Source of the DNA: Vicinamibacterales bacterium | GTDB lineage: Bacteria > Acidobacteriota > Vicinamibacteria > Vicinamibacterales > Vicinamibacteraceae | Assembly: GCA_963816265.1 (NCBI GenBank) | Contig: CAWFJQ010000003.1 | Coordinates: 1,681,620 to 1,745,619 of the forward strand | Reading direction: 5' to 3' | DNA: 64,000 bases | Part shown: one piece after another, positions 1 through 64,000 of the stretch | Position numbering within the stretch: position 1 is the stretch's first letter | Layout of the letters: each line of letters begins with the position of its first letter | Program-made: the position numbers and the translations under genes | The notes under the pieces: generated by a model | Told to the model about the DNA's origin: nothing | Seen by the model: the letters and a program-made list of their open reading frames with translations, nothing else | The model's database searches: none

Positions 1-933
1 CCGGCAGGCTGCACGAGCCGGCCGTGCTCGAACGACAGGTCGCGGCGCATGCTGGCCGACGCGCGCTCGCGGGCGCTCGTGACCAACTTCGCCGCGCAGT
101 GGCTGCACCTGCGCAATCTCGCGTCGATCACGCCGGACATGCGGCTGTTCCCGGACTTCGACGACAACCTGCGCCAGGCGTTCCGCCAGGAGACCGAGCT
201 CTTCGTCGAGAGCGTCCTGCGCGAGGATCGGAGCGTGCTCGACCTGCTGCGCGCCGAACTACACGTTCGTCAACGAACGGCTGGCCAAGCACTACGGCAT
301 CCCGCACGTCTACGGCAGCCACTTCCGGCGCGTCGCGCTCGACGAGCGACAGCCAGCGCGGCGGGCTGCTGCGCCAGGGCAGCATCCTGACGGTCACCTC
401 GTATGCGACGCGGACCTCGCCGGTCGCTTCGCGGCAAGTGGGTCCTCGACAACCTGCTCGGCGTGCCGCCGCCGCCGCCGCTGCCCGACGTGCCGACGCT
501 CAAGGACAACACCGTCGACGGCAGCCTCTCCGTCCGCAAGCGGCTGGCCGAGCACCGGAGCAACGCGGTCTGCGCCGGCTGTCACAACCTGATGGACCCG
601 ATTGGCCTGTCGCTCGAGAAGTTCGACGCGGTCGGACGCCGGCGCACGGTCGAGGACGGCGTGCCGATCGACGCGTCCGGAGGTCTTCCCGACGGCAGCC
701 GGTTCGCCGACGTCGACGGCCTCGAAGCGGCGCTGCTGCGGCGGCCGGAACTGTTCGTCGGCGCGTTCGCCGAGAAGCTCCTGACCTACGCCTCGGGACG
801 AGGCGTCGAGTACTACGATGCGCCCGCGGTCCGCACGATCGTCCGCGACGCGCGGGCGCAGGATTTCCGCATCTCGTCGATCGTCCTCGGAGTCGTCAAG
901 AGCCAGCCGTTTCAGATGAGGATGTCACGATGA
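1..933 (+). pseudogene. DUF1588/DUF1592-family (PSD1-like) protein, 3' part. The 5' end lies outside the window and the frame is broken about 3 times.
   Basis: The protein has to be read across three frames. Pieces in order: NFAAQWLHLRNL..FRQETELFVESVLREDRSVLDLL (49..); YTFVNERLAKHYGIPHVYGSHFRRV; GGLLRQGSILTVTSYATRTSPV; RGKWVLDNLLGVPPPPPLPDVP..CAGCHNLMDPIGLSLEKFDAVG (403..933). Shifts lie near 258, 350 and 425. The stop TGA at 931-933 overlaps the next ATG. Confidence 0.7.
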
Positions 934-2278
934 TCATCACCAGGAAGGCATTGCCGCGCCGGACGTTCCTGCGCGGGCCTGGGCGCGAGCGTCGCGCTGC
1001 CGCTGCTCGACGCCATGGTGCCGTCGATGACGGCCCTGGCGAAGACGCGCGGCCGATCCGGTGCGCCGCCTGGGCTTCGTCTACATGCCGATGGGCTGCG
1101 ACCTCCCGCGCTGGACGCCGCCGGGCGAGGGCCGGCTGACGGAGCTGTCGCCGACGCTGCAGTCGCTCGCGCCGGTCGTCGACCAGCTCACGGTCATCAG
1201 CAACCTGGAGCTGAAGAACGCCTATCCCGGCACGCACGCCACGTCCAACGCCGTCGTTCCTGAGCGCGGCCAAGGCGAAGTGGACCGAGAGCACCGACTA
1301 CTACCTGGGCACGACGGTCGATCAGGTCGCCGCGCAAGCAGATCGGCCAGCAGACGCTGCTGCCGTCGCTCGAGCTGTCGATGGACCTGCTCCAGACGGT
1401 CGGCCAGTGCGACAACGGCTACGCCTGCGTCTATCAGAACAACCTCTCGTGGTCGTCGCCGACCACGCCGCTGCCCGCCGAGGCGCATCCGCGCATCGTC
1501 TTCGAGCGCCTGTTCGGCGAGGGCGGCAGCGCGGCCGATCGCCGCGCGGCGCTGCAGCGACGGGCCAGCCTGCTCGATTCGGTGCGCGACGACATCACGC
1601 GCCTGCAGACGAAGCTCGGGCCCGAGGATCGCAGCCGCGTCGGCCAGTATCTCGAGACCGTCCGCGAAGTGGAGCGCCGCATCCAGAAGGCCGAGGCCGA
1701 GCACGGCGGACGCAGCCGCTGCCGGATCTCGATCGGCCGGTCGGCGTGCCGGCCGCCTACGCCGACCACGCGCGGCTGATGTTCGACCTGCAGGTGCTGG
1801 CGCATGCAGGGCGACGTCACCCGGGTCATCACCTTCCAGCTCGCGCGCGAGACGAGCAACCGCACCTACCCCGAGATCGGCGTGCCCGATCCGCATCACC
1901 CGCTCACGCATCACGGCAACGATCCGGACAAGATCGCGCAGGATGGCGCAAGATCAACGCCTTCCACGTGTCGCTGTTCGCCTACTTCCTCGAGAAGCTG
2001 AAGGCGACGCCGGAGGGCGACGGATCGCTGCTGGACCACGCGCTCTATCCTCTACGGCAGCGGCATGGGCAATCCCAACGTGCACGACCACGTGAACCTG
2101 CCGATTCTCGTCGCCGGCGGCGCCGCGGGCCGGCAGTCAAGGGCGGCGCGCCACATCCGGTATGCCGAGCCGACGCCGCTGGCCAACCTGCACCTGACGC
2201 TGCTCGAGCGGGTGGGCGTGCGGCTGGACGCGTTCGCCGACAGCAAGGGCAGGGTCGACGAGCTGCTGCGCTCTATGA
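930..2278 (+). pseudogene. DUF1552-family protein with a Tat-like leader; multiple frameshifts.
   Basis: Starts MIITRKALPRRTFLRG at ATG 930 (ATGA overlap). Later pieces lie in different frames: RRLGFVYMPMGCD..LTVISNLELKNAYPGTHATSNA; MDLLQTVGQCDNGYACVYQNNLSWSSPTTPLP..; VITFQLARETSNRTYPEIGVPDPHHPLTHHGNDPDKI; INAFHVSLFAYFLEKLKATPEGDGSLLDHAL; GNPNVHDHVNLPILVAGG..LANLHLTLLERVGV. The end is assumed to be TGA 2276-2278, which overlaps ATG 2275. Confidence 0.7.
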
Positions 2279-3804
2279 GGACCATGACCGACCGCGATCG
2301 CTTGCCGTGCTCGCTGTCGCTGCTGCTGCTGACGGCTGGCCGCGCGTGCGCGCCGCGGTCCGAGCGCGCCGCTGGCGGATGCCGCGGAGCGAAGGACCGA
2401 TCGCGCCAGGGTGCGCGCGCTCGCTGGCACAGCGTCGCCGATGTGAACGCGCCGCAGGCCGACGGCATGACGGCGCTGCACTGGGCGACGCTATCACGAC
2501 GATCGCGAGATGGCGGCGCTGCTGCTGCGCGCCGGCGCCAACGTGAAGGCGGCGAACCGGTACGGCGTGACGCCGCTCTCGCTGGCCTGCACCAATGGCA
2601 ACGCCGCGATGGTCGAGCTGCTGCTCGAAGGCCGGGGCCGATCCGAACGCACGCCTTGCCCGGCGGCGAGACGCCGCTGATGACGGCCGCGCGCACCGGC
2701 AGCGCTCGCCGTCGGTGAAGGCGCTGCTCGTCGCGCGGCGCCGAGCGTCGACGCCAAGGACGACGCGCGCGGCCAGACGGCGCTGATGTGGGCGGCGGCC
2801 GAAGGCCACGCCGCCGTCGTGCAGGCGCTCATCGAGGCCGGCGCCGATGTCCGCGGCGCGCCTGCCTCCGGCTTCACGCCGCTGCTGTTCGCGGTGCGGG
2901 AAGGGCGCCTCGACGTCGTGCGCGTGCTGCTCGAGGCCGGCGCCGACGTCAACGAGACCGGTCGCGGTCGAGCCGGACGGCGCCGCGGCTATGGCGGTCC
3001 GGCTGCCGCGCGGCCGGCGCCAGCGCCGCTGCTCGCTGGCGGTGAAGAACGCGCACTTCGAGCTGGCGGCCGCGCTGCTCGACGCCGGCGCCAATCCGAA
3101 CGCCGACCTGACCGGCTACACGGCGCTCCACGCGATCACGGTCGGTCCGCAAGCCCGGCGTCGGCGACAACGATCCGGCCCCCGAAGGCTCCGGCACGAT
3201 GACCAGCCTCGAGCTCGTGAAGAAGCTCGTCGCGCACGGCGCGAACGTGAACGCGCAGGATGACCAGGAAGGTGAACCTGAACAACACCCGCGCGAACGA
3301 GATCGGCGCGACGCCGTTCTTCCTGGCCGCGCTGACCGCGGACGCCGAGCTGATGACGACGCTGGCGGCGCTCGGGCGCCGATCCGACGCTCGGCGAACG
3401 TCGAGAACAGCACGCCGCTGATGATGGCCGCCGGCCTGGCGACGCGTTCTCCCGGCGAGGACGCCGGCACCGAAGAGTGAAGTGCTCGAGGCCGTGCAGG
3501 TCGCTGCTTGACGCTCGGCGCCGACGTGAACGCGGTCGACAACAACGGCGAGACCGCGATGCACGCCGCCGCCTACAAGAACCTGCCGAAGGTCGTGAAG
3601 TTCCTCGCCGCCAAAGGCGCCCGGATCGACGTCTGGAATCGGCCGGACAAGTTCGGCTGGACGCCGCTCGCGATCGCCGTCGGCTACCGGTTCGGCAACT
3701 TCAAGCCGTCGCCGGAAACCGAGGCCGCCATGCGCGAAGTGATGATCGCGGCCGGCGTCACGCCGCCGAAGACCGTCGTCGCGAAGACGCAGCAGATCTA
3801 TTGA
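2275..3804 (+). pseudogene. Ankyrin-repeat protein with a signal-like N-terminus; several frameshifts.
   Basis: Repeated ANK motifs are spread over three frames: DVNAPQADGMTALHWAT; RYGVTPLSLACTNGNAAMVELLL; GQTALMWAAAEGHAAVVQALIEAGADV; SGFTPLLFAVREGRLDVVRVLLEAGADVN; GYTALHAI; LVKKLVAHGANVNA; GADVNAVDNNGETAMHAAAYKNLPKVVKFLAAKGA. Stop at 3802-3804. Confidence 0.7.
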
Positions 3805-3834
3805 CCGCGGGCAGCAGGCTACACTGACGCCCGG

Positions 3835-5116
3835 ATGAAGCGCCTCACGGGACATCTCTACTTCTGGGTGCTGCTGGCGATCCTTGCGGGCGGCGTGCTC
3901 GGCTATGTGGATCCGGCCACTGCGGTCACGCTCAAGCCCCTCGGCGACGGGTTCATCTCCCTCGTCAAGGTCCTGATCGGCCCGATCATCTTCTGCACCG
4001 TCGTGCTCGGCATCGCCGGGGCCGGCGACATGAAGAAGGTCGGCCGCGTCGGCGCCAAGGCGCTGCTCTACTTCGAGGTCGTATCGACCGTCGCGCTGCT
4101 GATCGGCCTGGTCGTCGTCAACACGCTCCGGCCCGGCGCCGGCTTCAACGCCGATCCCTCGACCCTCAACGCCACCGCCGTCGCCGACTACGCGAAACGC
4201 GCCACCAACCAGAGCACGACGGACTTCATCCTCAGCATCATTCCGACGACGTTCCTCGACGCCTTCACCGGGTCCGGCAACCTGCTGCAGGTGCTCTTCG
4301 TGGCGATCCTGTTCGGCTACGCCCTGACCCGGATGGGCGCCAACGGACGGGCCGTGCACCAGTTCATCGAGGAGTGCTCGCACATCTTCTTCGCGATGAT
4401 GAACGTGATGATGAAGCTGGCGCCGATCGGCGCCGGCGGCGCCATGGCCTTCACCATCGGGCGCTACGGTATCGAGGCACTGCGCCCCCTGGCGTTTCTG
4501 ATGGCCAGCTTCTACCTGACCTGCGCGATCTTCATCGTGCTGGTGCTCGGGGCGATCGCGGCCCTCGCCGGCTTCAACATCCTGCGCTTCATCGCTTACA
4601 TCAAGGACGAGCTGCTGACGGTCCTGGGGACGTCCTCGTCGGAATCGGCGCTCGTGCCGCTGATGCAGAAGCTGGAGCGGCTCGGGTGCTCCAGATCGGT
4701 CGTCGGCCTGGTCGGTACCGGCCGGCTATTCGTTCAATCTGGACGGGACGAACATCTACCTCACGATGGCGGCGATGTTCGTGGCGCAGGCGCTCAATGT
4801 CGACCTGACCATCCGCGATCAGGTGGCCGTCCTCGCCGTCGCCATGCTGACGTCGAAGGGCGCGTCCGGCGTCACCGGAGCGGGTTTCGTCACGCTCGCC
4901 GCCACGCTGGCGGTCGTCCCGTCGATTCCGGTGGCCGGCCTGGCCCTCATCCTCGGGATCGACCGGTTCATGTCGGAGGCACGGTCGGTCACGAACTTCA
5001 TCGGCAACGGCGTCGCGGCGATCGTCGTCGCGCGGTGGGAGAACGAGCTCGACGTGCCGCGGATGACCGCCGAACTCAGGGGACACGCGCTGGCGCAGCC
5101 ACCCGTGCCTCGATAG
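3835..5116 (+). CDS. dctA: C4-dicarboxylate transporter DctA (sodium:dicarboxylate symporter family); one apparent 1-nt indel near 4710-4720.
   Basis: The 3835 frame reads [61 protein letters not shown]. The expected [27 protein letters not shown]..[17 protein letters not shown] continues in the 4766..5116 frame. Confidence 0.85.
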
Positions 5117-5318
5117 CAACGGGGCCGCTCACCGAACGCTCACCCAATGGTCACGGTCCAGTGAAGACCTCGGTGGGCTCACGCCCGGCGGCTGGCGCGG
5201 GCCCTGGTCGCCTCAGGCGCCACGACGACCTACGCCCTCGGCTGGACCGTCGCGACCGCGCGGCTCGCCGGCGCACCGGTGCGGGTCGTCAGCCACCGGG
5301 GTAGCCCGGCAGGCGGCC

Positions 5319-5484
5319 CTAGCAGCCCGTGGTGAAAGTGCCGCTGCATTCGACGGGCGATGCATCCCGGCGTTCGGCGTTGCTCGTCGTTCGAATATGG
5401 CCGATATTCTCGCTCCTCGCGCCTGGATCGCCGGGCGCCTCGCCCGTCTCGGTGCGACGCGGCACTTCCACCACGGGCTGCTAG
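5319..5484. repeat. 166-bp nested-palindrome repeat element, copy E3 (core in reverse orientation relative to E1 and E2).
   Basis: The terminal arms are CTAGCAGCCCGTGGTGAAAGTGCCGC (5319-5344) and GCGGCACTTCCACCACGGGCTGCTAG (5459-5484). They are complementary with 1 mismatch. The core aligns with the elements at 38032 and 56597. It sits between the convergent dctA and NMO genes. Confidence 0.8.
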
Positions 5485-5499
5485 CCGCCTTGGCTGGTC

Positions 5500-6918
5500 T
5501 CAGGCGCTCAGCAGCGTGGCGATCACGTCGGCGGCCGAGTAGCGGGTGGTGTCACCGGCCATGAACCGCGTCAGGCTCGTCACATCGTCCCCGGCGGTGA
5601 TGATCCCCGGCTCGCGATCGGCGCCGCGCACCTGGCCCAGTCCGATGTTGGCGACCAGCGCGTTGCAGATGCACTTGCGCCCGACGGTGTCCTCGACCAG
5701 GCCGCCCTTGCCGAGGTAGACGCTGACCGGCTCGGCGGCGCACCGGAATCCGATTGCCCCGTCGTCGCGGCGGTAGGCCTCGCGGAGATAGCCGAGATCG
5801 CAGACGCGCGTCCGCGCCTGGTAGATGGCCGGATCCGACAGCGTGCCGGCCAGCCCGGCGACCTTGAACGGAAACGACGTCGGCGACGCGAGCGGGTCGG
5901 TGTGGACGCGCGCCTCGCCGGCGCGGACCTGGGCCAGGAGGGCGTCCTTGTAGTCGGCGCGCAACCCGGACTCGTCGCAGAGCGCGAACGCCGTGCCCAC
6001 CTGGACGCCGGCGGCGCCCGCGGCCCGGGCGGCCTCGAGCATCGTGGCGCTGCCGTAGCCGCCGGCCAGCCAGAAGGGCCGCCCGAGCGCTCGCATCGCC
6101 TCGAGATCGACCACGTCGCGTTCGCCGTAGATCGGCTCGCCCGCGTCATTGAGCTGGCGCTTGCCGCGAGGCGGGGCGTTGTGGCCGCCGGCCGTCGGCC
6201 CTTCGACCACGAAGCCGTCGATGATGCCGTTGGCCCGCTTGAGCAGCGCCGCCGCCAGCACGTGCGAGGAGACGATGGCGATGAACGCCGGCCGCCCGAG
6301 CGGCGGGATGTCGATGTCGACGAAGTCGCGTGGGTTGAAGGTGAGCGACGCGGCGGCCCGGTCCTTGTCTCCGACGACCGCGACCGGGTAGCTGGCCGGC
6401 GCGTGCTGGGCGAGTTGCTCGAGCACGCCCGGGATCCGCGCGGGAATGCCGGCGCCCATCAGGACGTAGTCAACCCCGGCCAGCATGGCGCCGTAGATGG
6501 ACGGGAGATGCGGCAGCTGGATCTTCTCCAGATAGTTGATGCCGACCGGCTGGGCGTGCCCCTCGCGCGCGAGCAGCACCTCGACGAAATTGGCGGCGAG
6601 GCAGAGCTCGACGAGCTCCCGCGGCGGCTGCATCTGGTGGAGCGGAGGCGTCTTGAACGGCCGGCCCGGGTCCTTGCCGCCGGGGGCGTGGTCCTGCTGC
6701 CAGATGCGGTCCGCGATGTCCGGAACCGGGAAGCGGTCGAGGCCCCGCCGCACGTGCCCGCCGGGGTCCCCCATCTGCAGGCGTCGCGTCAGGATGACGT
6801 CGAGCGCCGTGCCGGAGACGACACCGAGCTGCCCCTGCGAGGAGACGGCGCGCGCCAGGCGCCAGTCGGACACGCCGGCGCCCATGCCGCCCTGGATGAT
6901 CGTCGGAACGTGATGCAT
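5500..6918 (-). CDS. Nitronate monooxygenase / 2-nitropropane dioxygenase-like FMN enzyme (NMO family).
   Basis: Intact 472-aa ORF. Reads MHHVPTIIQGGMGAGVS..FVVEGPTAGGHN..WLAGGYGS..GAAGVQVGTAF, which are typical NMO TIM-barrel motifs. Confidence 0.8.
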   Translation of the reverse strand: MHHVPTIIQGGMGAGVSDWRLARAVSSQGQLGVVSGTALDVILTRRLQMGDPGGHVRRGLDRFPVPDIADRIWQQDHAPGGKDPGRPFKTPPLHQMQPPRELVELCLAANFVEVLLAREGHAQPVGINYLEKIQLPHLPSIYGAMLAGVDYVLMGAGIPARIPGVLEQLAQHAPASYPVAVVGDKDRAAASLTFNPRDFVDIDIPPLGRPAFIAIVSSHVLAAALLKRANGIIDGFVVEGPTAGGHNAPPRGKRQLNDAGEPIYGERDVVDLEAMRALGRPFWLAGGYGSATMLEAARAAGAAGVQVGTAFALCDESGLRADYKDALLAQVRAGEARVHTDPLASPTSFPFKVAGLAGTLSDPAIYQARTRVCDLGYLREAYRRDDGAIGFRCAAEPVSVYLGKGGLVEDTVGRKCICNALVANIGLGQVRGADREPGIITAGDDVTSLTRFMAGDTTRYSAADVIATLLSA

Positions 6919-6933
6919 GATCGCGACGAACCC

Positions 6934-6949
6934 AGCAAGAGTGCGGCCA
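6934..6949 (-). promoter_or_regulatory. Sigma-54 (-24/-12) promoter candidate upstream of the NMO-like gene.
   Basis: The reverse complement reads TGGCCGCACTCTTGCT against the consensus TGGCACG-N4-TTGCW, with correct GG/GC spacing. It is intergenic. The -12 GC is only 17 nt from ATG 6918, which leaves a very short leader. Confidence 0.35.
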
Positions 6950-7063
6950 ATGGGCGCGGGGCGGGAATCCCGAACACCTCGACGGCGGTCCGCAGGCCTG
7001 CCGCCGAACGCGGGGACTATCTCCGCATGACGCGGGAAATTCCCCTTCGCCGAGCCCCGCTCC

Positions 7064-9190
7064 TCAGTGCTCGGCCCGGCGCAGGGTCGACCGGATCCGG
7101 GCCAGGAACCGGTCGCCTTCGAGCGGCTTGCGGACGTAGTCGTTGGCTCCGGCGTCGAGCGACTGCACCTCCGTCTCGTCGCCCGCCGCCCCGGTGACGA
7201 CGACGACCGGCAGCAGACTGGTCGCGACGCGACCGCGCAGGCGGCGCAACACCTCGAGGCCGTCGATCCCCGGCATCGCCAGGTCGAGGACGATCAGCGA
7301 GACTGGCGGGCCGGACTCGACGCGGGCCAGCGCCTCGAGGCCGTCGGCAGCTTCCGAGACACGCATCCCCTGGCTGCGGAGCAGCGCCGCCGCCAACGCG
7401 CGCGACACGGGGTCGTCGTCCACCACCAGGATGTGCGCGGCGCTCTCCGGCTCGGCCGCCGGCGCATCCGCCTCGCCGAGCTCGCGGTCGATCTCCTCGA
7501 GGGTCGTCTCACCGGCCCGGACACGGGCCGCCGCCGCTTCGTGCAGCGACCGCATCCCGCCGGCGATTGCGGCGGCCTGCAGCGGCGACGCCGGCGCGCC
7601 GCCGATGATGGCGAGTTCCAGCGCCGGGCTCGCGACCATCACCTCGAGCAGCGGGATCCGGCCGTGGTAGCCGGTGTGGCTGCACGCCGCGCAGCCGATC
7701 GCCCGCACCACCGGCTCGACCCCGTAGCGCAAGGCGAGCCGCTGTTCGACCGGCGTCGCCGCGCCGCTGATCCGTTGGGCGCAGCGGGGGCAGATGCGGC
7801 GCACGAGCCGCTGCGCCGTCGCGCCGCGCAGCGTGCTGGCGATCTCGCCGCGCTCGACGCCGAGATCGGCGAGGCGGCCGACCGCGCCGACGGCGTCGTT
7901 GGTGTGCAGCGAGGCGAGCACGAGATGGCCGGTCAGGCTGGCCTGCACCGCGATGGCGGCGGTCTCGGCGTCGCGGATCTCGCCGATGAAGATGACGTCG
8001 GGATCCTGCCGCAGGATGGATCGCAACGCGGTGACGAAGGTGACGTCGCGCTTCGGCTCGACCTGGATCTGGGTCAGGCCGGGCAGCTCGTACTCGACCG
8101 GATCCTCGACCGTCATCACGTTCAGCTCGCCGGCCGGCATCTCGCGCAACGCCGCGTACAACAGCGTCGTCTTGCCGGATCCGGTCGGTCCGGTGACCAG
8201 CACGATGCCGTCGCGGTGGCCGAGCAGCGTCCGCAGCGGCGCCACCTCGCAGCTTTCGAGCGACAGGTCCTCGAGGCGCCGCGCGTTGCCCGGATCGAGC
8301 AGCCGGATGACCGCCTTCTCGGACTCGCGCGTCGGCACGGTCGACAGCCGCAGATCGATCGAGCGCTCGTCGATCCGGATGCGGGCCCGGCCGTCCTGCG
8401 GCCGCAGCCGGTCGGCGATGTCCATCTTGCCGATGATCTTGATGCGCGAGACGACCCGGTTCAGGATCGGCAGCGACAGCCGGGTGTAGGGCTGGAGCAC
8501 GCCGTCGACGCGAAACCGTACCCGGCCGCCGTCGCGGTCGGGTTCGATGTGGACGTCGCTGGCGCGCGCGTGGACCGCGTCGCGCAGGATCAGGCTGGTC
8601 AGGCGCATGATCGGCGCCGACTCGGCCTCGCGCGCGGCGACCGGCGCCGGGCCCGACTCCGTCTCGATGTGGACCGCCGACGCCAGACCCGCGCCGACGC
8701 TGCCGAGCAGCCGCTCGATGGCGCGGTCGGGCGCATAGTGAGCGTCGATCAGCTCCTGGATCGCGTCCGGCGGCGCCACCTCCAGCACCGGCCGCCGCCC
8801 AGTCACGAAGCCGACCAGGTGCTCGCCTTCGATGTCGAGCGGATCGGCCGCGGCGACGACGATCTCGTGGTCGCTCTCACGCAGGCCGATGAGGTGCCGC
8901 GCCCGCGCCAGCTTCTCGGGGATGAGGGCCACGGCCCGGGCCTGGATGGTGGCCAGGTCGGCGAGCCCAACATGGCGGCTGGCGGCGACCGCGGCGGCCG
9001 GCAGGGCCGGCGACACGCCGGCGGCCCGGGCGATCGTCCGCCACTGGTCGACGATGGTCGCGGCGGCCTCGAGCAGCGGCGCGTCACCGGTGAGAAGCCC
9101 GCTCTCGCGGGCGACCTCGAGCAGCCAGGGGGTGAGGTGGGCGTCGCGGGTCGGGTGGGCGGCGAGATCGTCGAGCGGGGATGTCGGCAT
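7064..9190 (-). CDS. GspE/PilB-family secretion ATPase fused to a C-terminal response-regulator receiver domain.
   Basis: Intact 708-aa ORF with these parts: a T2SSE N-domain; Walker A GPTGSGKTT; Asp box DPDVIFIGEIRD; LASLHTN; a tetracysteine CPRC..CAAC; then a REC domain (ILVVDDD..LIVLDLAMPGIDG..DYVRKP). Confidence 0.85.
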   Translation of the reverse strand: MPTSPLDDLAAHPTRDAHLTPWLLEVARESGLLTGDAPLLEAAATIVDQWRTIARAAGVSPALPAAAVAASRHVGLADLATIQARAVALIPEKLARARHLIGLRESDHEIVVAAADPLDIEGEHLVGFVTGRRPVLEVAPPDAIQELIDAHYAPDRAIERLLGSVGAGLASAVHIETESGPAPVAAREAESAPIMRLTSLILRDAVHARASDVHIEPDRDGGRVRFRVDGVLQPYTRLSLPILNRVVSRIKIIGKMDIADRLRPQDGRARIRIDERSIDLRLSTVPTRESEKAVIRLLDPGNARRLEDLSLESCEVAPLRTLLGHRDGIVLVTGPTGSGKTTLLYAALREMPAGELNVMTVEDPVEYELPGLTQIQVEPKRDVTFVTALRSILRQDPDVIFIGEIRDAETAAIAVQASLTGHLVLASLHTNDAVGAVGRLADLGVERGEIASTLRGATAQRLVRRICPRCAQRISGAATPVEQRLALRYGVEPVVRAIGCAACSHTGYHGRIPLLEVMVASPALELAIIGGAPASPLQAAAIAGGMRSLHEAAAARVRAGETTLEEIDRELGEADAPAAEPESAAHILVVDDDPVSRALAAALLRSQGMRVSEAADGLEALARVESGPPVSLIVLDLAMPGIDGLEVLRRLRGRVATSLLPVVVVTGAAGDETEVQSLDAGANDYVRKPLEGDRFLARIRSTLRRAEH

Positions 9191-9214
9191 GGGGAGCTCT
9201 CCGCCCGATCAGAG

Positions 9215-9230
9215 GGCAAGCTCCGTACCC
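9215..9230 (-). promoter_or_regulatory. Sigma-54 promoter candidate upstream of the GspE-REC gene.
   Basis: The reverse complement reads GGGTACGGAGCTTGCC, with correct GG/GC spacing. The -12 GC lies 26 nt from ATG 9190, with the SD GGAGAG in between. Confidence 0.4.
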
Positions 9231-9297
9231 ACGGGCGGCGCGTCCAGGCCGGCAGCCGTCGACCTGCGGCTGCATGAAACGGCTCGCGATTGGGTGG

Positions 9298-9669
9298 TCA
9301 GTCCGGCGGGAAGTTTTCGCTCCGCTGCGGGATTGTCCGCTCGGCGTCCCGCAGCATGATCAGGAGCATCCGCGACGCCTCCGGGGCGAGCACCGCGTGC
9401 GGCACGTTGGCGGGCATCAGCACGATCGTCTGCGGCGCTGTCCGCACCTCGACGCCGCCAATGGTCAGCGTCAGCGCGCCGGACAACGTCAGCGCCAGCG
9501 CGTCGAACGGCGCCGTGTGCTCCGAGAGCTCCTCGCCGGCATCGAACGCGAACAGCGTGATGTTGCCGGCCGCGGTGCGCGCCAGCACCCGGCTCGCGAT
9601 CCCCTGGGCGGTCGGCGTGACCAGTGACTCCAGCGTGAACAATTCTCCGGCCGGCAGCGTGCTTGCCAT
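9298..9669 (-). CDS. Cupin-domain protein.
   Basis: Start ATG 9669 is preceded by GGGGGAG. Reads MASTLPAGELFTLESL..ITLFAFDAGEELSEHTAPFDALALTLSGAL..VLMPANVPHAV. The upstream part of the 9298..9963 track ORF looks non-coding. Confidence 0.75.
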   Translation of the reverse strand: MASTLPAGELFTLESLVTPTAQGIASRVLARTAAGNITLFAFDAGEELSEHTAPFDALALTLSGALTLTIGGVEVRTAPQTIVLMPANVPHAVLAPEASRMLLIMLRDAERTIPQRSENFPPD

Positions 9670-9933
9670 GGTTACTCCCCCACCGCAGCACCGGCAGGCG
9701 TCCGATGATCGTCGAAGCTGTCCATGGTGAGGGCCCAGTCTGACGCCAGACGATGCGGTGTCAAGCGAAGAGTGATTCGCGCACCCGCTCAGGACAAGCG
9801 ACGCTGCGCCAGACGTGACGGATTCTCCGCCGTTCCGCAGGAATCCCCGGCCCTGAGGAATCTTCCGCGCGACGCGCCGACCGAGCCGTGGGCCGCGCTG
9901 GCTCGGCACGCCCGGGAGCGTCACCCCCGCGCA

Positions 9934-9949
9934 AGGCACGTCGCTTGCA
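9934..9949 (+). promoter_or_regulatory. Sigma-54 promoter candidate upstream of the lipoprotein-ubiB pair.
   Basis: Reads AGGCACGTCGCTTGCA. Its 15-mer GGCACGTCGCTTGCA is identical to the promoter upstream of the HPF-like gene at 47076-47091. It is intergenic and in the right orientation. Confidence 0.65.
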
Positions 9950-9961
9950 GCCGACCTCGCC

Positions 9962-10985
9962 ATGCTACGCCGCCAGGCTGGATGCGTCGGCCGTCGAATG
10001 CGGCGGGACCTTCACCACGGGCTCCTGGGCCTCGCGGCGATCGCGATGGCCGGCTGCCAGCCCAGCCCTGAACGGGCCGCGACGGGCGGTCGCGCCCACC
10101 AGCCCGTCATCCGCCACAGTGACGTCCGGCCGTGCCGGCGCCGAGGCCACGCCGGCAGCCACCGCTCGCCCGGTCCCACTGCCGCCGGCCGGAGGCTCGG
10201 CGTTCGGCGACCGCATCGCGTTCCCACCGCGCAACGAGCCGTTCCAGTTCCGGCAGGCGCTCGAGGAGAAATACCGGTTCGGCCTGGGACGCGGGCCGAC
10301 GGCGACCTTCGTCGACGTCGAGGGGGACATCGTCTGGACGCAGGAGTACCTGCGCTATCGCGTCAACGGCTGCGACCACGACACCGCCGCGGCACGCGTC
10401 TTCAGCCAGATCCGCAGCGGCGCCATCGCCCCGACGTGCGGCGAGGCCCCGGAGGGGATGGTCGCCTTTCCACCGCGCAACGAACCGTTCGCGTTTCGCG
10501 TCGAGCTCGAAGCGTTCTACCGCGACGCGCTCCAGCGAGGCCTGACGTCGACCTTCGTCGACATCGAGGGCGACATCGTGTGGACCCAGGAATACCTGCG
10601 CTACCGGGTCAATGGCTGCGAGCACGTGCAGGCGACGGTCAACGTCCTGCGCCAGATCGACGGCGGCGGCATCGCGCCGATCTGCGCCGGCGTCCTGAAC
10701 GGCGTCTGGAACGGGGTGATGCTCGACTACCCGGGCGGGCGCACGTTCCGGATGGAGCTGTCGATGATCGGCGATCGCGTCACCGGCCGGATCACCGGCG
10801 ACGGCACCGGCGGCGGCGGCTTCATGACCGGGACGTATCCGGGCAGCGGACCGGTCCACCTCGAGGCCGACTTCGGCGACGGCAAGCAGTACTTCGACGG
10901 GGACTTCGACGGCGCGCAGAAGATCCGGGGCACGACGACCTACAACCTTCGGCCGCCCCGCTACCGCTTCGAGATGACGCGATGA
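9962..10985 (+). CDS. Putative lipoprotein with two tandem 82-aa modules and a C-terminal Gly-rich domain; one apparent frameshift near 10060-10110.
   Basis: The frame of ATG 9962/9998 gives the lipobox leader MRRDLHHGLLGLAAIAMAGC. The body is in the 9888 frame: FPPRNEPFQFRQALEEKYRF..VDVEGDIVWTQEYLRYRVNGCDH.., repeated as FPPRNEPFAFRVELEAFYRD..VDIEGDIVWTQEYLRYRVNGCEH... The stop overlaps the ubiB ATG. Confidence 0.65.
10221..10712 (+). repeat. Intragenic tandem duplication, 2 x about 246 bp, inside the lipoprotein gene.
   Basis: TTCCCACCGCGCAACGAGCCG.. at 10221 recurs as TTTCCACCGCGCAACGAACCG.. at 10467. The protein modules are clearly homologous. Confidence 0.75.
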
Positions 10986-12680
10986 ACGCGGCGGCACCGA
11001 CCAGACGGCGGATCGGGCGGGCGGTGCACGTCCGCCGCTACACCGAGATCGTCGGCATCCTCGTCCGCTACGGCTTCGTCGACGTCGTCGACGCGCTGCA
11101 TCTGGGGCCCTACCTCGCCGCCGGGCGGCGGATGCTCTCGGCCTTCGGCCGTCGCGACCAGCCGGAGGCGAGCCGGGCCGTCCGCCTCCGCCTCGCGTTC
11201 GAGGCGCTCGGGCCGACGTTCATCAAGTTCGGCCAGGCCCTGAGCACGCGGGCGGATCTGCTGCCGGCCGAGGTCGTCGCCGAACTGACGCTGCTCCAGG
11301 ACAACGTGCCGCCCCTGCCGGCAGGCGCGGCCGAGCGGGCGATCGAGGAGGCCACCGGGCGCCGCGTCGAGGATCTCTTCCTGGCGTTCGACCCGCAGCC
11401 GCTGGCGGCGGCGTCGATCGCCCAGGTGCACCGGGCGACGCTGCCGTCCGGCGAGCTCGTCGCGGTCAAGGTCCGGCGGCCCGGCCTGGCCGCCGTCGTC
11501 GAAGCCGATCTCGGCGATCCTGGCCGACCTGGCCGCGCTGGCGGAGCGCCATTGGCCCGACGCCGCGCTCTACAGCCTGGGCGAGCTGGTGGCCGAGTTC
11601 GCCCGGACCATCCGCCGCGAGCAGGACCTCGTGCGGGAGGGACGGCTGATCGAGCGGGTCGCGGCGCAGTTCGCCGGCGACGCCACCATCCGCCTGCCGC
11701 GGATCCACTGGCCGCTGAGCCGCGCGGCGGTGCTCACGATGGAGTTCCTGGACGGCGTGAAGGTGAGCGCCGTCGGCACCGACGAAGCCCCCGGCCTCGA
11801 TCGCCGCCTGGTGGCGCGGCGCGGCGCCGACGCGGTGCTGCGGCAGGTGCTGATCCACGGCTTGTTCCATGCCGACCCGCATCCCGGCAACCTGCTCGTC
11901 CTGCCGCAGAACGTCGTCGCCTTCGTCGACTTCGGCATCGTCGGCCGCCTCGATCGCCGGATGCGCGACCGGCTCGCCGAGATGGTCATGGCGATCCATG
12001 CCCACGACGCCGATCGGCTCGCCGGCATCGTCGTCGGCGTCGCCACGCCGCTGCGTCCGGTCGACGGGGCGGCGCTGTCGCGCGACCTCGACGAGATGCT
12101 GGACCAGTACGCGGGCCTGGCGCTGGGGCAGCTCTCGCTGCGGGCGCTGTTCGGGTCGATCACGGAGGCGATGGCCCGGCACCGCCTGAAGCTGCCGGCC
12201 GATCTCCTGCTGCTGATCAAGTCACTGACGACAATCGAGGCGGTCGGCCGTCAGCTCGACCCGGACTTCGAGATCGTGGAATACGCCACGCCGTTCGTGA
12301 CGGCGCTGCTCTCGGAGAAGCGGAGCCCGACGGCGGTGGCGCGCCGGACCGCCCGCGCCAGCCGCCGCGCCCTCCGCGCGATGGGAGCGGCGGCGACCGA
12401 CCTGGCCGAGATCACCCGACGCGTCCGGCGCGAGGGCGTCCAGGTGCAGTTCGTCCACCGCAACCTTGATCACTTCGTCCGCGAGATGGATCGGTCGAGC
12501 AATCGCCTCAGCTTCGCGATCGTCATCGCCGCGATCCTGATCGGCTCGTCGATCATCGTCCTGGCCGGCGCCGGTCCGCAGCTGCTCGGCTACCCGCTCC
12601 TCGGCCTGGCCGGGTTCCTGAGCGCCGCGATCCTCGGCCTCGGCCTCGCCGTGGGCGTCCTCCGCTCCGGGCGTCTGTGA
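10982..12680 (+). CDS. ubiB: UbiB/ABC1-family atypical kinase; one apparent frameshift near 11500-11590.
   Basis: Starts MNAAAPTRRRIGRAVHVRRYTEIVGILVRYGF..LGPTFIKFGQALSTRADLLP..AAASIAQVHRATLPSGELVAVKVRRPG. It continues in the 11589 frame with EFLDG..HADPHPGNLLV..FVDFGIVGRL and two C-terminal TM helices. Confidence 0.85.
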
Positions 12681-12707
12681 TCGCTCGACGCTGACCGTCT
12701 CCCTCCC

Positions 12708-15700
12708 TCAACGATCGCGCGCGGGACGCGGCCGCCGGGCCAGCGCCTCGTTCAGCCGGGCGTCGTGGCGGTAGATGTCGTCGGCGAAGTAGACCTCGCC
12801 GTCCGCCGAGACGACGGCCGCGGTCGTGTAGAAGAGCACCACCCTGATCGGCGCCGCCAACTCCACCCGTGACGACACCGCGCCGGCCATCGCCGCCTCG
12901 ATCCGGGCCCGGTCCCAGCCCGTCTCGTCGCGCAGCACCCACTCGGCCAACGCCGTCGGGTCCTCGACCCGGACGCAGCCGTGGCTGAAGTCCCGGCGCT
13001 GCTGCTGGAACAACCCGACCGCCGGCGTGCCGTGCAGGTAGACGTCGGAGGCGTTGGGGAAGACGAATTTGACAAGGCCGAGCGCGTTGCCCGGGCCCGG
13101 TCGCTGGCGCAGCCGGAGCGTCCCGGCTCGCAGCCCGGCGAGTGCCGCCGCTGTCGCCGGGACCGCGTCGGCCTCGTCGCTCTGGCCGTCGACGATCTCG
13201 TAGTCGGCCGGGAGCCGCCGGGTCGGATCGCGCTCGAGTTCCGGCAGCATCTCCTTGAGCAGGATCGATCGCGGCACGTTCCAGTACGGCCGGAAGATCA
13301 CCGTTCGCATCAGGGCGGTGAACACCGGCGTCTCGGTGAGCAGCGCCCGTCCGACGATGACCCGCATCCGCAGCGCCGGTCGGGACGCGTCGGCGCCATC
13401 CCACGCCCCGAGCCGGAACATCGGGATGTTCAGCGCGACGATGCGCTCGTCGCCGGCATCGGGCAACCAGCGCAGCCGCTCGAGCGACAGCTCGATCTGG
13501 CGGATGCGCGCTCGCACGGGCACCGCCAGGGCGGCCCGTGTCGCACGCCCAAGCACACCGTCCGACGCCAGGCCGTGACGCGCCTGGAAGCGGCACACGC
13601 CAGCCACGAGCGTGTCGTCGTAGACGCCGGCGTCAGCGGCCGGCGGCGCATCCGCCGGCAGATCGCCGAACGCCGCCAGGCGCTGGCGCAGGGCGTTGGC
13701 CGTCTCCAGCCGGTCGCTCGGGCGGATCGCCTGCGGTACTGAAGGCCAGGCCGTGTCGGGCAGATCGCCGATGGCACGATACCGGGCCAGTTGGCGACGC
13801 AGCGCCTGGTACTGCGGGAGGGAAGGCGCCAGGGTGGCGGCAACGGCCGGCACGTCGTGCGCGGCCAACGCCGCCTGCAGGAGACCGACGAACGCATGGC
13901 GTTCGGGCTCGGCGTCGAGCGAGATGCCGAGCGACCGGGGATCGACGCGGCCCCGATGGACGTGACGGAAGTAGCGCAGCATCCCGGCGCTCAGCCGGAC
14001 GTCGAAGGCGGCCAGCCGTTCGGCGTCCGGCGCCGGCGCCGCGGCCACCGCCGCGGCCAGCTCGCGCAACGTGTCCAGGCCGTAGTCCGCCGGATCGAGC
14101 CCATCATCCGGCGCTGCGGCGAGCACGCCGATCGCCTCGCGCGCGTCTGTGGTGAGCCGTCCGGAGGCGTCGCTCCACAGGGCCAGGCCCGGTCCCGCAG
14201 CGTAGAGCGCGTCGAGCTCCGCTCGCTCGGACGCGGTGAGGCCAGCCGGGATCTGGCCAGCCGGGATCTGGCCCGTCGGGATCTGGCACGTCGGGCCGGC
14301 CCAGGCACTCGGTGGGAGCGACAGCGTCACGGCCAGCACGAGCAGGGCGTCCCGGGTCGAACGCGGCCAGCGCTTGACCGCTTGCCCCACCAGGGCCGGC
14401 AGGGCCGCCAGGCCGACGACGACCAGCCACTCGGTCCCATCGAGCGGCGTCAGTCCGATCGTCGACGCGATGCCGGGCACGGCGACCGACAGCCACTGCA
14501 GCCCCACCGCAACCGCGACGGCGAGCAGCGCGTAGGGATTGGCCAAGGCCCGCGACGGGTGCAGCACGTGGTGCGGGCTCCGGGCGTTGCCCAGATGGAA
14601 GATCTGGGTCAGGCCCAGCGTCATGAAGCAGACCGTCGTCGCGTGCCCCGGAGCACGGCCCAGCGCCCAGAGGAAGGCGGCCAGCGCCACGACCGTGATG
14701 AGCACGGCATAGAAGACGATCGAGCCGACGAACGAGGCGGACAGCAAGGCCTCGCGCGGATCCCGCGGCGGGCGCTTCATGACGTCGTGATCCGCCGGCT
14801 CCAGCGCCAGCGCCAGCGCCGGGAACGTGTCCGTGACCAGGTTCAGCCACAGGATCTGCAGCGGCAACAGCGGCAGCGGCAGCGCGGCCAGGCCCGCGAC
14901 CGTCAGCACGAGCACCTCGGCGAGGTTGCAGCTGAAGAGATAAAAGACGAACTTGCGGATGTTGTCGTAGACGACCCGGCCTTCCTCGACGGCGGCCGCG
15001 ATGGTCTCGAAGCGGTCGTCCTGCAGGACGATGGCGGCGGCCTCCTTCGCGACGTCGGTGCCGCGCCGGCCCATGGCGACGCCGACGTCCGCCTGCTTGA
15101 GGGCGGCGGCATCGTTGACGCCATCGCCCAGCATCGCGACCACGTCGCCCTGCTCCTGCAGCGACTGGACGACGCGCAGCTTGTCTTCCGGCGCGATGCG
15201 GCTGAACGCGCCCGCGGCGCTGATCCGCTCGCGCAGCTCGGCCGGCGACAGCCCCGCCAGCTCGCGGCCGTCGATCACCTCCGAGACGGCGCCGACGATC
15301 CCCAGCTCCCGGCCGACGGCGGCGGCCGTGTTGCGCTGATCACCGGTGAGCATGACGGTCCGCATGCCGGCCGCTCGCAGCCGGACGATCGTCTCCCGCA
15401 CGCCGTCGGCGGGCGGATCCATCAGCCCGACGAACCCGATGAAGGTCAGGCCGCCGAGGTGTGACTCGTCCGGCTGATCCACCGGGCCGCCCGCGACACC
15501 GAGCACGCGGAGGCCGCCGGCGGCGAGCCGCTCGTTGACGGCGACCAGCTCCGCCCGCCCAGCCTCGTCCAACGACTCGAGGCGACCGTTCCGGCGAACG
15601 TGCCGGCAGAGATCGACGATGCGGCCGGGCGCGCCCTTCACGCTGGCGACGACGGCGCCCGCTTCCCGACCGAAGGTGGCGGCCAGCTTGCGCTCGCTCG

Positions 15701-17030
15701 AGAACGGCACTATGCCAATCGGGGCGGCACCGGTCGCGTCGGCGAGACCGAGGCCGGCCGCTTCGGCGCCGCGCACCAGAGCGCGATCGACGGGATCGTC
15801 GACCGCGCCCGCGTCATCGAGGTCGGCGGCGGGCGGCCGACTGGCCCGGACCGCCACCCGCATCGCCTCCGCGCACGCCGCCGCGGGCGGCTCGCCGGTA
15901 CGGCGGCCCGGCTCGAACACCGCGTCCGGCGTCCAGACCGTGACCAGGGTCATGTCGCCGGAGGTGAGCGTTCGCGTCTTGTCGCTGCACACGACGGTGA
16001 CCGAGCCGAGGGCCTCGACGGCGGCGAGACGGCGGACCAGCGCGCGGCGCGCGGCCATGCGTCGCAGACCGATGGCGAGCGCGATGGTGGCGACCGCCGG
16101 CAGCGCCTCCGGCACCGCGGCCACCGCCAGCGCAATCCCCATCTCGAGCACGAGCGGCAGCGGCTGGCCGTGCAGCAGGTTGAGGCCCGAGGCGGCGGCC
16201 GTCATCGCGAGCACCAGCCAGACCAGGCGGCGGCCGAGCTCGTCGAGACGGCGCTCGAGGGGCGTCGGCGCCTCGGGAATCGCCGCGACGAGCGTGCTGA
16301 TGCGGCCCAGCTCGGTGCGGTCACCGGTCGCGGCGACGACCGCGCGGCCGGTGCCGGCGATGACGGTCGTGCCCTTGTAGATCATGGTGACGCGGTCGGC
16401 GAGCGGGACGCCGGGGTCGAGCACCACCGTCGCGTGCTTCGATACCGGCATCGACTCGCCGGTCAGGGCCGCTTCCGAGACGCGCAGGTCATGCGTGGTC
16501 AGCACCCGCGCGTCGGCCGGGACGCTCTGCCCGCGGCCGACCTCGATCACGTCGCCCGGGACCAGCATCTGCGCGTCGACGATCGCCGTGACGCCGTCGC
16601 GCACGACCGCGCAGCGTGAGACGTCGAGCCCCAGCAGGGCATGCATGGCGCGCCGGGCCCGCAGGTCGATGGTGAAGCCCAGCGCGGTGTTCAGCACCAG
16701 GACCGCGCCGATGGCGGTGGCCTCGGCGAGATCGCCGATGGCGAGCGAGATCGCCGTCGCGGCGATCAACAGCCACACCACGATGCTGCGCAGCTGGGCG
16801 CGGAGGATTTGGCTCGCCGAGACCGGGCTGGCCGGGGCGAGCCGATTCGGCCCGCCGCACGCCAGGCGTTCCGCCGCGACGTCCTGCGTCAGACCCTCCG
16901 CACTCGAGTCGAGGCGCGACAGGGCCTCGTACGGGGTCAGGGTGTGCCAGGCGACGACGGGCGGTGCGGTGCCGGGGCTCACGGCGGCCACAGTCGGCTC
17001 AGGAGCAGGCGGCAGGTACGGTTCCGGCAC
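12708..17030 (-). CDS. Single 1440-aa ORF: an N-terminal P-type (type II, Ca/Mg-like) cation ATPase joined in frame to a C-terminal YcbB/LdtD-like L,D-transpeptidase.
   Basis: ATPase part: cation-ATPase N-domain, TGES, phosphorylation loop CSDKTRTLT, MLTGD, GDGVNDAAAL and TM helices. The junction reads ..ALVGQAVKRWPRSTRDALLVLAVTLSLPPSAWAGP and looks like a Sec signal peptide. After it come a PG-binding domain (VCRFQARHGLASDGVLG) and a YkuD domain with the catalytic SHGCVRV. Confidence 0.8.
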   Translation of the reverse strand: MPEPYLPPAPEPTVAAVSPGTAPPVVAWHTLTPYEALSRLDSSAEGLTQDVAAERLACGGPNRLAPASPVSASQILRAQLRSIVVWLLIAATAISLAIGDLAEATAIGAVLVLNTALGFTIDLRARRAMHALLGLDVSRCAVVRDGVTAIVDAQMLVPGDVIEVGRGQSVPADARVLTTHDLRVSEAALTGESMPVSKHATVVLDPGVPLADRVTMIYKGTTVIAGTGRAVVAATGDRTELGRISTLVAAIPEAPTPLERRLDELGRRLVWLVLAMTAAASGLNLLHGQPLPLVLEMGIALAVAAVPEALPAVATIALAIGLRRMAARRALVRRLAAVEALGSVTVVCSDKTRTLTSGDMTLVTVWTPDAVFEPGRRTGEPPAAACAEAMRVAVRASRPPAADLDDAGAVDDPVDRALVRGAEAAGLGLADATGAAPIGIVPFSSERKLAATFGREAGAVVASVKGAPGRIVDLCRHVRRNGRLESLDEAGRAELVAVNERLAAGGLRVLGVAGGPVDQPDESHLGGLTFIGFVGLMDPPADGVRETIVRLRAAGMRTVMLTGDQRNTAAAVGRELGIVGAVSEVIDGRELAGLSPAELRERISAAGAFSRIAPEDKLRVVQSLQEQGDVVAMLGDGVNDAAALKQADVGVAMGRRGTDVAKEAAAIVLQDDRFETIAAAVEEGRVVYDNIRKFVFYLFSCNLAEVLVLTVAGLAALPLPLLPLQILWLNLVTDTFPALALALEPADHDVMKRPPRDPREALLSASFVGSIVFYAVLITVVALAAFLWALGRAPGHATTVCFMTLGLTQIFHLGNARSPHHVLHPSRALANPYALLAVAVAVGLQWLSVAVPGIASTIGLTPLDGTEWLVVVGLAALPALVGQAVKRWPRSTRDALLVLAVTLSLPPSAWAGPTCQIPTGQIPAGQIPAGLTASERAELDALYAAGPGLALWSDASGRLTTDAREAIGVLAAAPDDGLDPADYGLDTLRELAAAVAAAPAPDAERLAAFDVRLSAGMLRYFRHVHRGRVDPRSLGISLDAEPERHAFVGLLQAALAAHDVPAVAATLAPSLPQYQALRRQLARYRAIGDLPDTAWPSVPQAIRPSDRLETANALRQRLAAFGDLPADAPPAADAGVYDDTLVAGVCRFQARHGLASDGVLGRATRAALAVPVRARIRQIELSLERLRWLPDAGDERIVALNIPMFRLGAWDGADASRPALRMRVIVGRALLTETPVFTALMRTVIFRPYWNVPRSILLKEMLPELERDPTRRLPADYEIVDGQSDEADAVPATAAALAGLRAGTLRLRQRPGPGNALGLVKFVFPNASDVYLHGTPAVGLFQQQRRDFSHGCVRVEDPTALAEWVLRDETGWDRARIEAAMAGAVSSRVELAAPIRVVLFYTTAAVVSADGEVYFADDIYRHDARLNEALARRPRPARDR
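14241..14297. repeat. 15-bp tandem repeat (about 3.8 copies) encoding QIPxG repeats just after the internal signal peptide.
   Basis: Reads GCCAGCCGGGATCTG GCCAGCCGGGATCTG GCCCGTCGGGATCTG GCACGTCGGGCC. On the coding strand this translates as CQIPTGQIPAGQIPAG. Confidence 0.85.
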
Positions 17031-17496
17031 TGGCCGTGGCCGAATGCCGCGCCGGCGTGCCGACGCTGATCCCGGCGAGCACGTCGAGCACGGCGATCCG
17101 CAGCGGATCGGTGCCCGGCGCCTGGGCGGCCCACCGCACGATGTCGTCGATCGACACGATGCCGACCAGGACGCCCCCGTCCCCGAGCACCGGCAGGCGC
17201 CGCACGTGGTACTGCACCATCGTCAGCAAAGCCACGACGCTGTCGTCGTCCGGGGCGCAGCCAATCACCGGCTGCGTCATCACGTTGCGGGCCACCAGCG
17301 TCGACGCCGGCACGTCCCGTCTGCCGAGCGCGATGCAGGCATCACGGTCGGTGACGACGCCGACGGCCTCGCCGCGCTCGTTGACGACCGGCACGATACC
17401 GCACCCGTAGGTGCTCATGGTGTCGATGATGGAGCCCAGGTTGGTGTCGGGACCGCAGGTCCTGACCGTTCCGCCCATGATGGCCTTGATCTTCAT
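16999..17496 (-). CDS. CBS-pair domain protein.
   Basis: ATG 17496 is preceded by AAGGGAG. Reads MKIKAIMGGTVRTCGPDTNLGSIIDTMSTYGCGIVPVVNERGEAVGVVTDRD..VMTQPVIGCAPDDDSVVALLTMVQYHVRRLPVLGDGGVLVGIVSIDDI. The 3' end overlaps the ATPase start by 32 nt. Confidence 0.8.
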   Translation of the reverse strand: MKIKAIMGGTVRTCGPDTNLGSIIDTMSTYGCGIVPVVNERGEAVGVVTDRDACIALGRRDVPASTLVARNVMTQPVIGCAPDDDSVVALLTMVQYHVRRLPVLGDGGVLVGIVSIDDIVRWAAQAPGTDPLRIAVLDVLAGISVGTPARHSATASAGTVPAACS

Positions 17497-17529
17497 GGCT
17501 GCTCCCTTGTTATTGCTCGGTACGGCTGC

Positions 17530-17545
17530 TGCAAGTCCGCCTCCA
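17530..17545 (-). promoter_or_regulatory. Sigma-54 promoter candidate upstream of the CBS and ATPase-Ldt genes.
   Basis: The reverse complement reads TGGAGGCGGACTTGCA: TGG and TTGCA at consensus spacing. It is intergenic, with the -12 element about 35 nt from ATG 17496. Confidence 0.35.
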
Positions 17546-17692
17546 AGGCCGCCCAGGGACGCCCCGTGGGCCAAGGGGTGCCGGCCCGCTGCCCCCGCCT
17601 GGCCGCTGCGCGCTATTCCCCACCCGTCGGGAACTTCCACGAAGGAACGCCCGCTACTGGGATCGCCGGCCGGCCGGCGGTGTGGCTCGTCG

Positions 17693-17708
17693 CGGCATCG
17701 CTCTTGCG
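17693..17708 (+). promoter_or_regulatory. Sigma-54 promoter candidate upstream of the 17745 gene.
   Basis: Reads CGGCATCGCTCTTGCG: GGCAT and TTGC at consensus spacing. It is divergent from the previous candidate. Confidence 0.4.
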
Positions 17709-17744
17709 ATCCCATCGGCAGACGGGTTGTCGACCGGATGAGCC

Positions 17745-18278
17745 ATGGGATACCGACTGGCGGCCGCAGGCCTCGCCGCGATACTCGCGACGTCACCGAC
17801 CGTCGCCGAGGGCCAGAGCCAGAGCCTCGGCGACGTCCAGCAGCAGCTGCGGCACGGCGACCGAATCCGGGTCGTCGCTCGCGACGGGGCCGTCGTCGAT
17901 GCCGACTTCGACGGTGTGTCCGGCTCGTCGCTCAGGGTGGTTCGCCGAGGCGCCATCGTCGAGTTCCCGGCGGCGCAGATCACACGCATCCGCAGGCCGC
18001 GTCGTGAAGCCGACGGGATCCTGATCGGGCTCGGCATCGGCGCCGGCGCAGGCCTCGGGTTCGTGGCGCTGCGCTGCAGTCAGTCGAGCGAATCGAGCGA
18101 CTGCCGTCGCGTCGGCACCCTCGTCGTGGCCGGGCCGGCCGCGGCGGCCGGGGCGGGCCTGGACGGGGCGTTCAGGAGGTTCGACACCATCTTCGAGATG
18201 CCGTCTGCGACTCGACTGCGCGTCGGGCCGATACTGACGGATCGCCGCCGGGGCATCGCGATCGCGCTGATCTACTGA
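17745..18278 (+). CDS. Hypothetical exported/membrane protein.
   Basis: Signal-like MGYRLAAAGLAAILATSPTVAEG, a Gly-rich TM segment ILIGLGIGAGAGLGFVAL, and good third-position GC. Confidence 0.6.
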   Translation: MGYRLAAAGLAAILATSPTVAEGQSQSLGDVQQQLRHGDRIRVVARDGAVVDADFDGVSGSSLRVVRRGAIVEFPAAQITRIRRPRREADGILIGLGIGAGAGLGFVALRCSQSSESSDCRRVGTLVVAGPAAAAGAGLDGAFRRFDTIFEMPSATRLRVGPILTDRRRGIAIALIY

Positions 18279-18312
18279 CGGGGCCGGGCCCGCCGGAAAT
18301 GGGAAGGACGCC

Positions 18313-18840
18313 ATGGACTTCGCGAAACGGGTCATCGGTGCGATGCGGATGGATGCGGCGACCTACGAGGCCATCGAAGCCGACCCGGGCGCGCTGCGCC
18401 AGGCCATCGTGGTCGTCGTCGGCTTCGGCGTCGCCGCCGGCGTCGGGCTGGCGGGAACCGCGCCCACCGTCCGGTCCATCGTCGTCGCCACCGCGTCCGC
18501 CCTGGTCGGCTGGCTGTCGTGGGCGTTCGTCGTCTACAACGTCGGCGTGCGCGTCTTCCCCGAACCGCAGACGAGGAGCGATGTTGCCGAAATCGCCCGG
18601 ACCATCGGCTTCAGCGCGGCGCCGGGCCTGCTGCTGGCGCTGGTGGCGGTGCCCGTGGCCCGTCCGGCCACCTTCACCGTGATCGCGGTGTGGATGCTGG
18701 CGGCGATGGTCGTCGCGGTGCGGCAGGCGCTCGACTTCACGCACCTGTCCCGGGCCCTGGCCGTCTGCCTGGCGGGATGGATCGTTGCGGCGATCTTCAT
18801 CTTCGCGCTCGGGTTCGCGTTCGGCCCGCTCGTGTCCTAA
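18313..18840 (+). CDS. Yip1-like multi-pass membrane protein.
   Basis: Reads MDFAKRVIGAMRMDAATYEAIEADPGALRQAIVVVV.., followed by 4-5 hydrophobic helices. Confidence 0.65.
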   Translation: MDFAKRVIGAMRMDAATYEAIEADPGALRQAIVVVVGFGVAAGVGLAGTAPTVRSIVVATASALVGWLSWAFVVYNVGVRVFPEPQTRSDVAEIARTIGFSAAPGLLLALVAVPVARPATFTVIAVWMLAAMVVAVRQALDFTHLSRALAVCLAGWIVAAIFIFALGFAFGPLVS

Positions 18841-18855
18841 GCCAGGGCCACTCGT

Positions 18856-20425
18856 TCAGGACCGGGGCAGGCGGCTCCGCGCGTCGGACAGCACGATGGG
18901 CGCGGCCGCTGACGCGTCGAGCCGCGGCCACCGGACCGGGCCGGGATCCAGGCGCAGCTGTTCGAGCACCACGCCTGCATCCGCATCGGACGCGTCGCCG
19001 ACCCGCGCCTCGACGCGGCTCGTCAGCACGGCGGGAGAGGCCTCCAGCCACAATCCGGTGAACGGAACCCCTGCGTCCGCCGCCACCGCCTCGATGGCGG
19101 CCCGATCGGCGGGGCGCAGGAAGGCGGCATCGGCGACGACGGCGTGGCCGGCCCGGAGGGCCGTCCGGGCCTGCCCGGCGAGCGCAGCGTACACGCGAGC
19201 CGAGACGTCCGCGGAGTAGCCAGCGTGGCCCAGATGGTCGGACGGCTGCGCGCCCAGCAGCGACTTGCGGATGACGTCGGAGCGCAGCACGAGGGCGCCA
19301 GGCGCCGCACCGATGTCCGGCGCCACCGCCCGCGCCACGGTCGACTTCCCGGAGCCGGACAGCCCGCCGACGGCGACGAGGCTCGCCGGCGCGGGCCGCA
19401 GGAACGCCGCGGCCATCACCAGGTATTCGCGGGCCAGCGCTTCGACCTCGTCGCGCCGCGGGCCGGCCGGCTGGAGCCGCGCCGTGGTCGCGCTCGTCTT
19501 GGCGCGCACGGCGGCGCGGCACGAGAGGAAGAGCGGCAGCAGCGCCAGGCCGTCGAGAATCGAGCGTCCGGCCGAGATACGCGCCGAGCAGCGCGTTCGC
19601 CTGGCGCCGCAGCCCTCGCCGCCACAGGTCCATCAGCAGGAAGGCCAGGTCGTAGAAGACGTCTCCGCACGAGATCGCGTCGTTGAATTCGATGGCGTCG
19701 AACGGCGTCGGGACGCCGTCGATCAGCACGATGTTGCGCAGGTGCAGGTCGCCGTGGCACTGGCGGACGAAGCCGGCCGCGCGCCGGCCATCGAGCCGCG
19801 CGGCCTGTCGTTCGAGCACCTCGAGCGCCGCGGTCGTCAGCGTCAGGCACGATCGGGCGTCGAGGATCTCCCGGCCCTGCTCGGCGAAGCCCTGGGCATT
19901 GCCCGTGATCACCCACCGCATGCCGGCGGCGCCGCCCTGATCCCGGCGGGGCTCGGCCGCGACGTGGAAGGACGCGACGACGGCGGCCAGGGACTCGGCC
20001 ATCTCAACGGTCACGGCGTCACGCGCGGCGAGTCGATCGAGCAGCGCGTCCTGCTCGAAGCGGACCATGTCGACGCACCAGTCCTCGGGCTCGCCCGTTC
20101 CATCGAGCGCCAGCCGGCCGTCCGGCTCGCGGGTGACGGCGACCACGCCGCGGTAGATGGACGGCGCGGTGCGCCGGTTGACGCGGACCTCGCCTTCGCA
20201 GGCGGCGTGCCGCAGGGCCGGCGTCGAGAAGTCCAGATAGTCGAAGGCGACGGCGCGCTTCAGCTTCAGGGCCCGCCCGCCAGCCAGGAACACGACGGCG
20301 CTGTGCGTGTCGATGCGCTCGACCGGGAGGCCACCATGGGTCGCGGGCACGGCCAGGAAGTCGATCACGGCCTGCTGCGGCTCGCCGGCGGCTGGCGCGA
20401 CGGCACGCGTCGTCGGGATGGGCAT
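18856..20425 (-). CDS. Bifunctional APH-like kinase domain plus P-loop (AAA_33-type) kinase domain; one apparent frameshift near 19510-19560.
   Basis: The N-terminal frame (20425..) contains CHGDLHLRNIVLIDG..FDAIEFND, a kinase catalytic loop. The C-terminal frame (18856..19509) contains VAVGGLSGSGKSTVAR, a Walker A motif. Confidence 0.75.
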
Positions 20426-20440
20426 CGCCTCTACGCCGGG

Positions 20441-22819
20441 TCAGCTCGCCGCGTGAGCGAGCGGGGCCGACTGCCGCGCTTCCGCCTCCGCGACCCGCAA
20501 CGCCGTCCTGATGGCGGTGTCGGGGTTCAGGGAGATCGAGTCGATGCCCTGCTCGACCAGCCAGGCGGCGAAGTCCGGAAAGTCCGACGGCGCCTGGCCG
20601 CAGATCCCGATCGGCTTGCCGACGCGCTTGGCGGCGGCGATGGCCCGGCCGATCATCCAGCGGACGGCGCCGTCGCGCTCGTCGAACAGCCGCGCGACCG
20701 TCTCGGAATCGCGATCGAGGCCGAGCGTCAGCTGGGTCAGGTCGTTCGAGCCGATCGAGTAGCCGTCGAAGATACGCAGGAACTCCTCCGCCAGGACGAC
20801 GTTGGCCGGGATCTCGCACATGGCGTAGACCTCGAGGCCGGCGTCGCCCTGGCGCAGGCCGTGTTCCGCCATGACGGCGAGGACGCGGCGCGCCTCGTCG
20901 AGCGTCCGGCAGAACGGGATCATCACCTTCACGTTACGCAAGCCCATCTCGTCGCGGACGCGCTTCACGGCGCGGCATTCCAAGGCGAAGCCGGCAGCAT
21001 AGCGCGGGTCGTAGTAGCGCGATGCGCCGCGGAAGCCGATCATCGGGTTCTCCTCCCGGGGCTCGAACTCGCGGCCGCCGAGCAGCGCGGCGTACTCGTT
21101 GGTCTTGAAGTCGCTCATCCGCACGATGACCGGCTTGGGGAAGAAGGCGGCCGCGATCCGGCCGATGCCTTCGGACAGGCGACGGACGAAGAACTCGGCC
21201 GGCGCTTCCTCGCCGATCCGCGCCGTGATGGCCGCGACCGCCGCCGCGTCGGCGAGGGCCGGATAGCGGGCCAGCGCCATCGGGTGGATGCCGATGTCGT
21301 TGGTGATGATGAACTCGATCCGGGCCAGCCCGACGCCGTCGTTGGGGATCGCGGACAGCGCGAACGCCCGGCCGGGGTCGCCGACGATCAGCATGATCCG
21401 CGTCCGTCGCGGCGCCGCCAACGCCTGGGGGTCGATGCGCTCGACGGCGAACGGCAGCAGCCCGGCGTAGACGTGTCCTTCGCTGCCTTCGGCGCAGCAC
21501 ACGGTGACCAGGTCGCCGGTCCGGATGGCGCTCGTCGCGGTGCCCGTTCCAACGATGCAGGGCAGGCCGAACTCGCGCGACACGATGGCGGCGTGGGCCG
21601 TCCGGCCGCCGGAATCGGTGACGATCGCCGCGACGCGGCGCATGACCGGCTCCCAGTCCGGATCGGTGCGCTCGGCGACGAGCACCTCGCCGGCCTGGAC
21701 CTCGGCCAGGCCGGCCACGTCCTTCACCACCCGCGCCCGGCCGCTGGCGATCTTCTCGCCGACGGCCTGGCCGGTGACGACGGCACGGCTCGGCGAGCCG
21801 GTCAGCCGGTACGATTCCGCTGCCGCCGTCGGCAGCTTGCGCGAATGGATCGTTTCGGGCCGGGCCTGGACGATGAACAACCCGCCGCTCTGGCCGTCCT
21901 TCGCCCACTCGATGTCCATCGGCTGGCTGTGACCGGCCCGCGACGAGTAGTGCCGTTCGATGAGCAGCGACCAGCGCGCCAGCGTCAGGACCTCGTCGTC
22001 CGACAGGCAGAACCGGCTGCGCTCCGCTGCTGGCGTGGCCTCGCTGCGAGTCGTACGGCTGCCGTCGGCGTAGACCAGCCGCACCTCCTTCGAGCCGAGA
22101 CGGCGGCCGACGATCGGCCGGGCGCCCTCGGCCAGCGCCGGCTTGAAGACGGTCCATTCGTCGGGCGTGACGACGCCCTGGACGACGTACTCGCCCAGGC
22201 CGTAGGCCCCGGTGACCACGACGGCATCACGGAACCCCGATTCGGTGTCGAGCGTGAAGATGACGCCCGAGCTCGCCAGGTCGGCCCGCACCATCGGCAT
22301 GACGCCGACCGACAACGCGACCTTGAGATGGTCGTAGCCGAGCCGGGCCCGGTAGCTGATCGCCCGATCGGTGAAGATCGAGGCGCAGCAGGCATGGACG
22401 GCCCGCAGCAGCGCGTCGACGCCGCGGACGTTGAGGAACGTCTCGGCGGCGCCCGCGAACGAGGCCTCGGGCAGGTCCTCGGCGGTGGCCGAGGAGCGCA
22501 CGGCCAGCGAGGCCTCGCCGCCATGGCGGGCACAGAGCCGCGCGTACGCGGCGATGACCGCGTCGCGCATGGCCGCCGGCAGCGGCGTCTCGAGCACGCT
22601 CGAGCGGGCGGCATGGCCGCGCTCGGCCAGCTCGGCGAGGTTCTCGGGGTCGAAGCCGGTCAGCAGCGAGCGCAGGCGCTCGCCGAGATCCCCTTCGGCG
22701 AGGAGCAGCCGGTAGGCCTCCGCGGTGGTGGCGAACCCGTCCACGACCCCGACCCCTTGCGGCTTCAGGCTTCGAAACAGTTCGCCGAGGGAGGCGTTCT
22801 TGCCGCCGACCCGTGGCAC
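20441..22819 (-). CDS. ppsA: Phosphoenolpyruvate synthase (PEP/pyruvate-binding, phosphohistidine and PEP-utilising TIM domains).
   Basis: 792-aa ORF with RVGGKNASLGE near the N-terminus, SGGRTAHAAIVSREFGLPCIVG, and SIGSNDLTQLTLG. A strong AGGAG plus ATG at 22865 lies out of frame, so the true start is probably there with an indel in the first ~12 codons. Confidence 0.9.
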   Translation of the reverse strand: MPRVGGKNASLGELFRSLKPQGVGVVDGFATTAEAYRLLLAEGDLGERLRSLLTGFDPENLAELAERGHAARSSVLETPLPAAMRDAVIAAYARLCARHGGEASLAVRSSATAEDLPEASFAGAAETFLNVRGVDALLRAVHACCASIFTDRAISYRARLGYDHLKVALSVGVMPMVRADLASSGVIFTLDTESGFRDAVVVTGAYGLGEYVVQGVVTPDEWTVFKPALAEGARPIVGRRLGSKEVRLVYADGSRTTRSEATPAAERSRFCLSDDEVLTLARWSLLIERHYSSRAGHSQPMDIEWAKDGQSGGLFIVQARPETIHSRKLPTAAAESYRLTGSPSRAVVTGQAVGEKIASGRARVVKDVAGLAEVQAGEVLVAERTDPDWEPVMRRVAAIVTDSGGRTAHAAIVSREFGLPCIVGTGTATSAIRTGDLVTVCCAEGSEGHVYAGLLPFAVERIDPQALAAPRRTRIMLIVGDPGRAFALSAIPNDGVGLARIEFIITNDIGIHPMALARYPALADAAAVAAITARIGEEAPAEFFVRRLSEGIGRIAAAFFPKPVIVRMSDFKTNEYAALLGGREFEPREENPMIGFRGASRYYDPRYAAGFALECRAVKRVRDEMGLRNVKVMIPFCRTLDEARRVLAVMAEHGLRQGDAGLEVYAMCEIPANVVLAEEFLRIFDGYSIGSNDLTQLTLGLDRDSETVARLFDERDGAVRWMIGRAIAAAKRVGKPIGICGQAPSDFPDFAAWLVEQGIDSISLNPDTAIRTALRVAEAEARQSAPLAHAAS

Positions 22820-22891
22820 GTCCTCGAGCGTGAGAATCAGCGAAGTCGACGGTGAGTGCGGTCATGATAGGGCTCCTCATGAACGAACCAC

Positions 22892-22907
22892 TGCGCGTCC
22901 GGTGCCA
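22892..22907 (-). promoter_or_regulatory. Sigma-54 promoter candidate upstream of ppsA.
   Basis: The reverse complement reads TGGCACCGGACGCGCA. The -24 element is perfect and the -12 GC is correctly spaced, but the TT is missing. It lies 28 nt from ATG 22865. Confidence 0.4.
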
Positions 22908-23054
22908 GGCGCAGGCGACCTGCTCGAGTGGCATTTCGGCACGGCGGCCGTCGGCTCGCGCCGGCAGCTGTGGAAGATTCCACGCGGCCGAGGGATTTTG
23001 CCCGGGCGTCCGGCATTTCCCCGGCCAGGGCGCGCCCGCAGGCGAGCTGGCGGC

Positions 23055-23070
23055 GGGAAGGATTCTTGCG
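23055..23070 (+). promoter_or_regulatory. Weak sigma-54 promoter candidate upstream of the cytochrome c gene.
   Basis: Reads GGGAAGGATTCTTGCG: GG and TTGC at consensus spacing. It lies 27 nt before ATG 23096 with the SD in between. The -24 half is poor. Confidence 0.25.
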
Positions 23071-23095
23071 AGAGCGGACCATCGGAGGGGACACC

Positions 23096-23515
23096 ATGGG
23101 ATGGCCACGTTGGGTTGGCTGGTCAAGCGTCGCGCTCGCATTCGCGTTGGCCGCCCGGCCGAGCACCTTGGGCGCGAATCGCCAGGACGCCGCACTCGGC
23201 CGCGGACGGCAGCTCTTTCGGACGCACTGCGCGACGTGCCACGGCATCAGCGGACACGGTGACGGCCCGATGGTCCAGTACCTGCGCGTGCCGCCGGCGA
23301 ACCTGACGACCATCGCCGCCCGCAACAAGGGCGTGTTTCCGGTCGACGCGGTCCATCGCGCGATCGACGGACGCCAGGCGGTGCGGGCGCACGGAGACTC
23401 GGCGATGCCCATCTGGGGCGATGCGTTCTCGCCGGCGGAGCAGACGGTGACCGAACGGATTCGCGATCTGGTGGTCTACCTCGAATCGATCCAGGAGCAC
23501 CCCGGCAACGACTGA
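23096..23515 (+). CDS. Monoheme class I c-type cytochrome, exported.
   Basis: ATG 23096 follows GGAGGGG. The leader is MGWPRWVGWSSVALAFALAA. Heme motif CATCH, then a distal ..HGDSAMPIWG. Confidence 0.8.
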   Translation: MGWPRWVGWSSVALAFALAARPSTLGANRQDAALGRGRQLFRTHCATCHGISGHGDGPMVQYLRVPPANLTTIAARNKGVFPVDAVHRAIDGRQAVRAHGDSAMPIWGDAFSPAEQTVTERIRDLVVYLESIQEHPGND

Positions 23516-23522
23516 CGGCCCG

Positions 23523-26091
23523 GTGTTCAGGAGGGGCTATCGCCACGGCACCGTACTGGAGTCGCGACGTCGGCGAACTCAGCGCCTCCCTCGGCTCGGG
23601 TCCGAATGGGCTGACGACGGCGCGGGCCGCCGAGCGACTGGCGGTCGTCGGCCCGAACAGCGTCGAGGACGCTCAGCGTCTCGGCCCGCTGCGCCTGCTC
23701 TGGCGGCAGGTCGAGAGCCCGCTCGTCCTGATCCTGATCTTCGCCGCCGCGGTGTCGCTCGGCCTCTCCCAGTGGGTCGACGCGGCGATCATCCTCGCGA
23801 TCGTGGTTGGCTCCACGCTGCTCGGCTTCTACCAGGAGTACCGGGCGTCCGCGGCCGTCGAGGAGCTGAAGAAGCGCCTCGCGCTCACCTGCCGCGTGGT
23901 GCGCGACGGCGTCGAAGGGACCGTGCACGCCGACGCGCTCGTGCCCGGCGACGTCCTCGTGCTCTCGGCGGGCAACCTGATTCCCGCCGACGGACGGATC
24001 CTCGAGGCGAGGGACTTCCTCGTCAGCGAGGCGAGCATGACCGGCGAGTCGTTCCCGGTGGAGAAGCAGCCCGGAGTCGTCGCCGCCGACGCGCCGCTCG
24101 CCCGGCGGACGAACGTCGTGTTTCTCGGGGCGTCGGTGCGCAGCGGCACGGCGAGGGTCCTCGTCGTCGAGACGGGACGCCGCACCGCGTTCGGCGCGAT
24201 CGCCGCACGGCTGCGCGCGCGGGAGCCCGAGACCAACTTCGCCCGCGGGCTCCGGCAGTTCGGCTACCTGCTGATCCGGTCGATGGTCGTCATCGTCCTC
24301 TTCGTCCTGACGGTGAATCTCCTGCTCCACCGTCCGCTCGTCGAGTCGCTGCTCTTCTCGGTCGCCCTCGCCGTCGGCCTCTCGCCCGAGCTCCTGCCCG
24401 CGATCGTGAGCGTCACGCTCTCGGCCGGCGCGCGGGCGATGAGCAAGGCAGGGCGTCATCGTCCGCCGCCTGGACGCGATCGAGAACCTGGGCAGCATGA
24501 CCGTCCTCTGCACCGACAAGACCGGCACGCTGACCGAAGGGACGATCGTCCTCGCCGACGCCACGGATCCGAGGGGGCGCACGTCGGCCGCGGTCCGGCA
24601 GCTCGCGTTCCTCAACGCCTCCTTCGAGACCGGCATCGACAACCCGATCGACGCGGCGATCGTCGACGGCAGGGGAACAGGCGGGGCTCTCGACCGCGGG
24701 CCACGACAAGATCGACGAGATCCCCTACGACTTCCTGAGAAAGCGCCTGACGATCGTGATGGCCGAGGGGGGCGACGCCGAGCGGCATCTCGTCGTCACC
24801 AAGGGCGCGTTCGCGAACGTGCTCTCGATCTGCACGCAGGTGGAGCGCGACGGCGCCGTGCTGCGCGCTGACGGACGCCGTCGCCGCCGAGCTCTCGCGC
24901 GTACTACGAAGCGAAGGGCAAGGCGGGCTTTCGCGTGCTCGCGCTCGCGACGCGCGCCGTCTCGGCCAAGGGGGCCTATCAGCGCGACGACGAAGCGGAG
25001 ATGGTCTTCGCGGGCTTTCTGCTCTTCCTCGACCCGCCCAAGGCCGATGCGGCGCGCGTGCTCGGCGACCTCGCGAGGCTGAACGTCGAGGTCAAGGTCA
25101 TCACGGGGGACAACCGCTTCGTGACCGGCCACCTCGCCGAGACCGTCGGGCTCGACCCGACCTCGATGCTCACGGGGGAGGCGCTGGCGAAGCTCGACGA
25201 CGAGGCGCTCTGGCATGCGGCGCCCAAGACGTCGCTCTTCGCCGAGATCGATCCGCAGCAGAAGGAGCGCATCGTCCGCGCGCTCCAGCGCACCGGCCAC
25301 TCGGTCGGCTACCTCGGCGACGGGATCAACGACGCCCCCGCGTTGCACGCGGCCGACGTCGGCATCTCGGTCGACCAGGCCGTGGACGTCGCACGCGAGA
25401 GCGCCGACATCATCCTGCTGAAGCGCGACCTCGACGTCCTGCGCACGGGCGTGGAGGACGGGCGCCGCACCTTCGCGAACACGCTCAAGTACATCTCGAT
25501 CACGACGAGCGCGAACTTCGGGAACATGGTCAGCATGGCGCTCGCGTCGCCGCTCCTGCCGTTCCTGCCGCTGGTCGCCAAGCAGATCCTGCTCAACAAC
25601 TTCCTCTCCGACGTGCCGTCGATGGCGATCTCGACCGACCGGGTCGACCCCGAGCGCGTGACGCACCCGCAGCGCTGGGACATCACGGAGGTCCGGCGCT
25701 ACATGGTCGTGTTCGGGCTCGTCAGCTCCGATCTTCGACCTCCTGACCTTCGCCGCGCTCCTGCTGCTCTTCCGCGCCGGCGAGGCCACGTTCCAGACGA
25801 CGTGGTTCGTGGTGTCGCTGCTCACCGAGCTCGGCGTCGTGCTCATCCTGCGCACGCGGGGGCCCGCGTGGCGCAGCCGGCCAAGTGCCCTGCTGCTGTG
25901 GACGACGGTCGCGGCCACGGCGTTCGCCCTCGCCGTCCCGTTCTTCGGGCGCGGGTCCAGCGCTGTTCGGCTTCGTGCCGCTCTCGACCGTGGAGATGGG
26001 CACCGTCGTCGGGATCGTGGCGACCTACCTCGCGGCCACCGAGGCGACCAAGCGCTGGTTCTTCCGCCCCGGCGGCCGGGCACCCGCCTGA
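23523..26091 (+). pseudogene. MgtA-type (type III) P-type ATPase; at least 5 frameshifts.
   Basis: Pieces lie in several frames: WSRDVGELSASLGSGPNGLTTARAAERL; SEASMTGESFPVEK; MTVLCTDKTGTLTEG; VVTKGAFANVLSIC; VITGDN..GYLGDGINDAPALHAADVGISV; and the C-terminal TM helices ending ..ATKRWFFRPGGRAPA. Confidence 0.8.
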
Positions 26092-26123
26092 CGACGCGGA
26101 GCCCGGCCTCAGGAGGGGTGGGC

Positions 26124-26510
26124 TCAGCGAGCGAGGCCGTAGTGGGCCTTCACCTTGGCCACGATCTGCGGATCGGTCAGCCGGTCGGTGCTCTCGACGG
26201 CGACGACGCGGTCGGACGCCACGGCGGAGCGCCCGAGACGCTCCTTGAGCTGCAGCTTCGCTTCACCGGGCCCGAAGAGCAGGAGCGCGTCCGGCGTGCC
26301 GAGCTGACCGATGACCTGGTCGTAGTAGCGGTCGAGGTGCTGGTCGTGGCGCACCTCGTACTTCCTCTCCCCGCCCCTCTCGAGAGAGCCTGAGTAGTGC
26401 GGATGCCCCTCGACATCCGATTGAAGCGTCCGGGTGGTGACGTCACCAGCCGCGATCGACACGATGACGGCCTTCTTGTGGTCGATCCACACGCCTACGT
26501 CTTGCCTCAT
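26124..26510 (-). CDS. Small conserved-looking protein, possibly of the eRF1/Pelota-like (host-attachment / bacterial aeRF1-like) fold.
   Basis: ATG 26510 follows GGAGGGG and overlaps the upstream stop (ATGA). Reads MRQDVGVWIDHKKAVIVSI..LLLFGPGEAKLQLKERL..VVAVESTDRLTDPQIVAKVKAHYG. The fold assignment is pattern recognition from memory only. Confidence 0.6.
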   Translation of the reverse strand: MRQDVGVWIDHKKAVIVSIAAGDVTTRTLQSDVEGHPHYSGSLERGGERKYEVRHDQHLDRYYDQVIGQLGTPDALLLFGPGEAKLQLKERLGRSAVASDRVVAVESTDRLTDPQIVAKVKAHYGLAR

Positions 26511-27071
26511 AACCCCTCCACACCCAGCGCCCGCGCCAGTCGTTCGTTGGCCCGCCACTGGTCGAAATGCCGTCTCGAGAGCCGCTCGGTCCAATAGGCC
26601 GCGAACGAGATCCGCTCGAATCCAGCCCAGGGTCCGAATCAGGCGCCGGTGCCGCGGGGCCCGGGCGATGAGGGCCCGTTCCACGATCGCGCTCAGGGCG
26701 TTGTTGCCCGCGCTTCGCCCGAGCAGCCCGATCGTGTCGCGAGCAATGCGTCTGTTGCCGGCCGCGTAGCTCACCGGCGTATCGATCGGGCGACCGCTGA
26801 TGGTGTAGCCGGGATTGGCTTCGATGTATCCCGCCTTGAACAGCAGCTGGGAGCTCGACCAATCGAGCTGGCGCGCGGTGTAGACCACCACCGTCGGTGC
26901 ATACGTGGTCGGGTCGAGCGCCACCCGGCGGGCGATCTCCGCGAACAGCGCCGGCTGCGCCTCGGCGGCCGGCTCCTGCGCCCGTGCGTCGGCGGCGACC
27001 GCGACGGCGGCGACCAGGCAGAGGACGACGCCGGCATGTCGCGCCGCATCGCCCGCCAGTCGTCCGAACAT
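26507..27071 (-). CDS. Hypothetical exported protein; one apparent frameshift near 26590-26610.
   Basis: ATG 27071 follows GGAGGG. The leader is MFGRLAGDAARHAGVVLCLVAAVAVAADARA. The C-terminus AYWTERLSRRHFDQWRANERLARALGVEGL-stop is in another frame and ends in the ATGA overlap with the next gene. Confidence 0.55.
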
Positions 27072-27094
27072 CGCACCCTCCACCGTCATCGTCG

Positions 27095-27110
27095 TGCACA
27101 GGACGTGCCA
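27095..27110 (-). promoter_or_regulatory. Sigma-54 promoter candidate upstream of the 27071 and 26510 operon.
   Basis: The reverse complement reads TGGCACGTCCTGTGCA, matching 11 of the 12 defined consensus positions. The -12 GC lies 25 nt from ATG 27071, leaving a short SD-containing leader. Confidence 0.65.
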
Positions 27111-27467
27111 CCGGCGGGACGGCGCACGGCCACGGTCGCCCGCGTCGGCGGCCGCGACGCATCGGCCACCGACCGGTGTAGGTCGGCGCACCACGGTCGC
27201 AGGTGGAGACGAACGTGCCGCTCATCACGCCACGGCCGAGCGTGCCAGCGAAGGTCGCCTGGGCGGTACACGAGCGATCGGGATCCCAGTACGGCGACAA
27301 CGCCCCGGTCACCCGTCCGTCGAGGGCTCGCACGACGCTTGCATCGCCTCGCCGCCCGCACCCGCACTCGGCCGCCGGTGCGGGAACGGTCCGTGACTTG
27401 CCCTTTCAGCCGTCGCTGCTGCGCGCGACGATTGCCGGGCTGGTGCGCTTCGACCGGTGATCCGCCG

Positions 27468-28056
27468 TCAGCCCACGTGCTGCATCCGCGGCCCGGCGGC
27501 GCTCGGCACCGGCCCGCCGAGCACCGTCACGAGATCCGCCGCCACCTCCCGCACCTGGTTCCAGTCGGTGTACTCATGATCGCTCGATGTGTCGGTCGAG
27601 CCGCCCGCCCGCGCGGCGATGCGGCGCATGATGAAGCGCTTCAGCCAGCCGGTACTGCGTGTAGGCCAGTCGACCGGCCACGCAGACGACGCGGCCGGCG
27701 TTCCAGCCGAGCTGCCTCGGGAAGCGGTCCGCGGTGGCGCGCGCCCCCTCGACCTCCCGAGACACGCGCGAGCCGATGGCGAGTCTCACCGAGAGGAAGA
27801 CCGACGGCCTCTCGTTGAACTGCGCGAGATGCGTCCGGACGAACGTGCCGGCCTGACGCTGATGTTTCCCGGCATGGACGGACGCCGCGATCACGACGGC
27901 ACGCGCGGGGGCCCATGGGAAGGCCGCCGCCTGGGCGGAAGCCACGTCGATGGCCCGGCTGTCGAACCCCGCCTTGCCGATCTCGGCGGCGAGCGTCTCG
28001 GCGATGCGTCGCGTCTGTCCTTCGGTAGTGGCGTAGAACACTGGCACGTCACACAT
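27468..28056 (-). CDS. HemG-like long-chain flavodoxin (menaquinone-dependent protoporphyrinogen oxidase family); one apparent 1-nt indel near 27650.
   Basis: ATG 28056 follows GAGGAG. Reads MCDVPVFYATTEGQTRRIAETLAAEI..VVIAASVHAGKH..RLAYTQYR. The expected WLKRFIMRRIAARAGGSTDTSSDHEYTDWNQV continues in the adjacent frame to the stop at 27468-27470. Confidence 0.7.
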
Positions 28057-28112
28057 GGCCGGTCTCCTCAATCGACGACGCCGCCACGCGACGTCGTCCT
28101 GGCCCGCCAAGG

Positions 28113-28128
28113 TGCAATGGATGGGCCC
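28113..28128 (-). promoter_or_regulatory. Sigma-54 promoter candidate upstream of the HemG-like gene.
   Basis: The reverse complement reads GGGCCCATCCATTGCA: GGC and TTGCA at consensus spacing. Intergenic. Confidence 0.4.
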
Positions 28129-28287
28129 GTGGCGGCGCGGCTCCGCGCGCTTGCTTCCGCGGCGGCCGGCGCCGGCCGCGGGGAATTCTCCCAGCGGTCG
28201 CGGATGTTTCCCCTTCCCCGGGGCCGTCGTCCTCGCGCCCTGCCCACCGTCGCCCACTTCGACGGCCGAAAGGCCAGACGGCGGACC

Positions 28288-28303
28288 GGGCATACGGCTT
28301 GCT
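28288..28303 (+). promoter_or_regulatory. Sigma-54 promoter candidate upstream of the small wHTH gene and the diheme cytochrome gene.
   Basis: Reads GGGCATACGGCTTGCT: GGCA and TTGCT at consensus spacing. It lies 25 nt before ATG 28327, with GGAG in between. Confidence 0.45.
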
Positions 28304-28326
28304 TTGCCTTCGCCTCGGAGATGTCG

Positions 28327-28551
28327 ATGCCAGCAGCCGCGTACGCCACGAACACGAATGGGCTCGGGACGATCATCAGCGGCGAGTTCAACGAGATGCC
28401 GGGGATGCGGCTGACGCTCTCCCAGGTCTGTCGGCTGTGGACGCTGACGCGCTCCGAGGCCGAAGTCGTCCTTCGCTCGCTCATCAATCGCGGCGTGCTC
28501 GCCGTCGACGACGGCGGCCGCGTCTGCCGCACGCAGGATCTCGACGACTGA
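28327..28551 (+). CDS. Small protein with a winged-helix-like C-terminal half (alternative start at 28321).
   Basis: Reads MPAAAYATNTNGLGTIISGEFNEMPGMRLTLSQVCRLWTLTRSEAEVVLRSLINRGVLAVDDGGRVCR. Third-position GC is high. Confidence 0.55.
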   Translation: MPAAAYATNTNGLGTIISGEFNEMPGMRLTLSQVCRLWTLTRSEAEVVLRSLINRGVLAVDDGGRVCRTQDLDD

Positions 28552-28600
28552 GGTCCGGCTCGGCGCCCGAGGACCCTTTCCATCGACCCGGGAGGCTTGC

Positions 28601-29359
28601 GTGCGCGCTCACCATCACTCCGGTCCACTGTTCCCGCTGCTCGTGGCGACGGCGGTCGCCACCGTGAGCGTCGCCGCCGCGCGGGTGTCGTCGGCACCGG
28701 CCGCCGCCCAGGCCGTGCCGCCCCAGGCCGAGCGGGCCGCCCACATGCAGGTGCACTTCTCGCAGGTCATGACGGTCCACGAGGCGGTGATTCGCGGCGA
28801 TCTGGCGGCGGTCCGGGCGCCGGCGACGTGGCTGGCGGAGCACGACGCCCCACGCTCCCTGCCGACCGGATCCGAGCCGTTCGTCGCCCAGATGCGGCGC
28901 GCGGCGCGGCGGACGGCTCAGGCCTCGACCGTGCTCGAGGCCGCCCTGGGCGCCGCCGACATGCTCAAGACGTGCGGCGATTGCCATCGCGGCGTCGGCA
29001 CGATGCCCGCCGTCAGGCAGCCCAGCAGCCCCGACGTCGGTGGCCTGGTCGGCCACATGCTGACGCACCAGCGGTCGGCCAATCAGATGCTGCAGGGCCT
29101 GATCGTGCCGTCCGCCGCGATGTGGCGGGCCGGCGCCGACGGGTTCAGCGGCGCACCGCTGCGCGCCGAGTCGCTGCCGGACGATCCGAAGCTCACGCGC
29201 GAGCTCGCGGCGTCGGAAAAGCGGCTCCACGAGCTCGCCGCCCAGGCCGGCAAGGCCGCCGACAGCGGCGCCATGGCGATCTTCTACGGACAGATGATCG
29301 CCCGGTGCGCCGACTGCCACGCCGTCCACCGGAAGGTGTGGGGCCCCTCCCGCCGCTGA
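28601..29359 (+). CDS. Exported diheme c-type cytochrome, helical.
   Basis: GTG 28601 follows GGGAGG. It has a signal peptide ..VSVAAARVSSAPAAAQA and two heme motifs, CGDCH and CADCH. Confidence 0.75.
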   Translation: MRAHHHSGPLFPLLVATAVATVSVAAARVSSAPAAAQAVPPQAERAAHMQVHFSQVMTVHEAVIRGDLAAVRAPATWLAEHDAPRSLPTGSEPFVAQMRRAARRTAQASTVLEAALGAADMLKTCGDCHRGVGTMPAVRQPSSPDVGGLVGHMLTHQRSANQMLQGLIVPSAAMWRAGADGFSGAPLRAESLPDDPKLTRELAASEKRLHELAAQAGKAADSGAMAIFYGQMIARCADCHAVHRKVWGPSRR

Positions 29360-29499
29360 CGCTCTCGGCGGCCACTCCATCCAGAAAAACTCCGCGGCTA
29401 TGGGGAATTGTGCGCGATCCGCCTGCGGATCGGGTGCCCCAATCGGTCGTGGTCGGCGTCGGGCTGCGTGTTCACGTGGCGCGCCGGTGGTGCCGGCTT

Positions 29500-29515
29500 C
29501 GGCACGGCACATGCA
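29500..29515 (+). promoter_or_regulatory. Sigma-54 promoter candidate upstream of the USP and ADH genes.
   Basis: Reads CGGCACGGCACATGCA, matching 10 of the 12 defined positions. It is intergenic and about 70 nt before ATG 29586. The leader contains the palindrome TGCGGACGCAGTCCGCA (29531-29547). Confidence 0.55.
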
Positions 29516-29585
29516 CCAGAACCCATCGAGTGCGGACGCAGTCCGCATCGAGGTGATTCCCCACCGGAACCAAAGGACGGACACC

Positions 29586-30083
29586 ATGCATCCCTTCCAC
29601 ACCATCGTCGTCGCGGTCGACTTCAGCGACACGTCGGCGGACACCATCGACACCGCCCTCGAGCTGGCGCGAGGTCAGCAGGATCGCGTCCATCTGGTCC
29701 ATGTCGTCACGGACGTCTTCCGTTCGATGGGCCTCACCGAAGCGCCGACCATCGACTGGCCCGAAGTGCAGCGCACCTGGGTCGAACAGGCGCGGAACCA
29801 GCTCATTGGCCTGGCCGCGGGCTGCAAGCTCAATCCGCAGCGCGTCACCATCGCCGTCGAGGCCGGAGCGCCGGCGGCCGAAATCCTGCGCTACGCGCAC
29901 GACCATGGCGCCCAGGCAATCGTCCTCGGATCGCACGGCCACGGCCTCGTCAGGCGCTTCATCCTCGGCGGCGTCGCCGACCGTGTACTGCGTCAGGCCT
30001 CCTGCCCGGTCATGCTCGTTCCGCACCGCTCGCTCCACCTGACGTCCTTCGAGGTCAAGGCCGCCAGCGGCGTCGAATCCTGA
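29586..30083 (+). CDS. Universal stress protein (UspA family).
   Basis: Reads MHPFHTIVVAVDFSDTS..ILRYAHDHGAQAIVLGSHGHGLVRRFILGGVADRVLRQASCPVMLV. Confidence 0.85.
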   Translation: MHPFHTIVVAVDFSDTSADTIDTALELARGQQDRVHLVHVVTDVFRSMGLTEAPTIDWPEVQRTWVEQARNQLIGLAAGCKLNPQRVTIAVEAGAPAAEILRYAHDHGAQAIVLGSHGHGLVRRFILGGVADRVLRQASCPVMLVPHRSLHLTSFEVKAASGVES

Positions 30084-30091
30084 GGTGAGCC

Positions 30092-31204
30092 ATGGACACC
30101 ATGAAGGCAGTGGCATTCCTCGGCACCGGCCGGATCGGCATCGTCGAGCGCCCCAAGCCGAAGCCGGGACCTGGCCAGGCCGTCGTCCGCATCACGACGA
30201 CGACCATCTGCGGCACCGACGTCCACATCGTCAAGGGCGAGTACCCGGTGCGACCGGGCCTCGTCCTCGGCCACGAGCCGGTCGGCGTGATCGAGGCCCT
30301 GTCTGACGGTCTCGAGCCCGAGTACCACGTCGGCCAGCGGGTGATCGTCGGCGCCATCACCCCGTGCGGGCAGTGCTTCTACTGCCTGAACGGCACCCAC
30401 TCCCAGTGCGGCGGCGCGCTCGGCGGCTGGCGCTTCGGCAACACGATCGACGGCGCCTGGGCCGAGTACCTGCTGGTCCCGGACGCCCGCGCCAACCTCG
30501 CGCCGATTCCGGACGGCCTGACCGACGAGCAGGTCGTCCTCGCGCCGGACATCTTCTCGACCGGGCTGGGCGGCGCCGAGAGCGCGAACATCAAGGTCGG
30601 CGATTCCGTGGCGGTCTTCGCGCAGGGACCGATCGGCCTCTGCGCCACCGTCGGGGCGCGGCTGCGTGGGGCCGCGTTGATCATCGGGGTCGACTCGGTG
30701 CCCGAACGCCTGGCCATGGCCCGGCGCCTCGGCGCCGACGTTGTGATCAACCACCGCGAGGAAGACGCCGTCGCCACGATCAAGCGACTGACCGACGGAC
30801 GCGGCGTCGACGTCGCCATCGAGGCGCTCGGCCGGCAGGAGACGTTCGAAAGCGCCCTGCGCGCCATCCGTCCGGGCGGCACGTTGTCGAGCCTCGGGGT
30901 CTACTCGGGCAAGCTCGTGGCGCCCTACGAGGCGTTCTACGCCGGCCTCGGCGACCAGCGCATCGTCACCACGCTCTGTCCGGGCGGCAAGGAACGCATG
31001 CGGCGCCTGATGGCGCTGATCGCGCACCGGCGTGTGGACCTGGAGCCGCTGGTCACCCATCGCTTCGCGCTGGACCAGATCGAGGACGCGTTCGATCTGT
31101 TCAGCAACCAGCGGCAGGGCGTGCTCAAGGTCGCGCTGCATCCCACCGCGCCGGCCGCGGCCCTCGCCCGCGACGTGGTCGCCGACGAGCGCGCCACGGT
31201 CTGA
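30092..31204 (+). CDS. Zinc-dependent alcohol dehydrogenase (MDR family).
   Basis: Intact 370-aa ORF. It has CGTDVH, GHEPVG, the structural-Zn cysteines CGQCFYCLNGTHSQC, and GxGxxG-type VAVFAQGPIG. Confidence 0.85.
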   Translation: MDTMKAVAFLGTGRIGIVERPKPKPGPGQAVVRITTTTICGTDVHIVKGEYPVRPGLVLGHEPVGVIEALSDGLEPEYHVGQRVIVGAITPCGQCFYCLNGTHSQCGGALGGWRFGNTIDGAWAEYLLVPDARANLAPIPDGLTDEQVVLAPDIFSTGLGGAESANIKVGDSVAVFAQGPIGLCATVGARLRGAALIIGVDSVPERLAMARRLGADVVINHREEDAVATIKRLTDGRGVDVAIEALGRQETFESALRAIRPGGTLSSLGVYSGKLVAPYEAFYAGLGDQRIVTTLCPGGKERMRRLMALIAHRRVDLEPLVTHRFALDQIEDAFDLFSNQRQGVLKVALHPTAPAAALARDVVADERATV

Positions 31205-31259
31205 CGCTTCGGGGAGTGGACGGGTCGTCGCCCGGCGGCCCGTCCGCGTCTCTCCGTCG

Positions 31260-32069
31260 TCAGCGCCCGCCGACCAGCGCCACCGCCCGCGCCAGCGCCC
31301 TCTGGAAGTAGTCCTGGGGCGCCTCATCAGGACAGCGCAGCTCCAGCATCGCCCAGCCGTCGAACCGGATCGCCTCGAGGCTGGCCGCGATCTCGGCCCA
31401 GTCAATCGTCCCTTCGCCGGGCACGAGGTGGTCGTCGTAGTGGCCGTGGTTGTCGCTGGCGTGGATGTGCACGAGCCGGCCGTCGCAGAGTTCGGCGAAG
31501 CGACGCCAGGAGCGACCGAGCGCGACGTGGCCGGTGTCGAGGCAGACGCCGGCGCCGTCGTCGACGTGGGCGAGCAGCCAGGCGAACTCGTCGGGGTGCC
31601 CGCCGATCAGGTGCGGCAGGGGCGACTCGATGGCGAGCTGCATCCCTTCGGCGCGGCACGCCGCCGCGACGGCACGGAGGCTGGCGGCCGAGGCCTCGAG
31701 TCGAGCGCCGACGTCTGCTCCATGGCGCGCCAGGTCGCTGGGGTGGGTGACGACGATGCGTCCGCCCAGCTGCTTGAGGGTCCGCGCGGCCGCGATCGTC
31801 GCGTCGATGCCGGCGTCGCGATGCCGCGCATCGGGATGGGCGAGGTCGAGCGACTCACCGAACGGTGCGTGAATCGAGACGGCGCGGAGCGGCAGGCTCT
31901 GCAGGCGATGGCCGACGGCGGCCACCTCGCTCGCCTTCCACAGATCGAAGTGGCGGGGCGGCGTCCCCAGCTCGACGCCCGAGGCTCCGGCGTCGTGCAG
32001 CGTCTGCAGGACGTCGCAGATGGGTCGGTCGACGCACGCGCCGGTGGCGATGCCGATGGACCAGCTCAT
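31260..32069 (-). CDS. Xylose-isomerase-like TIM-barrel protein (sugar-phosphate isomerase/epimerase or AP-endonuclease-2 superfamily).
   Basis: ATG 32069 overlaps the upstream stop (ATGA). Reads MSWSIGIATGAC..VELGTPPRHFD..VSIHAPF..LAIESP..CLDTGH..HIHASDNHGHYDDHLVPGEGTIDW. Confidence 0.75.
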   Translation of the reverse strand: MSWSIGIATGACVDRPICDVLQTLHDAGASGVELGTPPRHFDLWKASEVAAVGHRLQSLPLRAVSIHAPFGESLDLAHPDARHRDAGIDATIAAARTLKQLGGRIVVTHPSDLARHGADVGARLEASAASLRAVAAACRAEGMQLAIESPLPHLIGGHPDEFAWLLAHVDDGAGVCLDTGHVALGRSWRRFAELCDGRLVHIHASDNHGHYDDHLVPGEGTIDWAEIAASLEAIRFDGWAMLELRCPDEAPQDYFQRALARAVALVGGR

Positions 32070-33518
32070 ACCCGGCCTCTCGAGAGCAGGCGATCGCGGT
32101 CCTGGCGCAGGTCGAACGCGCACCCCGTGCCGGGACAGACGCCCTTCTCCTGGGCCGAGACGCAGTTGTAGTCGATCAGCCGATCGAGGCCGGTCGCGAC
32201 GAGACCGGCGAACACGCGCACGTCGAACTCGGCGCGGGTTCGTGGGTGCATGCGGGTCCAGCGGTCGCCCCACTGGTGATCCGCTTCGTACTCGGCGCGC
32301 ACCAGGCCGGCGATGTCGCACGCCGGCCAGTCGCGCGCCAGCAGCGCGCGGGTGAGGTACTGCAGGTGTTCCGGGCGCAGCAGCAGGTCGTTCGGCTTGA
32401 CGAGGCAGGCCGAGATGCAGGGCGGCAGGGACGCCACGTCGAGGGGTCGCACCGCATCGGGCGCGGCGCGGACGCCTTCCTGAAAGGCGCGGTGAAAGGC
32501 CGCGAGCGGGGACGAGACGTACTCGGCGAGCATCAGGCCGATGCCGGCCTCCAGGCTCGGCAGGGCGGCCGGCGCCAGCCCGGCCTCGCGCGCCGCGGTG
32601 TCGACGCCGCGGCCGCGGCTCAGCATGCCGACCAGCCCCCGGTGCCGTCGCGGCAGCGCCACCAGCGGCGGAAACGAGGCGGCCGCCCGGCCGAAGATGT
32701 CCGGCCGGAAGCGGTGCCATTGATAGGTCCCGAACGCGATCCGCGCGTGCCGGATGTCGAGCGGGTCGCCGGCATGCGAGAAGTCGATCGACGCGCATTC
32801 ACGGCCGACGGCGCCGGCGTGCCCGACCACCGTCCCGTTGACGACGACGGGGATAGTGCTCGTCTGGGCCGTCCGGCGCAGCACCAGCTGGGCGAGATGC
32901 TCCAGCAGCAGGCCGAGGCCCGCCGATGCGCGCGCCTGTCGCTCCGTCATCGCCGCATCGACGCCGGCCGGCCGCCGCCGTGCACAGGTCGCATGCCACG
33001 CTGGCGTCTCGAGCACGAGCTCGGCGAGCTGGTCGACCACGGCGTGCTCGAGAGGAATCCGACCGGTGAAGTGGTAGCCCCGCCCGGTCATCAGGTCCAG
33101 TGCCGGTACGGCGAAGCGCGCCAACACGTGTCGGACGGCCCGGTAGACGGGCTCGAGCTTGAAGAACACCTCGGCCGGATGCGTGAAGGGCTCCTGCGGC
33201 GCATCGACGTTCTGATAGTCCAGGTCGAGGACGAACAGGAGGTTCCGCGTGTCCCACAGCGAACGCGACAAATCGCCGGGCTTGGCGAACAGGGTCGGCA
33301 TCCGTTCGGCCGGCACGCACACCGACCGGTCCCAGGTCAGGTGCGGACGCTGGTCGTCGCGCAAGGCCGCGACATAGACGGCGGTGAGCGGAGTGCCCGC
33401 GCCGCCGCCGCAGGTACTCGACCAGCCGCTCGCGCACCGCCGGCCGCGCATAGTAGGCAGCGACGTCATGCGCGTCGCGCGGACGGGGCCCGGGTGCGGC
33501 CATGGCGACGGCCCTCAC
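32066..33518 (-). CDS. Hypothetical protein with an archaeo-eukaryotic-primase-like motif pattern (tentative); one apparent frameshift near 33400-33420.
   Basis: The N-terminus, in the frame of GTG 33518 / ATG 33503, reads MAAPGPRPRDAHDVAAYYARPAVRERLVEYL. The body contains NLLFVLDLDYQN (a DxD-like strand), MTGRGYHFTGRI (GxGYH) and SIDFSHAGDPLDIRHARIAFGTY. The C-terminus is Cys-rich. The start overlaps the upstream stop (GTGA). Confidence 0.5.
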
Positions 33519-35302
33519 GCCGGCACTGCGGCGCGCGCTCGCTCGGCCCGCGCCTTGACGCCACGCAGCATCCGTCGATCCATCTCGCCGCCAATCGGCT
33601 CCACGAGCGCTGGCCCGAACGCCAGCCGGGTGCGCAGATCATCCGAGCACGCGGCCCGATACCGGCTGACGAGGCGGCAACGCCCGGGGCCCGACGGCTC
33701 GAGCAGGAACAGCCAGCTCGCCTCGACCCAGGGCCGACCGGCCGCTTTGGCAGCGGGCGGCGCCGGGACGTGCGCGATCAGATACTTCCCGCGATCGACC
33801 GCGACAGGAAGCGGCGGCATGGCCGGATGGAGGACGAGCACCTGGCCGGTGCCGAGCTCCCACTCGGGGTGGACGATCTCGGCGTTGCGCAGCCGGCAGC
33901 CGGCCACGTTCTCGAGCCATTGATAGCTGTAGAACCCGCCGCGATCGGCCCCGATCTGCGCCACCCACGGCCACACCGCCGCCGGCGGCGCGTCGATGTC
34001 GATGCCGTGCGTCCAGCTCCAGCGCGGCGAGGCGATGAGTTCGTCGCCAGGCATCGCCTGCGTGACCGACTGCGGGTCGCTCCCCCACCGCGCGCGACGG
34101 CCGCGCAGGAAAGGCGTCACCAGGCCGAAGGCCATTCGAACGGCGCCGACCACGCCCTCCCTCATGTCGCGCCAGTCGTCGCGGGGCAGCCGCCCTTCGG
34201 CGCGCGCGGCGAGGTGACGGAGCTGGGCCGCCTGCATCACCGGATGAATCACACCCATCCACAGCGCCCGCGTGCGCTCGCGGCGTGAGAACGCGCCGCG
34301 GACGCGAACGGTCACCCGCGTGCTCCTGGCGTCGAGCGGCTCGAGGACGAAGGCCCACGTCATGTGCCAGAACCGATCAGGGCGAGCGCTGGCAAAGGCC
34401 AGCTGGCGCCTCGACGCCGGGTCGAAGAGCCCGCCCAGCAGCAGCGTGCGCGGCGCAGCCATGCCGAGGACCTCGAAGCCGCTCGACTCGCGCGGCGTCG
34501 CGGGCAGCACGTCGCCGACCGCCAGGCCCTGCCAGTCCGGGTGGATCTCGCGCGCGCTGCGCGCGCCGCCGTTGTCGAGCGCGTCGATGCTGTAGAAGCC
34601 CGCCCGGCGGCCGCCCATCTGCACCAGCCAGGGCCAGATCTCGTCGGCCGTGGCGGCGATGTCGACCCGGTGCGTCATCTGCGCCCGGGCGTCGGGCAGC
34701 CGGCTGTCGCCCGGCAGGATGCGTTCTTCGTCCGTGCCGGCGGGTCGGCCGAACTCCCGCGCCAGCGCGCCGAGCAGCGAGCGGCGGATGAAGCGGGAGG
34801 CCGGGCCAATCAGCCGGAAGTAGCGGCGGAACTTGCGCCAGGACGCGTCGTCGGTGGCGGTCACCCGCACTTCGACTTCGAGGTGCGACCTGCCCGGCCC
34901 GAGGGGTGACACCCGGATCGCCCAGGCCACCTTGACGTAGGACGGCGTGGCGAAGCGGAGGAAGTCGCCGGCGCCGTCGACGTGGACGAAGGGAATGCTG
35001 AGACGCCAGACCTGGCCGATCGCTCCGACGGCCACCTCGCGCGGCGGGTCGTCGACGAGGACCTGGAACCCGGGATGTTCGGCGGACGACCGCATGTCAT
35101 CGAGCTTGACGCGGGCGGGGGCCGGCGTCTCGCCGCCGCGGTCGACGAGGGTCCGCAGCGCGAACAACGCCCGTGTCGTCGGCGAGTGGGCCAGGCCGGC
35201 GTGGCGCACGCGACGCCACACCTGCTCCGCTGGAGCGGCCAGGTCGACGCGGTCGACCTCCACCAGCCGGGCATTCGGGATGAGCCTGTCGAGTGCGGTC
35301 AT
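33515..35302 (-). CDS. Protein with three tandem SRPBCC (START/polyketide-cyclase-like) domains.
   Basis: ATG 35302 follows GAGGAGG. The module recurs three times: ..VWRRVRH..FQVLVDDPPREVAVGAIGQVW..; ..IWPWLVQMGGRRAGFYSIDALDN..; ..VWPWVAQIGADRGGFYSYQWLEN... Confidence 0.7.
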   Translation of the reverse strand: MTALDRLIPNARLVEVDRVDLAAPAEQVWRRVRHAGLAHSPTTRALFALRTLVDRGGETPAPARVKLDDMRSSAEHPGFQVLVDDPPREVAVGAIGQVWRLSIPFVHVDGAGDFLRFATPSYVKVAWAIRVSPLGPGRSHLEVEVRVTATDDASWRKFRRYFRLIGPASRFIRRSLLGALAREFGRPAGTDEERILPGDSRLPDARAQMTHRVDIAATADEIWPWLVQMGGRRAGFYSIDALDNGGARSAREIHPDWQGLAVGDVLPATPRESSGFEVLGMAAPRTLLLGGLFDPASRRQLAFASARPDRFWHMTWAFVLEPLDARSTRVTVRVRGAFSRRERTRALWMGVIHPVMQAAQLRHLAARAEGRLPRDDWRDMREGVVGAVRMAFGLVTPFLRGRRARWGSDPQSVTQAMPGDELIASPRWSWTHGIDIDAPPAAVWPWVAQIGADRGGFYSYQWLENVAGCRLRNAEIVHPEWELGTGQVLVLHPAMPPLPVAVDRGKYLIAHVPAPPAAKAAGRPWVEASWLFLLEPSGPGRCRLVSRYRAACSDDLRTRLAFGPALVEPIGGEMDRRMLRGVKARAERARAAVPA

Positions 35303-35323
35303 ACGCGCCTCCTCTGAAGCCGC

Positions 35324-35339
35324 TGCAAGATCCCATCCG
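35324..35339 (-). promoter_or_regulatory. Weak sigma-54 promoter candidate upstream of the SRPBCC operon.
   Basis: The reverse complement reads CGGATGGGATCTTGCA: GG and TTGCA at consensus spacing. It lies 23 nt from ATG 35302 with the SD in between. The -24 half is poor. Confidence 0.3.
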
Positions 35340-35473
35340 GGCCGAGCCGCCCCCTTCCGGCGCTCGATGGCAGACGACGAGCCGCGGACTATCGCGCAGC
35401 GAGCGGGAGGAATTCCGCACCCCGACACCGGGCTGTGCGCTCGCCGACCGATTTCCCGCTGGCTCGATTCTTG

Positions 35474-36563
35474 ATGCGATCGGGCGCCCGGATGGATCTG
35501 CCAGCCGGCATCGAACAGGCGCGCCTGCTGGCGCAGTTCAAGTACGCCCTCGATCAGGCCGCCATCGTGGCCATCACCGATCGCGGCGGGCGCATCACCT
35601 ACGCCAACGATCGCTTCTGCGCCATCTCGCAGTACGCCCGGGAGGAGCTGCTCGGGCAGGATCATCGCCTGGTCAATTCAGGCCTCCACTCGCACGAGTT
35701 CATGGCCGACCTGTGGCGGACCATCACCGGCGGCCGGGTCTGGCGCGGCGAGCTCCGCAACCGGGCCAAGGATGGCTCGCACTACTGGGTCGACACCACC
35801 ATCGTGCCGCTGCTCGACGAGAGCGGCCGATCGCAGCAGGACCCTGGCGATCCGCTACGACGTGACCCAGCGCAAGGCGGCCGAGATCAAGCTGCGGGAA
35901 CAGGCGGCGCTCGCCAAGCTCGGCGAGCTCGCCGCGATTGTGGCGCACGAGGTGCGGAACCCGCTCGCCGGCCTCCGCGGCTCGCTCCAGGTGCTGGGCA
36001 CACGCATCCCGCCCGGCATGCGGGGCGGCGAAATCATCGGCGCCATGGTGGAGCGCATCGACGCCCTGGCCGACCGCGTCTCCGACATCCTGATGCTGGC
36101 GGCGGCACGCGAGGCGCGGCTGCGGCCAGTGCGTCTCGGCCCGATCCTCGTCGAGGCGGCGATGAGCGCCCACGCCGCCGTGCCGGGCGTGCCGATGCCG
36201 GTGCTGGCCGAGGCCAATCCCGAGGTCGTCGCCGATCCGGAGATGTTGCGCGAGCTGTTGCTGAACCTGGTGATGAACGCCTGTCAGGCGTCGCGGACGC
36301 ACACCAGCGAGGCCGTCCGCGTCCAGGTCACGACCGCTGACGGCTCGTGCCGGATCGAGGTGCTCGATTGCGGCAGCGGCATCGATCCCGGCATCCGCGA
36401 CCGCATCTTCGAGCCGTTCTTCACCACCAAGCATGGCGGGACCGGACTGGGCCTGGCCATCGTCAAGCGCCTGGTCGACCTCCAGGGCGGCGGCGTGACC
36501 CTCGGCGACCGCGAGGGCGGCGGCGCCTGCGCCCGGGTGACGCTCCCCATCCACCAGCGCTGA
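35474..36563 (+). CDS. Soluble PAS-domain sensor histidine kinase; one apparent frameshift near 35830-35850; the start is uncertain (35435, 35474 or 35492).
   Basis: PAS domain: [68 protein letters not shown]. The next frame reads [11 protein letters not shown].., then the H-box [13 protein letters not shown], the N-box [12 protein letters not shown], and the G-boxes DCGSGI and GGTGLGLAI. Confidence 0.8.
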
Positions 36564-36635
36564 TCCCGCGCCGGCAGGCCCGGTCCCGCCTCGTGCTGGC
36601 ACGGACCCCCGCCGTCGGACGATACTGTCCGCAAC

Positions 36636-38000
36636 ATGCGCAATGCCACGATCCTCGTCGTCGACGACGAGCAGCTCGTTCGGTGGTCCCTCAGCGAGCG
36701 ACTGCGGGCCGACGGCTACCGCGTCGTCGAAGCCGCCACCGGCCAGGACGCCCTCGATCGCGCCGCTGACGGCGTCGACCTGGTGCTGCTCGACTACAAG
36801 CTGCCCGACACCGACGGCGTGACCGTGCTGCGCAAGATCAAGGAGCAGGACCCGGACATCCTCGTCATCCTGCTCACCGCCTACGCCACCGTCGAAACCG
36901 CGGTCGAGGCGATGAAGATCGGCGCCTACCACTTCGCCAACAAGCCCTTCAACCTCGACGACATCTCGCTGACGGTCGCCAAGGCGCTCGAGACGACGCA
37001 GCTGCGCCGCGAAGTGCGGATGCTGCGGGCCAGCCAGGCCCAGCCCTACGGCTTCGACCGCATCGTCGGCGAATCGCCGGTGATGGGCGCGCTGCGGGAG
37101 CTGCTCCGCAAGGTGGCCGCCAGCCCGGCGTCGACCGTGCTCCTGACCGGCGAGAGCGGCACCGGCAAGGACCTGGCCGCCAAGGTCCTCCATTTCAACA
37201 GCCAGCGCGCCAGCCGGCCGTTCGTCAACATCACCTGCTCGGCGATCCCCGAGGCGCTGCTCGAAAGCGAGCTGTTCGGTCACGAGCGTGGGGCGTTCAC
37301 CGACGCGCGCCAGCAGAAGCGCGGGCTGTTCGAGCAGGCCGACGGCGGCACCGTCTTTCTCGACGAGATTGGCGAGATGGTGCCGGCCCTCCAGGCCAAG
37401 CTGCTGCGCTTCCTCGAAGAGAAGTCGTTCAAGCGCGTCGGCGGGGCGCACGACATCACGGTCGACGTGCGCGTGGTGGCGGCCACCAACCGCAACCTCG
37501 AGGAACAGGTGCGCGCCGGCCAGTTCCGCGAGGATCTCTTCTACCGGTTGAACGTACTGCCGATCGTCCTGCCGTCGCTGCGGGGCCACCTCGACGACGT
37601 CCCGGCCCTGGTCGACTTCTACATCGATCAGTTCAACCGGGAGTTCCGCAAGAGCGTGCGCGGCACGTCGCCCGACGCAGCCCGCGATCTCCGCGCCTAC
37701 GGGTGGCCGGGCAATGTCCGTGAAGTGCGCAACGCCGTCGAGCGGGCCATGCTGCTCGCCGACGGCGACTGGCTCGAGCCACACGACTTCCCCGCCGTCG
37801 CGGTGCGCCGTCAGGCCGGGCACGACATCGCGCTGCCGGCCGACGGCGTCGACCTCGAGCAGCTCGAGAAGAGCCTGGTCGTCCAGGCCCTCGAGCGAAG
37901 CGGCCACAACCAGACGCGCGCCGCCGCGCTCCTCGGTCTCAACCGCGATCAGATCCGCTATCGCATCGAAAAGTTCGGCTTGATGAAGCCGGCCTCGTAG
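36636..38000 (+). CDS. Sigma-54-dependent response regulator (NtrC/AtoC family enhancer-binding protein).
   Basis: Intact 454-aa ORF. REC domain ([20 protein letters not shown]). AAA+ domain ([48 protein letters not shown]). C-terminal Fis-type HTH. Confidence 0.9.
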
Positions 38001-38031
38001 CCCGCCCAGGCACCAGGACCGGTCCGCCGCG

Positions 38032-38197
38032 CTAGTCCCCTGGAACCGTGATAGCTGGGACAAGTCCCGGAGCGCGGCGCCCCGCGGGCAAGGCGCGACG
38101 AGGAAGGATATTGGGCATATTCGACCGAGGAGCAACGCCGCCCCCGGGGATGCCCCGCCCGGGAATTGTTCTAGAAATCACGGTTCCAGGGGACTAG
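38032..38197. repeat. 166-bp nested-palindrome repeat element, copy E1.
   Basis: The arms are a perfect 21-bp inverted repeat: CTAGTCCCCTGGAACCGTGAT (38032-38052) and ATCACGGTTCCAGGGGACTAG (38177-38197). The core is conserved with the copies at 5319 and 56597. It lies between convergent genes, and the right arm contains the TAG stop of the 38194 gene. Confidence 0.85.
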
Positions 38198-38640
38198 GCA
38201 GCCGGGGTGTCCCGGTGGAGCTGGCCGGTGACGAGCGCGACCACAGCGGCCGAGTCGACCGGCTTGGCGACGACCGTCACCCCCTCCAGACGGCTGGCGG
38301 AGACATCGCCGCCCGAGTCGAGGACGAGGCACGGCGCCACTCCGGTCTGGGCCCGCAGGTCGCGAAGGCTGGCCGCGTCCCGGCCCTCGAGCATCTCACC
38401 GTCGACCATCACCAGATCGGGCGCGACAGCCCCGCGCAGGGCGGTCGAGGCCTCGGCCAACGACCCGCACGGCACGACGTCGACAGCGCAGCCGCGCAGC
38501 GACTCGGCGACGAACCAGCGATACAGCGCCTCCCGATCGACGAGCAGCACCGTCGCGGCAGCGGAAGGGACAGCAGGGGGATCCCGCGAGCGCGGATGGT
38601 CCGGCACGATCAGCCTCACGGCGTCCGACGCAACAGACAT
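38194..38640 (-). CDS. Stand-alone receiver-domain protein.
   Basis: ATG 38640 follows GAGGTGG. Reads ..TVLLVDREALYRWFVAESL..PDLVMVDGEM..VVAKPVD. Confidence 0.6.
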   Translation of the reverse strand: MSVASDAVRLIVPDHPRSRDPPAVPSAAATVLLVDREALYRWFVAESLRGCAVDVVPCGSLAEASTALRGAVAPDLVMVDGEMLEGRDAASLRDLRAQTGVAPCLVLDSGGDVSASRLEGVTVVAKPVDSAAVVALVTGQLHRDTPAA

Positions 38641-38768
38641 GCCACCTCGCTGGCGCAGCCTGGGACGCCAGCTGCCCGCTGGTCGCGTGATGCGCCACGA
38701 CCTGGCCGCGAGAAAGCTCGCCGAGGCGGGGATTTTTGCGACGCCCTCGGGCGGCTGCGTCGGGTGGC

Positions 38769-40163
38769 TCAGGCCCCCACGCCCAGCGTGGCCACGAACC
38801 GGCTGCCGGCTTCGCTCGCTTCGAGCTGGAGGCTGCCCCCATGCTGCTCGGCAATCCAGCGTGCGATGGGCAGGCCGAGTCCCCCTCCAGCGGTCGGCCG
38901 GGAGGTTTCCAGCCGCACGAACCGCTCGAAGACGTGGTCCCGCCTGGCCTCCGGAATGCCGGGCCCGGCGTCGTCGACGGTCAGCCGGATCTGCCCCAGC
39001 GTGACGGCCACCGCGACGGCGACCGCACTGCCCTCCGGCGAGTAGCGGATCGCGTTGTCGAGCAGGTTCATCACCATCCGCCGCAGCAGCTCGTCGTCGC
39101 CGCGCATCTGGACGCCCTCGGGCGCCTCGAGCGCGATGGTGATGCCGCGCTCGGCGGCGAGCACCGCCGCGGCCCGCACGCACTCGGCCACGACCTCGTC
39201 GAAGTAGAGATGGCGCGGCTCCAGCGTCCGCCCGCCGACGTCGGCCAGCGCCAGCACGAACATGTCGTCGACGACGCGCGTCAGCCGCTCGGTCTGACTG
39301 GCGACGATGTCGAGCGCCTCGCGATACTCGGCCTCGGTCCGGCTCGGGGCGGCGAGCGTGACCTGGGCGGCCGTCCGCGCCACCGACACGGGGGTGCGCA
39401 GCTCGTGCGAGGCGTCGGCCATGAAGCGGCGCTGGACGCCGACGGACGCCGACAGGCGGTCGAGCACGCCGTTGAAGGCCACCGTCAGCCGCCCCAGCTC
39501 GTCGCGCGGGCCGGGGACCGGCAATCGCGCGTCGACATGCCGCGGATCGATCGCATCGGCATGCGCCGCCGTCTGCGCGAGCGGGAGTAGCGCGCGCCAC
39601 ACGAGCAGCCAGCCGCCAGCCAGCGCGACCAGCGCGGCAATCGGGATGGCGATGCGGACGGTGTTCATGACCGTGGCATGGTCGCGGTCCAACGGCGCCA
39701 GCGCGGTCCACACGACGACCGCGTAGGCGTTCGTTCCTTGGCGCCACCGCGACGCCGCGACCCGCAGCCGCTCCGGCTCGAGCGTGCGGGGCACGTCCGT
39801 CGCCACGACCTGCTGTTGCCGCTCCGGGCTCAGCGCCGGCGCGCCGCCATACCGTGTCGCCAGCTGGCGGCCGCTTTCGTCCAGCACCGACACGCCGACG
39901 CCGGGCAGCTCCAGCTCGACCATCGCTTCGAGCGCACCGGCCGCCAGCGACCGCCGCTCGGTGACTTCGCTGTTCACGACGCCGGCAGCCGACCGCATCG
40001 CGTGCGTCAGATCGGTGTCGATGCGGGCGAGTCCGAGCCGTTCGTGGACGGTGCCGACCGCGAAGGCAAGGACGGTGAGGACCGCGACCATGACGAGGCC
40101 GTAGCTCACGGCCAGTCGGGTCCGGACCCCGAGCCATCGACGTCCCGGGACGGGCGGACTCAT
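38769..40163 (-). CDS. Membrane sensor histidine kinase (two TM helices, HAMP, HisKA, HATPase).
   Basis: ATG 40163 overlaps the RR stop (ATGA). It has the H-box ADASHELRTP, LLDNAIRYSP, DDAGPGIP and GGGLGLPIA. Confidence 0.85.
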   Translation of the reverse strand: MSPPVPGRRWLGVRTRLAVSYGLVMVAVLTVLAFAVGTVHERLGLARIDTDLTHAMRSAAGVVNSEVTERRSLAAGALEAMVELELPGVGVSVLDESGRQLATRYGGAPALSPERQQQVVATDVPRTLEPERLRVAASRWRQGTNAYAVVVWTALAPLDRDHATVMNTVRIAIPIAALVALAGGWLLVWRALLPLAQTAAHADAIDPRHVDARLPVPGPRDELGRLTVAFNGVLDRLSASVGVQRRFMADASHELRTPVSVARTAAQVTLAAPSRTEAEYREALDIVASQTERLTRVVDDMFVLALADVGGRTLEPRHLYFDEVVAECVRAAAVLAAERGITIALEAPEGVQMRGDDELLRRMVMNLLDNAIRYSPEGSAVAVAVAVTLGQIRLTVDDAGPGIPEARRDHVFERFVRLETSRPTAGGGLGLPIARWIAEQHGGSLQLEASEAGSRFVATLGVGA

Positions 40164-40852
40164 GACTCCTGCTCGCTCCCGTCGGCGCTGAGCAGGTAGC
40201 CGGCGCCGCGGCGGGTCCGGATCGCGTCGTGGCACGCGGTCGGCGCCAGCTTGGCCCGCAGCCGGCGGACGTAGACGTCGATGACGTTCGAGAGCGGATC
40301 GTAGGAGCTGTCCCAGACGTGCTCGGCGATGTCCTCGCGGGTGACGACCCGGCCGGCGCGCCGGGCCATGAACTCGAGGAGCGCGTACTCGCGGGTCGTC
40401 AGCGGCAACGCCGCGTCGCGGCAGAACGCCAGCTGGGCATGCGTGTCGAGCACCAGCTCGCCGACGTGCAGGCGCTCGTTCTCCGGCGGCCGGGCTCCAC
40501 GTCTGGTCAGCGCCCGGAGGCGCGCCAGCAGCTCGCCGAAGTCGAACGGCTTGAGCAGATAGTCGTCGGCTCCGCTGTCGAGCCCGGCGATGCGGGAGTC
40601 GACGGCGTCGCGGGCGGTGAGGATGAGGATCGGCGCCGTCGTGCCGGCGGCCCGGATCCGCCGGCACAGCGTCAGGCCGTCGACGTCGGGCAGGCCGAGA
40701 TCGAGGACGATGAGGTCGTAGTCGTGGTCGGCGACGAGGGCCGCGGCCCCGCGCGCGCTCTGGGCGACGTCGACCGCGTAGGCTTGTTCCCGCAGTCCCT
40801 TGGCGAGCATGCGGATGGTGAGCGGCTCGTCCTCGATCAGCAGGAGGCGCAC
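40160..40852 (-). CDS. OmpR-family response regulator.
   Basis: Reads MRLLLIEDEP..LIVLDLGLPDVDG..DDYLLKPF.., followed by a winged-helix domain LTTREYALLEFMARRAGRVVTRE..VDVYVRRLRAKL. Confidence 0.9.
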   Translation of the reverse strand: MRLLLIEDEPLTIRMLAKGLREQAYAVDVAQSARGAAALVADHDYDLIVLDLGLPDVDGLTLCRRIRAAGTTAPILILTARDAVDSRIAGLDSGADDYLLKPFDFGELLARLRALTRRGARPPENERLHVGELVLDTHAQLAFCRDAALPLTTREYALLEFMARRAGRVVTREDIAEHVWDSSYDPLSNVIDVYVRRLRAKLAPTACHDAIRTRRGAGYLLSADGSEQES

Positions 40853-40958
40853 GACGCCATTGTCTCCGAGGCCAGCGGCGATGGCGCTGTCATTCGCGGT
40901 TCATCTTGGTCCACTAGTGTTTTGCGTCACCATCGCGGGCGGGGGGGCCGGGGCGCAC

Positions 40959-41420
40959 ATGAACGAACCGTCGGTCACGCTTCGCCGCCTGCTGCTCTGG
41001 CTGCTGCTCGTGGGCCTGGCCGGCATGGCCACCGAACTGACGCTCCTCAGGCACTACGACAGCACGAGCATGGTGATACCGTTTCTCGCGATGGCCGTGG
41101 CCGCTGCAGGCGCTGCGTGGCGGCTGGTCCGGCCGTCGGCGGCCAGCGTCCGCTGGCTGCGCGCGGCGATGGTGCCGATGATGGCGGCCGGCGCGACGGG
41201 TGCCTACCTGCACTACCTGGCCGGCCTGGACTTCCAGGCCGACATGGACCCGACGCTGTCGCGGTGGCAGCTGCTCTGGAAGGTGCTGCACATGCAGGCG
41301 CCCCCGATGCTCGCGCCGGGTGTGCTGGTCCAGTTCGCGCTGCTGGGCCTCGTCTCGACCTACCGTGATCCCCTGACGGCCGCGTCCGCCGCCGATTCAG
41401 CGAGAGGAGTCCGCCCGTGA
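40959..41420 (+). CDS. Hypothetical 4-TM membrane protein; first gene of the redox operon.
   Basis: Reads MNEPSVTLRRLLLWLLLVGLAGMATELTLL.., with four hydrophobic helices. The stop overlaps the next GTG (GTGA). Confidence 0.6.
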   Translation: MNEPSVTLRRLLLWLLLVGLAGMATELTLLRHYDSTSMVIPFLAMAVAAAGAAWRLVRPSAASVRWLRAAMVPMMAAGATGAYLHYLAGLDFQADMDPTLSRWQLLWKVLHMQAPPMLAPGVLVQFALLGLVSTYRDPLTAASAADSARGVRP

Positions 41421-42101
41421 CCCAACACCTGTCGTCGACCGTCATCCCGAGCGACCAGCCGAGGCCCAGACGAGCCGCGCTCCTGGCCGCCACGATCGCC
41501 GTGGCCCTCGTGCTGCTCGCGGCCCCTGCGCAGGCACAGGTGGGCGCCGGGCTCGCCGACCTCAACGCCGTGCCCGAGGCTACGCTCGCCACGATGCCGG
41601 GCCTGACGCCGGCAATCGCCAAGGCCTTCGTCGCCGCCAGGCCCTTTGGAACGATCGTCGAGGCCAACGCCTTCCTGCTCCGGCAGTCGCTGACCGCGGA
41701 GCAGCTGGCGCTCCTCTACCAGAAGGCGTTCGTGCACGTGAACCTGAACACCGCCACGGCGCCCGAGGTCCTGCTCATCCCGCGCATCGCGCGCCGGATG
41801 GCGCACGAGTTCGAGGAATACCGGCCGTGGGTGTCGATGGCGCAATTCGACAAGGAGATCGGCAAATACGTCGATGCGGCCGAAGTCGCCCGGCTGAAGC
41901 AGTACCGTCTTCATTCCGCTCGATCTGAACACCGCGACCGACGATGCCTTCAAGACCATCCCGAACCTGCCCGCCACCATGCTGCGGGAGTTCAAGGAAT
42001 ATCGCCCCTGGAAGACCAAGGCGCAGTTCGAGAAGGAGATCGGCAAGTACGTCGGTCCGCTGGAAACGGCCCGGCTCTGGCGTTTCATGGTCATCAAATA
42101 G
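41417..42101 (+). CDS. Exported protein with helix-hairpin-helix-like repeats; one apparent frameshift near 41905-41915.
   Basis: Signal ..LVLLAAPAQAQ. Repeated modules: VNLNTATAPEVLLIPRIARRMAHEFEEYRPWVSMAQFDKEIGKYVDAAEVARL and LDLNTATDDAFKTIPNLPATMLREFKEYRPWKTKAQFEKEIGKYVGPLETARL. The second lies in the shifted frame and ends at TAG 42099-42101. Confidence 0.65.
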
Positions 42102-42104
42102 CTC

Positions 42105-43256
42105 GTGCCTGTTCGAGTGACGCCGCTGCGGCAGATGGCGGCGCTGACCTGCTGGCTGGCAGCGCTGGCCGGCGTGTCGGCGCAGTCGAGGCGGGCCGAC
42201 GTCCCGCCCGTGGCGACCGCCGCGCCGGCGCTGGCTGCGGCCGCGACCGGCGAGGAGGTCTACCGGGCGGCCTGCCTCACCTGTCACGGCCAGCGTGGCA
42301 CCGGATCGCCGCGATCGGTCGTCGGCTTCGACACGGCGCTGCCCGACTTCACGGACTGCGCCTTTGCGTCCGCGGAAGCCGATGCCGATTGGCATGCCGT
42401 CGTGCACGAGGGTGGCCGGATTCGCGGCCTGGCGCGGCGCATGCCGGCGTTCGGCGACGCGCTGAGCGACGCGAACATCGCAGCGGTCATCGGCTACGTC
42501 CGGCAGTTCTGCACCGATCGCGCCTGGCCGTCGGGTGACCTGAACCTGCCGCGAGCGATGTTCACCGAGAAGGCGTTCCCGGAGAACGAGGTCGTCTACA
42601 CGAGCACGATCGCCCGCGGCGACGATGCCGTCGTCGGCAGCCAGGTCGTCTACGAGCGCCGCATCGGCGCGCGCAACCAGATCGAGGCCGTCGTGCCGGT
42701 CGACCGGGTGAAGCACGACGGCAGCTGGCGAACGGGCCTCGGAGACGTGGCGCTCGCCTTCCGACGTACCGTCTTCGCCAGCCGCCGGAGCGGAACGGTG
42801 GCGGCTGCCGGCGCCGAGGTGGCCTTCCCCACCGGAGACGCCGCCAGCGGTCTCGGCAACGGGCACCGCGTCGTCGAGCCTTTCGCGATGGTCGGCCAGG
42901 TCCTCCCGCGCAACGCCTTCCTCCAGGTGCACGGGGGGCTCGAGATTCCCTCGGACGGGTCGGCCGCCAAGGAGGCCTACCTGCGGAGCGCCGTGGGCTT
43001 CACCTACCTGGCGGACCGGAGTTTCGGCCGCGCCTGGTCGCCGCAAGTCGAGGTACTGTTCGCCAGGCCGTTCGGCGGCTCCGCCGAATGGGATGTCGTG
43101 CCGCAGATGCAGGTGACGCTGTCGAAGATCCAGCACGTCAGCGTGGCCGGCGGCGTGCGCATCCCGCTGAGCCAGCGCGGCGAGCGCGGGGCCGCCGTCG
43201 TCAGCTATCTGCTCTGGGACTGGTTCGACGGTCCGTTCACCAGCTTCTGGAAGTAG
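42105..43256 (+). CDS. Fusion of a class I cytochrome c domain and a predicted outer-membrane beta-barrel.
   Basis: Intact 383-aa ORF. Signal ..WLAALAGVSAQS. Heme motif CLTCH with a distal RRMPAFG. After that come about 250 aa of alternating-hydrophobic strands (about 12), ending ..GPFTSFWK. Confidence 0.7.
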   Translation: MPVRVTPLRQMAALTCWLAALAGVSAQSRRADVPPVATAAPALAAAATGEEVYRAACLTCHGQRGTGSPRSVVGFDTALPDFTDCAFASAEADADWHAVVHEGGRIRGLARRMPAFGDALSDANIAAVIGYVRQFCTDRAWPSGDLNLPRAMFTEKAFPENEVVYTSTIARGDDAVVGSQVVYERRIGARNQIEAVVPVDRVKHDGSWRTGLGDVALAFRRTVFASRRSGTVAAAGAEVAFPTGDAASGLGNGHRVVEPFAMVGQVLPRNAFLQVHGGLEIPSDGSAAKEAYLRSAVGFTYLADRSFGRAWSPQVEVLFARPFGGSAEWDVVPQMQVTLSKIQHVSVAGGVRIPLSQRGERGAAVVSYLLWDWFDGPFTSFWK

Positions 43257-43258
43257 CG

Positions 43259-44938
43259 ATGCGGCGACCTCCGCGGCCACCGTCCCACGCCCTGCTCGGC
43301 TGTGCCGGCCTGGCGCTGCTGCTCGCCGTGTCGCTGCGGGCGCAGTCGCCGCCGAGCGCCGGCACGAAGAGTGGACCGCCGGCGCGCCACGCAGCGGCGG
43401 CGCCCTTCAGCCATTCCGACGACTGCGTCGCCTGTCACAACGCCCTGACCGCCCCGTCCGGCGAAGACGTGTCGATCGGCGCCGCGTGGCGGTCGACGAT
43501 GATGGCCAACTCCGCCCGCGATCCCTACTTCCACGCGAGTCTCCGCCGGGAGACGATGGACCATCCGACGCGGGCCGCCGAGATCCAGGACGAATGCGCC
43601 GCCTGCCACGTGCCGATCGGGCACCGGACGGCACATGCCGCCGGCCGTTCCGCAGTCGTGCTCCAGGCCCTCGACGGAGGCGGCACGGCCGCGGCCGCGG
43701 CCGAGCCCGACCGGCTGGCGGGCGACGGCGTCTCGTGCACCGTCTGTCACCAGATCGCGCCTGACGGACTGGGGTCGCCGGCCTCGTTCAACGGCAACTT
43801 CGTCGTGCGACCGCCGCGCGCCGACGGCGTCCGCGAAGCCTTCGGGCCGTTCGACGTGGATCCGGGCCGGCACACGATCATGCGCTCGGTCACCGGCTTC
43901 GAGCAGGTCGAAGGCGGGCACGTCCGCCAGTCGGAGCTGTGCGCCACCTGCCACACCCTCATCACCCAGGCGTTCGATCGCGACGGACGCGTGATCGGCT
44001 CGCTGCCGGAACAGATGAACTACCAGGAGTGGCGGCACAGCGCCTTCTACGACGAAGGGCGCAGCTGCCAGAGCTGTCACATGCCGAGGGCCGCGGGACC
44101 GATCCGGGTCTCGTCCGTGCTCGGCGCCGAGCGCGACGGGTTGTCCCGTCATGCCTTCGTCGGCGGCAACGCCTTCATGCTGCGGCTGCTCAACCGCTTC
44201 CGCGACGAGCTCGGCGTCGAGGCGCCGCCGGAGGCGCTCGAGGCCACCGCGCGTCTGACGGAGCGTCAGCTCAGCTACGACACGGCGACGGTCGAGGCGA
44301 CGGCGCCCCAGCGATCCGGCGACGGCATCGAGTTCGACGTCGTCGTGCGCAACCTCACCGGCCACAAGTTCCCGACCGGCTATCCGTCCCGGCGCGCCTG
44401 GCTGCACGTGACCGTGACCGACGACGGCGGCCAGGTGCTGTTCGAGTCGGGCGCGACGGCGCCGGACGGATCCATCGCCGGCAGCGACAGCGACGCCGAT
44501 GCGCAGGCCTTCGAGCCGCACTACGACGTGATCGATCGGCCGGAGCAGGTCCAGATCTACGAGTCCGTCATGGGCGACGTGGCGGCACGGCCGACGACGG
44601 GGCTGCTGTCCGCCGTGCGCTACCTGAAGGACAACCGGCTGCTGCCGCGCGGCTTCGACAAGCGGACGGCGCCCGCGGAGATTGCCGTCGTCGGGGACGC
44701 GGTCACCGACGCCTCGTTCGCCGCCGGCGCCGATCGCCTCCGCTACCGGGTGCGGATCCCCGCGGATCGCCGGCTGGGACGGGTTGCGGTGGAACTCCGG
44801 TATCAGCCGATCGCGTATCGCTGGGCCCGCAACCTCGGCACCTACGCGGCCCCTGAGCCGGCCCGCTTCGTGAGCTTCTTCGACCAGCTGGCGAGCGCCG
44901 CTTCGGTGATCGTCGCGACAGCCGCGCGGGACAACTAG
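43259..44938 (+). CDS. Exported pentaheme c-type cytochrome.
   Basis: ATG 43259 with signal ..LLLAVSLRAQS. Five CXXCH motifs: CVACH, CAACH, CTVCH, CATCH and CQSCH. The C-terminal domain contains NLTGHKFPTGYPSRRAWL. Confidence 0.85.
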   Translation: MRRPPRPPSHALLGCAGLALLLAVSLRAQSPPSAGTKSGPPARHAAAAPFSHSDDCVACHNALTAPSGEDVSIGAAWRSTMMANSARDPYFHASLRRETMDHPTRAAEIQDECAACHVPIGHRTAHAAGRSAVVLQALDGGGTAAAAAEPDRLAGDGVSCTVCHQIAPDGLGSPASFNGNFVVRPPRADGVREAFGPFDVDPGRHTIMRSVTGFEQVEGGHVRQSELCATCHTLITQAFDRDGRVIGSLPEQMNYQEWRHSAFYDEGRSCQSCHMPRAAGPIRVSSVLGAERDGLSRHAFVGGNAFMLRLLNRFRDELGVEAPPEALEATARLTERQLSYDTATVEATAPQRSGDGIEFDVVVRNLTGHKFPTGYPSRRAWLHVTVTDDGGQVLFESGATAPDGSIAGSDSDADAQAFEPHYDVIDRPEQVQIYESVMGDVAARPTTGLLSAVRYLKDNRLLPRGFDKRTAPAEIAVVGDAVTDASFAAGADRLRYRVRIPADRRLGRVAVELRYQPIAYRWARNLGTYAAPEPARFVSFFDQLASAASVIVATAARDN

Positions 44939-45039
44939 TCATCCGCCATTCATCTTGCAGTCATACGCTCGGGGTGAGGGCGGCGGAGCGGCGGTGCCTG
45001 CCGGAAGCAGCCGCGCCACGACTCACCTGGAGGATCTCG

Positions 45040-45627
45040 ATGATGTATCTGGATTGGAAGCGCGGGCTGGCCGCCGCGGTCGTTCTCTGTCTGCCGGCCG
45101 CCGGCGCATCCGGGCAGTCGATTCGCGCCTCGGCCGAGACCGCGGCCGCCCTGGCTGCGGCCGAGCCCGTCAGCGCACAGACGGCGCCGCCGCCGCAGGC
45201 CTTCGACTACAGCGACGCCTACCGCCTCCGCGCCAAGATCCACAAGGTGTCGAGCCTGGCGACGCTGCCGCTCTTCGCCACCGAAGGCATCATCGGCCAG
45301 TCGCTCTACTCGAATCCGACCGGCGGCAAGAAGGACGCGCACCTGGCCGTCGCCGCCGGGATCGGCGCGTTGTTCGCCGTCAACAGCGTGACGGGCGTGT
45401 GGAACCTGATCGAGGCGCGGAAGGATCCGAATCATCGCCAGCGTCGTCTCCTGCACGGCCTGCTGATGCTCGGCGCCGACGCCGGCTTCGTCACCACCGC
45501 GGCGCTCGCGCCCGAAAGCGAGCACGGCTCGGCCTCCGGCTCACGCGGCGCCCACCGGGCGGCGGCCTTCACGGCGATCGGGCTGGCGACCACGGGCTAC
45601 CTGGTGATGCTGCTCGGGGACCACTGA
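45040..45627 (+). CDS. Hypothetical membrane protein: signal plus about 4 TM helices.
   Basis: ATG 45040 follows CTGGAGGA. Reads MMYLDWKRGLAAAVVLCLPAAGASG.., with C-terminal helices. Confidence 0.55.
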   Translation: MMYLDWKRGLAAAVVLCLPAAGASGQSIRASAETAAALAAAEPVSAQTAPPPQAFDYSDAYRLRAKIHKVSSLATLPLFATEGIIGQSLYSNPTGGKKDAHLAVAAGIGALFAVNSVTGVWNLIEARKDPNHRQRRLLHGLLMLGADAGFVTTAALAPESEHGSASGSRGAHRAAAFTAIGLATTGYLVMLLGDH

Positions 45628-45628
45628 G

Positions 45629-46111
45629 ATGCCGGCGATTCGAGCGATCGTCGAGACCTGGGCCGCCTTCTACGCCAACTCGCCCGCCGCCCGCAGCGCC
45701 CTCACCTTCACCCACGTCGGCGCGCTGGTCGTCGGCGGCGGCTCCGCGATCGCGGCCGACCTGGGCACGGTCGGCGCGCTCCGCCGCGAGGCTCCCGCGC
45801 TGCGCGCCGAGCTGGAGCGGCTCCACGCGACCCACCGCCTGGTCACGACCAGTCTCGGGCTGGTCGTGTTGAGCGGCATCCTGCTCGTGCTCGCCGACCT
45901 CGACGCCTACCTCGCGTCGACGGCGTTCTGGATCAAGATGGGCCTGTTCGCCGCCCTCATCGTGAACGGCGCGATGGTGGTCGCGGCGTCGGCCCCGGCG
46001 CGCCAGGACAGCCCGCGCAACCGTGCCCGGCTGCGTCTGGCTGCTGTCGCCAGCCTGACGCTGTGGCTGGCGACCCTCCTCCTCGGCACGGTGGTGCCCA
46101 ATGTCCTGTAG
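45629..46111 (+). CDS. Hypothetical 4-TM membrane protein.
   Basis: Reads MPAIRAIVETWAAFYANSPAARSALTFTHVGALVVGGG.. The gap to the upstream gene is 1 nt, and it overlaps the Rieske gene. Confidence 0.55.
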   Translation: MPAIRAIVETWAAFYANSPAARSALTFTHVGALVVGGGSAIAADLGTVGALRREAPALRAELERLHATHRLVTTSLGLVVLSGILLVLADLDAYLASTAFWIKMGLFAALIVNGAMVVAASAPARQDSPRNRARLRLAAVASLTLWLATLLLGTVVPNVL

Positions 46112-46586
46112 CGAGCGGTCGCGCCGCGATTTCCTGCACCATGGAGCCTGCGCACTGCTCACGGCTGGCGCGCTGGGCCTGTCGTCGCTCGACGTCTCGG
46201 CCCTCCCGGTGTCGTTCGTGACCGCCGTGACCGCCGCGGGAGAGCGTCGCTATCCGCTTCCCGCCGCCGACGGCGTGAGCATCGATCGGGTGGCGCAGGT
46301 CATCCTCGTCCGGGCCGGGCGGAGCGTCTACGCGATGGCGCTCGCCTGCCCGCACCAGAACGCGGCGGTCAAGTGGGTGGAGAAAGAACACCGGTTCCAG
46401 TGCTCGAAGCACGACTCGCGCTACACGCCCGATGGCAGCTACACCTCGGGGCGGGCGACGCGGAACCTCGATCGTTTCCCCGTCCGGCTGGAGGGCGATA
46501 CCGTCGTCGTCGGCACCGATCACGTCTTCCGCTCGGATCAGGACAAGGGCGCCTGGAGCGCGGCTCACGTCGAGCTGCCGGCGTGA
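46101..46586 (+). CDS. Tat-exported Rieske [2Fe-2S] domain protein.
   Basis: Twin-arginine leader SRRDFLHHGACALL. Cluster ligands ACPHQ (CxH) and QCSKHDS (CxxH). Confidence 0.8.
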   Translation: MSCSERSRRDFLHHGACALLTAGALGLSSLDVSALPVSFVTAVTAAGERRYPLPAADGVSIDRVAQVILVRAGRSVYAMALACPHQNAAVKWVEKEHRFQCSKHDSRYTPDGSYTSGRATRNLDRFPVRLEGDTVVVGTDHVFRSDQDKGAWSAAHVELPA

Positions 46587-46622
46587 CCGTCCGGCTCTGC
46601 TGATTCGCCCTCGCGGCCGCCG

Positions 46623-46997
46623 TTACTGACGGACCGCCGCGCGCTGCCGCACCCTGGCCAGCCGGCGGCCGGCGTAGGTCTGCAGGATCCGGCCGGCCGA
46701 CTCGAACGCCTCGTGCATCGCGTGCAGCCAGCGATATTCGGCGATCGGCGGGCGTTGCCCATCGGGCATCGCGGTTCCCTCCGGCTCGGATTCGTACAAC
46801 GCGACCAGCTGTTCGTTGGGAACGCTCACTTCGACGACGACCCGCAGCATCCCGGCGTCATTCGGCTCCAGGAGCACGCGGCAATCGACGATACGGCCAC
46901 AGAACCGATCGAGGCGGCCGGCCTGGTCACGCGCGTACTCCTCGAGATCGGCCCGCGCCGACATGTGGCGGAAGGTGACGTAGACGGGCGTGGACAT
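46623..46997 (-). CDS. HPF/RaiA-like ribosome-associated (sigma-54-modulation family) protein.
   Basis: Reads MSTPVYVTFRHMSARADLEEYARDQAGRLDRFCGRIVDCRVLLEP..LRVVVEVSVPNEQLVA... This is a beta-alpha-beta-beta-beta-alpha pattern typical of the family. Assigned from motif memory. Confidence 0.55.
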   Translation of the reverse strand: MSTPVYVTFRHMSARADLEEYARDQAGRLDRFCGRIVDCRVLLEPNDAGMLRVVVEVSVPNEQLVALYESEPEGTAMPDGQRPPIAEYRWLHAMHEAFESAGRILQTYAGRRLARVRQRAAVRQ

Positions 46998-47075
46998 GAT
47001 GGCCCTCCCTCGGATCGTGGCGTGTCGCGCGCTGACTCGGCCGCGAGGCCGGAGAGCGCCCGCAGCCGCATGACG

Positions 47076-47091
47076 TGCAAGCGACGTGCCC
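47076..47091 (-). promoter_or_regulatory. Sigma-54 promoter candidate upstream of the HPF-like gene.
   Basis: The reverse complement reads GGGCACGTCGCTTGCA, matching 11 of the 12 defined positions. It is intergenic and about 80 nt from ATG 46997. Confidence 0.65.
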
Positions 47092-47166
47092 GTCCTGGTC
47101 CCCTGGAACCGCCACGAAGTCGGGGGCGGATGCGGAACATTCCGCGCCTGCTGGGGATTCTTCGGG

Positions 47167-48075
47167 TCACCTCAACTGGACGTCATGGTGCGCCTCGCGA
47201 CAGGGCGTCCCGAGATCTACCTGAAGGGTCGAGTGGCGGATGCCGAACCGCTCGGCGAGGCACGCCTGGGAACGGCGGAGCACGTCCGGGATGTCGGCCG
47301 TCGCCGGAACGACCAGATGCGCCGACAGGGCCACGAACCCGCTGGTGATGCTCCACACGTGGAAGTCGTGCACGTCGTCGACGCCGGCGACGTCGTGCAG
47401 GGCTTCGAGGACGGCAGCCGGTTCGATGTGCGCCGGCGTCCCCTCCATCAGGACGCCGACCGACTGCCGGAGCAGGCTCCAGGACGAATAGACGACGAGG
47501 AGCGCGATGAGGATCGACGCCACCGGATCGATCCAGGTCACGCCGAAGGTCCAGATGAGGGCGGCGGCGCCGATGGCCTGGGCGCTGCCGAGCGCGTCGG
47601 TCAGGACGTGCAGCCAAGCCCCTCGCACGTTCAGGTTCCCGTGCCGGCCGTCCCGGAGGAGCAGGAGGCCGGCGAGGTTGACGAGCAACCCTCCGCAGGC
47701 GATCGCCAGCATCAGCGGGCCCTCCACCGCGACGGGATGGCGAAGACGCGCGATGGCCTCGACGAGGATCACGAGCGCGATGCCGACCAGGGTCGACCCG
47801 TTGACCAGCGCCGCCAGGATCTCGGCCCTGAAGTAGCCGAAGGTCCGGGTCGGGGTCGGGGCGCGGCGAGCGAAGCGCATCGCGAACAGCGTCAGGCCGA
47901 TCGCCGCCGCGTCCGAGAGCATGTGGCCGGCATCGGCCAGCAGCGCCAGAGAACCAGACACGAAACCGCCGATGACCTCGGCGCCCGCGTAGGCCAGCAC
48001 CAGGACCAGGGTCCACGCCAGCCGCGTGGTGCTGGCCTCCGCCGATGCGTGCGAATGAGCGTGGGCGCTGTTCAT
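47167..48075 (-). CDS. czcD: Cation diffusion facilitator (CzcD/ZitB-type).
   Basis: ATG 48075 overlaps the czcA stop. It has a His-rich N-terminus MNSAHAHSHAS, then LLADAGHMLSD, HVLTDALGS, and the C-terminal domain HDFHVWSITSG. Confidence 0.85.
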   Translation of the reverse strand: MNSAHAHSHASAEASTTRLAWTLVLVLAYAGAEVIGGFVSGSLALLADAGHMLSDAAAIGLTLFAMRFARRAPTPTRTFGYFRAEILAALVNGSTLVGIALVILVEAIARLRHPVAVEGPLMLAIACGGLLVNLAGLLLLRDGRHGNLNVRGAWLHVLTDALGSAQAIGAAALIWTFGVTWIDPVASILIALLVVYSSWSLLRQSVGVLMEGTPAHIEPAAVLEALHDVAGVDDVHDFHVWSITSGFVALSAHLVVPATADIPDVLRRSQACLAERFGIRHSTLQVDLGTPCREAHHDVQLR

Positions 48076-51000
48076 GATGTCGACTCCCCGAGCCGGTCGA
48101 CGGCGCCAACTCGTTCTTCCCGAGCGCTCAGCCAACGATGCACATGGAGGTAGAACACCGGCAATACGAACAGCGTGAACAACGTTGACGTAACCAGCCC
48201 GCCGATCATGACGATGGCCAGCGGGCGTTCGATCTCCGTGCCGTGGAGCCGCAGCAACAGCAGCGGCAACAGGCCGAGCGTCGCGGTGCCCGCGGTCATC
48301 AGCTTGGGCCGAACGCGCCCCACGCTGGCCTCGCGCACGGCTTCTTCGATCGGACGGCCGTCCTGCTCCAACCCTCGTGACTGGGTGACCAGGACCAAGC
48401 TGTTCTGAACGGCGATCCCGAACAGTCCAATCAGGCCGACCAGGGACGACACATTCCACGTCTCACCGGCCACCAGCAGGGCCAGGATGCCCCCGACGAA
48501 CGCGATGGGCACGGTGACGAGGATGAGCGACGCCTCCACCGCTGATCCGAGGGCCATGTTCAGCAGGATGAAGACGCCAAACAGCGACGCCAGGATCGCA
48601 ATGGTCAGCGCTCGTGAGGCGCGTGCCTGGCTGTCGACCCGGCCGGCGAGATCGAAGAAAAAGCCGCTTGGCAGTTTCAACTGAGCGGCGAGTCGTTCGC
48701 GCACCTCGGCTGCGGCACTTCCCAAGTCACGGCCCGTGACCGACGCTTCAACGGCGATTCTCCTGGTGCCCGCTTCACGGCGGATCGACGCCGGGCCAAA
48801 GGTCTGGGTGATATCCGCGAGCTGGTCCAGGGGAATCTTGGTCCCGTCATGTCCATCGATGAGCAGCGTCTTGAGTCCTGCGAGACTGTTCCGACGGTCG
48901 TCGCGCAACCGCACGACCAGGTCGAAGCGACGCTGACCGTTCCACACCTGCGCGCCCTCTTGCCCGATCAGACCGATGCTGATCGCGCGGATCACGTCGC
49001 CGGGAGCCAGCCCGACGCGCGCCGCGGCCTGGCGATTCACCGTGATCTGAAGCTGTGGCAGTCCAGTCAGCGCTTCAGCACGGAGGTCGGTCAGCCCGTC
49101 GACGCTGGTCATGATGCGCTCGGCCTCTTCGGCAAGCGTGGCGAGCTGCCCGAGGTCTGGGCCGAACACGCGAACGGAGATGTCGGCGGGCGTTCCGCCC
49201 AAACCCTCGTCGATACGCATCCCGAGGGGGGTCGTGAACAGAACAGCGATACCGGGCAGGTTCGCCAGTCGCTCTCGCATGTCGTCCTCGATGGCCGCGA
49301 GCTCCCGGGTGCGATCGGCCTTCAACGTCACGAGGACATCAGACAGCGTGTGAGGCATCGGATCCTCGGTCCGTTCGGCGCGCCCCGTACGGCGGACGAC
49401 GTCTTCAACCTCCGGAACCGTTCGCAGAACATCCTCCACGCGATGGTTGAGTCGGTCGACTTCGTCCAGCGAGGCTTCGGTCGGTAGAACCGTCTGCAAC
49501 AGAAAGGCTCCCTCATCGAGTTGGGGCATGAAGTCGCTTCCGACCAGAAGCCCCAGCCCGAGTGAGGGCCCCGCCAAAAGGACTGTCGCCAGCAGCACAA
49601 GGCGTGGGTGGGCGAGGCATCCGTCCAGGATCGGTCGGTAGCGAACCTTGACCCATCGCAACAGCCAGACGTCTTCGGGAGCCTCGGGCTTCGGCGGACG
49701 CAACACCAGCGCCGAGACGATTGGTACAACGGTCACTGCCAGCACCAGCGATGCCGCCATGGCGGCCATGACCGCCGCCGCGAGCGGCTGGTACATGCGT
49801 CCCTCGATCCCCGACATGCCGAAGAGCGGCAGGAAGACGACGATGACGATCAGCGTCGCAAAGGCGATGGGCCGCGCGACTTCGATCGCAGCCGACAGCG
49901 CGCGCTCGCGCCGCGCCGCCCGGGTCGACGCACCGGCCAGGCGGTGAAGGATGTTCTCGACCATGATGATCGCCGCATCCACCAACAAGCCGACAGCAAT
50001 GGCGAGTCCGCCCAATGTCATCGTGTTCAGGCCCACGTCGAGCCAGTGCAGCAGGAGCCCGGCGAGGGCGATGGACACGGGAATGGTCAAGGTCACGACG
50101 AGGGCCGCCCGCCAGTTGCCGAGCAATCCGAGAATCACCAGCACGACGAACACCGCCCCCAGCATGACGGCGCGACCGACGCCACCCAGGGCCGAGGTGA
50201 CCAGTTCGGACTGGTCGTAGACGATGCGGAGCTGGACGCCGCGCGGCAGCCCCCGTCGAATATCGTCGACCGCCTGCCTGACCCCGGCGGCGACGGCCAC
50301 GGTGTCTGCGCCGAACTGCTTGGTGACCCTTGCGCTCACGACCTCCCCGGCGAGTCGATGGGCCACACCGCGACGCACCGCTGCGGCTTCGCGGATGTCC
50401 GCTACATCGCCCAGCAACACGGGCACATTGCCCCGGACGGTGACAACGGTGTTGCGGAGGTCCTCGGTCGTGCGGACGCGGCCGACCGCGCGCACCGTCC
50501 ACTCGATTGGCCCCTGGGCGATGACGCCGCCGGACGCGTTGACGTTGGATTCGTCGACCGCGTGCAGCACCTCGTCGAGACTGACCCGTCGGGCAGACAT
50601 CCGCTCCGGGTCGAGCTGAACCTGGAACTGGCGCAGGTAGCCGCCCAGGCGCTCGACCGCCGCAACGCCCGGCACAGCGAGCAGCCGATTCTTGACGTCG
50701 AACTCCGCCAGGTCGCGGAGGGTCATCAGGTCGGCGCTGCCAGCGTCCGCCTCGAGCGTGAACTCGAAGATCTCGTTCAAGCGGCCGGTCAAGCTCGAGA
50801 TGAGCGGTGGCTCGGTACCCGCGGGGAGCTGGCCTGCGGCCTGCGCGACGCGCTCCGCCACGAACTGCCGCGACCGGTAGTAGTCCGCATTCGGCTCGAA
50901 CTCGACCGTGACCTGGGCGACGCCGAGCTGTGAATTCGAGCGAATCCGGCGGACGTCCGGGAGTCCCGCGAGTTCGACCTCGAGCGGGATGGCGATCGCG

Positions 51001-51188
51001 GTCTCCAGTTCCTCGGCGCCCATCGCGGCGTTCTGAGCGATGACGTTGAAGACCGGAGCGGACAGATCCGGGAAGACGTCACGCCGCAGGTCCTGTAGCC
51101 ACACGGTGCCAATCGTGGCCCCGGCCGCAATCAGCAGCGACGTGATGAGCGGTGCCTGGAACGCCGTACGAATGGTGCGGGCAATCAT
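48072..51188 (-). CDS. czcA: Heavy-metal efflux RND transporter (CzcA/CusA family).
   Basis: Intact 1038-aa ORF with 12 TM helices and two large periplasmic loops. N-terminus ..LRRDVFPDLSAPVFNVIAQNAAMGAEELE... Confidence 0.9.
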   Translation of the reverse strand: MIARTIRTAFQAPLITSLLIAAGATIGTVWLQDLRRDVFPDLSAPVFNVIAQNAAMGAEELETAIAIPLEVELAGLPDVRRIRSNSQLGVAQVTVEFEPNADYYRSRQFVAERVAQAAGQLPAGTEPPLISSLTGRLNEIFEFTLEADAGSADLMTLRDLAEFDVKNRLLAVPGVAAVERLGGYLRQFQVQLDPERMSARRVSLDEVLHAVDESNVNASGGVIAQGPIEWTVRAVGRVRTTEDLRNTVVTVRGNVPVLLGDVADIREAAAVRRGVAHRLAGEVVSARVTKQFGADTVAVAAGVRQAVDDIRRGLPRGVQLRIVYDQSELVTSALGGVGRAVMLGAVFVVLVILGLLGNWRAALVVTLTIPVSIALAGLLLHWLDVGLNTMTLGGLAIAVGLLVDAAIIMVENILHRLAGASTRAARRERALSAAIEVARPIAFATLIVIVVFLPLFGMSGIEGRMYQPLAAAVMAAMAASLVLAVTVVPIVSALVLRPPKPEAPEDVWLLRWVKVRYRPILDGCLAHPRLVLLATVLLAGPSLGLGLLVGSDFMPQLDEGAFLLQTVLPTEASLDEVDRLNHRVEDVLRTVPEVEDVVRRTGRAERTEDPMPHTLSDVLVTLKADRTRELAAIEDDMRERLANLPGIAVLFTTPLGMRIDEGLGGTPADISVRVFGPDLGQLATLAEEAERIMTSVDGLTDLRAEALTGLPQLQITVNRQAAARVGLAPGDVIRAISIGLIGQEGAQVWNGQRRFDLVVRLRDDRRNSLAGLKTLLIDGHDGTKIPLDQLADITQTFGPASIRREAGTRRIAVEASVTGRDLGSAAAEVRERLAAQLKLPSGFFFDLAGRVDSQARASRALTIAILASLFGVFILLNMALGSAVEASLILVTVPIAFVGGILALLVAGETWNVSSLVGLIGLFGIAVQNSLVLVTQSRGLEQDGRPIEEAVREASVGRVRPKLMTAGTATLGLLPLLLLRLHGTEIERPLAIVMIGGLVTSTLFTLFVLPVFYLHVHRWLSAREERVGAVDRLGESTS

Positions 51189-51195
51189 CGTGGCC

Positions 51196-52386
51196 TCAGT
51201 GATCGTCGTGGCCGGCTTCGGATTTTTCGGCCTGCGACTTCAGGAGGAAGGCTCCGTCGACCACGATGGTCTGGTCGGCGGTGAGCCCTGATAGCACTTC
51301 CACCTCGGTTCCGAGGTCCCGGCCGCGCCCGATAGGCCGAATCTCGAACACACCGCTAGCCTTGGGCACGAAGACGCACCAGTGCTCACCGACCCGCTGA
51401 ACCGCCGAGACCGGAACGGCCAGAATCGGCGTACTGCTGATGCCGATGGGAACGGCCGCGGTCGCCGACATGCCAGGGCGCAGCACGGCATCGCGATTGC
51501 GAACCAAGATCCGGACGTCGATCGTCCGAGACTCGCTCGACACTTGCCGGCCCACCAGGACGACCTGGCCCGGGAAGTCCTGAGCGGGCAGCGCGGAGAA
51601 GGTGACGCGCGACGGTGTTCCTGCTTGGATGCGCAGAGCGTCACGCTCGAAGGCGTGGACTGTCAGCCAGAGCGTCGACAGGTTTGCGATCCGAAAGGCC
51701 GCGGTCCCCGGCTCGAGCATCTGGCCCTGCATGGCACGGCGCTCAATCACGGTGCCAGTCACTGGCGACCGAAGCGTGAAGAACGAGGCCCGCGCCATAT
51801 CGGTCGCTCGCTCGTCTGGCACGCCCACCCCCATCGCATACAGAACCGAAGCCGCCCCCCGTGCCGCGGCTCGCGCGGACGCGGCCTCGGCTTCGGCTTC
51901 CTGCACTTCGCGCTGAGGGGCAATGCGCTCCGCCGCGAGTTCCCGCTTTCGCGCCAAGGCGCTCTCTGCGAGGGACTGGCGCGCCGTCGCCGTCACGTAG
52001 TCGGCTCGGGCTTGACCAACGGTCGTCGACTGCAGTTCCATCAACGCCTGCTCGGCGCGCACCGCCTCGCCGAGGCCGACTATCAAACGCACGACCCGCG
52101 ACGCGACCGGCACGCCAACCTCGGCATAGGCGCGTTCGTCGACGGCCAGCTCACCAAGAAGGGTCAGCTGCTCGTCGCCGCGGCGCGACTCGACCTTCGC
52201 GGTCGTGATTCGCAGGTCTCGCAGCATGCCTGCTTCGATACGCACCTCCGAGGCATTGCCATGGGCGTCGCCGGCTTCCGGCTGCGCTTCCTGCGCGTCG
52301 GCCTTTGGGGCGGGCGATTCGGCGGGCCGACGACAGCCGGCGAGTCCGAGACACGCCGCAAGGACGAGAGCGACTAGGCGAGTCAT
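51196..52386 (-). CDS. czcB: Efflux RND periplasmic adaptor (membrane fusion protein) with a lipoprotein leader.
   Basis: Starts MTRLVALVLAACLGLAGC. It has coiled-coil and beta-barrel MFP modules. It overlaps the czcC stop by 4 nt. Confidence 0.85.
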   Translation of the reverse strand: MTRLVALVLAACLGLAGCRRPAESPAPKADAQEAQPEAGDAHGNASEVRIEAGMLRDLRITTAKVESRRGDEQLTLLGELAVDERAYAEVGVPVASRVVRLIVGLGEAVRAEQALMELQSTTVGQARADYVTATARQSLAESALARKRELAAERIAPQREVQEAEAEAASARAAARGAASVLYAMGVGVPDERATDMARASFFTLRSPVTGTVIERRAMQGQMLEPGTAAFRIANLSTLWLTVHAFERDALRIQAGTPSRVTFSALPAQDFPGQVVLVGRQVSSESRTIDVRILVRNRDAVLRPGMSATAAVPIGISSTPILAVPVSAVQRVGEHWCVFVPKASGVFEIRPIGRGRDLGTEVEVLSGLTADQTIVVDGAFLLKSQAEKSEAGHDDH

Positions 52387-53591
52387 CGCAGCACCGCGGC
52401 CGTCGCGTCGATCTCGACACGCGCCAGTGCGGCCTCCAGCAGGGTGTGCAAATACTGGGCGCGCGTCTCGAGCAGCTCGCGCCGAATGAGGAGCAGGTCT
52501 GGTAAGCCAATCTGTCCAACCTCGAAGCTACGCGCGGTTAGCGCATCGTTCTCGTCGAGGCTCGGAAGCGCATCGGCCTCGAGCGTACGGGCCGCGGTCA
52601 CTCGCTTCTCGTAGACCTCGAGGGCGGTGTCGAGTTCAGTGCGAATGCGCGACCTGGCGGCTTCGAGCTCCATCCGCAGCCGGCTTGCGCGCGCCGTGCC
52701 GACGGCGAGTAGCTCCTGTCCCTTGGAGAAGACGGGCACGGTGATCGTGACGGCGCCGAGAATGATCCGACTGCCCTCCTCGCGGGCGAATCGAACGCCA
52801 ACGCCGTACTCGGGCCGCGACAGCGAACGGGCCATCGCGACGTCGGACTCGGCGTCGCGAACCGCCGCGTCGAGCGTCCGCAACTCCGGACAATCCGCCG
52901 CCAAGCGCGTCAGTTCGATAGCGTCGGGTGGCTGCCCTGGCGCCAAGCTGCCCTGAACAGCGATCGGACCTGGCAGCTGCAGCAACGTTCGGAGTGCGCC
53001 CAGGGCGGCCGCCTGCTCGGCCTCGCCGGTTCGTCGCTCGGCTCGCGCCCGCGCGCGCGATGCGCGCGCCAGGTTGACGTCGAGCGCGGGAATGTCGCCA
53101 GCGCGGTAGCGACGGTCGGCCGCGTCGAATACCGCGCTCGCCAACGTCTCGGCGGTCATGAACAGACGAATGCGTTCCGCTGCGAAGACCGCTTGGTAGA
53201 ACGTGCGGGCAGCGTCGCGCAGCACGCCACGGGTGGTCTCGTCCGCGCTCGCCGCCGCTTCCGCCAGACGCGCGTTGGCACCGGCGATGCGGGCCGACCG
53301 CACACCTGGCGGCTCGAATCGCTGCGACAGCCCCAGCTCGAGGTCGGTCGAACGCGAGCCGTTGCGACGATCGCCGCCGGCGGCGGCGATCTCGGGATTC
53401 GTCAGGCGCACCGATGCTCCAACGACCCGGCCGCGCGCCTCTGCCAGACCCAGACGGCCGCTGACAATCTGCGGCGCGCGTTCGCGCGCCCTCGTCAGGA
53501 CGTCGGCCAAGGTGAGAACCGTCTGAGCGCCAGCGGCGGGACACAGCAACACGACGCCCGCCAAAGCGAGCGCGGCACGCGCAACACGCAT
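52383..53591 (-). CDS. czcC: TolC-like outer-membrane efflux protein.
   Basis: ATG 53591 follows GGGGGAAG. Signal MRVARAALALAGVVLLCPAAGAQ. Two OEP repeats. Confidence 0.8.
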   Translation of the reverse strand: MRVARAALALAGVVLLCPAAGAQTVLTLADVLTRARERAPQIVSGRLGLAEARGRVVGASVRLTNPEIAAAGGDRRNGSRSTDLELGLSQRFEPPGVRSARIAGANARLAEAAASADETTRGVLRDAARTFYQAVFAAERIRLFMTAETLASAVFDAADRRYRAGDIPALDVNLARASRARARAERRTGEAEQAAALGALRTLLQLPGPIAVQGSLAPGQPPDAIELTRLAADCPELRTLDAAVRDAESDVAMARSLSRPEYGVGVRFAREEGSRIILGAVTITVPVFSKGQELLAVGTARASRLRMELEAARSRIRTELDTALEVYEKRVTAARTLEADALPSLDENDALTARSFEVGQIGLPDLLLIRRELLETRAQYLHTLLEAALARVEIDATAAVLR

Positions 53592-53650
53592 GACTTCCCC
53601 CGAATTTGTGATGGAGCGAGACTGCGAGAACGCAGTCCTACGGCACGGAC

Positions 53651-53947
53651 CTACGCCAGTGCCGGTCGGGGGACGTGCAGCACGTCGTTCGGAGATGCGA
53701 GGACAGCGACGGTGAGGGGGTCGGCCCACTCGATGGTCGCCAGCGGCGTCTCGGGCAGCAGCACCGTGGCCACCACGTCATAGGGGCGCGCGCAGTGGCA
53801 GCGAAGACAGGTCGGAGGACACCGGCCGTCCCCTTGAGAAGAAGCGGCGTCAGTGCCGATGCACTCCTCCGGGAAGACGAGCTCGAACACGCCACTCGTC
53901 GTGGTGGAAAGCAGGCCGACGAGGAGCAGCATCAACAGACGACTCAT
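53651..53947 (-). CDS. Small exported Cys-rich protein heading the czc operon.
   Basis: Reads MSRLLMLLLVGLLSTTTSG.. then ..EECIGTDAASSQGDGRCPPTCLRCHCARP... It lies 60 nt upstream of czcC on the same strand. Confidence 0.5.
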   Translation of the reverse strand: MSRLLMLLLVGLLSTTTSGVFELVFPEECIGTDAASSQGDGRCPPTCLRCHCARPYDVVATVLLPETPLATIEWADPLTVAVLASPNDVLHVPRPALA

Positions 53948-53988
53948 GGCCGTCAGTCGTTATACACCCACGAGGCGAGCCGGCGGAA

Positions 53989-55044
53989 CTATCCTTTGCC
54001 TTTGCCATCGACCGAGAGGCGCTCGAGCACCACGTCGAGGTTGCTGCGCATGACGACGTAGGGAACCACGCGCTGGTTGGACGCCGGCCGCTGACGGCTC
54101 TGGAGAAACTGGCAGAGGGACTGGAGCGCGATGCGGCCCTGCGTCAGCGGACGCTGGTAGACCGTCGCCGCGACCTTGCCCTGGCGCATCAAGTCGACGA
54201 GCTCTGGGAAGAGGTCGGTGGCGACGATGGTCAGTCCGGCCAGGCGCCCTTCCCGTTCGGCAGCGCGGAGCACCGGCAGAGAGTTGCTGGTGCTGATGTA
54301 GAGCCCCTGCAAGCGCGGATGCGCGCGCAGCACCTCCCGCGTGCGACGGCGCGCCTCCCGTTCGTCGTCGTGGGCTTCGACGACGGGACCGAGGGTCAGG
54401 CTCGGATTGGTCGCCGCCAGGCCCGAGGTGAACCCGCGCAGCTTGTCGCCGTGATCCTGGGTCGTCAGCCAGCCGGTGAAGAAGCCGACCTGGCCCCCAG
54501 CCGGAAGGAAACGGCCGAGCAGCTCGCCGGCGATCGCACCCACCGTGAATGAATTCGCGGAGACCGACAGCAGGCGCGGGCTGTCGGGAGCGTCGGTGAC
54601 GACGCAGACCACCGGGATGTCGCGCCGGGCCGCCTCCTCGAGATGCGGCGCCAGGGCGTCGGGGTTTCCCGGCGCGATGATGAGCCCGTCGACGCCGTCG
54701 GCGAGCGCCTGCTCGATCAGCGGGATGTCGCCCTCGCCGAGTCGGGGATACGAGCGGAACTCGACCTGGATCGCCGGCGCGAACTGCGCCGCGGCTTCGC
54801 GAATGCCCTCGCGCAGCGCCTCCCAGAACAGGGCGCCCCGGTCGGGCAGATGCACTTCGATCCGCCGCTGCCGGCGGGAGCTCAGGTAGCTGGCGGCGAG
54901 GTTCGGCGAATAGCCGAGCGTCGTCGCGGCGGCAAGGACGCGTTCCCGCGTCACCGGGCTGATGCCCCGCTTGCCGTGGAGCGCGCGGTCCACCGTCCCG
55001 ATGGAAACGCCGCTCCGCTGCGCGATGTCCTTCATGCCGACCAT
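53989..55044 (-). CDS. LacI-family transcriptional regulator.
   Basis: Reads MVGMKDIAQRSGVSIGTVDRALHGKRGISPVTRERVLAAATTLGYSPN, followed by a periplasmic-binding-fold sugar domain. Confidence 0.85.
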   Translation of the reverse strand: MVGMKDIAQRSGVSIGTVDRALHGKRGISPVTRERVLAAATTLGYSPNLAASYLSSRRQRRIEVHLPDRGALFWEALREGIREAAAQFAPAIQVEFRSYPRLGEGDIPLIEQALADGVDGLIIAPGNPDALAPHLEEAARRDIPVVCVVTDAPDSPRLLSVSANSFTVGAIAGELLGRFLPAGGQVGFFTGWLTTQDHGDKLRGFTSGLAATNPSLTLGPVVEAHDDEREARRRTREVLRAHPRLQGLYISTSNSLPVLRAAEREGRLAGLTIVATDLFPELVDLMRQGKVAATVYQRPLTQGRIALQSLCQFLQSRQRPASNQRVVPYVVMRSNLDVVLERLSVDGKGKG

Positions 55045-55093
55045 GGCCGAAGCCAACGGTCGGAGCCGACGCACAGCCGTTATCACCGGCCGG

Positions 55094-55441
55094 TCAGGCG
55101 GGCCACGGCTCGGCCTCCTCGACGGCGACGTGGGCGGCGGGAGCGGCGTCGCTCGACACGTCGGCCACGAGCCAGGCGATCTCGACGATGCACTCGCCGC
55201 GCGCCTCGTCCCACGTGACGCGCGTCGGCGTGAAGACGCGCCGCTCGCCCTGGACCACGACCGCGATGTCGACGTGCGGACTCGCCAGAGCAAGAGGCAT
55301 CGAGATCCGCTTGAGGAACGAGGAGACGAGCTTCGGCTCTCCGCTCGCCTCGTCGGGAACCATGAGGCACAGCCTCAACACGACGGAGGACTCGGCAGAA
55401 CCAGCGTCGCGGGAGGCTCCAGGCGCGGACACAGGATGCAT
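55094..55441 (-). CDS. Hypothetical small protein; the start is uncertain (ATG 55363 is more likely).
   Basis: Third-position GC is high from MVPDEASGEPKLVSSFLKRISMPLALASPHVDIAVVVQGERRVF.. onward. I recognise no motif. Confidence 0.4.
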   Translation of the reverse strand: MHPVSAPGASRDAGSAESSVVLRLCLMVPDEASGEPKLVSSFLKRISMPLALASPHVDIAVVVQGERRVFTPTRVTWDEARGECIVEIAWLVADVSSDAAPAAHVAVEEAEPWPA

Positions 55442-55465
55442 GGGCGAGAGCGCGGACGATACGAA

Positions 55466-55483
55466 CTGTATGCGCTTTCATAC
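55466..55483. promoter_or_regulatory. LacI-type operator candidate in the divergent region upstream of the 55614 LacI gene.
   Basis: Reads TGTATGCGCTTTCATACA, with 6-bp inverted arms. It shares the 12-mer GTATGCGCTTTC with the site at 56907. It sits in a locally AT-rich intergenic stretch. Confidence 0.45.
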
Positions 55484-55613
55484 ATGGCCGTCAAAACTAT
55501 CCGCATGCCGCGTCATATATCCTTAAATTGTTGACCAAAACTAGTTGCGGCACGCTTACACCAGCTACCCCAGTCCGGGACTTGCTGCTCGCGGTGCGTG
55601 AGAAGATGCCGCG

Positions 55614-56600
55614 ATGACGCTCCAGGAAGTGGCCCGGCGCGCGCGCGTGTCCACGGCCACCGTATCGCGGGTGCTGAACAAGGGCACGTCGGTCAAGAGC
55701 TCGACGCGGGCCCGCGTGCTCAAGGTGATCCAGGAGCTGAAGTACAGCCCCAACCTGCACGCCCAGAGCCTGGCCGGCGGCCGGAGCCGGAGCATCGGCG
55801 TGATCGTCTCGAACATCGAGAACCCGTTCTTCCTGGACATCTACAAGACGGTCGAGGCGGGCGCCCATGCGGAGGGCTATGAGGTGATCATGGCCAACAC
55901 CGACTACAGCTCGGAGCGCCTGGTCACCAGCATCCGGCTGATGCTCGGGCGGCGGCTCGCCGGCGTGGCGGCCATCGTCTCCGAGATGGACGCCGCCTTG
56001 ATCCAGGAGCTGAGCGGCCAGCGGATCCCGGTGGTGTTCTACGACGTCGGGACGCCGCGGCGGAACATCACCAACATCCGCGTCGACTATCGGGGGGGCA
56101 TGGCCAAGCTCACCTCCTACCTGTGCAGCCTGGGCCATCGACGCGTGGGCTACGTCGGCCACCACGCCTCACTGGGTCCCATCCAGGAGCGCGTGCAGTC
56201 GTTGCGCGACGCCACCAGCAAGTACCCCGGCCTGGAAGTCGAGACGGCCACCGATGCGGACACGCTCGAGGGCGGTCGGCAGGCCGCGCGCGTCCTGCTC
56301 GGCCGGTCGCCACGCCCAACCGCCCTGATCTGCGTCAACGACGTCATGGCCGTCGGCGCGCTGCGCGAAGTCCGCGCCCGCGGCTTGCGCGTGCCCGAGG
56401 ACGTGTCCGTCACCGGCTTCGACAACGTGACGCTGGCGCAATTCGCCGTGCCGGCGCTGACCACCGTGCACATTCCCCGCGAGCAGATCGGACGCACCAT
56501 CTGCGCCTGCCTGATGCGGGACGACGTCCCGCGCGAGCAGGAGTTCGTCGTCGAGCCGGAGCTCGTGGTTCGCGACTCGACCGGTCCGGCGCCCCGCTAG
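55614..56600 (+). CDS. LacI-family transcriptional regulator.
   Basis: Reads MTLQEVARRARVSTATVSRVLNKGTSVKSSTRARVLKVIQELKYSPN, followed by a sugar-binding domain. Confidence 0.9.
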   Translation: MTLQEVARRARVSTATVSRVLNKGTSVKSSTRARVLKVIQELKYSPNLHAQSLAGGRSRSIGVIVSNIENPFFLDIYKTVEAGAHAEGYEVIMANTDYSSERLVTSIRLMLGRRLAGVAAIVSEMDAALIQELSGQRIPVVFYDVGTPRRNITNIRVDYRGGMAKLTSYLCSLGHRRVGYVGHHASLGPIQERVQSLRDATSKYPGLEVETATDADTLEGGRQAARVLLGRSPRPTALICVNDVMAVGALREVRARGLRVPEDVSVTGFDNVTLAQFAVPALTTVHIPREQIGRTICACLMRDDVPREQEFVVEPELVVRDSTGPAPR

Positions 56601-56761
56601 TGTCCCGAGTCAGAGATTCGGTGCACAAATCGCGGGCGCGGCGCCCGGATCGCAAGGCGCGAGGAGTGAGCATATTGGCGATATGTGAGCGACGAGCAAC
56701 GCGGCGAGGCGGGATGCCCCGCCCGCGAGTTGTGTGGCGAATCTCTGACTCAGGACACTAG
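56597..56761. repeat. 165-bp nested-palindrome repeat element, copy E2.
   Basis: The arms are CTAGTGTCCCGAGTCAGAGATTCG (56597-56620) and CGAATCTCTGACTCAGGACACTAG (56738-56761), with 1 mismatch. Inner stems are CACAA/TTGTG and TCGCGGGCG/CGCCCGCGA. The core is conserved. The left arm contains the LacI TAG stop. Confidence 0.85.
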
Positions 56762-56906
56762 TCGCCTGGAACTTCAGGGGACAAGCAGCTAGCCGCACGC
56801 TCCTCGCCTTGGCGTGGCGTCATCGGCCAGGGGCCTGCATGTAAGCGATTGCCGCGAAGAACCTGAGCGCCGCTGCCTGGCTCGGCCGATGTTGACGGCC
56901 GGAACT

Positions 56907-56924
56907 GAAAGCGCATACGCTTTC
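56907..56924. promoter_or_regulatory. LacI-type operator candidate upstream of the GH51 gene.
   Basis: Reads GAAAGCGCATACGCTTTC: perfect 7-bp inverted arms around a 4-bp centre. It lies about 80 nt before ATG 57006. Confidence 0.5.
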
Positions 56925-57005
56925 GGCCCAACCCCGACTCTACTTCTCAACGCTCGCCCGCATTCGCGCCGGCCCAATCGGCGTGCGCCCCCCGGAGAGG
57001 CATCG

Positions 57006-58643
57006 ATGATCGTTTCAGTTCCGCGTCACGCCCGGCTGTTCGTTGGAAGCGCGATGGCCACCGTGGTCGTCGCCGCGTGCGGTCTCGCCGTCCTGGGAGC
57101 GGCACCCCAGGCGCCGCCGAGTGCCGCTCCCATCGCCGTGACCCTCGACGCGTCCACGACCGGGCCGAAGATCGACCGCCATCTGTTCGGCCAGTTCGCC
57201 GAGCACCTCGGCAAGGGCGTCTACGAAGGAGTCTGGGTCGGGCCCGACTCCTCCATCCCGAACACGCGCGGGATCCGCAACGACGTCGTCGCCGCCCTGA
57301 AGGCGATCAAGGTGCCCAACGTGCGGTGGCCGGGCGGCTGCTTCGCCGACGAGTACCACTGGCGGAAGGGCATCGGTCCGCTGAAGGACCGCCCCGCCAC
57401 GCTCAACCCGAACTGGGGCGGCGTCGTCGAGCCGAACACGTTCGGCACGCACGAGTTCCTGGACTTCGTCGACCAGATCGGCGCGGAGGCCTTCCTGTCG
57501 GTGAACGTCGGCTCCGGCACGCCCGCCGAGGCGGCCGACTGGTTCGAGTACCTCACGACCTCCGAGCCGACGGCGCTGGCGAAGGAGCGCGCGGCGAACG
57601 GCCGGAAGGCGCCCTACAAGATCGCCATCCTCGGCATCGGCAACGAGAACTGGGACTGCGGCGGCAACATGTCGGCGGAGTACTACCTGAGCCAGCTCCG
57701 CATCTACAGCCGCTTCGTCCGCAACTTCAACCCGGCGCAGCAGAAGTCCGACCGGATGAAGAAGATCGCGGTCGGCCCGGGCGGCGGTGATCCGCGCTTC
57801 GCCGAGTGGACCGAGACGATCATGAAGTCGTGGAAGGGCCGCCACTGGAGCTGGGACCACATGGACGGCCTGTCGCTGCACAACTACACCGTGGTGCGCT
57901 TCCCGGCCTCCTACAAGTCGGTCGGCTTCGACGAGAAGGCATACGCCGAGATCCTGCAGGACACGCTGAAGATGGACGCCCTCGTCAAGCAGCACTCGGC
58001 GATCATGGACAAGTACGACCCGCAGAAGCAGGTCGCGCTGGTGGTCGACGAATGGGGCGCGTGGTACGCGCAGCTCCCCGGCACCACGCCCGGCTTCCTG
58101 GCGCAGCAGAACAGCGTCCGCGACGCGATCATCGTCGCGCTGAACATCAACATCTTCGCGCGGCATGCGGACCGGGTCCGGGCGGCGAACATCGCCCAGA
58201 TGGTGAACGTGCTCCAGGCGATGATCCTGACCGACGGGCCGAAGATGGTGCTGACGCCGACCTACCACGCCTTCAAGATGTACGTGCCGTTCCAGGACGC
58301 GACCGTCGTGCCGGTGGCCTTCGAGGCCGGCCGCTACACGCACGGCAGCATCACGCTCCCGCGCGTCGATGCGATTGCCGCCAAGGACGCCTCGGGCACG
58401 CTCTGGCTCTCCTTCACCAACGTCGATCCGACCACGCCGGCGGACATCGCGACGACGCTGAGCGGCATCGCGCCTCGATCGGCGACGGGCGAGACGCTGA
58501 CGGGGCCGGCCATCGACAGCGTGAACACGTTCGACGCACCGAACACCGTCGCGCCGAAGCCGGTCCAGGTGAAGCTCGACGGCAATCGCCTGTCGCTGAC
58601 GCTGGCACCGAAGTCGGTCACGGTGATTGGAGTGCGGCCGTGA
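57006..58643 (+). CDS. abfA: Exported GH51 alpha-L-arabinofuranosidase.
   Basis: It has a signal peptide, then HLFGQFAEHLGKGVYEGVW, VRWPGGCFADEYHWRKGIGP and LGIGNENWDCGG (acid/base Glu), followed by a C-terminal beta-sandwich. Confidence 0.85.
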   Translation: MIVSVPRHARLFVGSAMATVVVAACGLAVLGAAPQAPPSAAPIAVTLDASTTGPKIDRHLFGQFAEHLGKGVYEGVWVGPDSSIPNTRGIRNDVVAALKAIKVPNVRWPGGCFADEYHWRKGIGPLKDRPATLNPNWGGVVEPNTFGTHEFLDFVDQIGAEAFLSVNVGSGTPAEAADWFEYLTTSEPTALAKERAANGRKAPYKIAILGIGNENWDCGGNMSAEYYLSQLRIYSRFVRNFNPAQQKSDRMKKIAVGPGGGDPRFAEWTETIMKSWKGRHWSWDHMDGLSLHNYTVVRFPASYKSVGFDEKAYAEILQDTLKMDALVKQHSAIMDKYDPQKQVALVVDEWGAWYAQLPGTTPGFLAQQNSVRDAIIVALNINIFARHADRVRAANIAQMVNVLQAMILTDGPKMVLTPTYHAFKMYVPFQDATVVPVAFEAGRYTHGSITLPRVDAIAAKDASGTLWLSFTNVDPTTPADIATTLSGIAPRSATGETLTGPAIDSVNTFDAPNTVAPKPVQVKLDGNRLSLTLAPKSVTVIGVRP

Positions 58644-59875
58644 AGCACCCCGGGGTCCGCGTGACGACACGACTGCTGCTGACGCTCGGCGCCTGGATCG
58701 GCATCGCCGCCCCCGCCGCCGCCCAACCGCCGGCGGACTGCAAGCCCAGCGCGCTCAACATCCCCGGCGCCCCGTACCCCTGCGTCCTGCCCGACAACCG
58801 GGTGATGCTCCGGGTCGCGGCGCCGGAAGCCCAGAAGGTCCGCGCGCGGGTGGGCGCCGGGTTCGACATGACCAAGCAGGCCGACGGGCTGTGGCACGTG
58901 ACGACCTCGCCCCAGGTGATCGGCTTCCACTACTACACGATCCAGATTGACGGCGCCGTCGTTGCCGATCCCGCCACGCGCTCGTTCTTCGGCGGCGGCT
59001 GGTGGAACAGCGCCATCGAGGTGCCGGACCCGGAGGGCGCCTACTTCACGCTGCAGGACGTGCCCCACGGCGAGGTGCGCCAGCGTTGGTACCGCTCCAC
59101 GGTGACGGGCGCCTGGCGTCGCGCCTACGTCTACACGCCCCCGGGCTACGACACCGACACCAAGACCAGGTACCCCGTTCTCTACCTGATGCACGGCTGG
59201 GGCGAGAACGAGCAGGGCTGGCACGTCCAGGGCCACGTCGACGTGATCATGGACAACCTGCTCGCGGCGCGGCAGGCCCGCCCCATGATCGTCGTCATGG
59301 AGAACCTGAACGCGGTGAAGCCCGGCGAGAGCGCCGCGCTCTACTTTGCCCGGGGCGCCTTGACGCAGGCCGTTCCCGAACCGCCGCCGGCTCCCGGCGC
59401 AGCGCCTCTGGCGCGCCGCCCGCTCGGCCCCCTCGGCAGCGGCGTCTTCACCGAGATGATGCTGACCGACCTCATCCCGATGGTCGAGAAGACCTTGCGC
59501 GTCGCCCCCGGCCGCGAGAACCGGGCCATGGCCGGCCTCTCGATGGGCGGCTTCCAGACCTTCACCACGACGCTGGCCCACCTCGACACATTCGCCTACA
59601 TCGGCGGCTTCAGCGGCAGCACCGGCGGGCGCGGCGGCTTCGACGCCAAGACGGCCCACGACGCGGTGTTCGCCGATGCCGCGGCCTTCAACAAGAAGGT
59701 CAAGGTCTTGTTCCTTGGCATCGGATCCGAAGAGGGTCCTGGAACCAAGACCTTCGCCGAGCAACTCACCCAGGCGGGCATTCGCAACGTCTTCTACGAG
59801 TCGAAGGGCACGGCGCACGAGTGGCTGACGTGGCGGCGGTGCTTCAAGGAGTTCGCGCCGCAGCTGTTCCGCTGA
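58640..59875 (+). CDS. Exported esterase (CE1 / feruloyl- or enterochelin-esterase-like) with an N-terminal Ig-like module.
   Basis: GTG 58640 overlaps the abfA stop (GTGA). It has YVYTPPGYD..YPVLYLMHGWGENEQGW and the nucleophile elbow GLSMGG. Confidence 0.8.
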   Translation: MKHPGVRVTTRLLLTLGAWIGIAAPAAAQPPADCKPSALNIPGAPYPCVLPDNRVMLRVAAPEAQKVRARVGAGFDMTKQADGLWHVTTSPQVIGFHYYTIQIDGAVVADPATRSFFGGGWWNSAIEVPDPEGAYFTLQDVPHGEVRQRWYRSTVTGAWRRAYVYTPPGYDTDTKTRYPVLYLMHGWGENEQGWHVQGHVDVIMDNLLAARQARPMIVVMENLNAVKPGESAALYFARGALTQAVPEPPPAPGAAPLARRPLGPLGSGVFTEMMLTDLIPMVEKTLRVAPGRENRAMAGLSMGGFQTFTTTLAHLDTFAYIGGFSGSTGGRGGFDAKTAHDAVFADAAAFNKKVKVLFLGIGSEEGPGTKTFAEQLTQAGIRNVFYESKGTAHEWLTWRRCFKEFAPQLFR

Positions 59876-59916
59876 TGGCCGGCGGCCGTCGACGACGACC
59901 CGGAGGGAGCACCAGG

Positions 59917-60987
59917 ATGCAACGCGGCGCACGCACACTTCTCGCGATGGCACTACTCGCCCTGCCGGCCACGGCCGTGGCCCAGGTGCAGACCGAAGTG
60001 CCGGCCCCGGTCGCCGGTGCCAAGCCGGTGACCGTCGAGCGCCTCAAGGTCCGCGGAGCGGCCCTCGAGGGCAACCTCGAAGGCAACGCCGTCGACCGCG
60101 AGGTCCTCGTCTACCTGCCGCCGAGTTACTCGACGGACAAGCGTCGGCGCTATCCCACGGTCTACGCACTGCACGGCTACTCGATCGGCGCCGAACAGTG
60201 GAGCGGCGAGATCCACGTGCCGCAGACGATCGAGGGCGCGTTCGCGCAGGGCGCGCGCGAGATGATCGTCGTCCTGCCGGATTCGAAGACCCGCCATAAC
60301 GGCTCGATGTATTCGAGCTCGCCGACGGTCGGCGATTTCGAGCGCTACGTCGCGGGCGACCTCGTGGCCTACATCGACGCCCACTACCGGACGCTCGCCA
60401 ACCGCAACAGTCGAGGCCTGGTTGGTCACTCGATGGGCGGCTACGGCGCCACGCGGATCGGCATGAAGCACGCCGACGTCTTCGGCAGCCTCTACGTCAT
60501 GAGCCCCTGCTGCCTGTCGCCCCGTGGTCCCGGGCAGCCGAACAGCGACCTCGAGAAGACCCTCGCCGCCGCCCAGGGTCCGGAAGACGTGAGCGGCCTG
60601 CCGTTCGGCGCCCGCGCCCAGCTCGCGGCGGCGGCGGCCTGGGCGCCGAATCCGCTGGCGCCACCGTTCTATCTCGATCTGCCGACCAAGGACGGCGCTC
60701 CCCAGCCGGACGTGCTGGCGAGGTTCGCCGCCAACTCGCCGCTCGCCTTCATCGACCAGTGGATCGGCAACCTGCGCCGCTATCGCGCCATCGCCATCGA
60801 TGTCGGCGACAAGGACGGCCTCCGCGTCGACGCCGGCAAGCTGCACGACGTGCTCGATCGCTACACGATCGCCAACACCTTCGAGATCTACCCCGGCACC
60901 CACACGAGCCGGGTGGCCGACCGCTTCCAGAACCACGTGCTCCCGTTCTTCCATCGCACGCTGTGCGCGGACAAGGCGTGCCAGTAG
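59917..60987 (+). CDS. Exported alpha/beta-hydrolase esterase (esterase-D-like).
   Basis: ATG 59917 follows GGAGGGA. It has VLVYLPPSY..YPTVYALHGY and the nucleophile elbow GHSMGG. Confidence 0.8.
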   Translation: MQRGARTLLAMALLALPATAVAQVQTEVPAPVAGAKPVTVERLKVRGAALEGNLEGNAVDREVLVYLPPSYSTDKRRRYPTVYALHGYSIGAEQWSGEIHVPQTIEGAFAQGAREMIVVLPDSKTRHNGSMYSSSPTVGDFERYVAGDLVAYIDAHYRTLANRNSRGLVGHSMGGYGATRIGMKHADVFGSLYVMSPCCLSPRGPGQPNSDLEKTLAAAQGPEDVSGLPFGARAQLAAAAAWAPNPLAPPFYLDLPTKDGAPQPDVLARFAANSPLAFIDQWIGNLRRYRAIAIDVGDKDGLRVDAGKLHDVLDRYTIANTFEIYPGTHTSRVADRFQNHVLPFFHRTLCADKACQ

Positions 60988-61022
60988 GTCATGGTCGCGC
61001 GAGTATCTCGGGTGGAGGGTTC

Positions 61023-62566
61023 ATGAACCGCTGGATCGCGGCCGTCGCGATGCTCGTGCTCCTGCCGCCGGTGCTGGCCTTGGACGGCGAGCCCGGATTG
61101 CACGACCCGTCGACCGTGATCCAGGCCGACGGCAAGTTCTACAGCTACGGCACGGGCAACGGTCTGCCGGCCTATGTCTCCGACGACGGGTGGACCTGGC
61201 GCCGTGCCGGGCCGGTGATGCAGGCCGTTGCCGGCGGTAAGCCCGGTCCGGAGGTGCTCGCCAAGGGCGGCAACAACACCTGGGCCCCGGACATCATCCG
61301 GAGCGGCGACCGCTACTTCCTCTACTACTCCGCTCCCGGCCCGCAGCCGAAGTCGGCGATCGGCCTCCTGGTGGGAAAGACACTCGATCCCGCCTCGCCC
61401 GACTACAAATGGGAGGACGCCGGTCCGGTCGTCTGGTCCGACGGCGTCGAGGACTGCAACGCGATCGACCCGGGCGTGTTCCGGGATCCCACCAACGGGA
61501 CCCTGTGGCTCACCTACGGGTCCTACTTCGGCTACATCCGCCTGGTGCAGCTCGATCCGAAGACCGGCCAGCGGCTCCATCCGGCGCGCCCGCCGGTCAA
61601 CGTCGCCATCAACTCCGAGGCGTCGATCATGACCTTCCGTGACGGCTGGTACTACCTGCTCGTCACGCACGGATCCTGCTGCGCCGGCGCCAACTCCAGC
61701 TACAACATCCGCATGGGGCGGGCGCGCAAGGTGACCGGGCCGTTCCTGGACAACATGGGCATCGACATGCTCCAGGGCGGCGGCAAGCTGTTCGCGGGCT
61801 CGACGGGGCGCCACATCGGTGCGGGCCACTTCGGCCGGCTCGATCTCGGCGGCGGCGTCGAGAAGTTCTCACTGCACTACGAAGCCGACCTCGATCGCGG
61901 CGGCATCAGCGTCCTGGACATCCGGCCGCTGCTCTGGCGCGACGGGTGGCCGGTGGCCGGCGACAACCTCACCGCCGGGACCTACCAGATCGAATCGGCG
62001 CGCACCGGGACCGTCCTCGAGATGGCGGTGCAGGGCGTCCCGGTGGGCGGTCCGCGCCAGCGGGGACCGGGCGGACCCGGCGGACCTGGTGGGTCCGGCG
62101 GACCCGGCGGACGCCCGGTGGACCTGGACCCGGCGCGCGCGTGGCCGGGCCACCGATCCCGGCGCAGGAACCCGCGCAAGTCGGCGGCGCCTGGCCGGCC
62201 GGCGCGGTCGGCGTCCGCATGGCACCGCACCTGGTCCAGGCGCAGCAGAAATGGTCGATCGAGCCGGCGCCGAACGCCGGCGGCTATCCGGGCGCGCCCT
62301 ACTTCACGATCGCGATCGCCGGCACGGACCGCGTGCTGGCGGCTGCCACCGGCGGCGAACTGACCGTCCTTCCCGCCTTCACCGGCGCACCGGAACAGCT
62401 CTGGCGCGTCGATCAGCTCACCGACGGCACCTATCGGCTGATGCCCAAGGCGGTGCCAGGCGCGGGCGAGCCTCTGGCGTTATCGGCGATCGGCAGCAGC
62501 ACGCCGACGCTGGCCACGTTCAGGCCCGACAGCGATCGCCAGCGCTGGCTGGTCAAGGCGCCGTAG
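61023..62566 (+). CDS. GH43 arabinanase-like catalytic domain, a Gly/Pro linker and a ricin-B-like lectin domain; one apparent frameshift inside the linker (about 62050-62140).
   Basis: Reads LHDPSTVIQADGKFYSYGTG, NNTWAPDIIRSGDRYFLYYS, AIDPGVFRDP and TLWLTYGSYFG. The linker reads GPGGPGGPGGSGGPGG. The next frame gives QKWSIEP..YFTIAIAGTDRVLAA..EQLWRVDQLTDGTYRL..SDRQRWLV. Confidence 0.8.
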
Positions 62567-62587
62567 CCTCCGGGCGGAAACGCAGTC

Positions 62588-63310
62588 ATGCAGTCACCTC
62601 AGCCACTCCGTGCCTCGGCGTTGTGCGCGCTGATCATCGTCGGCGGCGCCGTGCTCGCCGCCGGCGGCGGCCAGCAGCCGCCCGCAGCGCCGGCGCCGGC
62701 GCGTCCGCCCGCGGCGTCGCTCGTGCGTCCCGCCACGCCGTCCAAGACCCCGGATGCCGCCGGCTTCATCCAGCGCTGGCTCGTGCTCGAGCCGATCCCG
62801 GTGTCGAATCAGCTCACCGAGACGGCCGTCCAGACGGCGGTGAAGCAGCACGCCCTCGACCCGTCGGGCGCGCTGCCACGCGACGCCCAGACGGTCACCG
62901 TCGGCAGCCAGACCCGGACGTGGCACGCCGTCGACACCCTCGGCTACAACGTGAACCTGTTCCACTTCGCTTACGCGATGAACAAGCCCACGTCGAACGT
63001 GCTCTTCTGGGCCGTGACGGCGGTGCAGGCGCCGCGCGACCTGCCCGGGGTGCGGCTGGCGATCGGCTCGAACGCCGCCTCGGTGTGGTGGCTCGATGGC
63101 GAGGAGGTCATCCGCCTCTACAACGATCGCCAGGCCGTCATCGATGACGGCGTCTCGAAACGGGTGACGTTGAAGAAGGGCACCACCGTCATTCGCGCCG
63201 CCATCGTCAACGCGGGGGGCGCGACCGACTTCTGCGCGCGGTTCATCGACGAGGACGGCCATCCGGTCAAGGGCCTCACGATCGAATCTCGCCGGCGGAC
63301 GTACGCCGCG
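62588..63310 (+). CDS. Hypothetical exported protein (jelly-roll / galactose-binding-like guess). There is no stop codon before the next gene.
   Basis: This ORF is not in the supplied track because it runs off the window. Reads MQSPQPLRASALCALIIVGGAVLAAGG..GFIQRWLVLEPIPVS..NVLFWAVTAVQAP..VWWLDGEEV..ATDFCARFIDEDGHPV. It reads straight into ATG 63311. Confidence 0.5.
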
Positions 63311-64000
63311 ATGACCGGCAGCCTCCGGCGCGGCGCGTCCGGCGCGGCGGGCCTTCTGCTCGCGGCCGTCTCGCTGGTCGCCCAGACTCCCGCCGCCGTT
63401 CAATTCGTCGGCGAGGCACCGCCGCCGTCCTCGGCACTCACCCTGTGGTACCGCGCCCCGGCAGCCGAGCGGCCGCTGACGCCGCGCCCGACCGGTCGCG
63501 ACGCAGGCGCCGAATGGGTGCGCGCCCTACCGGTCGGCAACGGACGTCTGGGGGCCATGGTGTTCGGCGGGGTCGTCCACGAGCGGCTGCAGCTGAACGA
63601 AGACACGCTCTGGGCCGGTCGCCCCTACGACCCGGTCAATCCCGACGCCAAGGCGGCGGTGCCGGAGGTGCGGCGCCTGCTGGCCGAGGCACGCTACGGC
63701 GACGCCGCCGCGCTGGCCGGGAAGAGCATGATGGCGAAGCCGCTGGCGCAGATGCCCTACCAGGTGCTCGGCGATCTCGGCCTGACGTTCCCCGCCGCCG
63801 ACGTCGTCGAGCGCTACCGCCGCGACCTCGATCTGTCGACGGCGACGGCGCACGTGTCGTACACCACCGGCGGCGTCACCTTCGACCGCGAGGTCTTCGC
63901 CAGCGCTCCCAGCCAGGTGATCGTCGTGCGGCTGACGGCGAATCGACCGGGCCAGATCTCGTTCGACGCGAGGCTGCACACACCGCAGCGCGCGACCGTC
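63311..64000 (+). CDS. GH95-type alpha-L-fucosidase/galactosidase, N-terminal part; the 3' end lies outside the window.
   Basis: Own signal MTGSLRRGASGAAGLLLAAVSLVAQ, then LTLWYRAPA..EWVRALPVGNGRLGAMVFGGVVHERLQLNEDTLWAGRPYD. Confidence 0.75.
   Translation, partial: MTGSLRRGASGAAGLLLAAVSLVAQTPAAVQFVGEAPPPSSALTLWYRAPAAERPLTPRPTGRDAGAEWVRALPVGNGRLGAMVFGGVVHERLQLNEDTLWAGRPYDPVNPDAKAAVPEVRRLLAEARYGDAAALAGKSMMAKPLAQMPYQVLGDLGLTFPAADVVERYRRDLDLSTATAHVSYTTGGVTFDREVFASAPSQVIVVRLTANRPGQISFDARLHTPQRATV

Follow-up and report, generated by a model that had tools for sequence, protein, structure and literature searches.

Genes and promoters of the locus

The window, by which is meant the whole stretch of 64,000 nucleotides that was analysed (GC content ~72%), contains genes for a soluble PAS-HisKA-HATPase sensor kinase and an NtrC-type activator, and, on both sides of this pair, genes preceded by -24/-12 elements of the sigma-54 type (Table 1). 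Fourteen such elements, with the consensus tGGCAC-N5-TTGCa, were found; all are intergenic and correctly oriented, and the core TGGC-N8-TGC occurs 29 times in the window against 12.7 expected. Upstream of 13 of the 14 lies a palindrome, GCGGAA-N2-TTCCGC (UAS), at a distance of 39-185 nt that is mostly 60-95 nt and reaches 185 nt in one case, with secondary copies, often in tandem, 18-22 nt from the main site. Four divergent promoter pairs each have one central UAS in common. For instance, the UAS at 17608-17623 is 63 and 70 nt from its two -24 elements, and that at 28200-28215 is 72 and 73 nt from its two promoters.

Table 1. Positions of the candidate regulon members, their promoters and upstream sites (dashes in the strand column denote the minus strand)
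Feature	Position	Strand	Remarks
-24/-12 promoter, TGGCCGCACTCTTGCT	6934-6949	-	Upstream of nitronate monooxygenase (NMO) gene, 5500-6918
UAS of the NMO promoter, GCGGGAAATTCCCC	7032-7047		EM motif, 22.0 bits
-24/-12 promoter	9215-9230	-	Upstream of PilB-like T2SSE ATPase-REC fusion, 7064-9190; UAS 9325-9340
Cupin gene	9298-9642	-	Promoter 9653-9668 (-)
Strongest UAS	9853-9868		23.3 bits; between divergent promoters 9653-9668 (-) and 9934-9949 (+)
Repeat protein and frameshifted ABC1 kinase	10119-10985; kinase to 12680	+	Promoter 9934-9949 (+)
Operon: CBS-pair protein and Ca-type P2 ATPase	12708-17496	-	Promoter 17530-17545 (-)
Ca-type P2 ATPase	~14330-16991	-	N-terminal 900 aa of ORF 12708-17030; Listeria Ca-ATPase, E 2e-136
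CBS pair	16999-17496	-	Pfam; matches Rv2626c (PDB 1Y5H), E 4e-5
Central UAS	17608-17623		Second site 17627-17642; divergent promoters 17530-17545 (-) and 17693-17708 (+)
Hypothetical secreted protein and membrane protein	17745-18278; 18313-18840	+	Promoter 17693-17708 (+)
Operon: PEP synthase (PpsA) and APH+AAA_33 kinase	20441-~22866; 18856-20425	-	Pfam
Palindromic UAS, GTGGAAGATTCCAC	22968-22985		More sites at 22988 and 23009; divergent promoters 22892-22907 (-) and 23055-23070 (+)
Cytochrome c and second P-type ATPase	23147-23515; 23503-26064	+	CXXCH motif
128-aa eRF1-like protein and secreted protein	26124-26507; ~26600-27074	-	Promoter 27095-27110, TGGCACGTCCTGTGCA
Flavodoxin (Flavodoxin_5)	27574-28041	-	Pfam; promoter 28113-28128 (-)
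Central UAS	28200-28215		Second site 28178-28193; divergent promoters 28113-28128 (-) and 28288-28303 (+)
76-aa protein and dihaem cytochrome c	28321-28551; 28601-29359	+	CXXCH motifs; promoter 28288-28303 (+)
USP and Zn-ADH	29586-30083; 30092-31204	+	UAS 29400-29415; promoter 29500-29515
PAS-HisKA-HATPase sensor kinase, soluble	~35489-36563	+	HisKA and HATPase_c by Pfam; frameshift near 35838 splits gene
NtrC-type activator (enhancer-binding protein)	36636-38000	+	Adjoins PAS kinase
Single-domain REC-like protein	38194-38550	-	Promoter 38629-38644; UAS 38726-38741
HPF/RaiA-fold protein	46623-46997	-	Promoter 47076-47091; UAS 47130-47147 (perfect palindrome, GCGGAATGTTCCGC), second UAS at 47151

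A plain search of the window for GGAANNTTCC gave 16 matches against 10.5 expected, which is not significant; discovery of the UAS required EM, which recovered the motif in 11 of 12 upstream regions. When the resulting matrix was scanned across the window, all matches of at least 11 bits fell at those intergenic sites, and 10 stringent pairs of UAS and promoter were counted against 0.15 expected from shuffled sequence; the window had itself supplied the training sequences for the matrix, so that the loci of relatives described below constitute the only independent tests. Two promoters, at 17530 (the weakest, with a score of 16.5) and 23055, fall under the cut-off of 17.5, and the promoter at 27095 has only a weak UAS (10.4 bits, at 27206). 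A scan for the sigma-70 consensus in the 17-30 kb interval returned no matches and is uninformative at such a GC content. The arrangement of sites suggests common sigma-54 control of the gene set, with promoters and UAS alike read from the sequence, and the palindromes would be bound by the activator.

The candidate regulon extends to the left of position 12708, where an initial annotation had begun it, with promoters at 6934, 9215, 9653 and 9934. The OmpR-type two-component system and cytochrome/Rieske cluster at 38769-46586 were considered as members and dropped, because no UAS or -24/-12 elements are found there. Metal-efflux genes adjoin the regulon.

The initial annotation had named a USP, a CBS-pair protein, HPF-like and eRF1-like proteins, a Ca-type ATPase, an APH plus P-loop kinase, a Zn-ADH, a flavodoxin and small cytochromes, and all of these families are present at or near the places assigned to them, as judged from Pfam, PDB matches, and AF2 models compared by Foldseek; the proteins belong to the families, or have the folds, that had been named, a likeness that is not orthology. 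The USP (Pfam E 9e-32) matches Rv2623 (PDB 3CIS, E 1e-8), the Zn-ADH was assigned by Pfam, and the Ca-type ATPase is of the LMCA1/SERCA class, its ORF reading through into an LdtD-like domain at 12708-14329. Frameshifts of 1 nt split the genes for the APH/AAA_33 kinase (near 19545), the PAS kinase, the N-terminus of PpsA and the ABC1 kinase, and the second P-type ATPase carries three. Should these frameshifts in the kinase and several targets prove real, the system may be in decay.

For the HPF-like protein, Pfam S30AE scores 30.4 bits against a cut-off of 23.7, and because its sequence match in the PDB is marginal (E 0.076) a comparison of folds was needed, in which the AF2 model (pLDDT 84.5) matched HPF/RaiA with a target-normalised TM of 0.8-0.9. 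The eRF1-like protein, to which no Pfam family could be assigned, is a single domain of 128 aa rather than a full-length Rv2629; its AF2 model (pLDDT 86) matches the middle domain of aRF1/eRF1/Pelota in Foldseek (E ~1e-7), and Balon/Rv2629 (8V9K) with an E of 2e-5. It has more than 2,000 homologues, at 77-93% identity, and an invariant GGE motif, and BLASTP found no similarity between the protein and a rhizobial host attachment protein. At the level of the predicted fold, both small proteins would class as ribosome-hibernation-type factors. NCBIfam gave no match for the eRF1-like, HPF-like, APH or small proteins. The APH+AAA_33 kinase is 31-32% identical to proteins of Rhodococcus and Streptomyces clusters (E 2e-39 and 5e-19), these homologues from actinobacterial plasmid clusters serving as stand-ins for the sequence of Rv2004c, and 48% identical to an APH+AAA kinase from a plasmid of R. 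leguminosarum.

The sensor-activator pair and its relatives

A PAS kinase and an NtrC-type activator, both named in the initial annotation, lie side by side. The PAS part of the kinase is read in a different frame from HisKA/HATPase_c, the switch between frames having been mapped by tblastn, and matches the FAD-PAS domain of MmoS (PDB 3EWK; E 2.6e-57, ~60% identity), followed by Aer and NifL. The activator has the full NtrC-family architecture of REC, sigma-54 AAA+ and HTH domains (Pfam Response_reg, Sigma54_activat with an E of 1.5e-68, AAA_lid_14 and HTH_8). Its sigma-54-contact loop reads GAFTDA where GAFTGA is canonical, a variant found in 22 of 70 related activators, among them those of 5 of the 7 orthologous loci. 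No clear UAS or promoter was found upstream of the kinase/activator operon of the window.

Orthologues of the activator (67-73% identity) were found in seven MAGs of Vicinamibacterales/Acidobacteriota, in loci termed L001-L007. The promoter predictions of the initial annotation hold and are strengthened by a shared UAS at a regular distance, an arrangement found again next to the activator in these genomes: 135 kb around the seven orthologues contain 9 pairs of UAS and promoter against 0.18 in shuffles (maximum 2), while 1,149 kb around 73 other activators contain only one. Pairs accompany the orthologous activator in each of L002-L007, and in L001 the activator gene itself is immediately preceded by a -24/-12 element and a UAS-like sequence. 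A USP adjoins the activator in 7/7 orthologous loci against 1/73 of the others. Genes 3' of the pairs in relatives encode USPs (including tandem ones), PpsA, ADH, PFOR and the eRF1-like protein; in L003 the last of these comes after a tandem USP that has a UAS and promoter in front of it. The same locus has an intact orthologue of the second P-type ATPase behind a -24/-12 element, and in both L003 and L006 a homologue of the membrane protein at 18313-18840 also adjoins the activator. In the region upstream of ppsA in L004, the core positions of the -24/-12 element align with those of the window, the UAS only partly.

In L003 and L006, the kinase paired with the activator has a haem PAS domain of the FixL type, in which the proximal His is retained. 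FixL-type haem PAS kinases are classic O2 sensors, whereas FAD-PAS domains of the MmoS/NifL/Aer type are sensors of redox state that do not sense O2 directly. The FAD-PAS domain here would report redox state, and not necessarily O2; together with the haem PAS domains of two relatives, it would fit an input of either O2 or redox state.

A proposed circuit and its alternatives

The locus is probably a stress regulon, in a Vicinamibacterales-like acidobacterium, that depends on sigma-54 and responds to redox state or low oxygen. The soluble kinase would sense redox or O2 state through its FAD-type PAS domain and, to judge from adjacency and domain content, would phosphorylate the neighbouring activator, which would bind the tandem palindromes at the spacings given above, one central UAS commonly serving two divergent promoters, and remodel the sigma-54 holoenzyme at ~14 promoters of about a dozen operons. 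Predicted targets comprise nucleotide-binding or energy-sensing proteins (USP and CBS pair), metabolic and redox proteins (PEP synthase, Zn-ADH, flavodoxin, c-type cytochromes and nitronate monooxygenase), and, in addition, the HPF-fold and eRF1-fold proteins, the Rv2004c-like kinase, two P2-type ATPases, the PilB-like ATPase-REC fusion and a lone REC protein.

One alternative keeps this wiring and changes the signal to energy or carbon starvation, the quinone/NADH redox state, NO or metal stress, which would make the set a general stationary-phase or stress stimulon. That FAD-PAS domains sense redox rather than O2 directly, that USP, CBS and HPF proteins answer many stresses, and that metal-efflux genes lie next to the regulon would all suit such a signal, which is nevertheless unlikely: in close relatives the orthologous activator has a FixL-type haem PAS kinase as its partner, targets in relatives include PFOR, and induction of the same families under hypoxia or microoxia is known from Mycobacterium, Burkholderia, Bradyrhizobium and Myxococcus.

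It is much less probable that the palindrome is the site of another regulator encoded elsewhere and that its place beside the kinase-activator pair is coincidental. Binding of the palindrome by the activator is a deduction from sequence, and the kinase/activator operon of the window has no clear UAS and promoter of its own, but the pairs track the orthologous activator from genome to genome, similar elements precede the activator of L001, and the other 73 activators nearly lack both the pairs and an adjacent USP. Least credible of all is that the -24/-12 elements arise by chance from GC-rich sequence in an ordinary sigma-70 neighbourhood devoid of common control. A high GC content does make GG-N10-GC frequent, and some elements depart from the consensus; against this stand the excess of pairs over shuffled sequence, both in the window and in the independent loci, the uniformly intergenic, correctly oriented and regularly spaced elements and, as a weak argument, the lack of sigma-70 consensus matches in 17-30 kb.

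A sigma-54-dependent redox/low-oxygen regulon would provide a concrete circuit for surviving anoxic episodes in soil, with a sensor, an activator, a DNA site and ~14 promoters. Vicinamibacteria are abundant soil Acidobacteriota of which few are cultured and whose regulation is little known. Among the conserved members of the set, the Rv2004c-type kinase and the two small proteins resembling ribosome factors merit functional attention beyond the tuberculosis field.

Comparison with low-oxygen regulons of other phyla

DosR is a NarL-type regulator with the GAF-haem kinases DosS/DosT and sigma-70-type promoters, and Hsp20/alpha-crystallin, nitroreductase, DGAT and ferredoxin are hallmark groups of its regulon. 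USPs and the Rv2004c-type kinase (APH plus P-loop) are core groups too, and the Rv2626c CBS pair, Rv0079 (HPF-like), Rv2629 (eRF1-like) and CtpF (Rv1997) are accessory families. The initial annotation had likened the gene content of the locus to this regulon. The resemblance stands for USP, the CBS pair (Rv2626c), the P2-type cation ATPase (CtpF), the APH+P-loop kinase, the eRF1-type fold (Rv2629/Balon, PDB 8V9K; here one domain of 128 aa) and the HPF-type fold, the last known in the DosR regulon from Rv0079/RafH (PMC5309233); it amounts to 27-34% identity or to likeness of fold only, not to orthology. It fails for Hsp20, nitroreductase, DGAT and ferredoxin, none of which was detected by Pfam in the called ORFs of the 64-kb window and which could be encoded in another part of the genome, and for NarK2, which the DosR regulon has and the window does not. 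The initial annotation had also seen no DosR-type regulator, and neither a GerE/NarL-type regulator nor a GAF kinase was found among the Pfam-scanned ORFs of the window. The Dev box GGGACT-N2-AGTCCC was rejected as operator, with 20 matches at up to three mismatches against 33 expected. A persistence-type regulon under non-DosR control, as that annotation suggested, is supported by the protein families, the recurrence of UAS and promoter, and the type of PAS domain in the sensor.

Homologues of the APH+AAA_33 kinase lie in actinobacterial clusters of the dormancy type. In Rhodococcus, a DosRS-like cluster combines genes for USP, Zn-ADH, flavodoxin and a cation ATPase with a GAF kinase and a response regulator, and shares the USP-ADH adjacency of the window, the two flavodoxins matching at the N-terminal motif only; a Streptomyces cluster has nitroreductase, Hsp20, PncB, USPs, ADH and a cation ATPase.

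In rhizobia, the microoxia-induced bll4644-blr4659 region of Bradyrhizobium encodes USP, host attachment (eRF1-like), CBS, PEP synthase and AdhP proteins (PMC6515984), and the APH+AAA kinase gene of the R. leguminosarum plasmid adjoins genes for CBS, USP, host attachment and AdhP proteins. The FixLJ-FixK2 system shares its USP, CBS, PEP synthase and ADH families with the locus, and its FixL-type haem PAS with the kinases of two relatives, whereas its output is a CRP/FNR-type FixK at sigma-70 promoters rather than a sigma-54 activator. The lxa locus of Burkholderia cenocepacia, co-regulated at low oxygen, includes six USPs, a Zn-ADH, a cation ATPase and a cytochrome c, and a 2-nitropropane dioxygenase outside lxa is also induced (Sass et al. 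2013, PMC3721108); its overlap with the DosR regulon was remarked in the same study. Unlike the present locus, lxa has Anr-like regulators of the CRP family, with no sigma-54 involvement described, and carries Hsp20, nitroreductase, PHB genes and a class II RNR, none of which was seen here.

Sigma-54 control of such a gene set is not unprecedented. NmpR of Myxococcus xanthus, which belongs to another phylum than Vicinamibacterales, is a hypoxia-induced system with an NtrC-like activator, sigma-54 promoters and paired upstream palindromes, and among the genes that it controls are those for a CBS-domain protein, a USP of one domain, a P-type ATPase, cbb3 oxidase, HemN and hemerythrin (McAllister et al. 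2025, PMC11841059). Likened by description, the two systems share the type of activator, the upstream palindromes and the CBS, USP and P-type ATPase targets, and both have a link to type IV pili, through pilR in the NmpR regulon (PMC11841059) and the PilB-like ATPase-REC fusion here. They differ in input: NmpR is fed by a protoglobin haem kinase, NmpU, through a hybrid-kinase phosphorelay (NmpS, NmpT) (PMC11841059), whereas the activator here is adjoined by one PAS-HisKA kinase, of the FAD-PAS type (FixL-type haem PAS in relatives), with no globin or hybrid kinase found. The NmpR site GCGCA-N5-TGCGC was rejected as operator (16 matches against 18.4 expected, none in promoter regions), and the PpsA, ADH, Rv2004c-like kinase, HPF-fold and eRF1-fold proteins of the window are absent from the NmpR targets. 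After NmpR, the locus would be the second independent example of a hypoxia/persistence set controlled by sigma-54 instead of DosR, FNR or FixK.

As a description of the gene set, a low-oxygen module of several phyla is more apt than a specifically DosR-like one. From phylum to phylum the set recurs under a different regulator: DosRS in actinobacteria, FixLJ-FixK2 in rhizobia, Anr-type proteins in Burkholderia, and sigma-54 with NmpR in Myxococcus. It is possible, if doubtful, that USP, the CBS pair, the Rv2004c-type kinase, the HPF-fold and eRF1-fold proteins, the Ca-type ATPase, PpsA and ADH form an ancient, portable module that has repeatedly been plugged into new regulators, in Vicinamibacteria into sigma-54 by way of a dedicated activator whose partner kinase has, even among close relatives, either FAD-PAS or FixL-type haem-PAS as sensor, and that the eRF1-like protein is a new, minimal hibernation or rescue factor related to Balon.

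Predicted sigma-54 promoters and a candidate activator site common to them

A weighted scan for sigma-54 (-24/-12) promoters located 12 intergenic, correctly oriented elements, and relaxed scanning of the intergenic sequence that remained brought in another two, at 17530(-) and 23055(+). Recurring G-rich palindromes were noted on reading the regions upstream of the elements, and expectation-maximisation over the 12 upstream regions returned GCGGAA-N-ATTCCCC, an imperfect palindrome of the form GnGGAA-N2-TTCCnC that scores at least 14.7 bits in 11 of them. Across the whole 64 kb, all matches of at least 11 bits fall at those intergenic sites, with none in coding sequence. This palindrome, a candidate activator site (UAS), lies 39-95 nt from the -24 element, with one exception of 185 nt. 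Four divergent promoter pairs have a single central UAS; three are near-symmetric about it (63/70, 63/70 and 72/73 nt), and the pair at 9653/9934 is asymmetric (185 and 66 nt). Furthermore, several promoters carry a weaker second site 18-22 nt from the main UAS.

A repeat protein (10119-10985, +) without a Pfam match is preceded by the promoter AGGCACGTCGCTTGCA, one of the two best -24/-12 matches, its score being equalled at 47076. The protein consists in part of two internal repeats of ~85 aa (AFPPRNEPF.FR...FVD.EGDIVWTQEYLRYRVNGC.H). A UAS (9325-9340) and a promoter (9215-9230) likewise precede the gene at 7064-9190 (-), which encodes a secretion ATPase of PilB/GspE type whose C-terminus carries a receiver domain.

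Between 38769 and 46586 lie an OmpR-type two-component system, a monohaem and a five-haem cytochrome, DUF2214-like membrane proteins and a Rieske protein. Neither a UAS nor a -24/-12 element was found at any of these genes, so the stretch looks like an independent unit lying between regulon members. To the right of the regulon are a CDF transporter with an RND/HlyD/OEP efflux system (47167-53729) and then a cluster for using plant polysaccharides (53989-64000), in which arabinofuranosidase, GH43, esterase and GH65N-like genes accompany two LacI-type regulators; GC there falls to ~66-69%.

Protein families and reading-frame breaks

Genes were called from codon-position GC bias (window G+C ~72%) and annotated by Pfam. 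All the families listed in the initial annotation were recovered in the window; most were recognised by Pfam, PDB sequence matches or AF2 fold comparison, and the Zn-ADH, the flavodoxin (a Flavodoxin_5 protein) and two cytochromes of c type round off the list. Archaeal CBS proteins outscore Rv2626c as matches to the CBS pair. For the HPF-like protein the PDB sequence match is marginal, and its AF2 model (pLDDT 84.5) gives rmsd 1.4-2.2 Å and target-normalised TM 0.8-0.9 when superposed on HPF/RaiA/YfiA.

Features of the window and of loci L001-L007, which surround seven orthologous activators in related genomes (window positions unless a locus is named)
Feature	Position	Remarks
USP	29586-30083	Pfam E 9e-32; PDB matches include Rv2623 (3CIS), E 1e-8
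Stand-alone CBS pair	16999-17496	Rv2626c (1Y5H), E 4e-5
HPF-like protein, 124 aa	46623-46997	S30AE 30.4 bits, cut-off 23.7
P-type ATPase	aa 1-900 of ORF 12708-17030 (-)	Ca-ATPase class
APH-like + AAA_33 kinase	18856-20425	split by one frameshift
eRF1-like protein, 128 aa	26124-26507 (-)	separate gene; AF2 model pLDDT 86
eRF1-like family member in a relative	L003 15993-16352	
NtrC-type activator	36636-38000 (+)	nearest relatives 67-73% identical, in seven Vicinamibacterales/Acidobacteriota MAGs (L001-L007)
Duplicate activators	L005 8459-9805 and 10001-11344; L007 5139-6491 and 8054-9391	
PAS kinase	35489-36563 (+)	
FixL-type haem PAS kinases	L003 ~9235-9921; L006 ~8847-9530	two PAS copies in L003; compare window PAS kinase
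Conserved protein, ~76-90 aa	28321-28551 (+); L005 ~6576-6848; L006 8497-8676	
Apparent 1-nt indel region	1-3800	DUF1552 and ankyrin-repeat genes among those split
Apparent 1-nt indels	~11520-11590, ~19505-19557, ~22840, ~24448, ~25720, ~25955, ~35838	

Metagenomic homologues of the eRF1-like protein number more than 2,000; almost all have 128 aa, and those listed are 77-93% identical. No Pfam or NCBIfam model covers this protein, and the label "Dom34" is occasional among the homologues. The AF2 model of the protein matches the middle domain of aRF1/eRF1/Pelota (E ~1e-7, query-normalised TM 0.67-0.71); further matches are to Balon, a hibernation factor, among them the Rv2629 entry 8V9K. The protein is possibly a small factor that associates with ribosomes. 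In this family a disordered loop is followed by an invariant G46-G47-E48, a putative positional counterpart of the eRF1 GGQ.

Single-base frameshifts are numerous, affecting the sensor kinase, the APH+AAA_33 kinase, PpsA (at its N-terminus), an ABC1 kinase, a second P-type ATPase (three frameshifts) and genes in 1-3800. With its frameshift repaired, the APH+AAA_33 kinase aligns end to end with thousands of proteins of 510-550 aa. Full-length, unbroken homologues of the frameshifted genes are found elsewhere, and the HPF-like protein is 100% identical to one on a 4.35-Mb NCBI/ENA contig; homologues and contig together suggest that the breaks most likely stem from an unpolished long-read assembly rather than from pseudogene formation, although gene decay could also account for them. 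In the 1440-aa ORF at 12708-17030, aa 1-890 form a complete P-type ATPase of Ca type (Listeria LMCA1 E 2e-136, ahead of SPCA and SERCA) and aa 938-1367 an LdtD/YcbB-like L,D-transpeptidase (Scaffold, PG_binding_1 and YkuD); the linker between them contains PTGQIPTGQIPAGQIPAG. This could be a real fusion or the product of a stop codon lost through an indel; in L006 the Ldt homologue does not adjoin an ATPase.

Sensor, activator and conservation in related genomes

The PAS kinase described in the initial annotation is real, with a frameshift placing its PAS part and HisKA/HATPase in different frames. Its PAS domain is ~60% identical to the FAD-binding PAS-A of MmoS (3EWK, E 2.6e-57), and the flavin redox sensors Aer and NifL come next among the matches. 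The same FAD-type (MmoS/NifL/Aer-like) domain is present in the partner kinases of L002, L004 and L007, whereas those in L003 and L006 have a FixL-type haem PAS (1DP6, E 1.8e-40) whose alignment keeps His at the proximal-ligand position. Judged from these domain matches, sensor domains have been swapped between close relatives that keep an orthologous activator.

Beyond the seven relatives, the best match to the activator is only 50% identical. The activator of the window has GAFTDA in place of the GAFTGA loop, a variant common among its relatives, and L005 and L007 hold tandem or nearby duplicate copies 65-68% identical to it. In L001, UAS-like repeats and a TGGCAC-N5-CTGCA element precede the activator gene (1-150), suggesting that the activator may be autoregulated there; no such repeats and promoter were seen ahead of the activator in the window. 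In line with the initial annotation, in which no DosR-type regulator was evident, no NarL-type protein was found among the Pfam-scanned ORFs across the window.

The UAS matrix, trained on the window, was tested on loci outside the training set. Around the seven orthologous activators the site-plus-promoter arrangement recurs in 9 stringent pairs in 135 kb (shuffle control: mean 0.18 pairs, maximum 2). The 73 loci around other activators, 1,149 kb in all, yielded a single pair, and no other pair occurs in the 366 kb of high-GC controls. Genes behind the relatives' pairs encode single and tandem USPs, PEP synthase, Zn-ADH, pyruvate:ferredoxin oxidoreductase, an Nfu-like protein, an eRF1-like protein (after a tandem USP), as well as proteins homologous to the small 76-aa and the membrane proteins of the window. 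Upstream of PpsA, the -24/-12 core positions of the window and L004 align, their spacers diverge and the UAS alignment is partial. In 7/7 orthologous loci a USP gene sits no more than 10 kb from the activator, versus 1/73 of the other loci. A protein of ~76-90 aa (motif GEF.E.PG.RLT) with no family assignment recurs behind sigma-54 promoters adjoining the activator in several genomes.

In the proposed mechanism, redox or O2 limitation would be perceived by the FAD-PAS kinase, which would phosphorylate the NtrC-type activator; this would in turn bind the tandem palindromes and promote sigma-54 open-complex formation, so co-inducing ~14 promoters. The domains, sites, spacing and cross-genome conservation are seen in the sequence itself. 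The initial observation is thereby confirmed, and the interpretation as a DosR-like set under sigma-54 control is supported to the extent that sequence analysis allows.

Relation to known low-oxygen systems

Mycobacteria are not alone in having this gene set. Clusters that include a homologue of the APH+AAA_33 kinase occur in Rhodococcus (on a plasmid, beside a GAF kinase, response regulator, USP, Zn-ADH, flavodoxin and cation ATPase), in Streptomyces (beside nitroreductase, Hsp20, PncB, USPs, ADH and cation ATPase) and in Rhizobium (on a plasmid, beside genes for CBS, USP, host attachment protein and AdhP). USP, host attachment protein, CBS, nitroreductase and PEP synthase are all microoxia-induced in Bradyrhizobium, partly via FixK2 (PMC6515984), and the authors who described the Burkholderia low-oxygen locus lxa themselves drew the comparison with the DosR regulon (PMC3721108). 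Compared with that of DosR, the mycobacterial dormancy regulator, the present system has a different regulator, promoter class and operator, and Hsp20, nitroreductase, DGAT and ferredoxin genes, which are DosR groups, are absent within the window.

In Myxococcus, genes for a CBS protein, a USP and a P-type ATPase have sigma-54 promoters that are driven in hypoxia by the NtrC-like activator NmpR (PMC11841059). The NmpR operator, GCGCA-N5-TGCGC, was rejected as a candidate, showing no enrichment in the window. The UAS and sigma-54 promoter ahead of the PilB/GspE-type ATPase recall Myxococcus, where pilR, a regulator of the pilus, is under NmpR. Sensor type, one-step pathway, target list and operator set the present system apart from that of NmpR. 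A low-oxygen module is already known in several phyla and its sigma-54 control has one precedent; what the present system adds is its acidobacterial lineage, its particular activator and operator, an exchange of sensor domains between close relatives, and a broad DosR-like content in which two proteins resemble ribosome factors.

Follow-up and report, generated by a model that had tools for sequence, protein, structure and literature searches.

The closest described systems to the locus analyzed here are AEP-type (archaeo-eukaryotic primase) polymerases, namely LigD-Pol and Prim-PolC, which work together with a phosphoesterase that cleans 3' ends. In LigD, this partner is the PE domain; Prim-PolC works with endonuclease IV and, in stationary-phase mycobacteria, fills short gaps with rNTPs after the ends have been cleaned by this enzyme (PMC5663958). 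Endonuclease IV (Nfo) belongs to the AP_endonuc_2 superfamily, as do CbiR and MJ1311, which is listed for M. jannaschii as its predicted homologue of endonuclease IV (PMC2770678). Here, we describe a gene pair, termed G2 and G3, in a Vicinamibacterales bacterium (GCA_963816265.1), whose features suggest a module for nucleotidyl transfer or repair that has not been described so far. The window, i.e. the whole stretch of DNA analyzed, comprises 64,000 nucleotides (CAWFJQ010000003.1:1681620-1745619), and all positions are counted from its first nucleotide.

Three genes follow each other on the minus strand, with G1 (33515..35302) upstream of G2 and G3. Beyond a divergent intergenic region (35303..35434), the plus strand carries the genes of a PAS sensor histidine kinase (35435..36563) and of an NtrC-type sigma-54 activator (36636..38000) with receiver, AAA+ and Fis-type HTH domains (Sigma54_activat at 1.5e-68). 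Both regulators had been named in the initial annotation and are borne out by domain matches. On the other side, genes encoding a Usp protein (29586-30083, plus strand) and a Zn-dependent alcohol dehydrogenase (ADH; 30092-31204, plus strand) are convergent with G3. Usp and ADH are recurring neighbours of G2-G3, and the ADH is 77-83% identical in most loci having an ADH within 8 kb of G2. The G1 protein has the previously given length of 595 aa and, taken as a whole, matches the Pfam SRPBCC family Polyketide_cyc2 above the cut-off (36.2 vs 27.4 bits). Each third of the protein also matches this family (E 0.031, 1.7e-4 and 1.8e-4), albeit below threshold in all cases (15-22 bits vs 27.4), and the proposed division into three SRPBCC/START-like modules is therefore plausible.

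G2 had been described as a protein of about 480 aa, but the gene is not an intact open reading frame; this reading passed through a one-base frameshift. The N-terminal 30 codons (MAAPGPRPRDAHDVAAYYARPAVRERLVEY; 33503-33414, minus strand), recognized by translation and alignment with the N-termini of the homologues P0001 and P0007, are in a different frame from the main body of 448 codons plus stop (33412-32066, minus strand), which begins with CGGGAGTPL. In a DNA alignment with two relatives (L046 and L047), GAGTA(C)CTGCGG has a surplus C at 33413/33414, where the window reads CC and the relatives read C. Judged by sequence, the true start of G2 is probably the ATG at 33503, which lies 12 nt past the G1 stop and has a GAGGG Shine-Dalgarno-like sequence 8 nt upstream. 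Because this homologue-conserved start follows the G1 stop, G1 and G2 lie close together but probably without overlap. Of the described chain of three genes overlapping start to stop, the ATGA shared by the G2 stop and the G3 start (32066..32069) holds, whereas the GTGA at 33515-33518 is present as a sequence but is not the start conserved in homologues.

The PAS kinase gene is broken too, with its PAS and HisKA/HATPase_c domains in different frames; tblastn with the intact L047 kinase and DNA comparison traced this to a surplus C within the run CCC (35842-35844). The start of this gene is uncertain and probably the ATG at 35492. Both frameshifts had been missed initially. As the kinase gene carries an insertion similar to that in G2, both are probably assembly errors. 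Alternatively, the locus might be decaying in this genome, with G2 and the kinase gene as true pseudogenes and the operon functionless here. Two independent +1 C insertions disrupting two genes within 2.5 kb would agree with decay, as would the result that a collection of 5.8 billion proteins, in which G1 occurs at 100% identity, lacked any protein sharing 90% identity or more with the window G2. However, each insertion lengthens a short C run by a single C, a typical error of long-read assembly, and both halves of G2 and of the kinase are still protein-like (79-88% identity to homologues) and free of further lesions. Given also that the sequence apparently comes from one 4.35-Mb MAG contig, we regard decay as unlikely.

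Homologues of G2 number at least 507; they have a length of about 475 aa and no Pfam domain. Searches against Pfam and NCBIfam gave no match for the window G2, P0001 or 63 homologues, and a sequence search of the PDB gave none either, also when a profile was used and E-values up to 10 were allowed; neither curated AEP models (Pfam/NCBIfam) nor solved AEPs thus recognise G2 by sequence. The fold was addressed with an AF2 model of P0001, which is 83% identical to the window G2 (pLDDT 92.3, pTM 0.92). In a Foldseek search of the PDB, the best 19 matches were all AEPs from five families, with a probability of 1.00 for the top 7. Prim-PolC (6sa0) was matched at E 6.5e-4 and LigD-Pol (2iru) with a target-normalised TM-score of 0.53; other AEP matches were CAPP, human and yeast PriS and ASFV PrimPol. 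Among the top BFVD matches, nearly all of the named ones are primases or primase-helicases. The primase-like nature first proposed for the middle protein is therefore supported by the structure search suggested along with it, and likewise by the second suggested check, the conservation of the Asp and His motif residues in homologues. Foldseek E-values for G2 are modest and the support from hhalign is marginal.

The motifs quoted initially for G2 (YY..R, LLFVLDLDY, TGRGYHF and IDFSH..LDIRHARIAFGTY) are all found, and conservation of their Asp and His residues was counted in 63 diverse homologues, down to 22% identity. Motif I (LDLDY, Asp-x-Asp/Glu; 33215..33229, minus strand) sits on model strand 87-98, with D93 in 58/63 sequences and an acidic residue at position 95 in 59/63 (E in 39, D in 20), and an extended hhalign run aligns it, in the same register, with the DLD motif of LigD-Pol (E 0.011). 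Motif II (TGRGYHF, [ST]GxG[YH]H; 33068..33088, minus strand) is placed on the model beta-hairpin 135-150; here, [ST]139 is kept in 61, G142 in all 63 and H144 in 56 sequences. It also forms the best hhalign segment against KTSGGKGLHV of the LigD-Pol profile (E 0.024). The motif III region (SIDFSHAGDPLDIRHARIAFGTY, hD ... R..R.[PA]F[ST]; 32723..32791, minus strand) has D240 at the end of model strand 235-240 (62/63), followed by R251 (59), R254 (58), F257 (58) and S/T258 (53); its match to the LigD D..APYS.R segment is by pattern only and is unaligned by hhalign. Based on the model, G2 represents an unannotated family of soil Acidobacteria with a predicted AEP / LigD-type polymerase fold and catalytic motifs. 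The modelled catalytic domain is LigD-Pol / Prim-PolC-like, and its predicted metal- and nucleotide-binding motifs are intact.

The catalytic domain is followed by a C-terminal all-helical domain with four conserved Cys residues (32069..32647, minus strand). Their codons lie at 32417-19, 32162-64, 32135-37 and 32120-22, giving the pattern C-x84-C-x8-C-x4-C, and the residues are conserved in 60, 58, 59 and 49 of the 63 homologues, respectively. This Cys4 domain was modelled with a pLDDT of 90.5, and a fold search against the PDB gave no match (best E 2.7). This helical domain is new and probably uses the four Cys residues to bind Zn or an Fe-S cluster.

G3 (31260..32069, minus strand) codes for a protein of 269 aa with a xylose-isomerase-like TIM barrel, similar in type to MJ1311 and endonuclease IV; the AP_endonuc_2 match (3.7e-37) agrees with the TIM-barrel assignment made earlier. 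The residues H67, H109, E148, D178, H181, H203, D212, H214 and E243 are invariant or nearly so. By hhalign, eight of these nine ligands pair with those of E. coli Nfo (H109, E145, D179, H182, H216, D229, H231 and E261), and the ninth, H67, was paired by eye with Nfo H69, just upstream of the hhalign alignment. Because the trinuclear metal site of endonuclease IV is preserved in full, G3 probably acts as a phosphoesterase. It had been overlooked that the metal site is endonuclease IV / MJ1311-like and not that of a plain sugar isomerase. E. coli Nfo finds a G3 orthologue directly (tblastn, E 2.7e-5), and NCBIfam matches include the phosphodiesterase CbiR (3e-9) and nfo (8e-4), the latter far below the curated cut-off (TIGR00587, 18.7 vs 129.65 bits). 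Against PDB chains, G3 matched ketose 3-epimerases at 3e-10 and endonuclease IV at 1e-4. The nearest solved structure is MJ1311 (3wqo, 1.6e-22), which reportedly lacks the DNA-binding groove of endonuclease IV.

The comparison across genomes showed that the conserved unit consists of G2 and G3 and not of three genes. G3 directly follows G2 in about 40/43 genome loci, nearly all from Vicinamibacteria MAGs, and the ATGA overlap is also present in the relatives L001, L046, L047 and L053. In addition, three natural G2-G3 fusion proteins (P0184, P0200 and P0224) as well as CBS-G2 and OsmC-G2 fusions were found; remote G2 homologues without the TIM barrel also occur. All three genes, for which synteny had been put forward as a check, occur together only in the closest relatives, i.e. 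three contigs with G2 proteins 78-83% identical to that of the window, whereas elsewhere in the 43 loci only the G2-G3 pair is kept. G1 has more than 1155 homologues, and G1-type proteins are found without G2-G3 after cydAB or beside ADH/Usp/OsmC genes; G1 is an accessory, lineage-specific upstream gene. Outside the closest relatives, the upstream gene encodes a ManC-like nucleotidyltransferase and/or an OsmC-like protein, with the NTP_transferase gene (best match ManC, TIGR01479, 1.5e-29) being part of the operon in about 15/43 loci. NTP_transferase, OsmC-like and SRPBCC genes are thus interchangeable upstream of a constant G2-G3 pair. Using Agrobacterium queries (tblastn), none of Ku, LigD, LigC-like or Xth was detected in the window or in 55 related loci (829 kb), and no ligase, Ku, ExoIII or glycosylase genes were seen among the sampled neighbours. 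The LigD/LigC-type arrangement, in which an AEP polymerase occurs with an ATP-dependent ligase and/or Ku, is absent from the window and these 55 loci.

The genomic setting of the pair is a Usp / ADH / PAS-kinase / NtrC stress regulon. Usp, ADH, histidine kinase and NtrC genes recur near G2-G3, which is surrounded by clusters of Usp, HSP20, Cpn60, CBS, P-type ATPase, ADH and ADP-forming acetyl-CoA synthetase genes. In the window, the NtrC-type gene is an adjacent one, and eight further loci have such a gene within 8 kb. The operon had been suggested as a sigma-54 target. In about 16 loci, sites matching 10-11 of 12 positions of the consensus TGGCAC-N5-TTGC are located right upstream of the first operon gene (background 0.11 per kb), and to this extent the suggestion is supported by good, consistently placed -24/-12 sites in relatives. 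In the window itself, however, the candidate CGGATGGGATCTTGCA (35339-35324, minus strand) matches 8/12 positions, no more than expected by chance, and only its TTGCA is conserved in L046 and L047, the GG-N10-GC spacing not being kept. The palindrome GGAATTCC reported for the divergent region is present (35409-35416), but it occurs once in the window against 0.42 expected, at least once in 33/100 shuffles, and is not conserved in relatives. A GAGGAGG Shine-Dalgarno sequence precedes the G1 ATG. Altogether, G2-G3, Usp, Zn-ADH, OsmC-like proteins, P-type ATPases, ADP-forming acetyl-CoA synthetase and G1 may form a stress or hypoxia-type regulon of Vicinamibacteria, and control of this regulon seems to run through PAS kinase / NtrC-type activators and sigma-54.

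For the function of the pair, we tentatively propose, with a probability of about 0.45, that G2-G3 is a stress-regulon AEP plus endonuclease IV-like pair for nucleic-acid end-processing and gap-filling. The fold, the conserved motifs, the pairing and fusion of the two genes and the regulon context are shown, while the substrate and hence the repair role are inferred. G2 and G3 would act as an obligate pair, translationally coupled and sometimes fused. G3 would clean abasic sites or nucleic-acid ends that are damaged or blocked, and the resulting gap would be filled by G2, which would add NTPs or dNTPs in a templated manner while cells are not growing. Functionally, this would resemble the way in which the Pol domain of LigD works with its phosphoesterase domain, or Prim-PolC with endonuclease IV. 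We count several points against a repair role, namely the missing AEP sequence match and modest fold scores of G2, the lack of ligase or Ku nearby, and the ManC-like operon gene. The same holds for the closer sequence relationship of G3 to ketose 3-epimerases, the MJ1311 groove, the remote G2 homologues lacking the TIM barrel and the frameshifted window copy.

Because of the ManC-like gene in about 15 loci, small-molecule metabolism fits better on that point. The ManC-like enzyme could make an NDP-sugar or similar compound, G2 could transfer a nucleotidyl or phospho group or polymerise a non-nucleic-acid substrate, and G3 could epimerise or hydrolyse the product to yield a stress metabolite or compatible solute. 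This would also agree with the G3 scores, which are higher for ketose 3-epimerases, IolE/IolI and CbiR than for Nfo, with the absence of DNA-repair genes nearby and with G1 being a ligand-binding SRPBCC protein at this locus. However, to our knowledge, every characterised AEP acts on nucleic acids, and ketose 3-epimerases lack the full nine-ligand endonuclease IV site seen in G3. Moreover, the swapping of upstream partners around a constant G2-G3 speaks for a stress operon of mixed content instead of one pathway, and overall a metabolic role seems somewhat unlikely to us. A role in RNA repair or modification would have G3 heal ends that bear a 3'-phosphate or a 2',3'-cyclic phosphate and G2 add nucleotides, templated or not; as a stress response under sigma-54 control, it would follow a logic like that of RtcR-RtcBA. 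The sigma-54 promoters and NtrC-type activators adjoining the operon, the combination of a phosphoesterase-type metal site with a nucleotidyltransferase and the lack of an associated DNA ligase are consistent with it. Yet this wholly inferential reading comes without an RNA ligase, kinase or Hen1-like partner, and G2 is structurally closest to enzymes that fill DNA gaps, which makes it quite improbable.

AEPs of bacteria are in many cases carried on mobile elements (PMC5862659), and the viral structure matches to G2 are primase-helicases, both of which would suit a replicative primase of an integrated mobile element or, alternatively, a component of anti-phage defence. This is extremely improbable in view of the chromosomal stress-regulon context, which is stable over 43 loci, and of the absence of integrase, helicase, PriCT and phage genes nearby. 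PADLOC gave no match for G1, G2 or G3 themselves, the only match being a weak one to the TIM-barrel part of the fusion P0184 (PDC-M70B, E 8e-5).

Dormancy or hypoxia regulons that are rich in Usp proteins are exemplified by the mycobacterial DosR regulon, and their gene clusters resemble the surroundings of G2-G3; control is apparently exerted by a PAS histidine kinase / NtrC pair with sigma-54 and not by a DosR-type regulator. Like the eukaryotic and archaeal primase PriS-PriL, with the Fe-S cluster in the PriL C-terminal domain, and mobile-element primases with PriCT domains, G2 joins an AEP core to an all-helical domain with four conserved Cys residues. However, the modelled Cys4 domain shows no structural similarity to PriL-CTD or any PDB entry, PriS matches are weaker than those to LigD-Pol, and the genomic context of G2 is unrelated to replication. 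With Nfo, MJ1311 and CbiR, G3 has the TIM barrel in common. All nine metal ligands of Nfo are found in G3 and its HAPY motif is resembled by HAPF, although G3 remains far under the nfo cut-off and is nearer to ketose 3-epimerases in sequence. Compared with LigD-Pol and Prim-PolC, G2 differs by the lack of sequence homology detectable by HMMER, a long helical stretch inserted after motif II and before motif III, the additional Cys4 domain of about 190 aa without a PDB match, and the lack of Ku or an ATP-dependent ligase in cis; its partner is a TIM barrel and not a LigD-type PE domain. Nevertheless, LigD-Pol and Prim-PolC (2fao, 2iru, 5op0 and 6sa0) are the best structural matches to G2, with about 340-360 aligned columns and target-normalised TM-scores of 0.43-0.53. 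They carry the three catalytic motifs in the same order and, like G2, are chromosomal and linked to stationary phase or stress.

The window has a G+C content of ~72% and carries on its minus strand a triple-SRPBCC gene (G1, 33515-35302, 595 aa), a middle gene (G2, ~33503 to 32066) and a TIM-barrel gene (G3, 31260-32069, 269 aa). Divergent from G1 are the genes of a PAS histidine kinase (~35492-36563) and an NtrC-type sigma-54 activator (36636-38000), while genes for a Zn-dependent alcohol dehydrogenase (Zn-ADH, 30092-31204) and a Usp protein (29586-30083) are convergent with G3. The initial annotation had proposed start-to-stop overlaps at both junctions of a three-gene operon. Of these, the G2/G3 stop-start overlap (ATGA, 32066-32069) is real, and the G2 start shared with the homologues is ATG 33503 rather than the GTG of the GTGA overlap. 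Three SRPBCC modules are a reasonable description of G1, since the whole protein passes the Pfam cut-off for Polyketide_cyc2 (SRPBCC), with each single third remaining sub-threshold.

G2 is not the intact ORF that it had been taken for. Its N-terminal 30 codons (MAAPGPRPRDAHDVAAYYARPAVRERLVEY) and the other 448 codons lie in different frames, the homologues read uninterrupted across the break (...YYAQPAVRDRLIEYCGGGA...), and DNA alignment with two related contigs traces it to one inserted C at 33413/33414. An extra C in the CCC run at 35842-35844 splits the PAS kinase gene in like manner, as seen against the intact orthologue in L047, one of the closest-relative contigs. Each lesion is a one-C expansion of a short C run, both halves of G2 and of the kinase retain 79-88% identity to homologues, and a public-data protein from a 4.35-Mb contig shares 100% identity with the G1 product. 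Together, these findings make assembly error more probable than gene decay, and the likeness of the two lesions suggests systematic indel errors of the source assembly. In a GC3 frame-plot, the frame changes within one strand at further places where coding runs directly abut (e.g. ~4726, 23536, 41911 and 59941 on the plus strand and ~19555 on the minus strand); some of these are ordinary gene boundaries, and others could be additional frameshifts. Besides that, a single stop-to-stop frame of 1504 codons at 12708-17222 (minus strand) combines a P-type cation ATPase with Scaffold, PG_binding_1 and YkuD (L,D-transpeptidase) domains. An unusual fusion may explain this frame, as may two neighbouring genes that happen to share it or a further assembly artefact.

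G2 has the archaeo-eukaryotic primase (AEP) fold, and its catalytic motifs are intact. Its close homologues, at least 507 proteins of ~475 aa, are all annotated as hypothetical and lack Pfam domains, and a profile search of 1.84 billion cluster representatives yielded a family of 619 clusters at 50% identity. Sequence searches with G2 as a single sequence and as a 63-sequence profile gave zero matches in Pfam, NCBIfam, PADLOC and PDB. The AlphaFold2 model of P0001, a full-length orthologue 83% identical to the window G2, is of high confidence (pLDDT 92.3, pTM 0.92), and its best 19 Foldseek matches in the PDB are all AEP enzymes. They include M. smegmatis Prim-PolC (E 6.5e-4), the LigD polymerase domains of P. 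aeruginosa and M. tuberculosis (target-normalised TM-score <=0.53), CRISPR-associated Prim-Pol, human and yeast PriS, and ASFV PrimPol; against viral models, the named top matches are nearly all primases or primase-helicases. The motifs were counted in 63 G2 homologues with identity down to 22%. Motif I, on strand 87-98 of the model, has D93 in 58/63 and an acidic residue at position 95 in 59/63. Motif II, [ST]G-x-G-[YH]-H on hairpin 135-150, retains G142 in all 63 and H144 in 56, and motif III, on strand 235-240, has D240 in 62/63, followed by R251, R254, F257 and S/T258. Thus, the primase-like character originally read from the motif order is borne out by both the structural matches and the conservation of the Asp/His motifs. 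Profile alignment with hhalign offers an independent check of the motif register rather than proof, as all its values are marginal: E was 0.16 for the G2 profile against a single LigD sequence and 0.024 against a LigD-Pol profile made from nine plasmid-borne ligD genes (best segment, motif II and the preceding helix), and an extended alignment with motif I also in register gave E 0.011.

Remote homologues (25-30% identity; loci L049, 3833-6776, and L050-L052) comprise two tandem paralogues in one bacterial contig and a gene adjoining a Pelota gene in an archaeal-type contig. In both contigs they lack a partner of the TIM-barrel type; the AEP-like family thus extends beyond the module of Vicinamibacteria. 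A separate upstream partner in L049 was rejected, as the gene in question is the tandem G2 paralogue itself, and the upstream genes of L049 and L051 are not related to one another.

The C-terminal part of G2 (residues ~286 to 478) is all-helical and contains four conserved Cys in the pattern C-x84-C-x8-C-x4-C, which are kept in 60, 58, 59 and 49 of 63 sequences. A model of this domain by itself, made from the window sequence, reached a pLDDT of 90.5, and a PDB fold search with it returned no match (best E 2.7); classification as PriL-CTD or PriCT was rejected accordingly. Judged by the Cys pattern only, the domain may hold a Zn or Fe-S site.

G3 belongs to the xylose-isomerase-like TIM barrels (3.7e-37). 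Its nearest solved relative is MJ1311 (1.6e-22), followed by ketose 3-epimerases (~3e-10) and endonuclease IV (~1e-4), and its NCBIfam matches to IolE, the phosphodiesterase CbiR and nfo are all sub-threshold. Across an alignment of 24 family members, H67, H109, E148, D178, H181, H203, D212, H214 and E243 are invariant or nearly invariant. Eight of these residues were paired by hhalign with H109, E145, D179, H182, H216, D229, H231 and E261 of E. coli Nfo, and H67, just upstream of that alignment, was matched to Nfo H69 by eye; the nine paired Nfo residues are the established ligands of the endonuclease IV trinuclear site. MJ1311 reportedly has the same nine ligands in its published structure, without the DNA-binding groove. 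Moreover, E. coli Nfo matches a G3 orthologue directly in tblastn (E 2.7e-5). With MJ1311 as the closest structure, the nine endonuclease IV ligands and the Nfo match, G3 is best described as a candidate endonuclease IV/MJ1311-like metallo-phosphoesterase and not as an Nfo orthologue. MJ1311 is itself listed as a predicted endonuclease IV homologue of M. jannaschii (PMC2770678).

The locus survey covered 43 genome loci, nearly all from Vicinamibacteria/Vicinamibacterales MAGs. G3 immediately follows G2 in ~40 of these, their stop/start overlap is identical in the inspected relatives with called gene coordinates, and three representatives are G2-G3 fusion proteins, revealing an obligate partnership that sometimes takes the form of a fusion. 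G1 lies upstream of G2 only in the three closest contigs; elsewhere the upstream gene encodes a ManC-like sugar-1-phosphate nucleotidyltransferase (~15 loci) and/or an OsmC-like protein (at least 11 loci), and CBS-G2 and OsmC-G2 fusions also occur. Most of the OsmC-like proteins directly upstream of G2 (loci L005, L008, L015, L017, L021, L024, L031, L034, L035 and L039) have the first family Cys, but the second is missing from many; these proteins may differ from conventional OsmC/Ohr peroxidases. Genes found repeatedly near G2-G3 are those for Usp, a highly conserved Zn-ADH, PAS histidine kinases, NtrC-type regulators, P-type ATPases, ADP-forming acetyl-CoA synthetase, old yellow enzyme, HSP20, Cpn60 and CBS proteins, which places the pair in a stress-type regulon.

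G1-type proteins form a much larger family (>1155 matches) and are found without G2-G3 after cydAB or beside ADH, dodecin, BON, Usp and OsmC genes. For example, in contigs L054 (3661-7842) and L056 (6001-13544), the G1-type gene of one genome directly follows cydA-cydB with an overlapping start, and that of the other precedes Zn-ADH, dodecin, BON, Usp and OsmC genes. Such neighbours hint that G1-type proteins have a quinone/lipid-related or respiratory-stress function, independent of G2-G3.

For the family, sigma-54 control of the G2-G3 module has good support; for the window copy, it is unproven. In ~16 loci the first operon gene is directly preceded by sites with 10-11 of 12 consensus positions, against a background of 0.11 sites per kb per strand, and in seven loci the site starts 28-29 nt before the ManC-like gene. 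Within 8 kb, NtrC-type genes occur in nine loci and PAS-kinase genes in eight, with much overlap between the two sets. In L005, L006, L011, L014, L017, L033 and L039, the sigma-54-like sites, placed ~28 nt ahead of the ManC-like gene, leave only ~12 nt between their end and the aligned start of the first gene, implying a very short or absent leader. The -24/-12 element proposed in the window (CGGATGGGATCTTGCA, 35339-35324) is a weak candidate: it has 8 of 12 consensus positions, and two orthologous upstream regions keep only its TTGCA and not the GG-N10-GC spacing. Likewise, the nearby palindrome GGAATTCC occurs at chance level and is not conserved. A first sigma-54 pattern search allowing three mismatches was uninformative (496 matches, 516 expected), and scans for sigma-70 promoters and terminators were both empty. 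Much better matches than the site before G1, each 11/12, are present in the window at 9934-9949 (plus strand, AGGCACGTCGCTTGCA), 47076-47091 (minus strand, GGGCACGTCGCTTGCA) and 27095-27110 (minus strand, TGGCACGTCCTGTGCA) and may mark the real targets of its NtrC-type activators.

The likeliest explanation for the pair draws on the Pol and PE domains of LigD, the analogues of the G2 and G3 roles, and on Prim-PolC. By this analogy, G3 would process blocked 3' ends or abasic sites, and G2 would fill the resulting gap, probably with rNTPs, in non-growing cells. Prim-PolC works best with endonuclease IV in stationary-phase mycobacteria (PMC5663958). We give this full explanation a probability of about 0.45, and hold the AEP fold of G2 and its pairing with G3 to be very probable. 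A search of the G2-G3 loci (829 kb) for Ku, ATP-dependent ligase and ExoIII genes found none; classification as an NHEJ or LigC-type system was rejected because no locus contains such a partner. The lack of repair genes nearby also favours the main rival, in which G2-G3 act in a small-molecule pathway, as do the ManC-like operon partner and a G3 sequence nearer to the epimerases; we regard this rival as rather unlikely.

A more far-reaching proposal, which we consider speculative and somewhat unlikely, is that G2-G3 constitute an undescribed two-enzyme machine of non-growing soil Acidobacteria. Here, AEP proteins of a new family, bearing a novel Cys4 domain that may contain Fe-S and sense redox state or O2, would be joined by coupling or fusion to a trinuclear-metal phosphoesterase resembling endonuclease IV, and a sigma-54 hypoxia/stress circuit would turn the pair on. 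Such a machine may be a ligase-independent nucleic-acid repair or tailing system or, more radically, may contain the first AEP-fold enzyme to act on a non-nucleic-acid substrate, together with the ManC-like nucleotidyltransferase.

Full-text searches on AEP families gave no account of such a family, and a survey of new AEP families (PMC5862659) describes nothing similar. G2 represents an AEP family that is new in itself and in its accessory domain, partner and physiological context, and the annotation of >500 "hypothetical proteins" could be changed to AEP-fold nucleotidyltransferase. The family occurs widely in Vicinamibacteria, a soil lineage that is abundant and mostly uncultured, and G2-G3 is a testable candidate for the nucleic-acid upkeep of slow-growing soil bacteria in hypoxia or starvation. 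The pairing also gives a clue to the function of MJ1311-type TIM barrels, which have an endonuclease IV metal site and, to our knowledge, no known substrate. Known bacterial AEPs mainly fall into two groups, the LigD/LigC-associated repair polymerases and the primases of mobile elements; if our interpretation is true, the G2 family would be a third kind, chromosomal and stress-regulated.

Follow-up and report, generated by a model that had tools for sequence, protein, structure and literature searches.

A cytochrome c–barrel fusion gene paired with a pentaheme cytochrome gene in Vicinamibacterales: a putative outer-membrane redox module

Cyc2, found in Acidithiobacillus, Zetaproteobacteria and Gallionellaceae, is defined by a signal peptide, a single N-terminal CXXCH, a length of at least 365 aa, a PxFAR[Q/K][T/Y] motif 5 residues upstream of the heme motif and PxL 4 residues downstream, and its barrel is a 16-stranded porin like OprO/OprP. 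In MtrAB, PioAB and MtoAB, the gene of an outer-membrane barrel adjoins that of a multiheme cytochrome, and the barrel, of ~26 strands, encloses a decaheme wire. The pentaheme cytochromes of the c552/PHC family (Thermochromatium tepidum c552, PDB 5ze8; ExtKL/MccSep; Gsu2801; the PHCs of cable bacteria) have five CXXCH in an N-terminal heme domain and an Ig-like/beta-sandwich C-terminus; c552 is described as low-potential, and the polysulfide reductase MccSep (ExtKL) has a conserved Sec/Cys in a loop of the Ig domain and a Cys as the distal ligand of heme 2. Pentahemes of this class have been found encoded beside outer-membrane barrels before: ExtKL/MccSep has ExtI as its neighbour, and PtdA has PtdB. 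The latter two belong to the ptdABCDEFG cluster of marine Alphaproteobacteria, Nitrospirales and others, in which pentaheme PtdA stands beside a porin, together with genes for tetraheme, decaheme, flavoprotein and ferric-reductase-like proteins. The known barrels of the COG4313/Phenol_MetA_deg class (Pput2725, PDB 4rl8) and FapF (PDB 5o65) have 12 strands after a conserved segment, and none of them carries a cytochrome domain or has a multiheme partner.

We describe here a new variant among porin–cytochrome modules, encoded in a 64,000-nt stretch of DNA (hereafter the window) from a soil acidobacterium, a Vicinamibacterales bacterium. This two-gene redox module is common across Vicinamibacterales and is uncharacterised.

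The gene cluster and its conserved pair

The features of the locus are as follows.
38194..38640, minus strand: 148-aa weakly receiver-like protein (NCBIfam receiver models only at E ~1e-3)
38769..40163, minus strand: sensor histidine kinase (Pfam HAMP, HisKA, HATPase_c)
40160..40852, minus strand: response regulator of the OmpR family, encoded divergently to the cluster (TIGR01387 heavy-metal regulator, 209.5 bits, cut-off 279.2)
40959..41420, plus strand: 153-aa four-helix (4-TM) membrane protein, accessory (ORF; conserved H32 and H85-Y86)
41417..42103, plus strand: exported HhH-repeat protein, accessory (HHH_3 match of 1e-11 once the frame is repaired)
42105..43256, plus strand: 383-aa fusion protein, core gene 1 (signal peptide, class I cytochrome c domain, conserved linker, predicted 12-strand outer-membrane barrel)
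42234..42506, plus strand: its cytochrome c domain, residues 44-134 (Pfam PF13442 at 1.4e-11, also PF00034)
42525..42584, plus strand: its linker WPxGDLNLPRAxFTEKAFPENE, residues 141-160 (invariant in alignment A1)
42585..43223, plus strand: its beta-barrel domain, residues 161-373 (~12 strands of 10-14 residues by DSSP, AlphaFold2 pLDDT 80-93)
43259..44938, plus strand: exported pentaheme cytochrome, 559 aa, c552/PHC class, core gene 2 (five invariant CXXCH, C-terminal beta-sandwich domains)
45040..45627, plus strand: 195-aa membrane protein, first gene of the Rieske module, starting 101 nt after the pentaheme gene
45629..46111, plus strand: 160-aa four-helix membrane protein, weakly DUF2214/DUF6644-like (Pfam below threshold; conserved H29 and H69)
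46101..46586, plus strand: 161-aa Tat-signal Rieske [2Fe-2S] protein (PF00355 at 2.3e-8)

The seven plus-strand ORFs from which a sequence-only reading of the window had assembled a redox operon are present at or near the positions it gave. Their spacings are, in order, -4, +1, +2, +101, +1 and -11 nt, so that the tight spacing claimed for them holds at most junctions (-4 to +2, with one of +101), but the last, said to be of 1-4 nt, is an 11-nt overlap. The HhH protein had been read with two EYRPW modules, and both are encoded; however, the gene is not a single intact ORF in the window, where three-frame translation revealed a frameshift due to one extra C at ~41905 relative to the homologue in locus L005, which places the second module in a different frame from the first. 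Five HhH homologues are intact and lack the insertion. The preceding 153-aa membrane protein had no match in a Pfam and NCBIfam search. On the other strand, the divergent OmpR-type two-component system was correctly recognised, and its best full-length matches are to heavy-metal subfamilies, below the curated cut-offs (for the kinase, the TIGR01386 heavy-metal sensor kinase over its full length, 234 bits). The ORF of the supposed orphan receiver exists, its identity as a receiver being weak, with no match in the Pfam search; the czc metal-efflux operon said to follow is represented by CzcA and a CDF transporter, which are encoded on the strand opposite to the cluster, running towards it.

The neighbourhood survey, which covered 84 related loci from Acidobacteriota MAGs, one homologue coming from a Candidatus Sulfopaludibacter MAG, reduces the operon to a smaller unit. 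The pentaheme gene lies immediately 3' of the barrel gene in 82 of the 84 loci, the remaining two running into a contig edge, and it also directly follows two stand-alone barrels without a cytochrome domain, which makes barrel and pentaheme the constant partners. The conserved unit is therefore this pair of genes, not seven. Around it the neighbourhood is modular: the 4-TM and HhH genes are present together in 21 loci and a DUF2231-TPR membrane protein in 12, with zero co-occurrence of the two, which suggests that they are alternative partners, and in ~60% of the loci no membrane partner adjoins the pair. A strong response-regulator homologue is found within 10 kb of the pair in nine loci, seven of which also have the 4-TM/HhH genes, and metal transporters are close to the pair in the window, L003 and L004.

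The two membrane proteins and the Tat-Rieske protein constitute an independent three-gene module. The Rieske protein is as the sequence-only reading had it, with an SRRDFL twin-arginine motif and the cluster ligands CPH (residue 83) and CSKH (residue 101), and the extra disulfide cysteines of the bc1/b6f type are absent from its sequence. It has 1221 homologues, and the gene beside Rieske homologues carries a DUF6644 annotation. The three genes are found together, and without the cytochrome pair, in Luteitalea sp. TBR-22 as well as in contigs from metagenomes. The module accompanies the pair in two of the 84 loci; besides the window, it adjoins the pair in L033 and is no more than 7 kb away in L007.

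The fusion protein and its pentaheme partner

The fusion of a cytochrome c domain to a beta-barrel beside a multiheme gene, as first read, is borne out. The protein has more than 4647 homologues, and the heme motif is retained, all 47 of the 47 aligned sequences having a single CXXCH (CLTCH, residues 57-61, in the window). M113-P-A-F-G is invariant in the fusion-protein alignment (A1), as are C85 and C136, and the sequence motifs point to a His/Met-ligated heme. The C-terminal part does model as a barrel, with 12-13 long strands at pLDDT 80-93 in the AlphaFold2 model, conserved polar residues at alternate positions and many invariant charged residues in the lumen (A1). The top 50 Foldseek matches are outer-membrane barrels throughout, led by FapF (1.5e-9) and the COG4313 channel 4rl8 (3e-5, TM-score 0.55 normalised to the target), with NanC, PcoB and KdgM among the others. 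The protein ends in FWK and so not in an aromatic residue, which counts against the module reading proposed below. We infer that the fusion protein is located in the outer membrane, with the corresponding topology.

The likeness to phenol-degradation-type barrels, proposed for comparison at the outset, is thus found at the level of the fold, and it extends to a conserved P-T-G loop motif and to a similarity to PF13557 that ranges from sub-threshold to significant. Among 36 family representatives, 12 match PF13557, at best with 4.4e-7, and the window barrel scores E 0.052 and 14 bits, under the 22-bit cut-off, which indicates a distant relative inside the superfamily and not a member. As in the monomeric 12-stranded barrel of COG4313, 12 strands are given by the AlphaFold2 model and by the match to 4rl8. 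The lumen, in contrast to COG4313/FapF, is rich in invariant charged residues. The linker, which is the best-conserved stretch of a 35%-identity alignment (A2) that takes in the stand-alone barrels, may correspond to the lumen-folded N-terminal segment of COG4313: the 20 residues before strand 1 are invariant, but their pLDDT is below 50. By analogy with Pput2725, we propose that the linker is probably a plug segment inserted in the barrel; since both the cytochrome domain and the linker are poorly modelled (pLDDT below 50, AlphaFold2), the geometry of the plug and of docking amounts to guesswork.

The sequence-only reading had assigned the protein to the architecture of the Cyc2-type iron oxidases. 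It does resemble Cyc2 in having a signal peptide and a single N-terminal c-type heme domain fused to an outer-membrane barrel (one CXXCH, at residue 57 of 383, in a protein longer than 365 aa), and in both the heme is expected to be periplasmic, so that a small substrate must enter the pore. However, PxFAR[Q/K][T/Y] upstream of CXXCH occurs in none of the 47 aligned fusion proteins, the window having GEEVYRAACLTCH at this place, and PxL downstream is likewise absent, the window having CLTCHGQRGTGSP. Unlike Cyc2, the heme belongs to a full class I cytochrome domain of ~90 residues whose invariant MPAFG would supply the Met ligand, the barrel has ~12 strands and falls in the COG4313/FapF class (FapF, COG4313, NanC and KdgM all being 12-strand barrels), and the protein is obligately paired with a pentaheme gene. 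With the signature motifs absent and 12 strands instead of 16, membership of the Cyc2 family is rejected, and the fusion looks to have originated independently of Cyc2.

The partner is the exported pentaheme cytochrome that had been announced, with a signal-like N-terminus, five CXXCH invariant in 47 homologues and a C-terminal half that is beta-rich. Its sole significant match among PDB folds is 5ze8 (Foldseek, 1.2e-9), to which it also has a profile match at 1.2e-5 spanning the NLTGHKFPTGYPSRR motif. The five CXXCH, the beta-sandwich C-terminus and the 5ze8 fold place it in the c552/PHC class, with which it shares the NL..H..PTG.P.R motif; a GHKFPTG loop is invariant in its beta-sandwich domains. 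It differs from the class in a C-terminus ~120 residues longer and in the lack of a Sec/Cys catalytic pair. No invariant Cys occurs outside the five heme motifs in the homologue alignment and the NCBIfam ExtKL model gives 35.8 bits against a cut-off of 250, and the pentaheme is thereby placed outside the MccSep polysulfide reductases. Lacking the MccSep Cys/Sec active site, it may therefore have no enzymatic role and only carry electrons.

Among described pairs, the barrel differs from ExtI in being of another class, much smaller and provided with its own cytochrome. The likeness to PtdAB is confined to the adjacency of pentaheme and barrel genes: the gene order is reversed, no fused cytochrome c is described for PtdB, the two barrels being compared here by description only, and none of the tetraheme, decaheme, flavoprotein or ferric-reductase-like genes of the ptd cluster recurs in the 84 neighbourhoods. 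A complex of the MtrAB type, with its ~26 strands, is rejected on the 12 strands of the barrel, which presumably cannot enclose a cytochrome, and MtrAB-like wiring across the membrane is thus not expected.

A proposed substrate gate and the alternatives

We propose, as a tentative reading that falls somewhat short of probable, that the pair forms a two-gene redox module of the outer membrane and periplasm, consisting of a substrate gate with a tethered cytochrome c that would feed, or be fed by, a periplasmic pentaheme oxidoreductase. A COG4313/FapF-class barrel would, in this lineage, have gained a class I cytochrome c domain with His/Met ligation at its periplasmic N-terminus, immediately before the segment that probably plugs the barrel, and the second gene would provide a periplasmic protein of the c552/ExtKL/PtdA class with a five-heme domain followed by beta-sandwich domains. 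The barrel would let in a small substrate, either external or drawn from the outer membrane, which the pentaheme would oxidise or reduce at the periplasmic mouth of the barrel, with the tethered cytochrome c as its built-in electron partner. Interchangeable accessories (4-TM and HhH, DUF2231-TPR or, in the window, the Rieske module) may carry the electrons to or from the inner membrane. Class I cytochromes c with His/Met ligation are high-potential, and since the invariant M113 fits such a cytochrome, the fused domain would be on the downhill side of a multiheme of low potential; which way the electrons run, and on what substrate, is to be read as conditional. The charged lumen is unlike the channel for hydrophobic substrates proposed for Pput2725, and this counts against the module reading, as do the sub-threshold PF13557 match of the window protein, the missing Cys/Sec site of the pentaheme and the ~60% of loci in which no membrane partner adjoins the pair.

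It is rather unlikely that the fusion protein is instead a Cyc2-like metal oxidase, in which the fused heme itself would oxidise Fe(II), Cu(I) or Mn(II) taken into the barrel and the pentaheme would do no more than pass the electrons inward. Such a function would share the logic of Cyc2, where one heme sits at the periplasmic end of the barrel to which it is fused; the lumen, being polar, charged and strictly conserved, is of a kind suited to ions, PcoB, a copper barrel, is among the fold matches, metal transporters are found near the pair at the three loci named above, and the nearest relatives of the divergent two-component system are of the heavy-metal CusS/CopS type, although such a system is near the pair in only about nine of the 84 loci. 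Against it also stand the missing Cyc2 motifs and 16-strand porin, and the stand-alone barrels, which retain the pentaheme partner without a heme domain, so that the fused heme is not an indispensable catalytic site. Vicinamibacteria, moreover, are not known to oxidise iron.

A reductase or oxidase of chalcogen or sulfur species, comparable to ExtI with ExtKL/MccSep, is less likely still. Polysulfide, elemental sulfur, selenite or tellurite would be admitted by the barrel, and the pentaheme step would be detoxifying or respiratory. The pentaheme belongs to one structural class with MccSep and the sulfur-bacterium c552, ExtI is a porin encoded beside ExtKL and implicated in selenite and tellurite reduction, and there is the homologue from Candidatus Sulfopaludibacter; hydrophobic molecules have been proposed as the cargo of COG4313 channels, elemental sulfur as such a substrate being conjecture. 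However, the Sec/Cys essential to MccSep and the Cys heme ligand are absent from the pentaheme, and sulfur-metabolism genes do not recur in the 84 neighbourhoods.

We consider it improbable that the barrel transports nothing and only anchors periplasmic cytochromes at the outer membrane or gives them a platform for assembly, in one version anchoring a polymerising c552-like cytochrome. FapF-type barrels do serve fibre biogenesis, the c552 class is structurally linked to archaeal cytochrome nanowires, and the conserved linker probably plugs the lumen; yet a 12-strand pore would be too narrow for a heme-loaded cytochrome, and the strictly conserved polar residues facing the lumen speak for gating of the channel or for a ligand bound specifically. 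The complete seven-gene conduit first envisaged, running via the pentaheme between the outer membrane and an inner-membrane Rieske centre, has the least to commend it and is very improbable, for although the genes of the window are co-directional and closely spaced, the Rieske module is near the pair in L033 and L007 and closer relatives may keep the same arrangement, that module is with the pair in so few loci and independent elsewhere, it starts only 101 nt beyond the end of the pentaheme gene, a frameshift interrupts the HhH gene and a heme chain would not fit the 12-strand barrel.

Possible implications for Vicinamibacterales

The gated two-gene module would, in its boldest form, represent a second, independently evolved family of cytochrome–porin fusions which, together with its obligate pentaheme, makes up a minimal outer-membrane redox gate, a proposition that we regard as doubtful. 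Vicinamibacterales are among the most abundant soil bacteria. If the proposition is true, electrons could pass between them and a substrate outside the cell or soluble in the membrane, for instance Fe(II), sulfur species or humic quinones, a capacity not currently attributed to them.

Gene layout and conserved modules

The region lies in DNA of ~71% G+C and contains seven open reading frames (ORFs) on the plus strand, separated successively by -4, +1, +2, +101, +1 and -11 nt:

40959-41420, +, ORF, four-helix (4-TM) membrane protein, 153 aa
41417-42103, +, ORF, HhH-repeat protein; HHH_3 (Pfam) in the repaired protein
42105-43256, +, ORF, fusion protein, 383 aa; Pfam cytochrome c domain at residues 44-134
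43259-44938, +, ORF, pentaheme protein, 559 aa; weak multiheme Pfam matches
45040-45627, +, ORF, membrane protein, 195 aa
45629-46111, +, ORF, membrane protein, 160 aa
46101-46586, +, ORF, Rieske protein, 161 aa; Pfam Rieske domain

The heme and cluster motifs described in the sequence-only reading are all present, namely CLTCH once in the 383-aa protein, CXXCH five times in the 559-aa protein, and SRRDFL with CPH...CSKH in the Rieske protein. The proposal of the same reading that the seven genes form one operon is contradicted by the neighbourhoods of 84 related loci and by the independent occurrence of the last three genes elsewhere. The barrel/cytochrome family extends to 316 or more species-level genomes, with few exceptions from soil Acidobacteriota; the 316 genomes with a relative, found in a scan of one genome per species, are nearly all MAGs of Vicinamibacterales or other Acidobacteriota, and the best 80 of them, together with four metagenome contigs, provided the 84 loci. 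The pentaheme gene lies directly 3' of the fusion gene in 82 of the 84, the remaining two being cut off by a contig edge. Both the 4-TM and the HhH gene are present in 21/84 loci, a close homologue of the two-component system is found near the pair in nine, and the Rieske trio (the 195-, 160- and 161-aa proteins) accompanies it in two only. This trio is conserved as a unit of its own in Luteitalea sp. TBR-22 (AP024452, locus L085, 6856-8477) and on other contigs, including L086 (6880-8444) and L087 (6751-8480), with no cytochrome pair nearby; its homologues, found in varied contexts in Vicinamibacteria, comprise a membrane protein of ~205-224 aa, a DUF6644-like protein of ~160 aa and a Tat-Rieske protein of ~158 aa. 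Two further small Rieske genes are located near the trio in Luteitalea. Because the Rieske trio is independent elsewhere and the 4-TM/HhH genes accompany only a quarter of the loci, the seven genes are three modules that happen to adjoin in the window, and the 101-nt gap coincides with one module boundary. Scans of the intergenic regions for promoters, terminators and repeats returned nothing beyond chance level.

The two EYRPW...KEIGKYV modules reported for the HhH protein are indeed encoded, but the second lies in a different frame owing to one extra C at ~41905, as revealed by alignment with an 87%-identical locus. Five HhH homologues read through this position without a shift (KQYVFIPLDLNTAT). 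The frameshift (41900-41910), which is due to a sequencing error or else marks a recent pseudogene, yields a spurious 373-aa ORF (41417-42538) overlapping the cytochrome gene.

On the minus strand, three regulatory genes encode an OmpR-family regulator and a HAMP histidine kinase, which make up the two-component system proposed earlier, and, for the proposed orphan receiver, a product that is only weakly receiver-like. The best full-length matches of the regulator and the kinase are to heavy-metal (CusRS/CopRS/CzcRS-type) subfamilies, both below curated cut-offs. The metal-efflux genes described as following the cluster do include CzcA and a CDF transporter, but both are on the opposite strand and converge on it. 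Immediately after the Rieske gene, a convergent gene (46623-46997, -) encodes a 124-aa protein resembling ribosome hibernation factors (S30AE family, E 6.6e-7). Elsewhere in the window, a P-type cation ATPase (residues 92-952) shares a single stop-free ORF of 1504 aa (12708-17222, -) with Scaffold, PG_binding_1 and YkuD L,D-transpeptidase domains (1002-1431); this ORF is either an unusual fusion or the product of a lost stop codon or frameshift. Another gene (7064-9208, -) encodes a type II/IV secretion ATPase (T2SSE) whose N-terminal domain is MshEN and whose C-terminal domain is a response-regulator receiver.

A cytochrome c fused to a 12-stranded barrel

The fusion protein has more than 4647 homologues in public data, mostly from soil metagenomes, annotated merely as mono/diheme cytochrome c or hypothetical. 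In an alignment of 47 sequences (58-84% identity), C57, C60, H61 and the M113-P-A-F-G segment are invariant, as are two further cysteines, C85 and C136, and a 20-residue linker (WPxGDLNLPRAxFTEKAFPENE). A segment of the M-P-A-F-G type is the usual methionine-ligand region in class I cytochromes c. The C-terminal strands carry many invariant polar residues two apart (E184/R186/R190/Q192/E194, Q314/E316, D330/Q334/Q336). Pfam gave no match in the C-terminal 250 residues, and PDB sequence searches with the fusion protein returned generic cytochrome c matches only. The AlphaFold2 model built from the 47-sequence alignment predicts ~12 strands of 10-14 residues between residues 161 and 373 (pLDDT 80-93), the linker and the cytochrome domain, modelled without heme, being poorly defined. 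When the barrel model was compared with the PDB by Foldseek, the top 50 matches were outer-membrane barrels only, led by FapF (E 1.5e-9, TM-score 0.66 normalised to the target) and including the COG4313 channel Pput2725 (E 3e-5), NanC, PcoB and KdgM, all of these being 12-stranded. The predicted strands and these matches bear out the earlier suggestion that the C-terminal part is an outer-membrane-type barrel. When the full database was searched with only the barrel domain, 681 clusters at 50% identity were obtained, and PF13557 (Phenol_MetA_deg, the COG4313 family) was matched by 12 of 36 barrel representatives (best 4.4e-7), the window protein itself reaching only E 0.052. On the basis of these profile and fold matches, the window barrel is a distant relative of the COG4313 channels. 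The barrel of Pput2725 takes up its own N-terminal 14 residues in the lumen; by analogy, the invariant linker is likely to be a barrel plug, in which case the cytochrome domain would sit at the periplasmic mouth.

Stand-alone barrels of 262-297 aa without the cytochrome domain also exist, and in both cases with flanking DNA a pentaheme homologue follows directly. Since these barrels share the adjacent pentaheme homologue, barrel and pentaheme form the constant part of the system, to which the cytochrome c domain has been added. Eight proteins among the representatives were predicted to join barrel and pentaheme in a single chain (P0130, P0158, P0172, P0174, P0187, P0192, P0209 and P0226). They were rejected as Rosetta-stone evidence: in most of them the heme motifs to be expected are missing, their metagenome contigs are fragmentary, and they are probably gene-calling or frameshift artefacts.

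The pentaheme partner and known systems

The pentaheme protein has at least 8000 homologues, which, where named by their source, are mostly hypothetical. Its CXXCH motifs, at residues 56, 113, 160, 228 and 270, are invariant in the family, as is the loop L-x-G-H-K-x-P-T-G-Y-P-x-R-R-x-W. The AlphaFold2 model (mean pLDDT 68) is of low confidence in the heme region, as expected, and of high confidence in the C-terminal beta domains. Its one significant fold match in the PDB is the penta-heme cytochrome c552 of Thermochromatium tepidum (5ze8, E 1.2e-9), and in a profile search the invariant loop aligned to RNLQPHAMPTGAPFRNLYL in c552 (E 1.2e-5), with a faint match to MccSep besides. In published work, cytochrome c552, Geobacter ExtKL/MccSep and the cable-bacteria pentahemes belong to one structural family, in which an N-terminal heme domain is combined with an Ig-like domain at the C-terminus. 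The polysulfide reductase MccSep is periplasmic, and a selenocysteine in its Ig-domain loop lies beside a Cys-ligated heme; such chemistry is excluded for the window protein, since the family alignment contains no conserved cysteine outside the heme motifs. The gene for ExtKL adjoins that for ExtI, a porin linked to the reduction of selenite and tellurite, and in a marine gene cluster PtdA is the neighbour of the porin PtdB. Both pairs resemble that of the window in setting a c552-class pentaheme beside an outer-membrane barrel. The window barrel is smaller, probably of another kind, and carries its own cytochrome, a feature not described for PtdB. As the association of a c552-like pentaheme with a porin has already been published for PtdAB, the window pair is a variant and not a new category.

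The fusion had been likened to Cyc2, a marker gene for iron oxidation and the only fused cytochrome-porin named in the literature searched. Keffer et al. define Cyc2 by a single CXXCH, PxFAR[Q/K][T/Y] five residues upstream, PxL four residues downstream and a 16-stranded OprO/OprP-like porin. The window protein shares only the single CXXCH, and its motifs and strand number (~12 versus 16) rule out membership. The overall architecture is alike, but barrel class and cytochrome domain differ, so that searches for Cyc2 would miss the window family; the fusion most likely arose independently. The literature found by searching for cytochrome-porin fusions and for Vicinamibacter cytochromes or porins concerned Cyc2 or unrelated work only, and none of the COG4313 papers listed, judged by title, dealt with a cytochrome fusion. 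A wire of the MtrAB type is excluded on geometric grounds, as we infer that a barrel of 12 strands leaves no room for a chain of hemes.

Proposed mechanism and substrate

The best-supported model joins a putative outer-membrane gate to a redox protein of the periplasm; the localisation, heme ligation, interaction and substrate of the pair are inferred from sequence and predicted structure. A small substrate would pass through or along the 12-strand barrel and, on the periplasmic side, would be transformed by the c552-class pentaheme or trade electrons with it. The tethered cytochrome c, predicted to be His/Met-ligated, could serve as a fixed electron partner of the pentaheme, and variable membrane proteins would link the pair to the inner membrane. 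In 12/84 loci the pair is directly flanked by a membrane protein that combines DUF2231 with a C-terminal TPR domain; its gene lies either ~+2.5 to +3.1 kb from the start of the barrel gene (L022, L023, L025-L027, L032, L033, L035, L036 and L044) or at ~-1 kb (L011 and L013), and never co-occurs with 4-TM/HhH. This mutual exclusivity, together with the conserved histidine pairs of the 4-TM protein (H32, H85) and the DUF6644-like protein (H29, H69), suggests, speculatively, that the membrane partners are interchangeable, with DUF2231-TPR as a possible alternative to 4-TM/HhH. PQQ-dependent dehydrogenases lie ~6 kb or less from the pair in eight loci; on the 418-kb contig of locus L001 (1-7188 and 17515-19821), where one of them has a cytochrome c domain, the surroundings of the pair also include two genes for cytochromes c and a complete cluster for an aa3-type oxidase.

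The substrate may be a metal ion, as favoured by the polar barrel lumen, the heavy-metal-type regulator adjoining the cluster and the efflux genes in the neighbourhood. The relatives of the pentaheme point instead to a sulfur or chalcogen species, which may equally be considered. The association of a c552-class pentaheme with an outer-membrane barrel is a recurring theme that ties together three separate observations, ExtI/ExtKL, PtdA/PtdB and the window pair. If the proposed function is true, the pair would constitute a small, tractable two-protein system for the passage of electrons or a redox substrate across the outer membrane, and surface redox exchange would be a process so far unrecognised in a dominant soil lineage.
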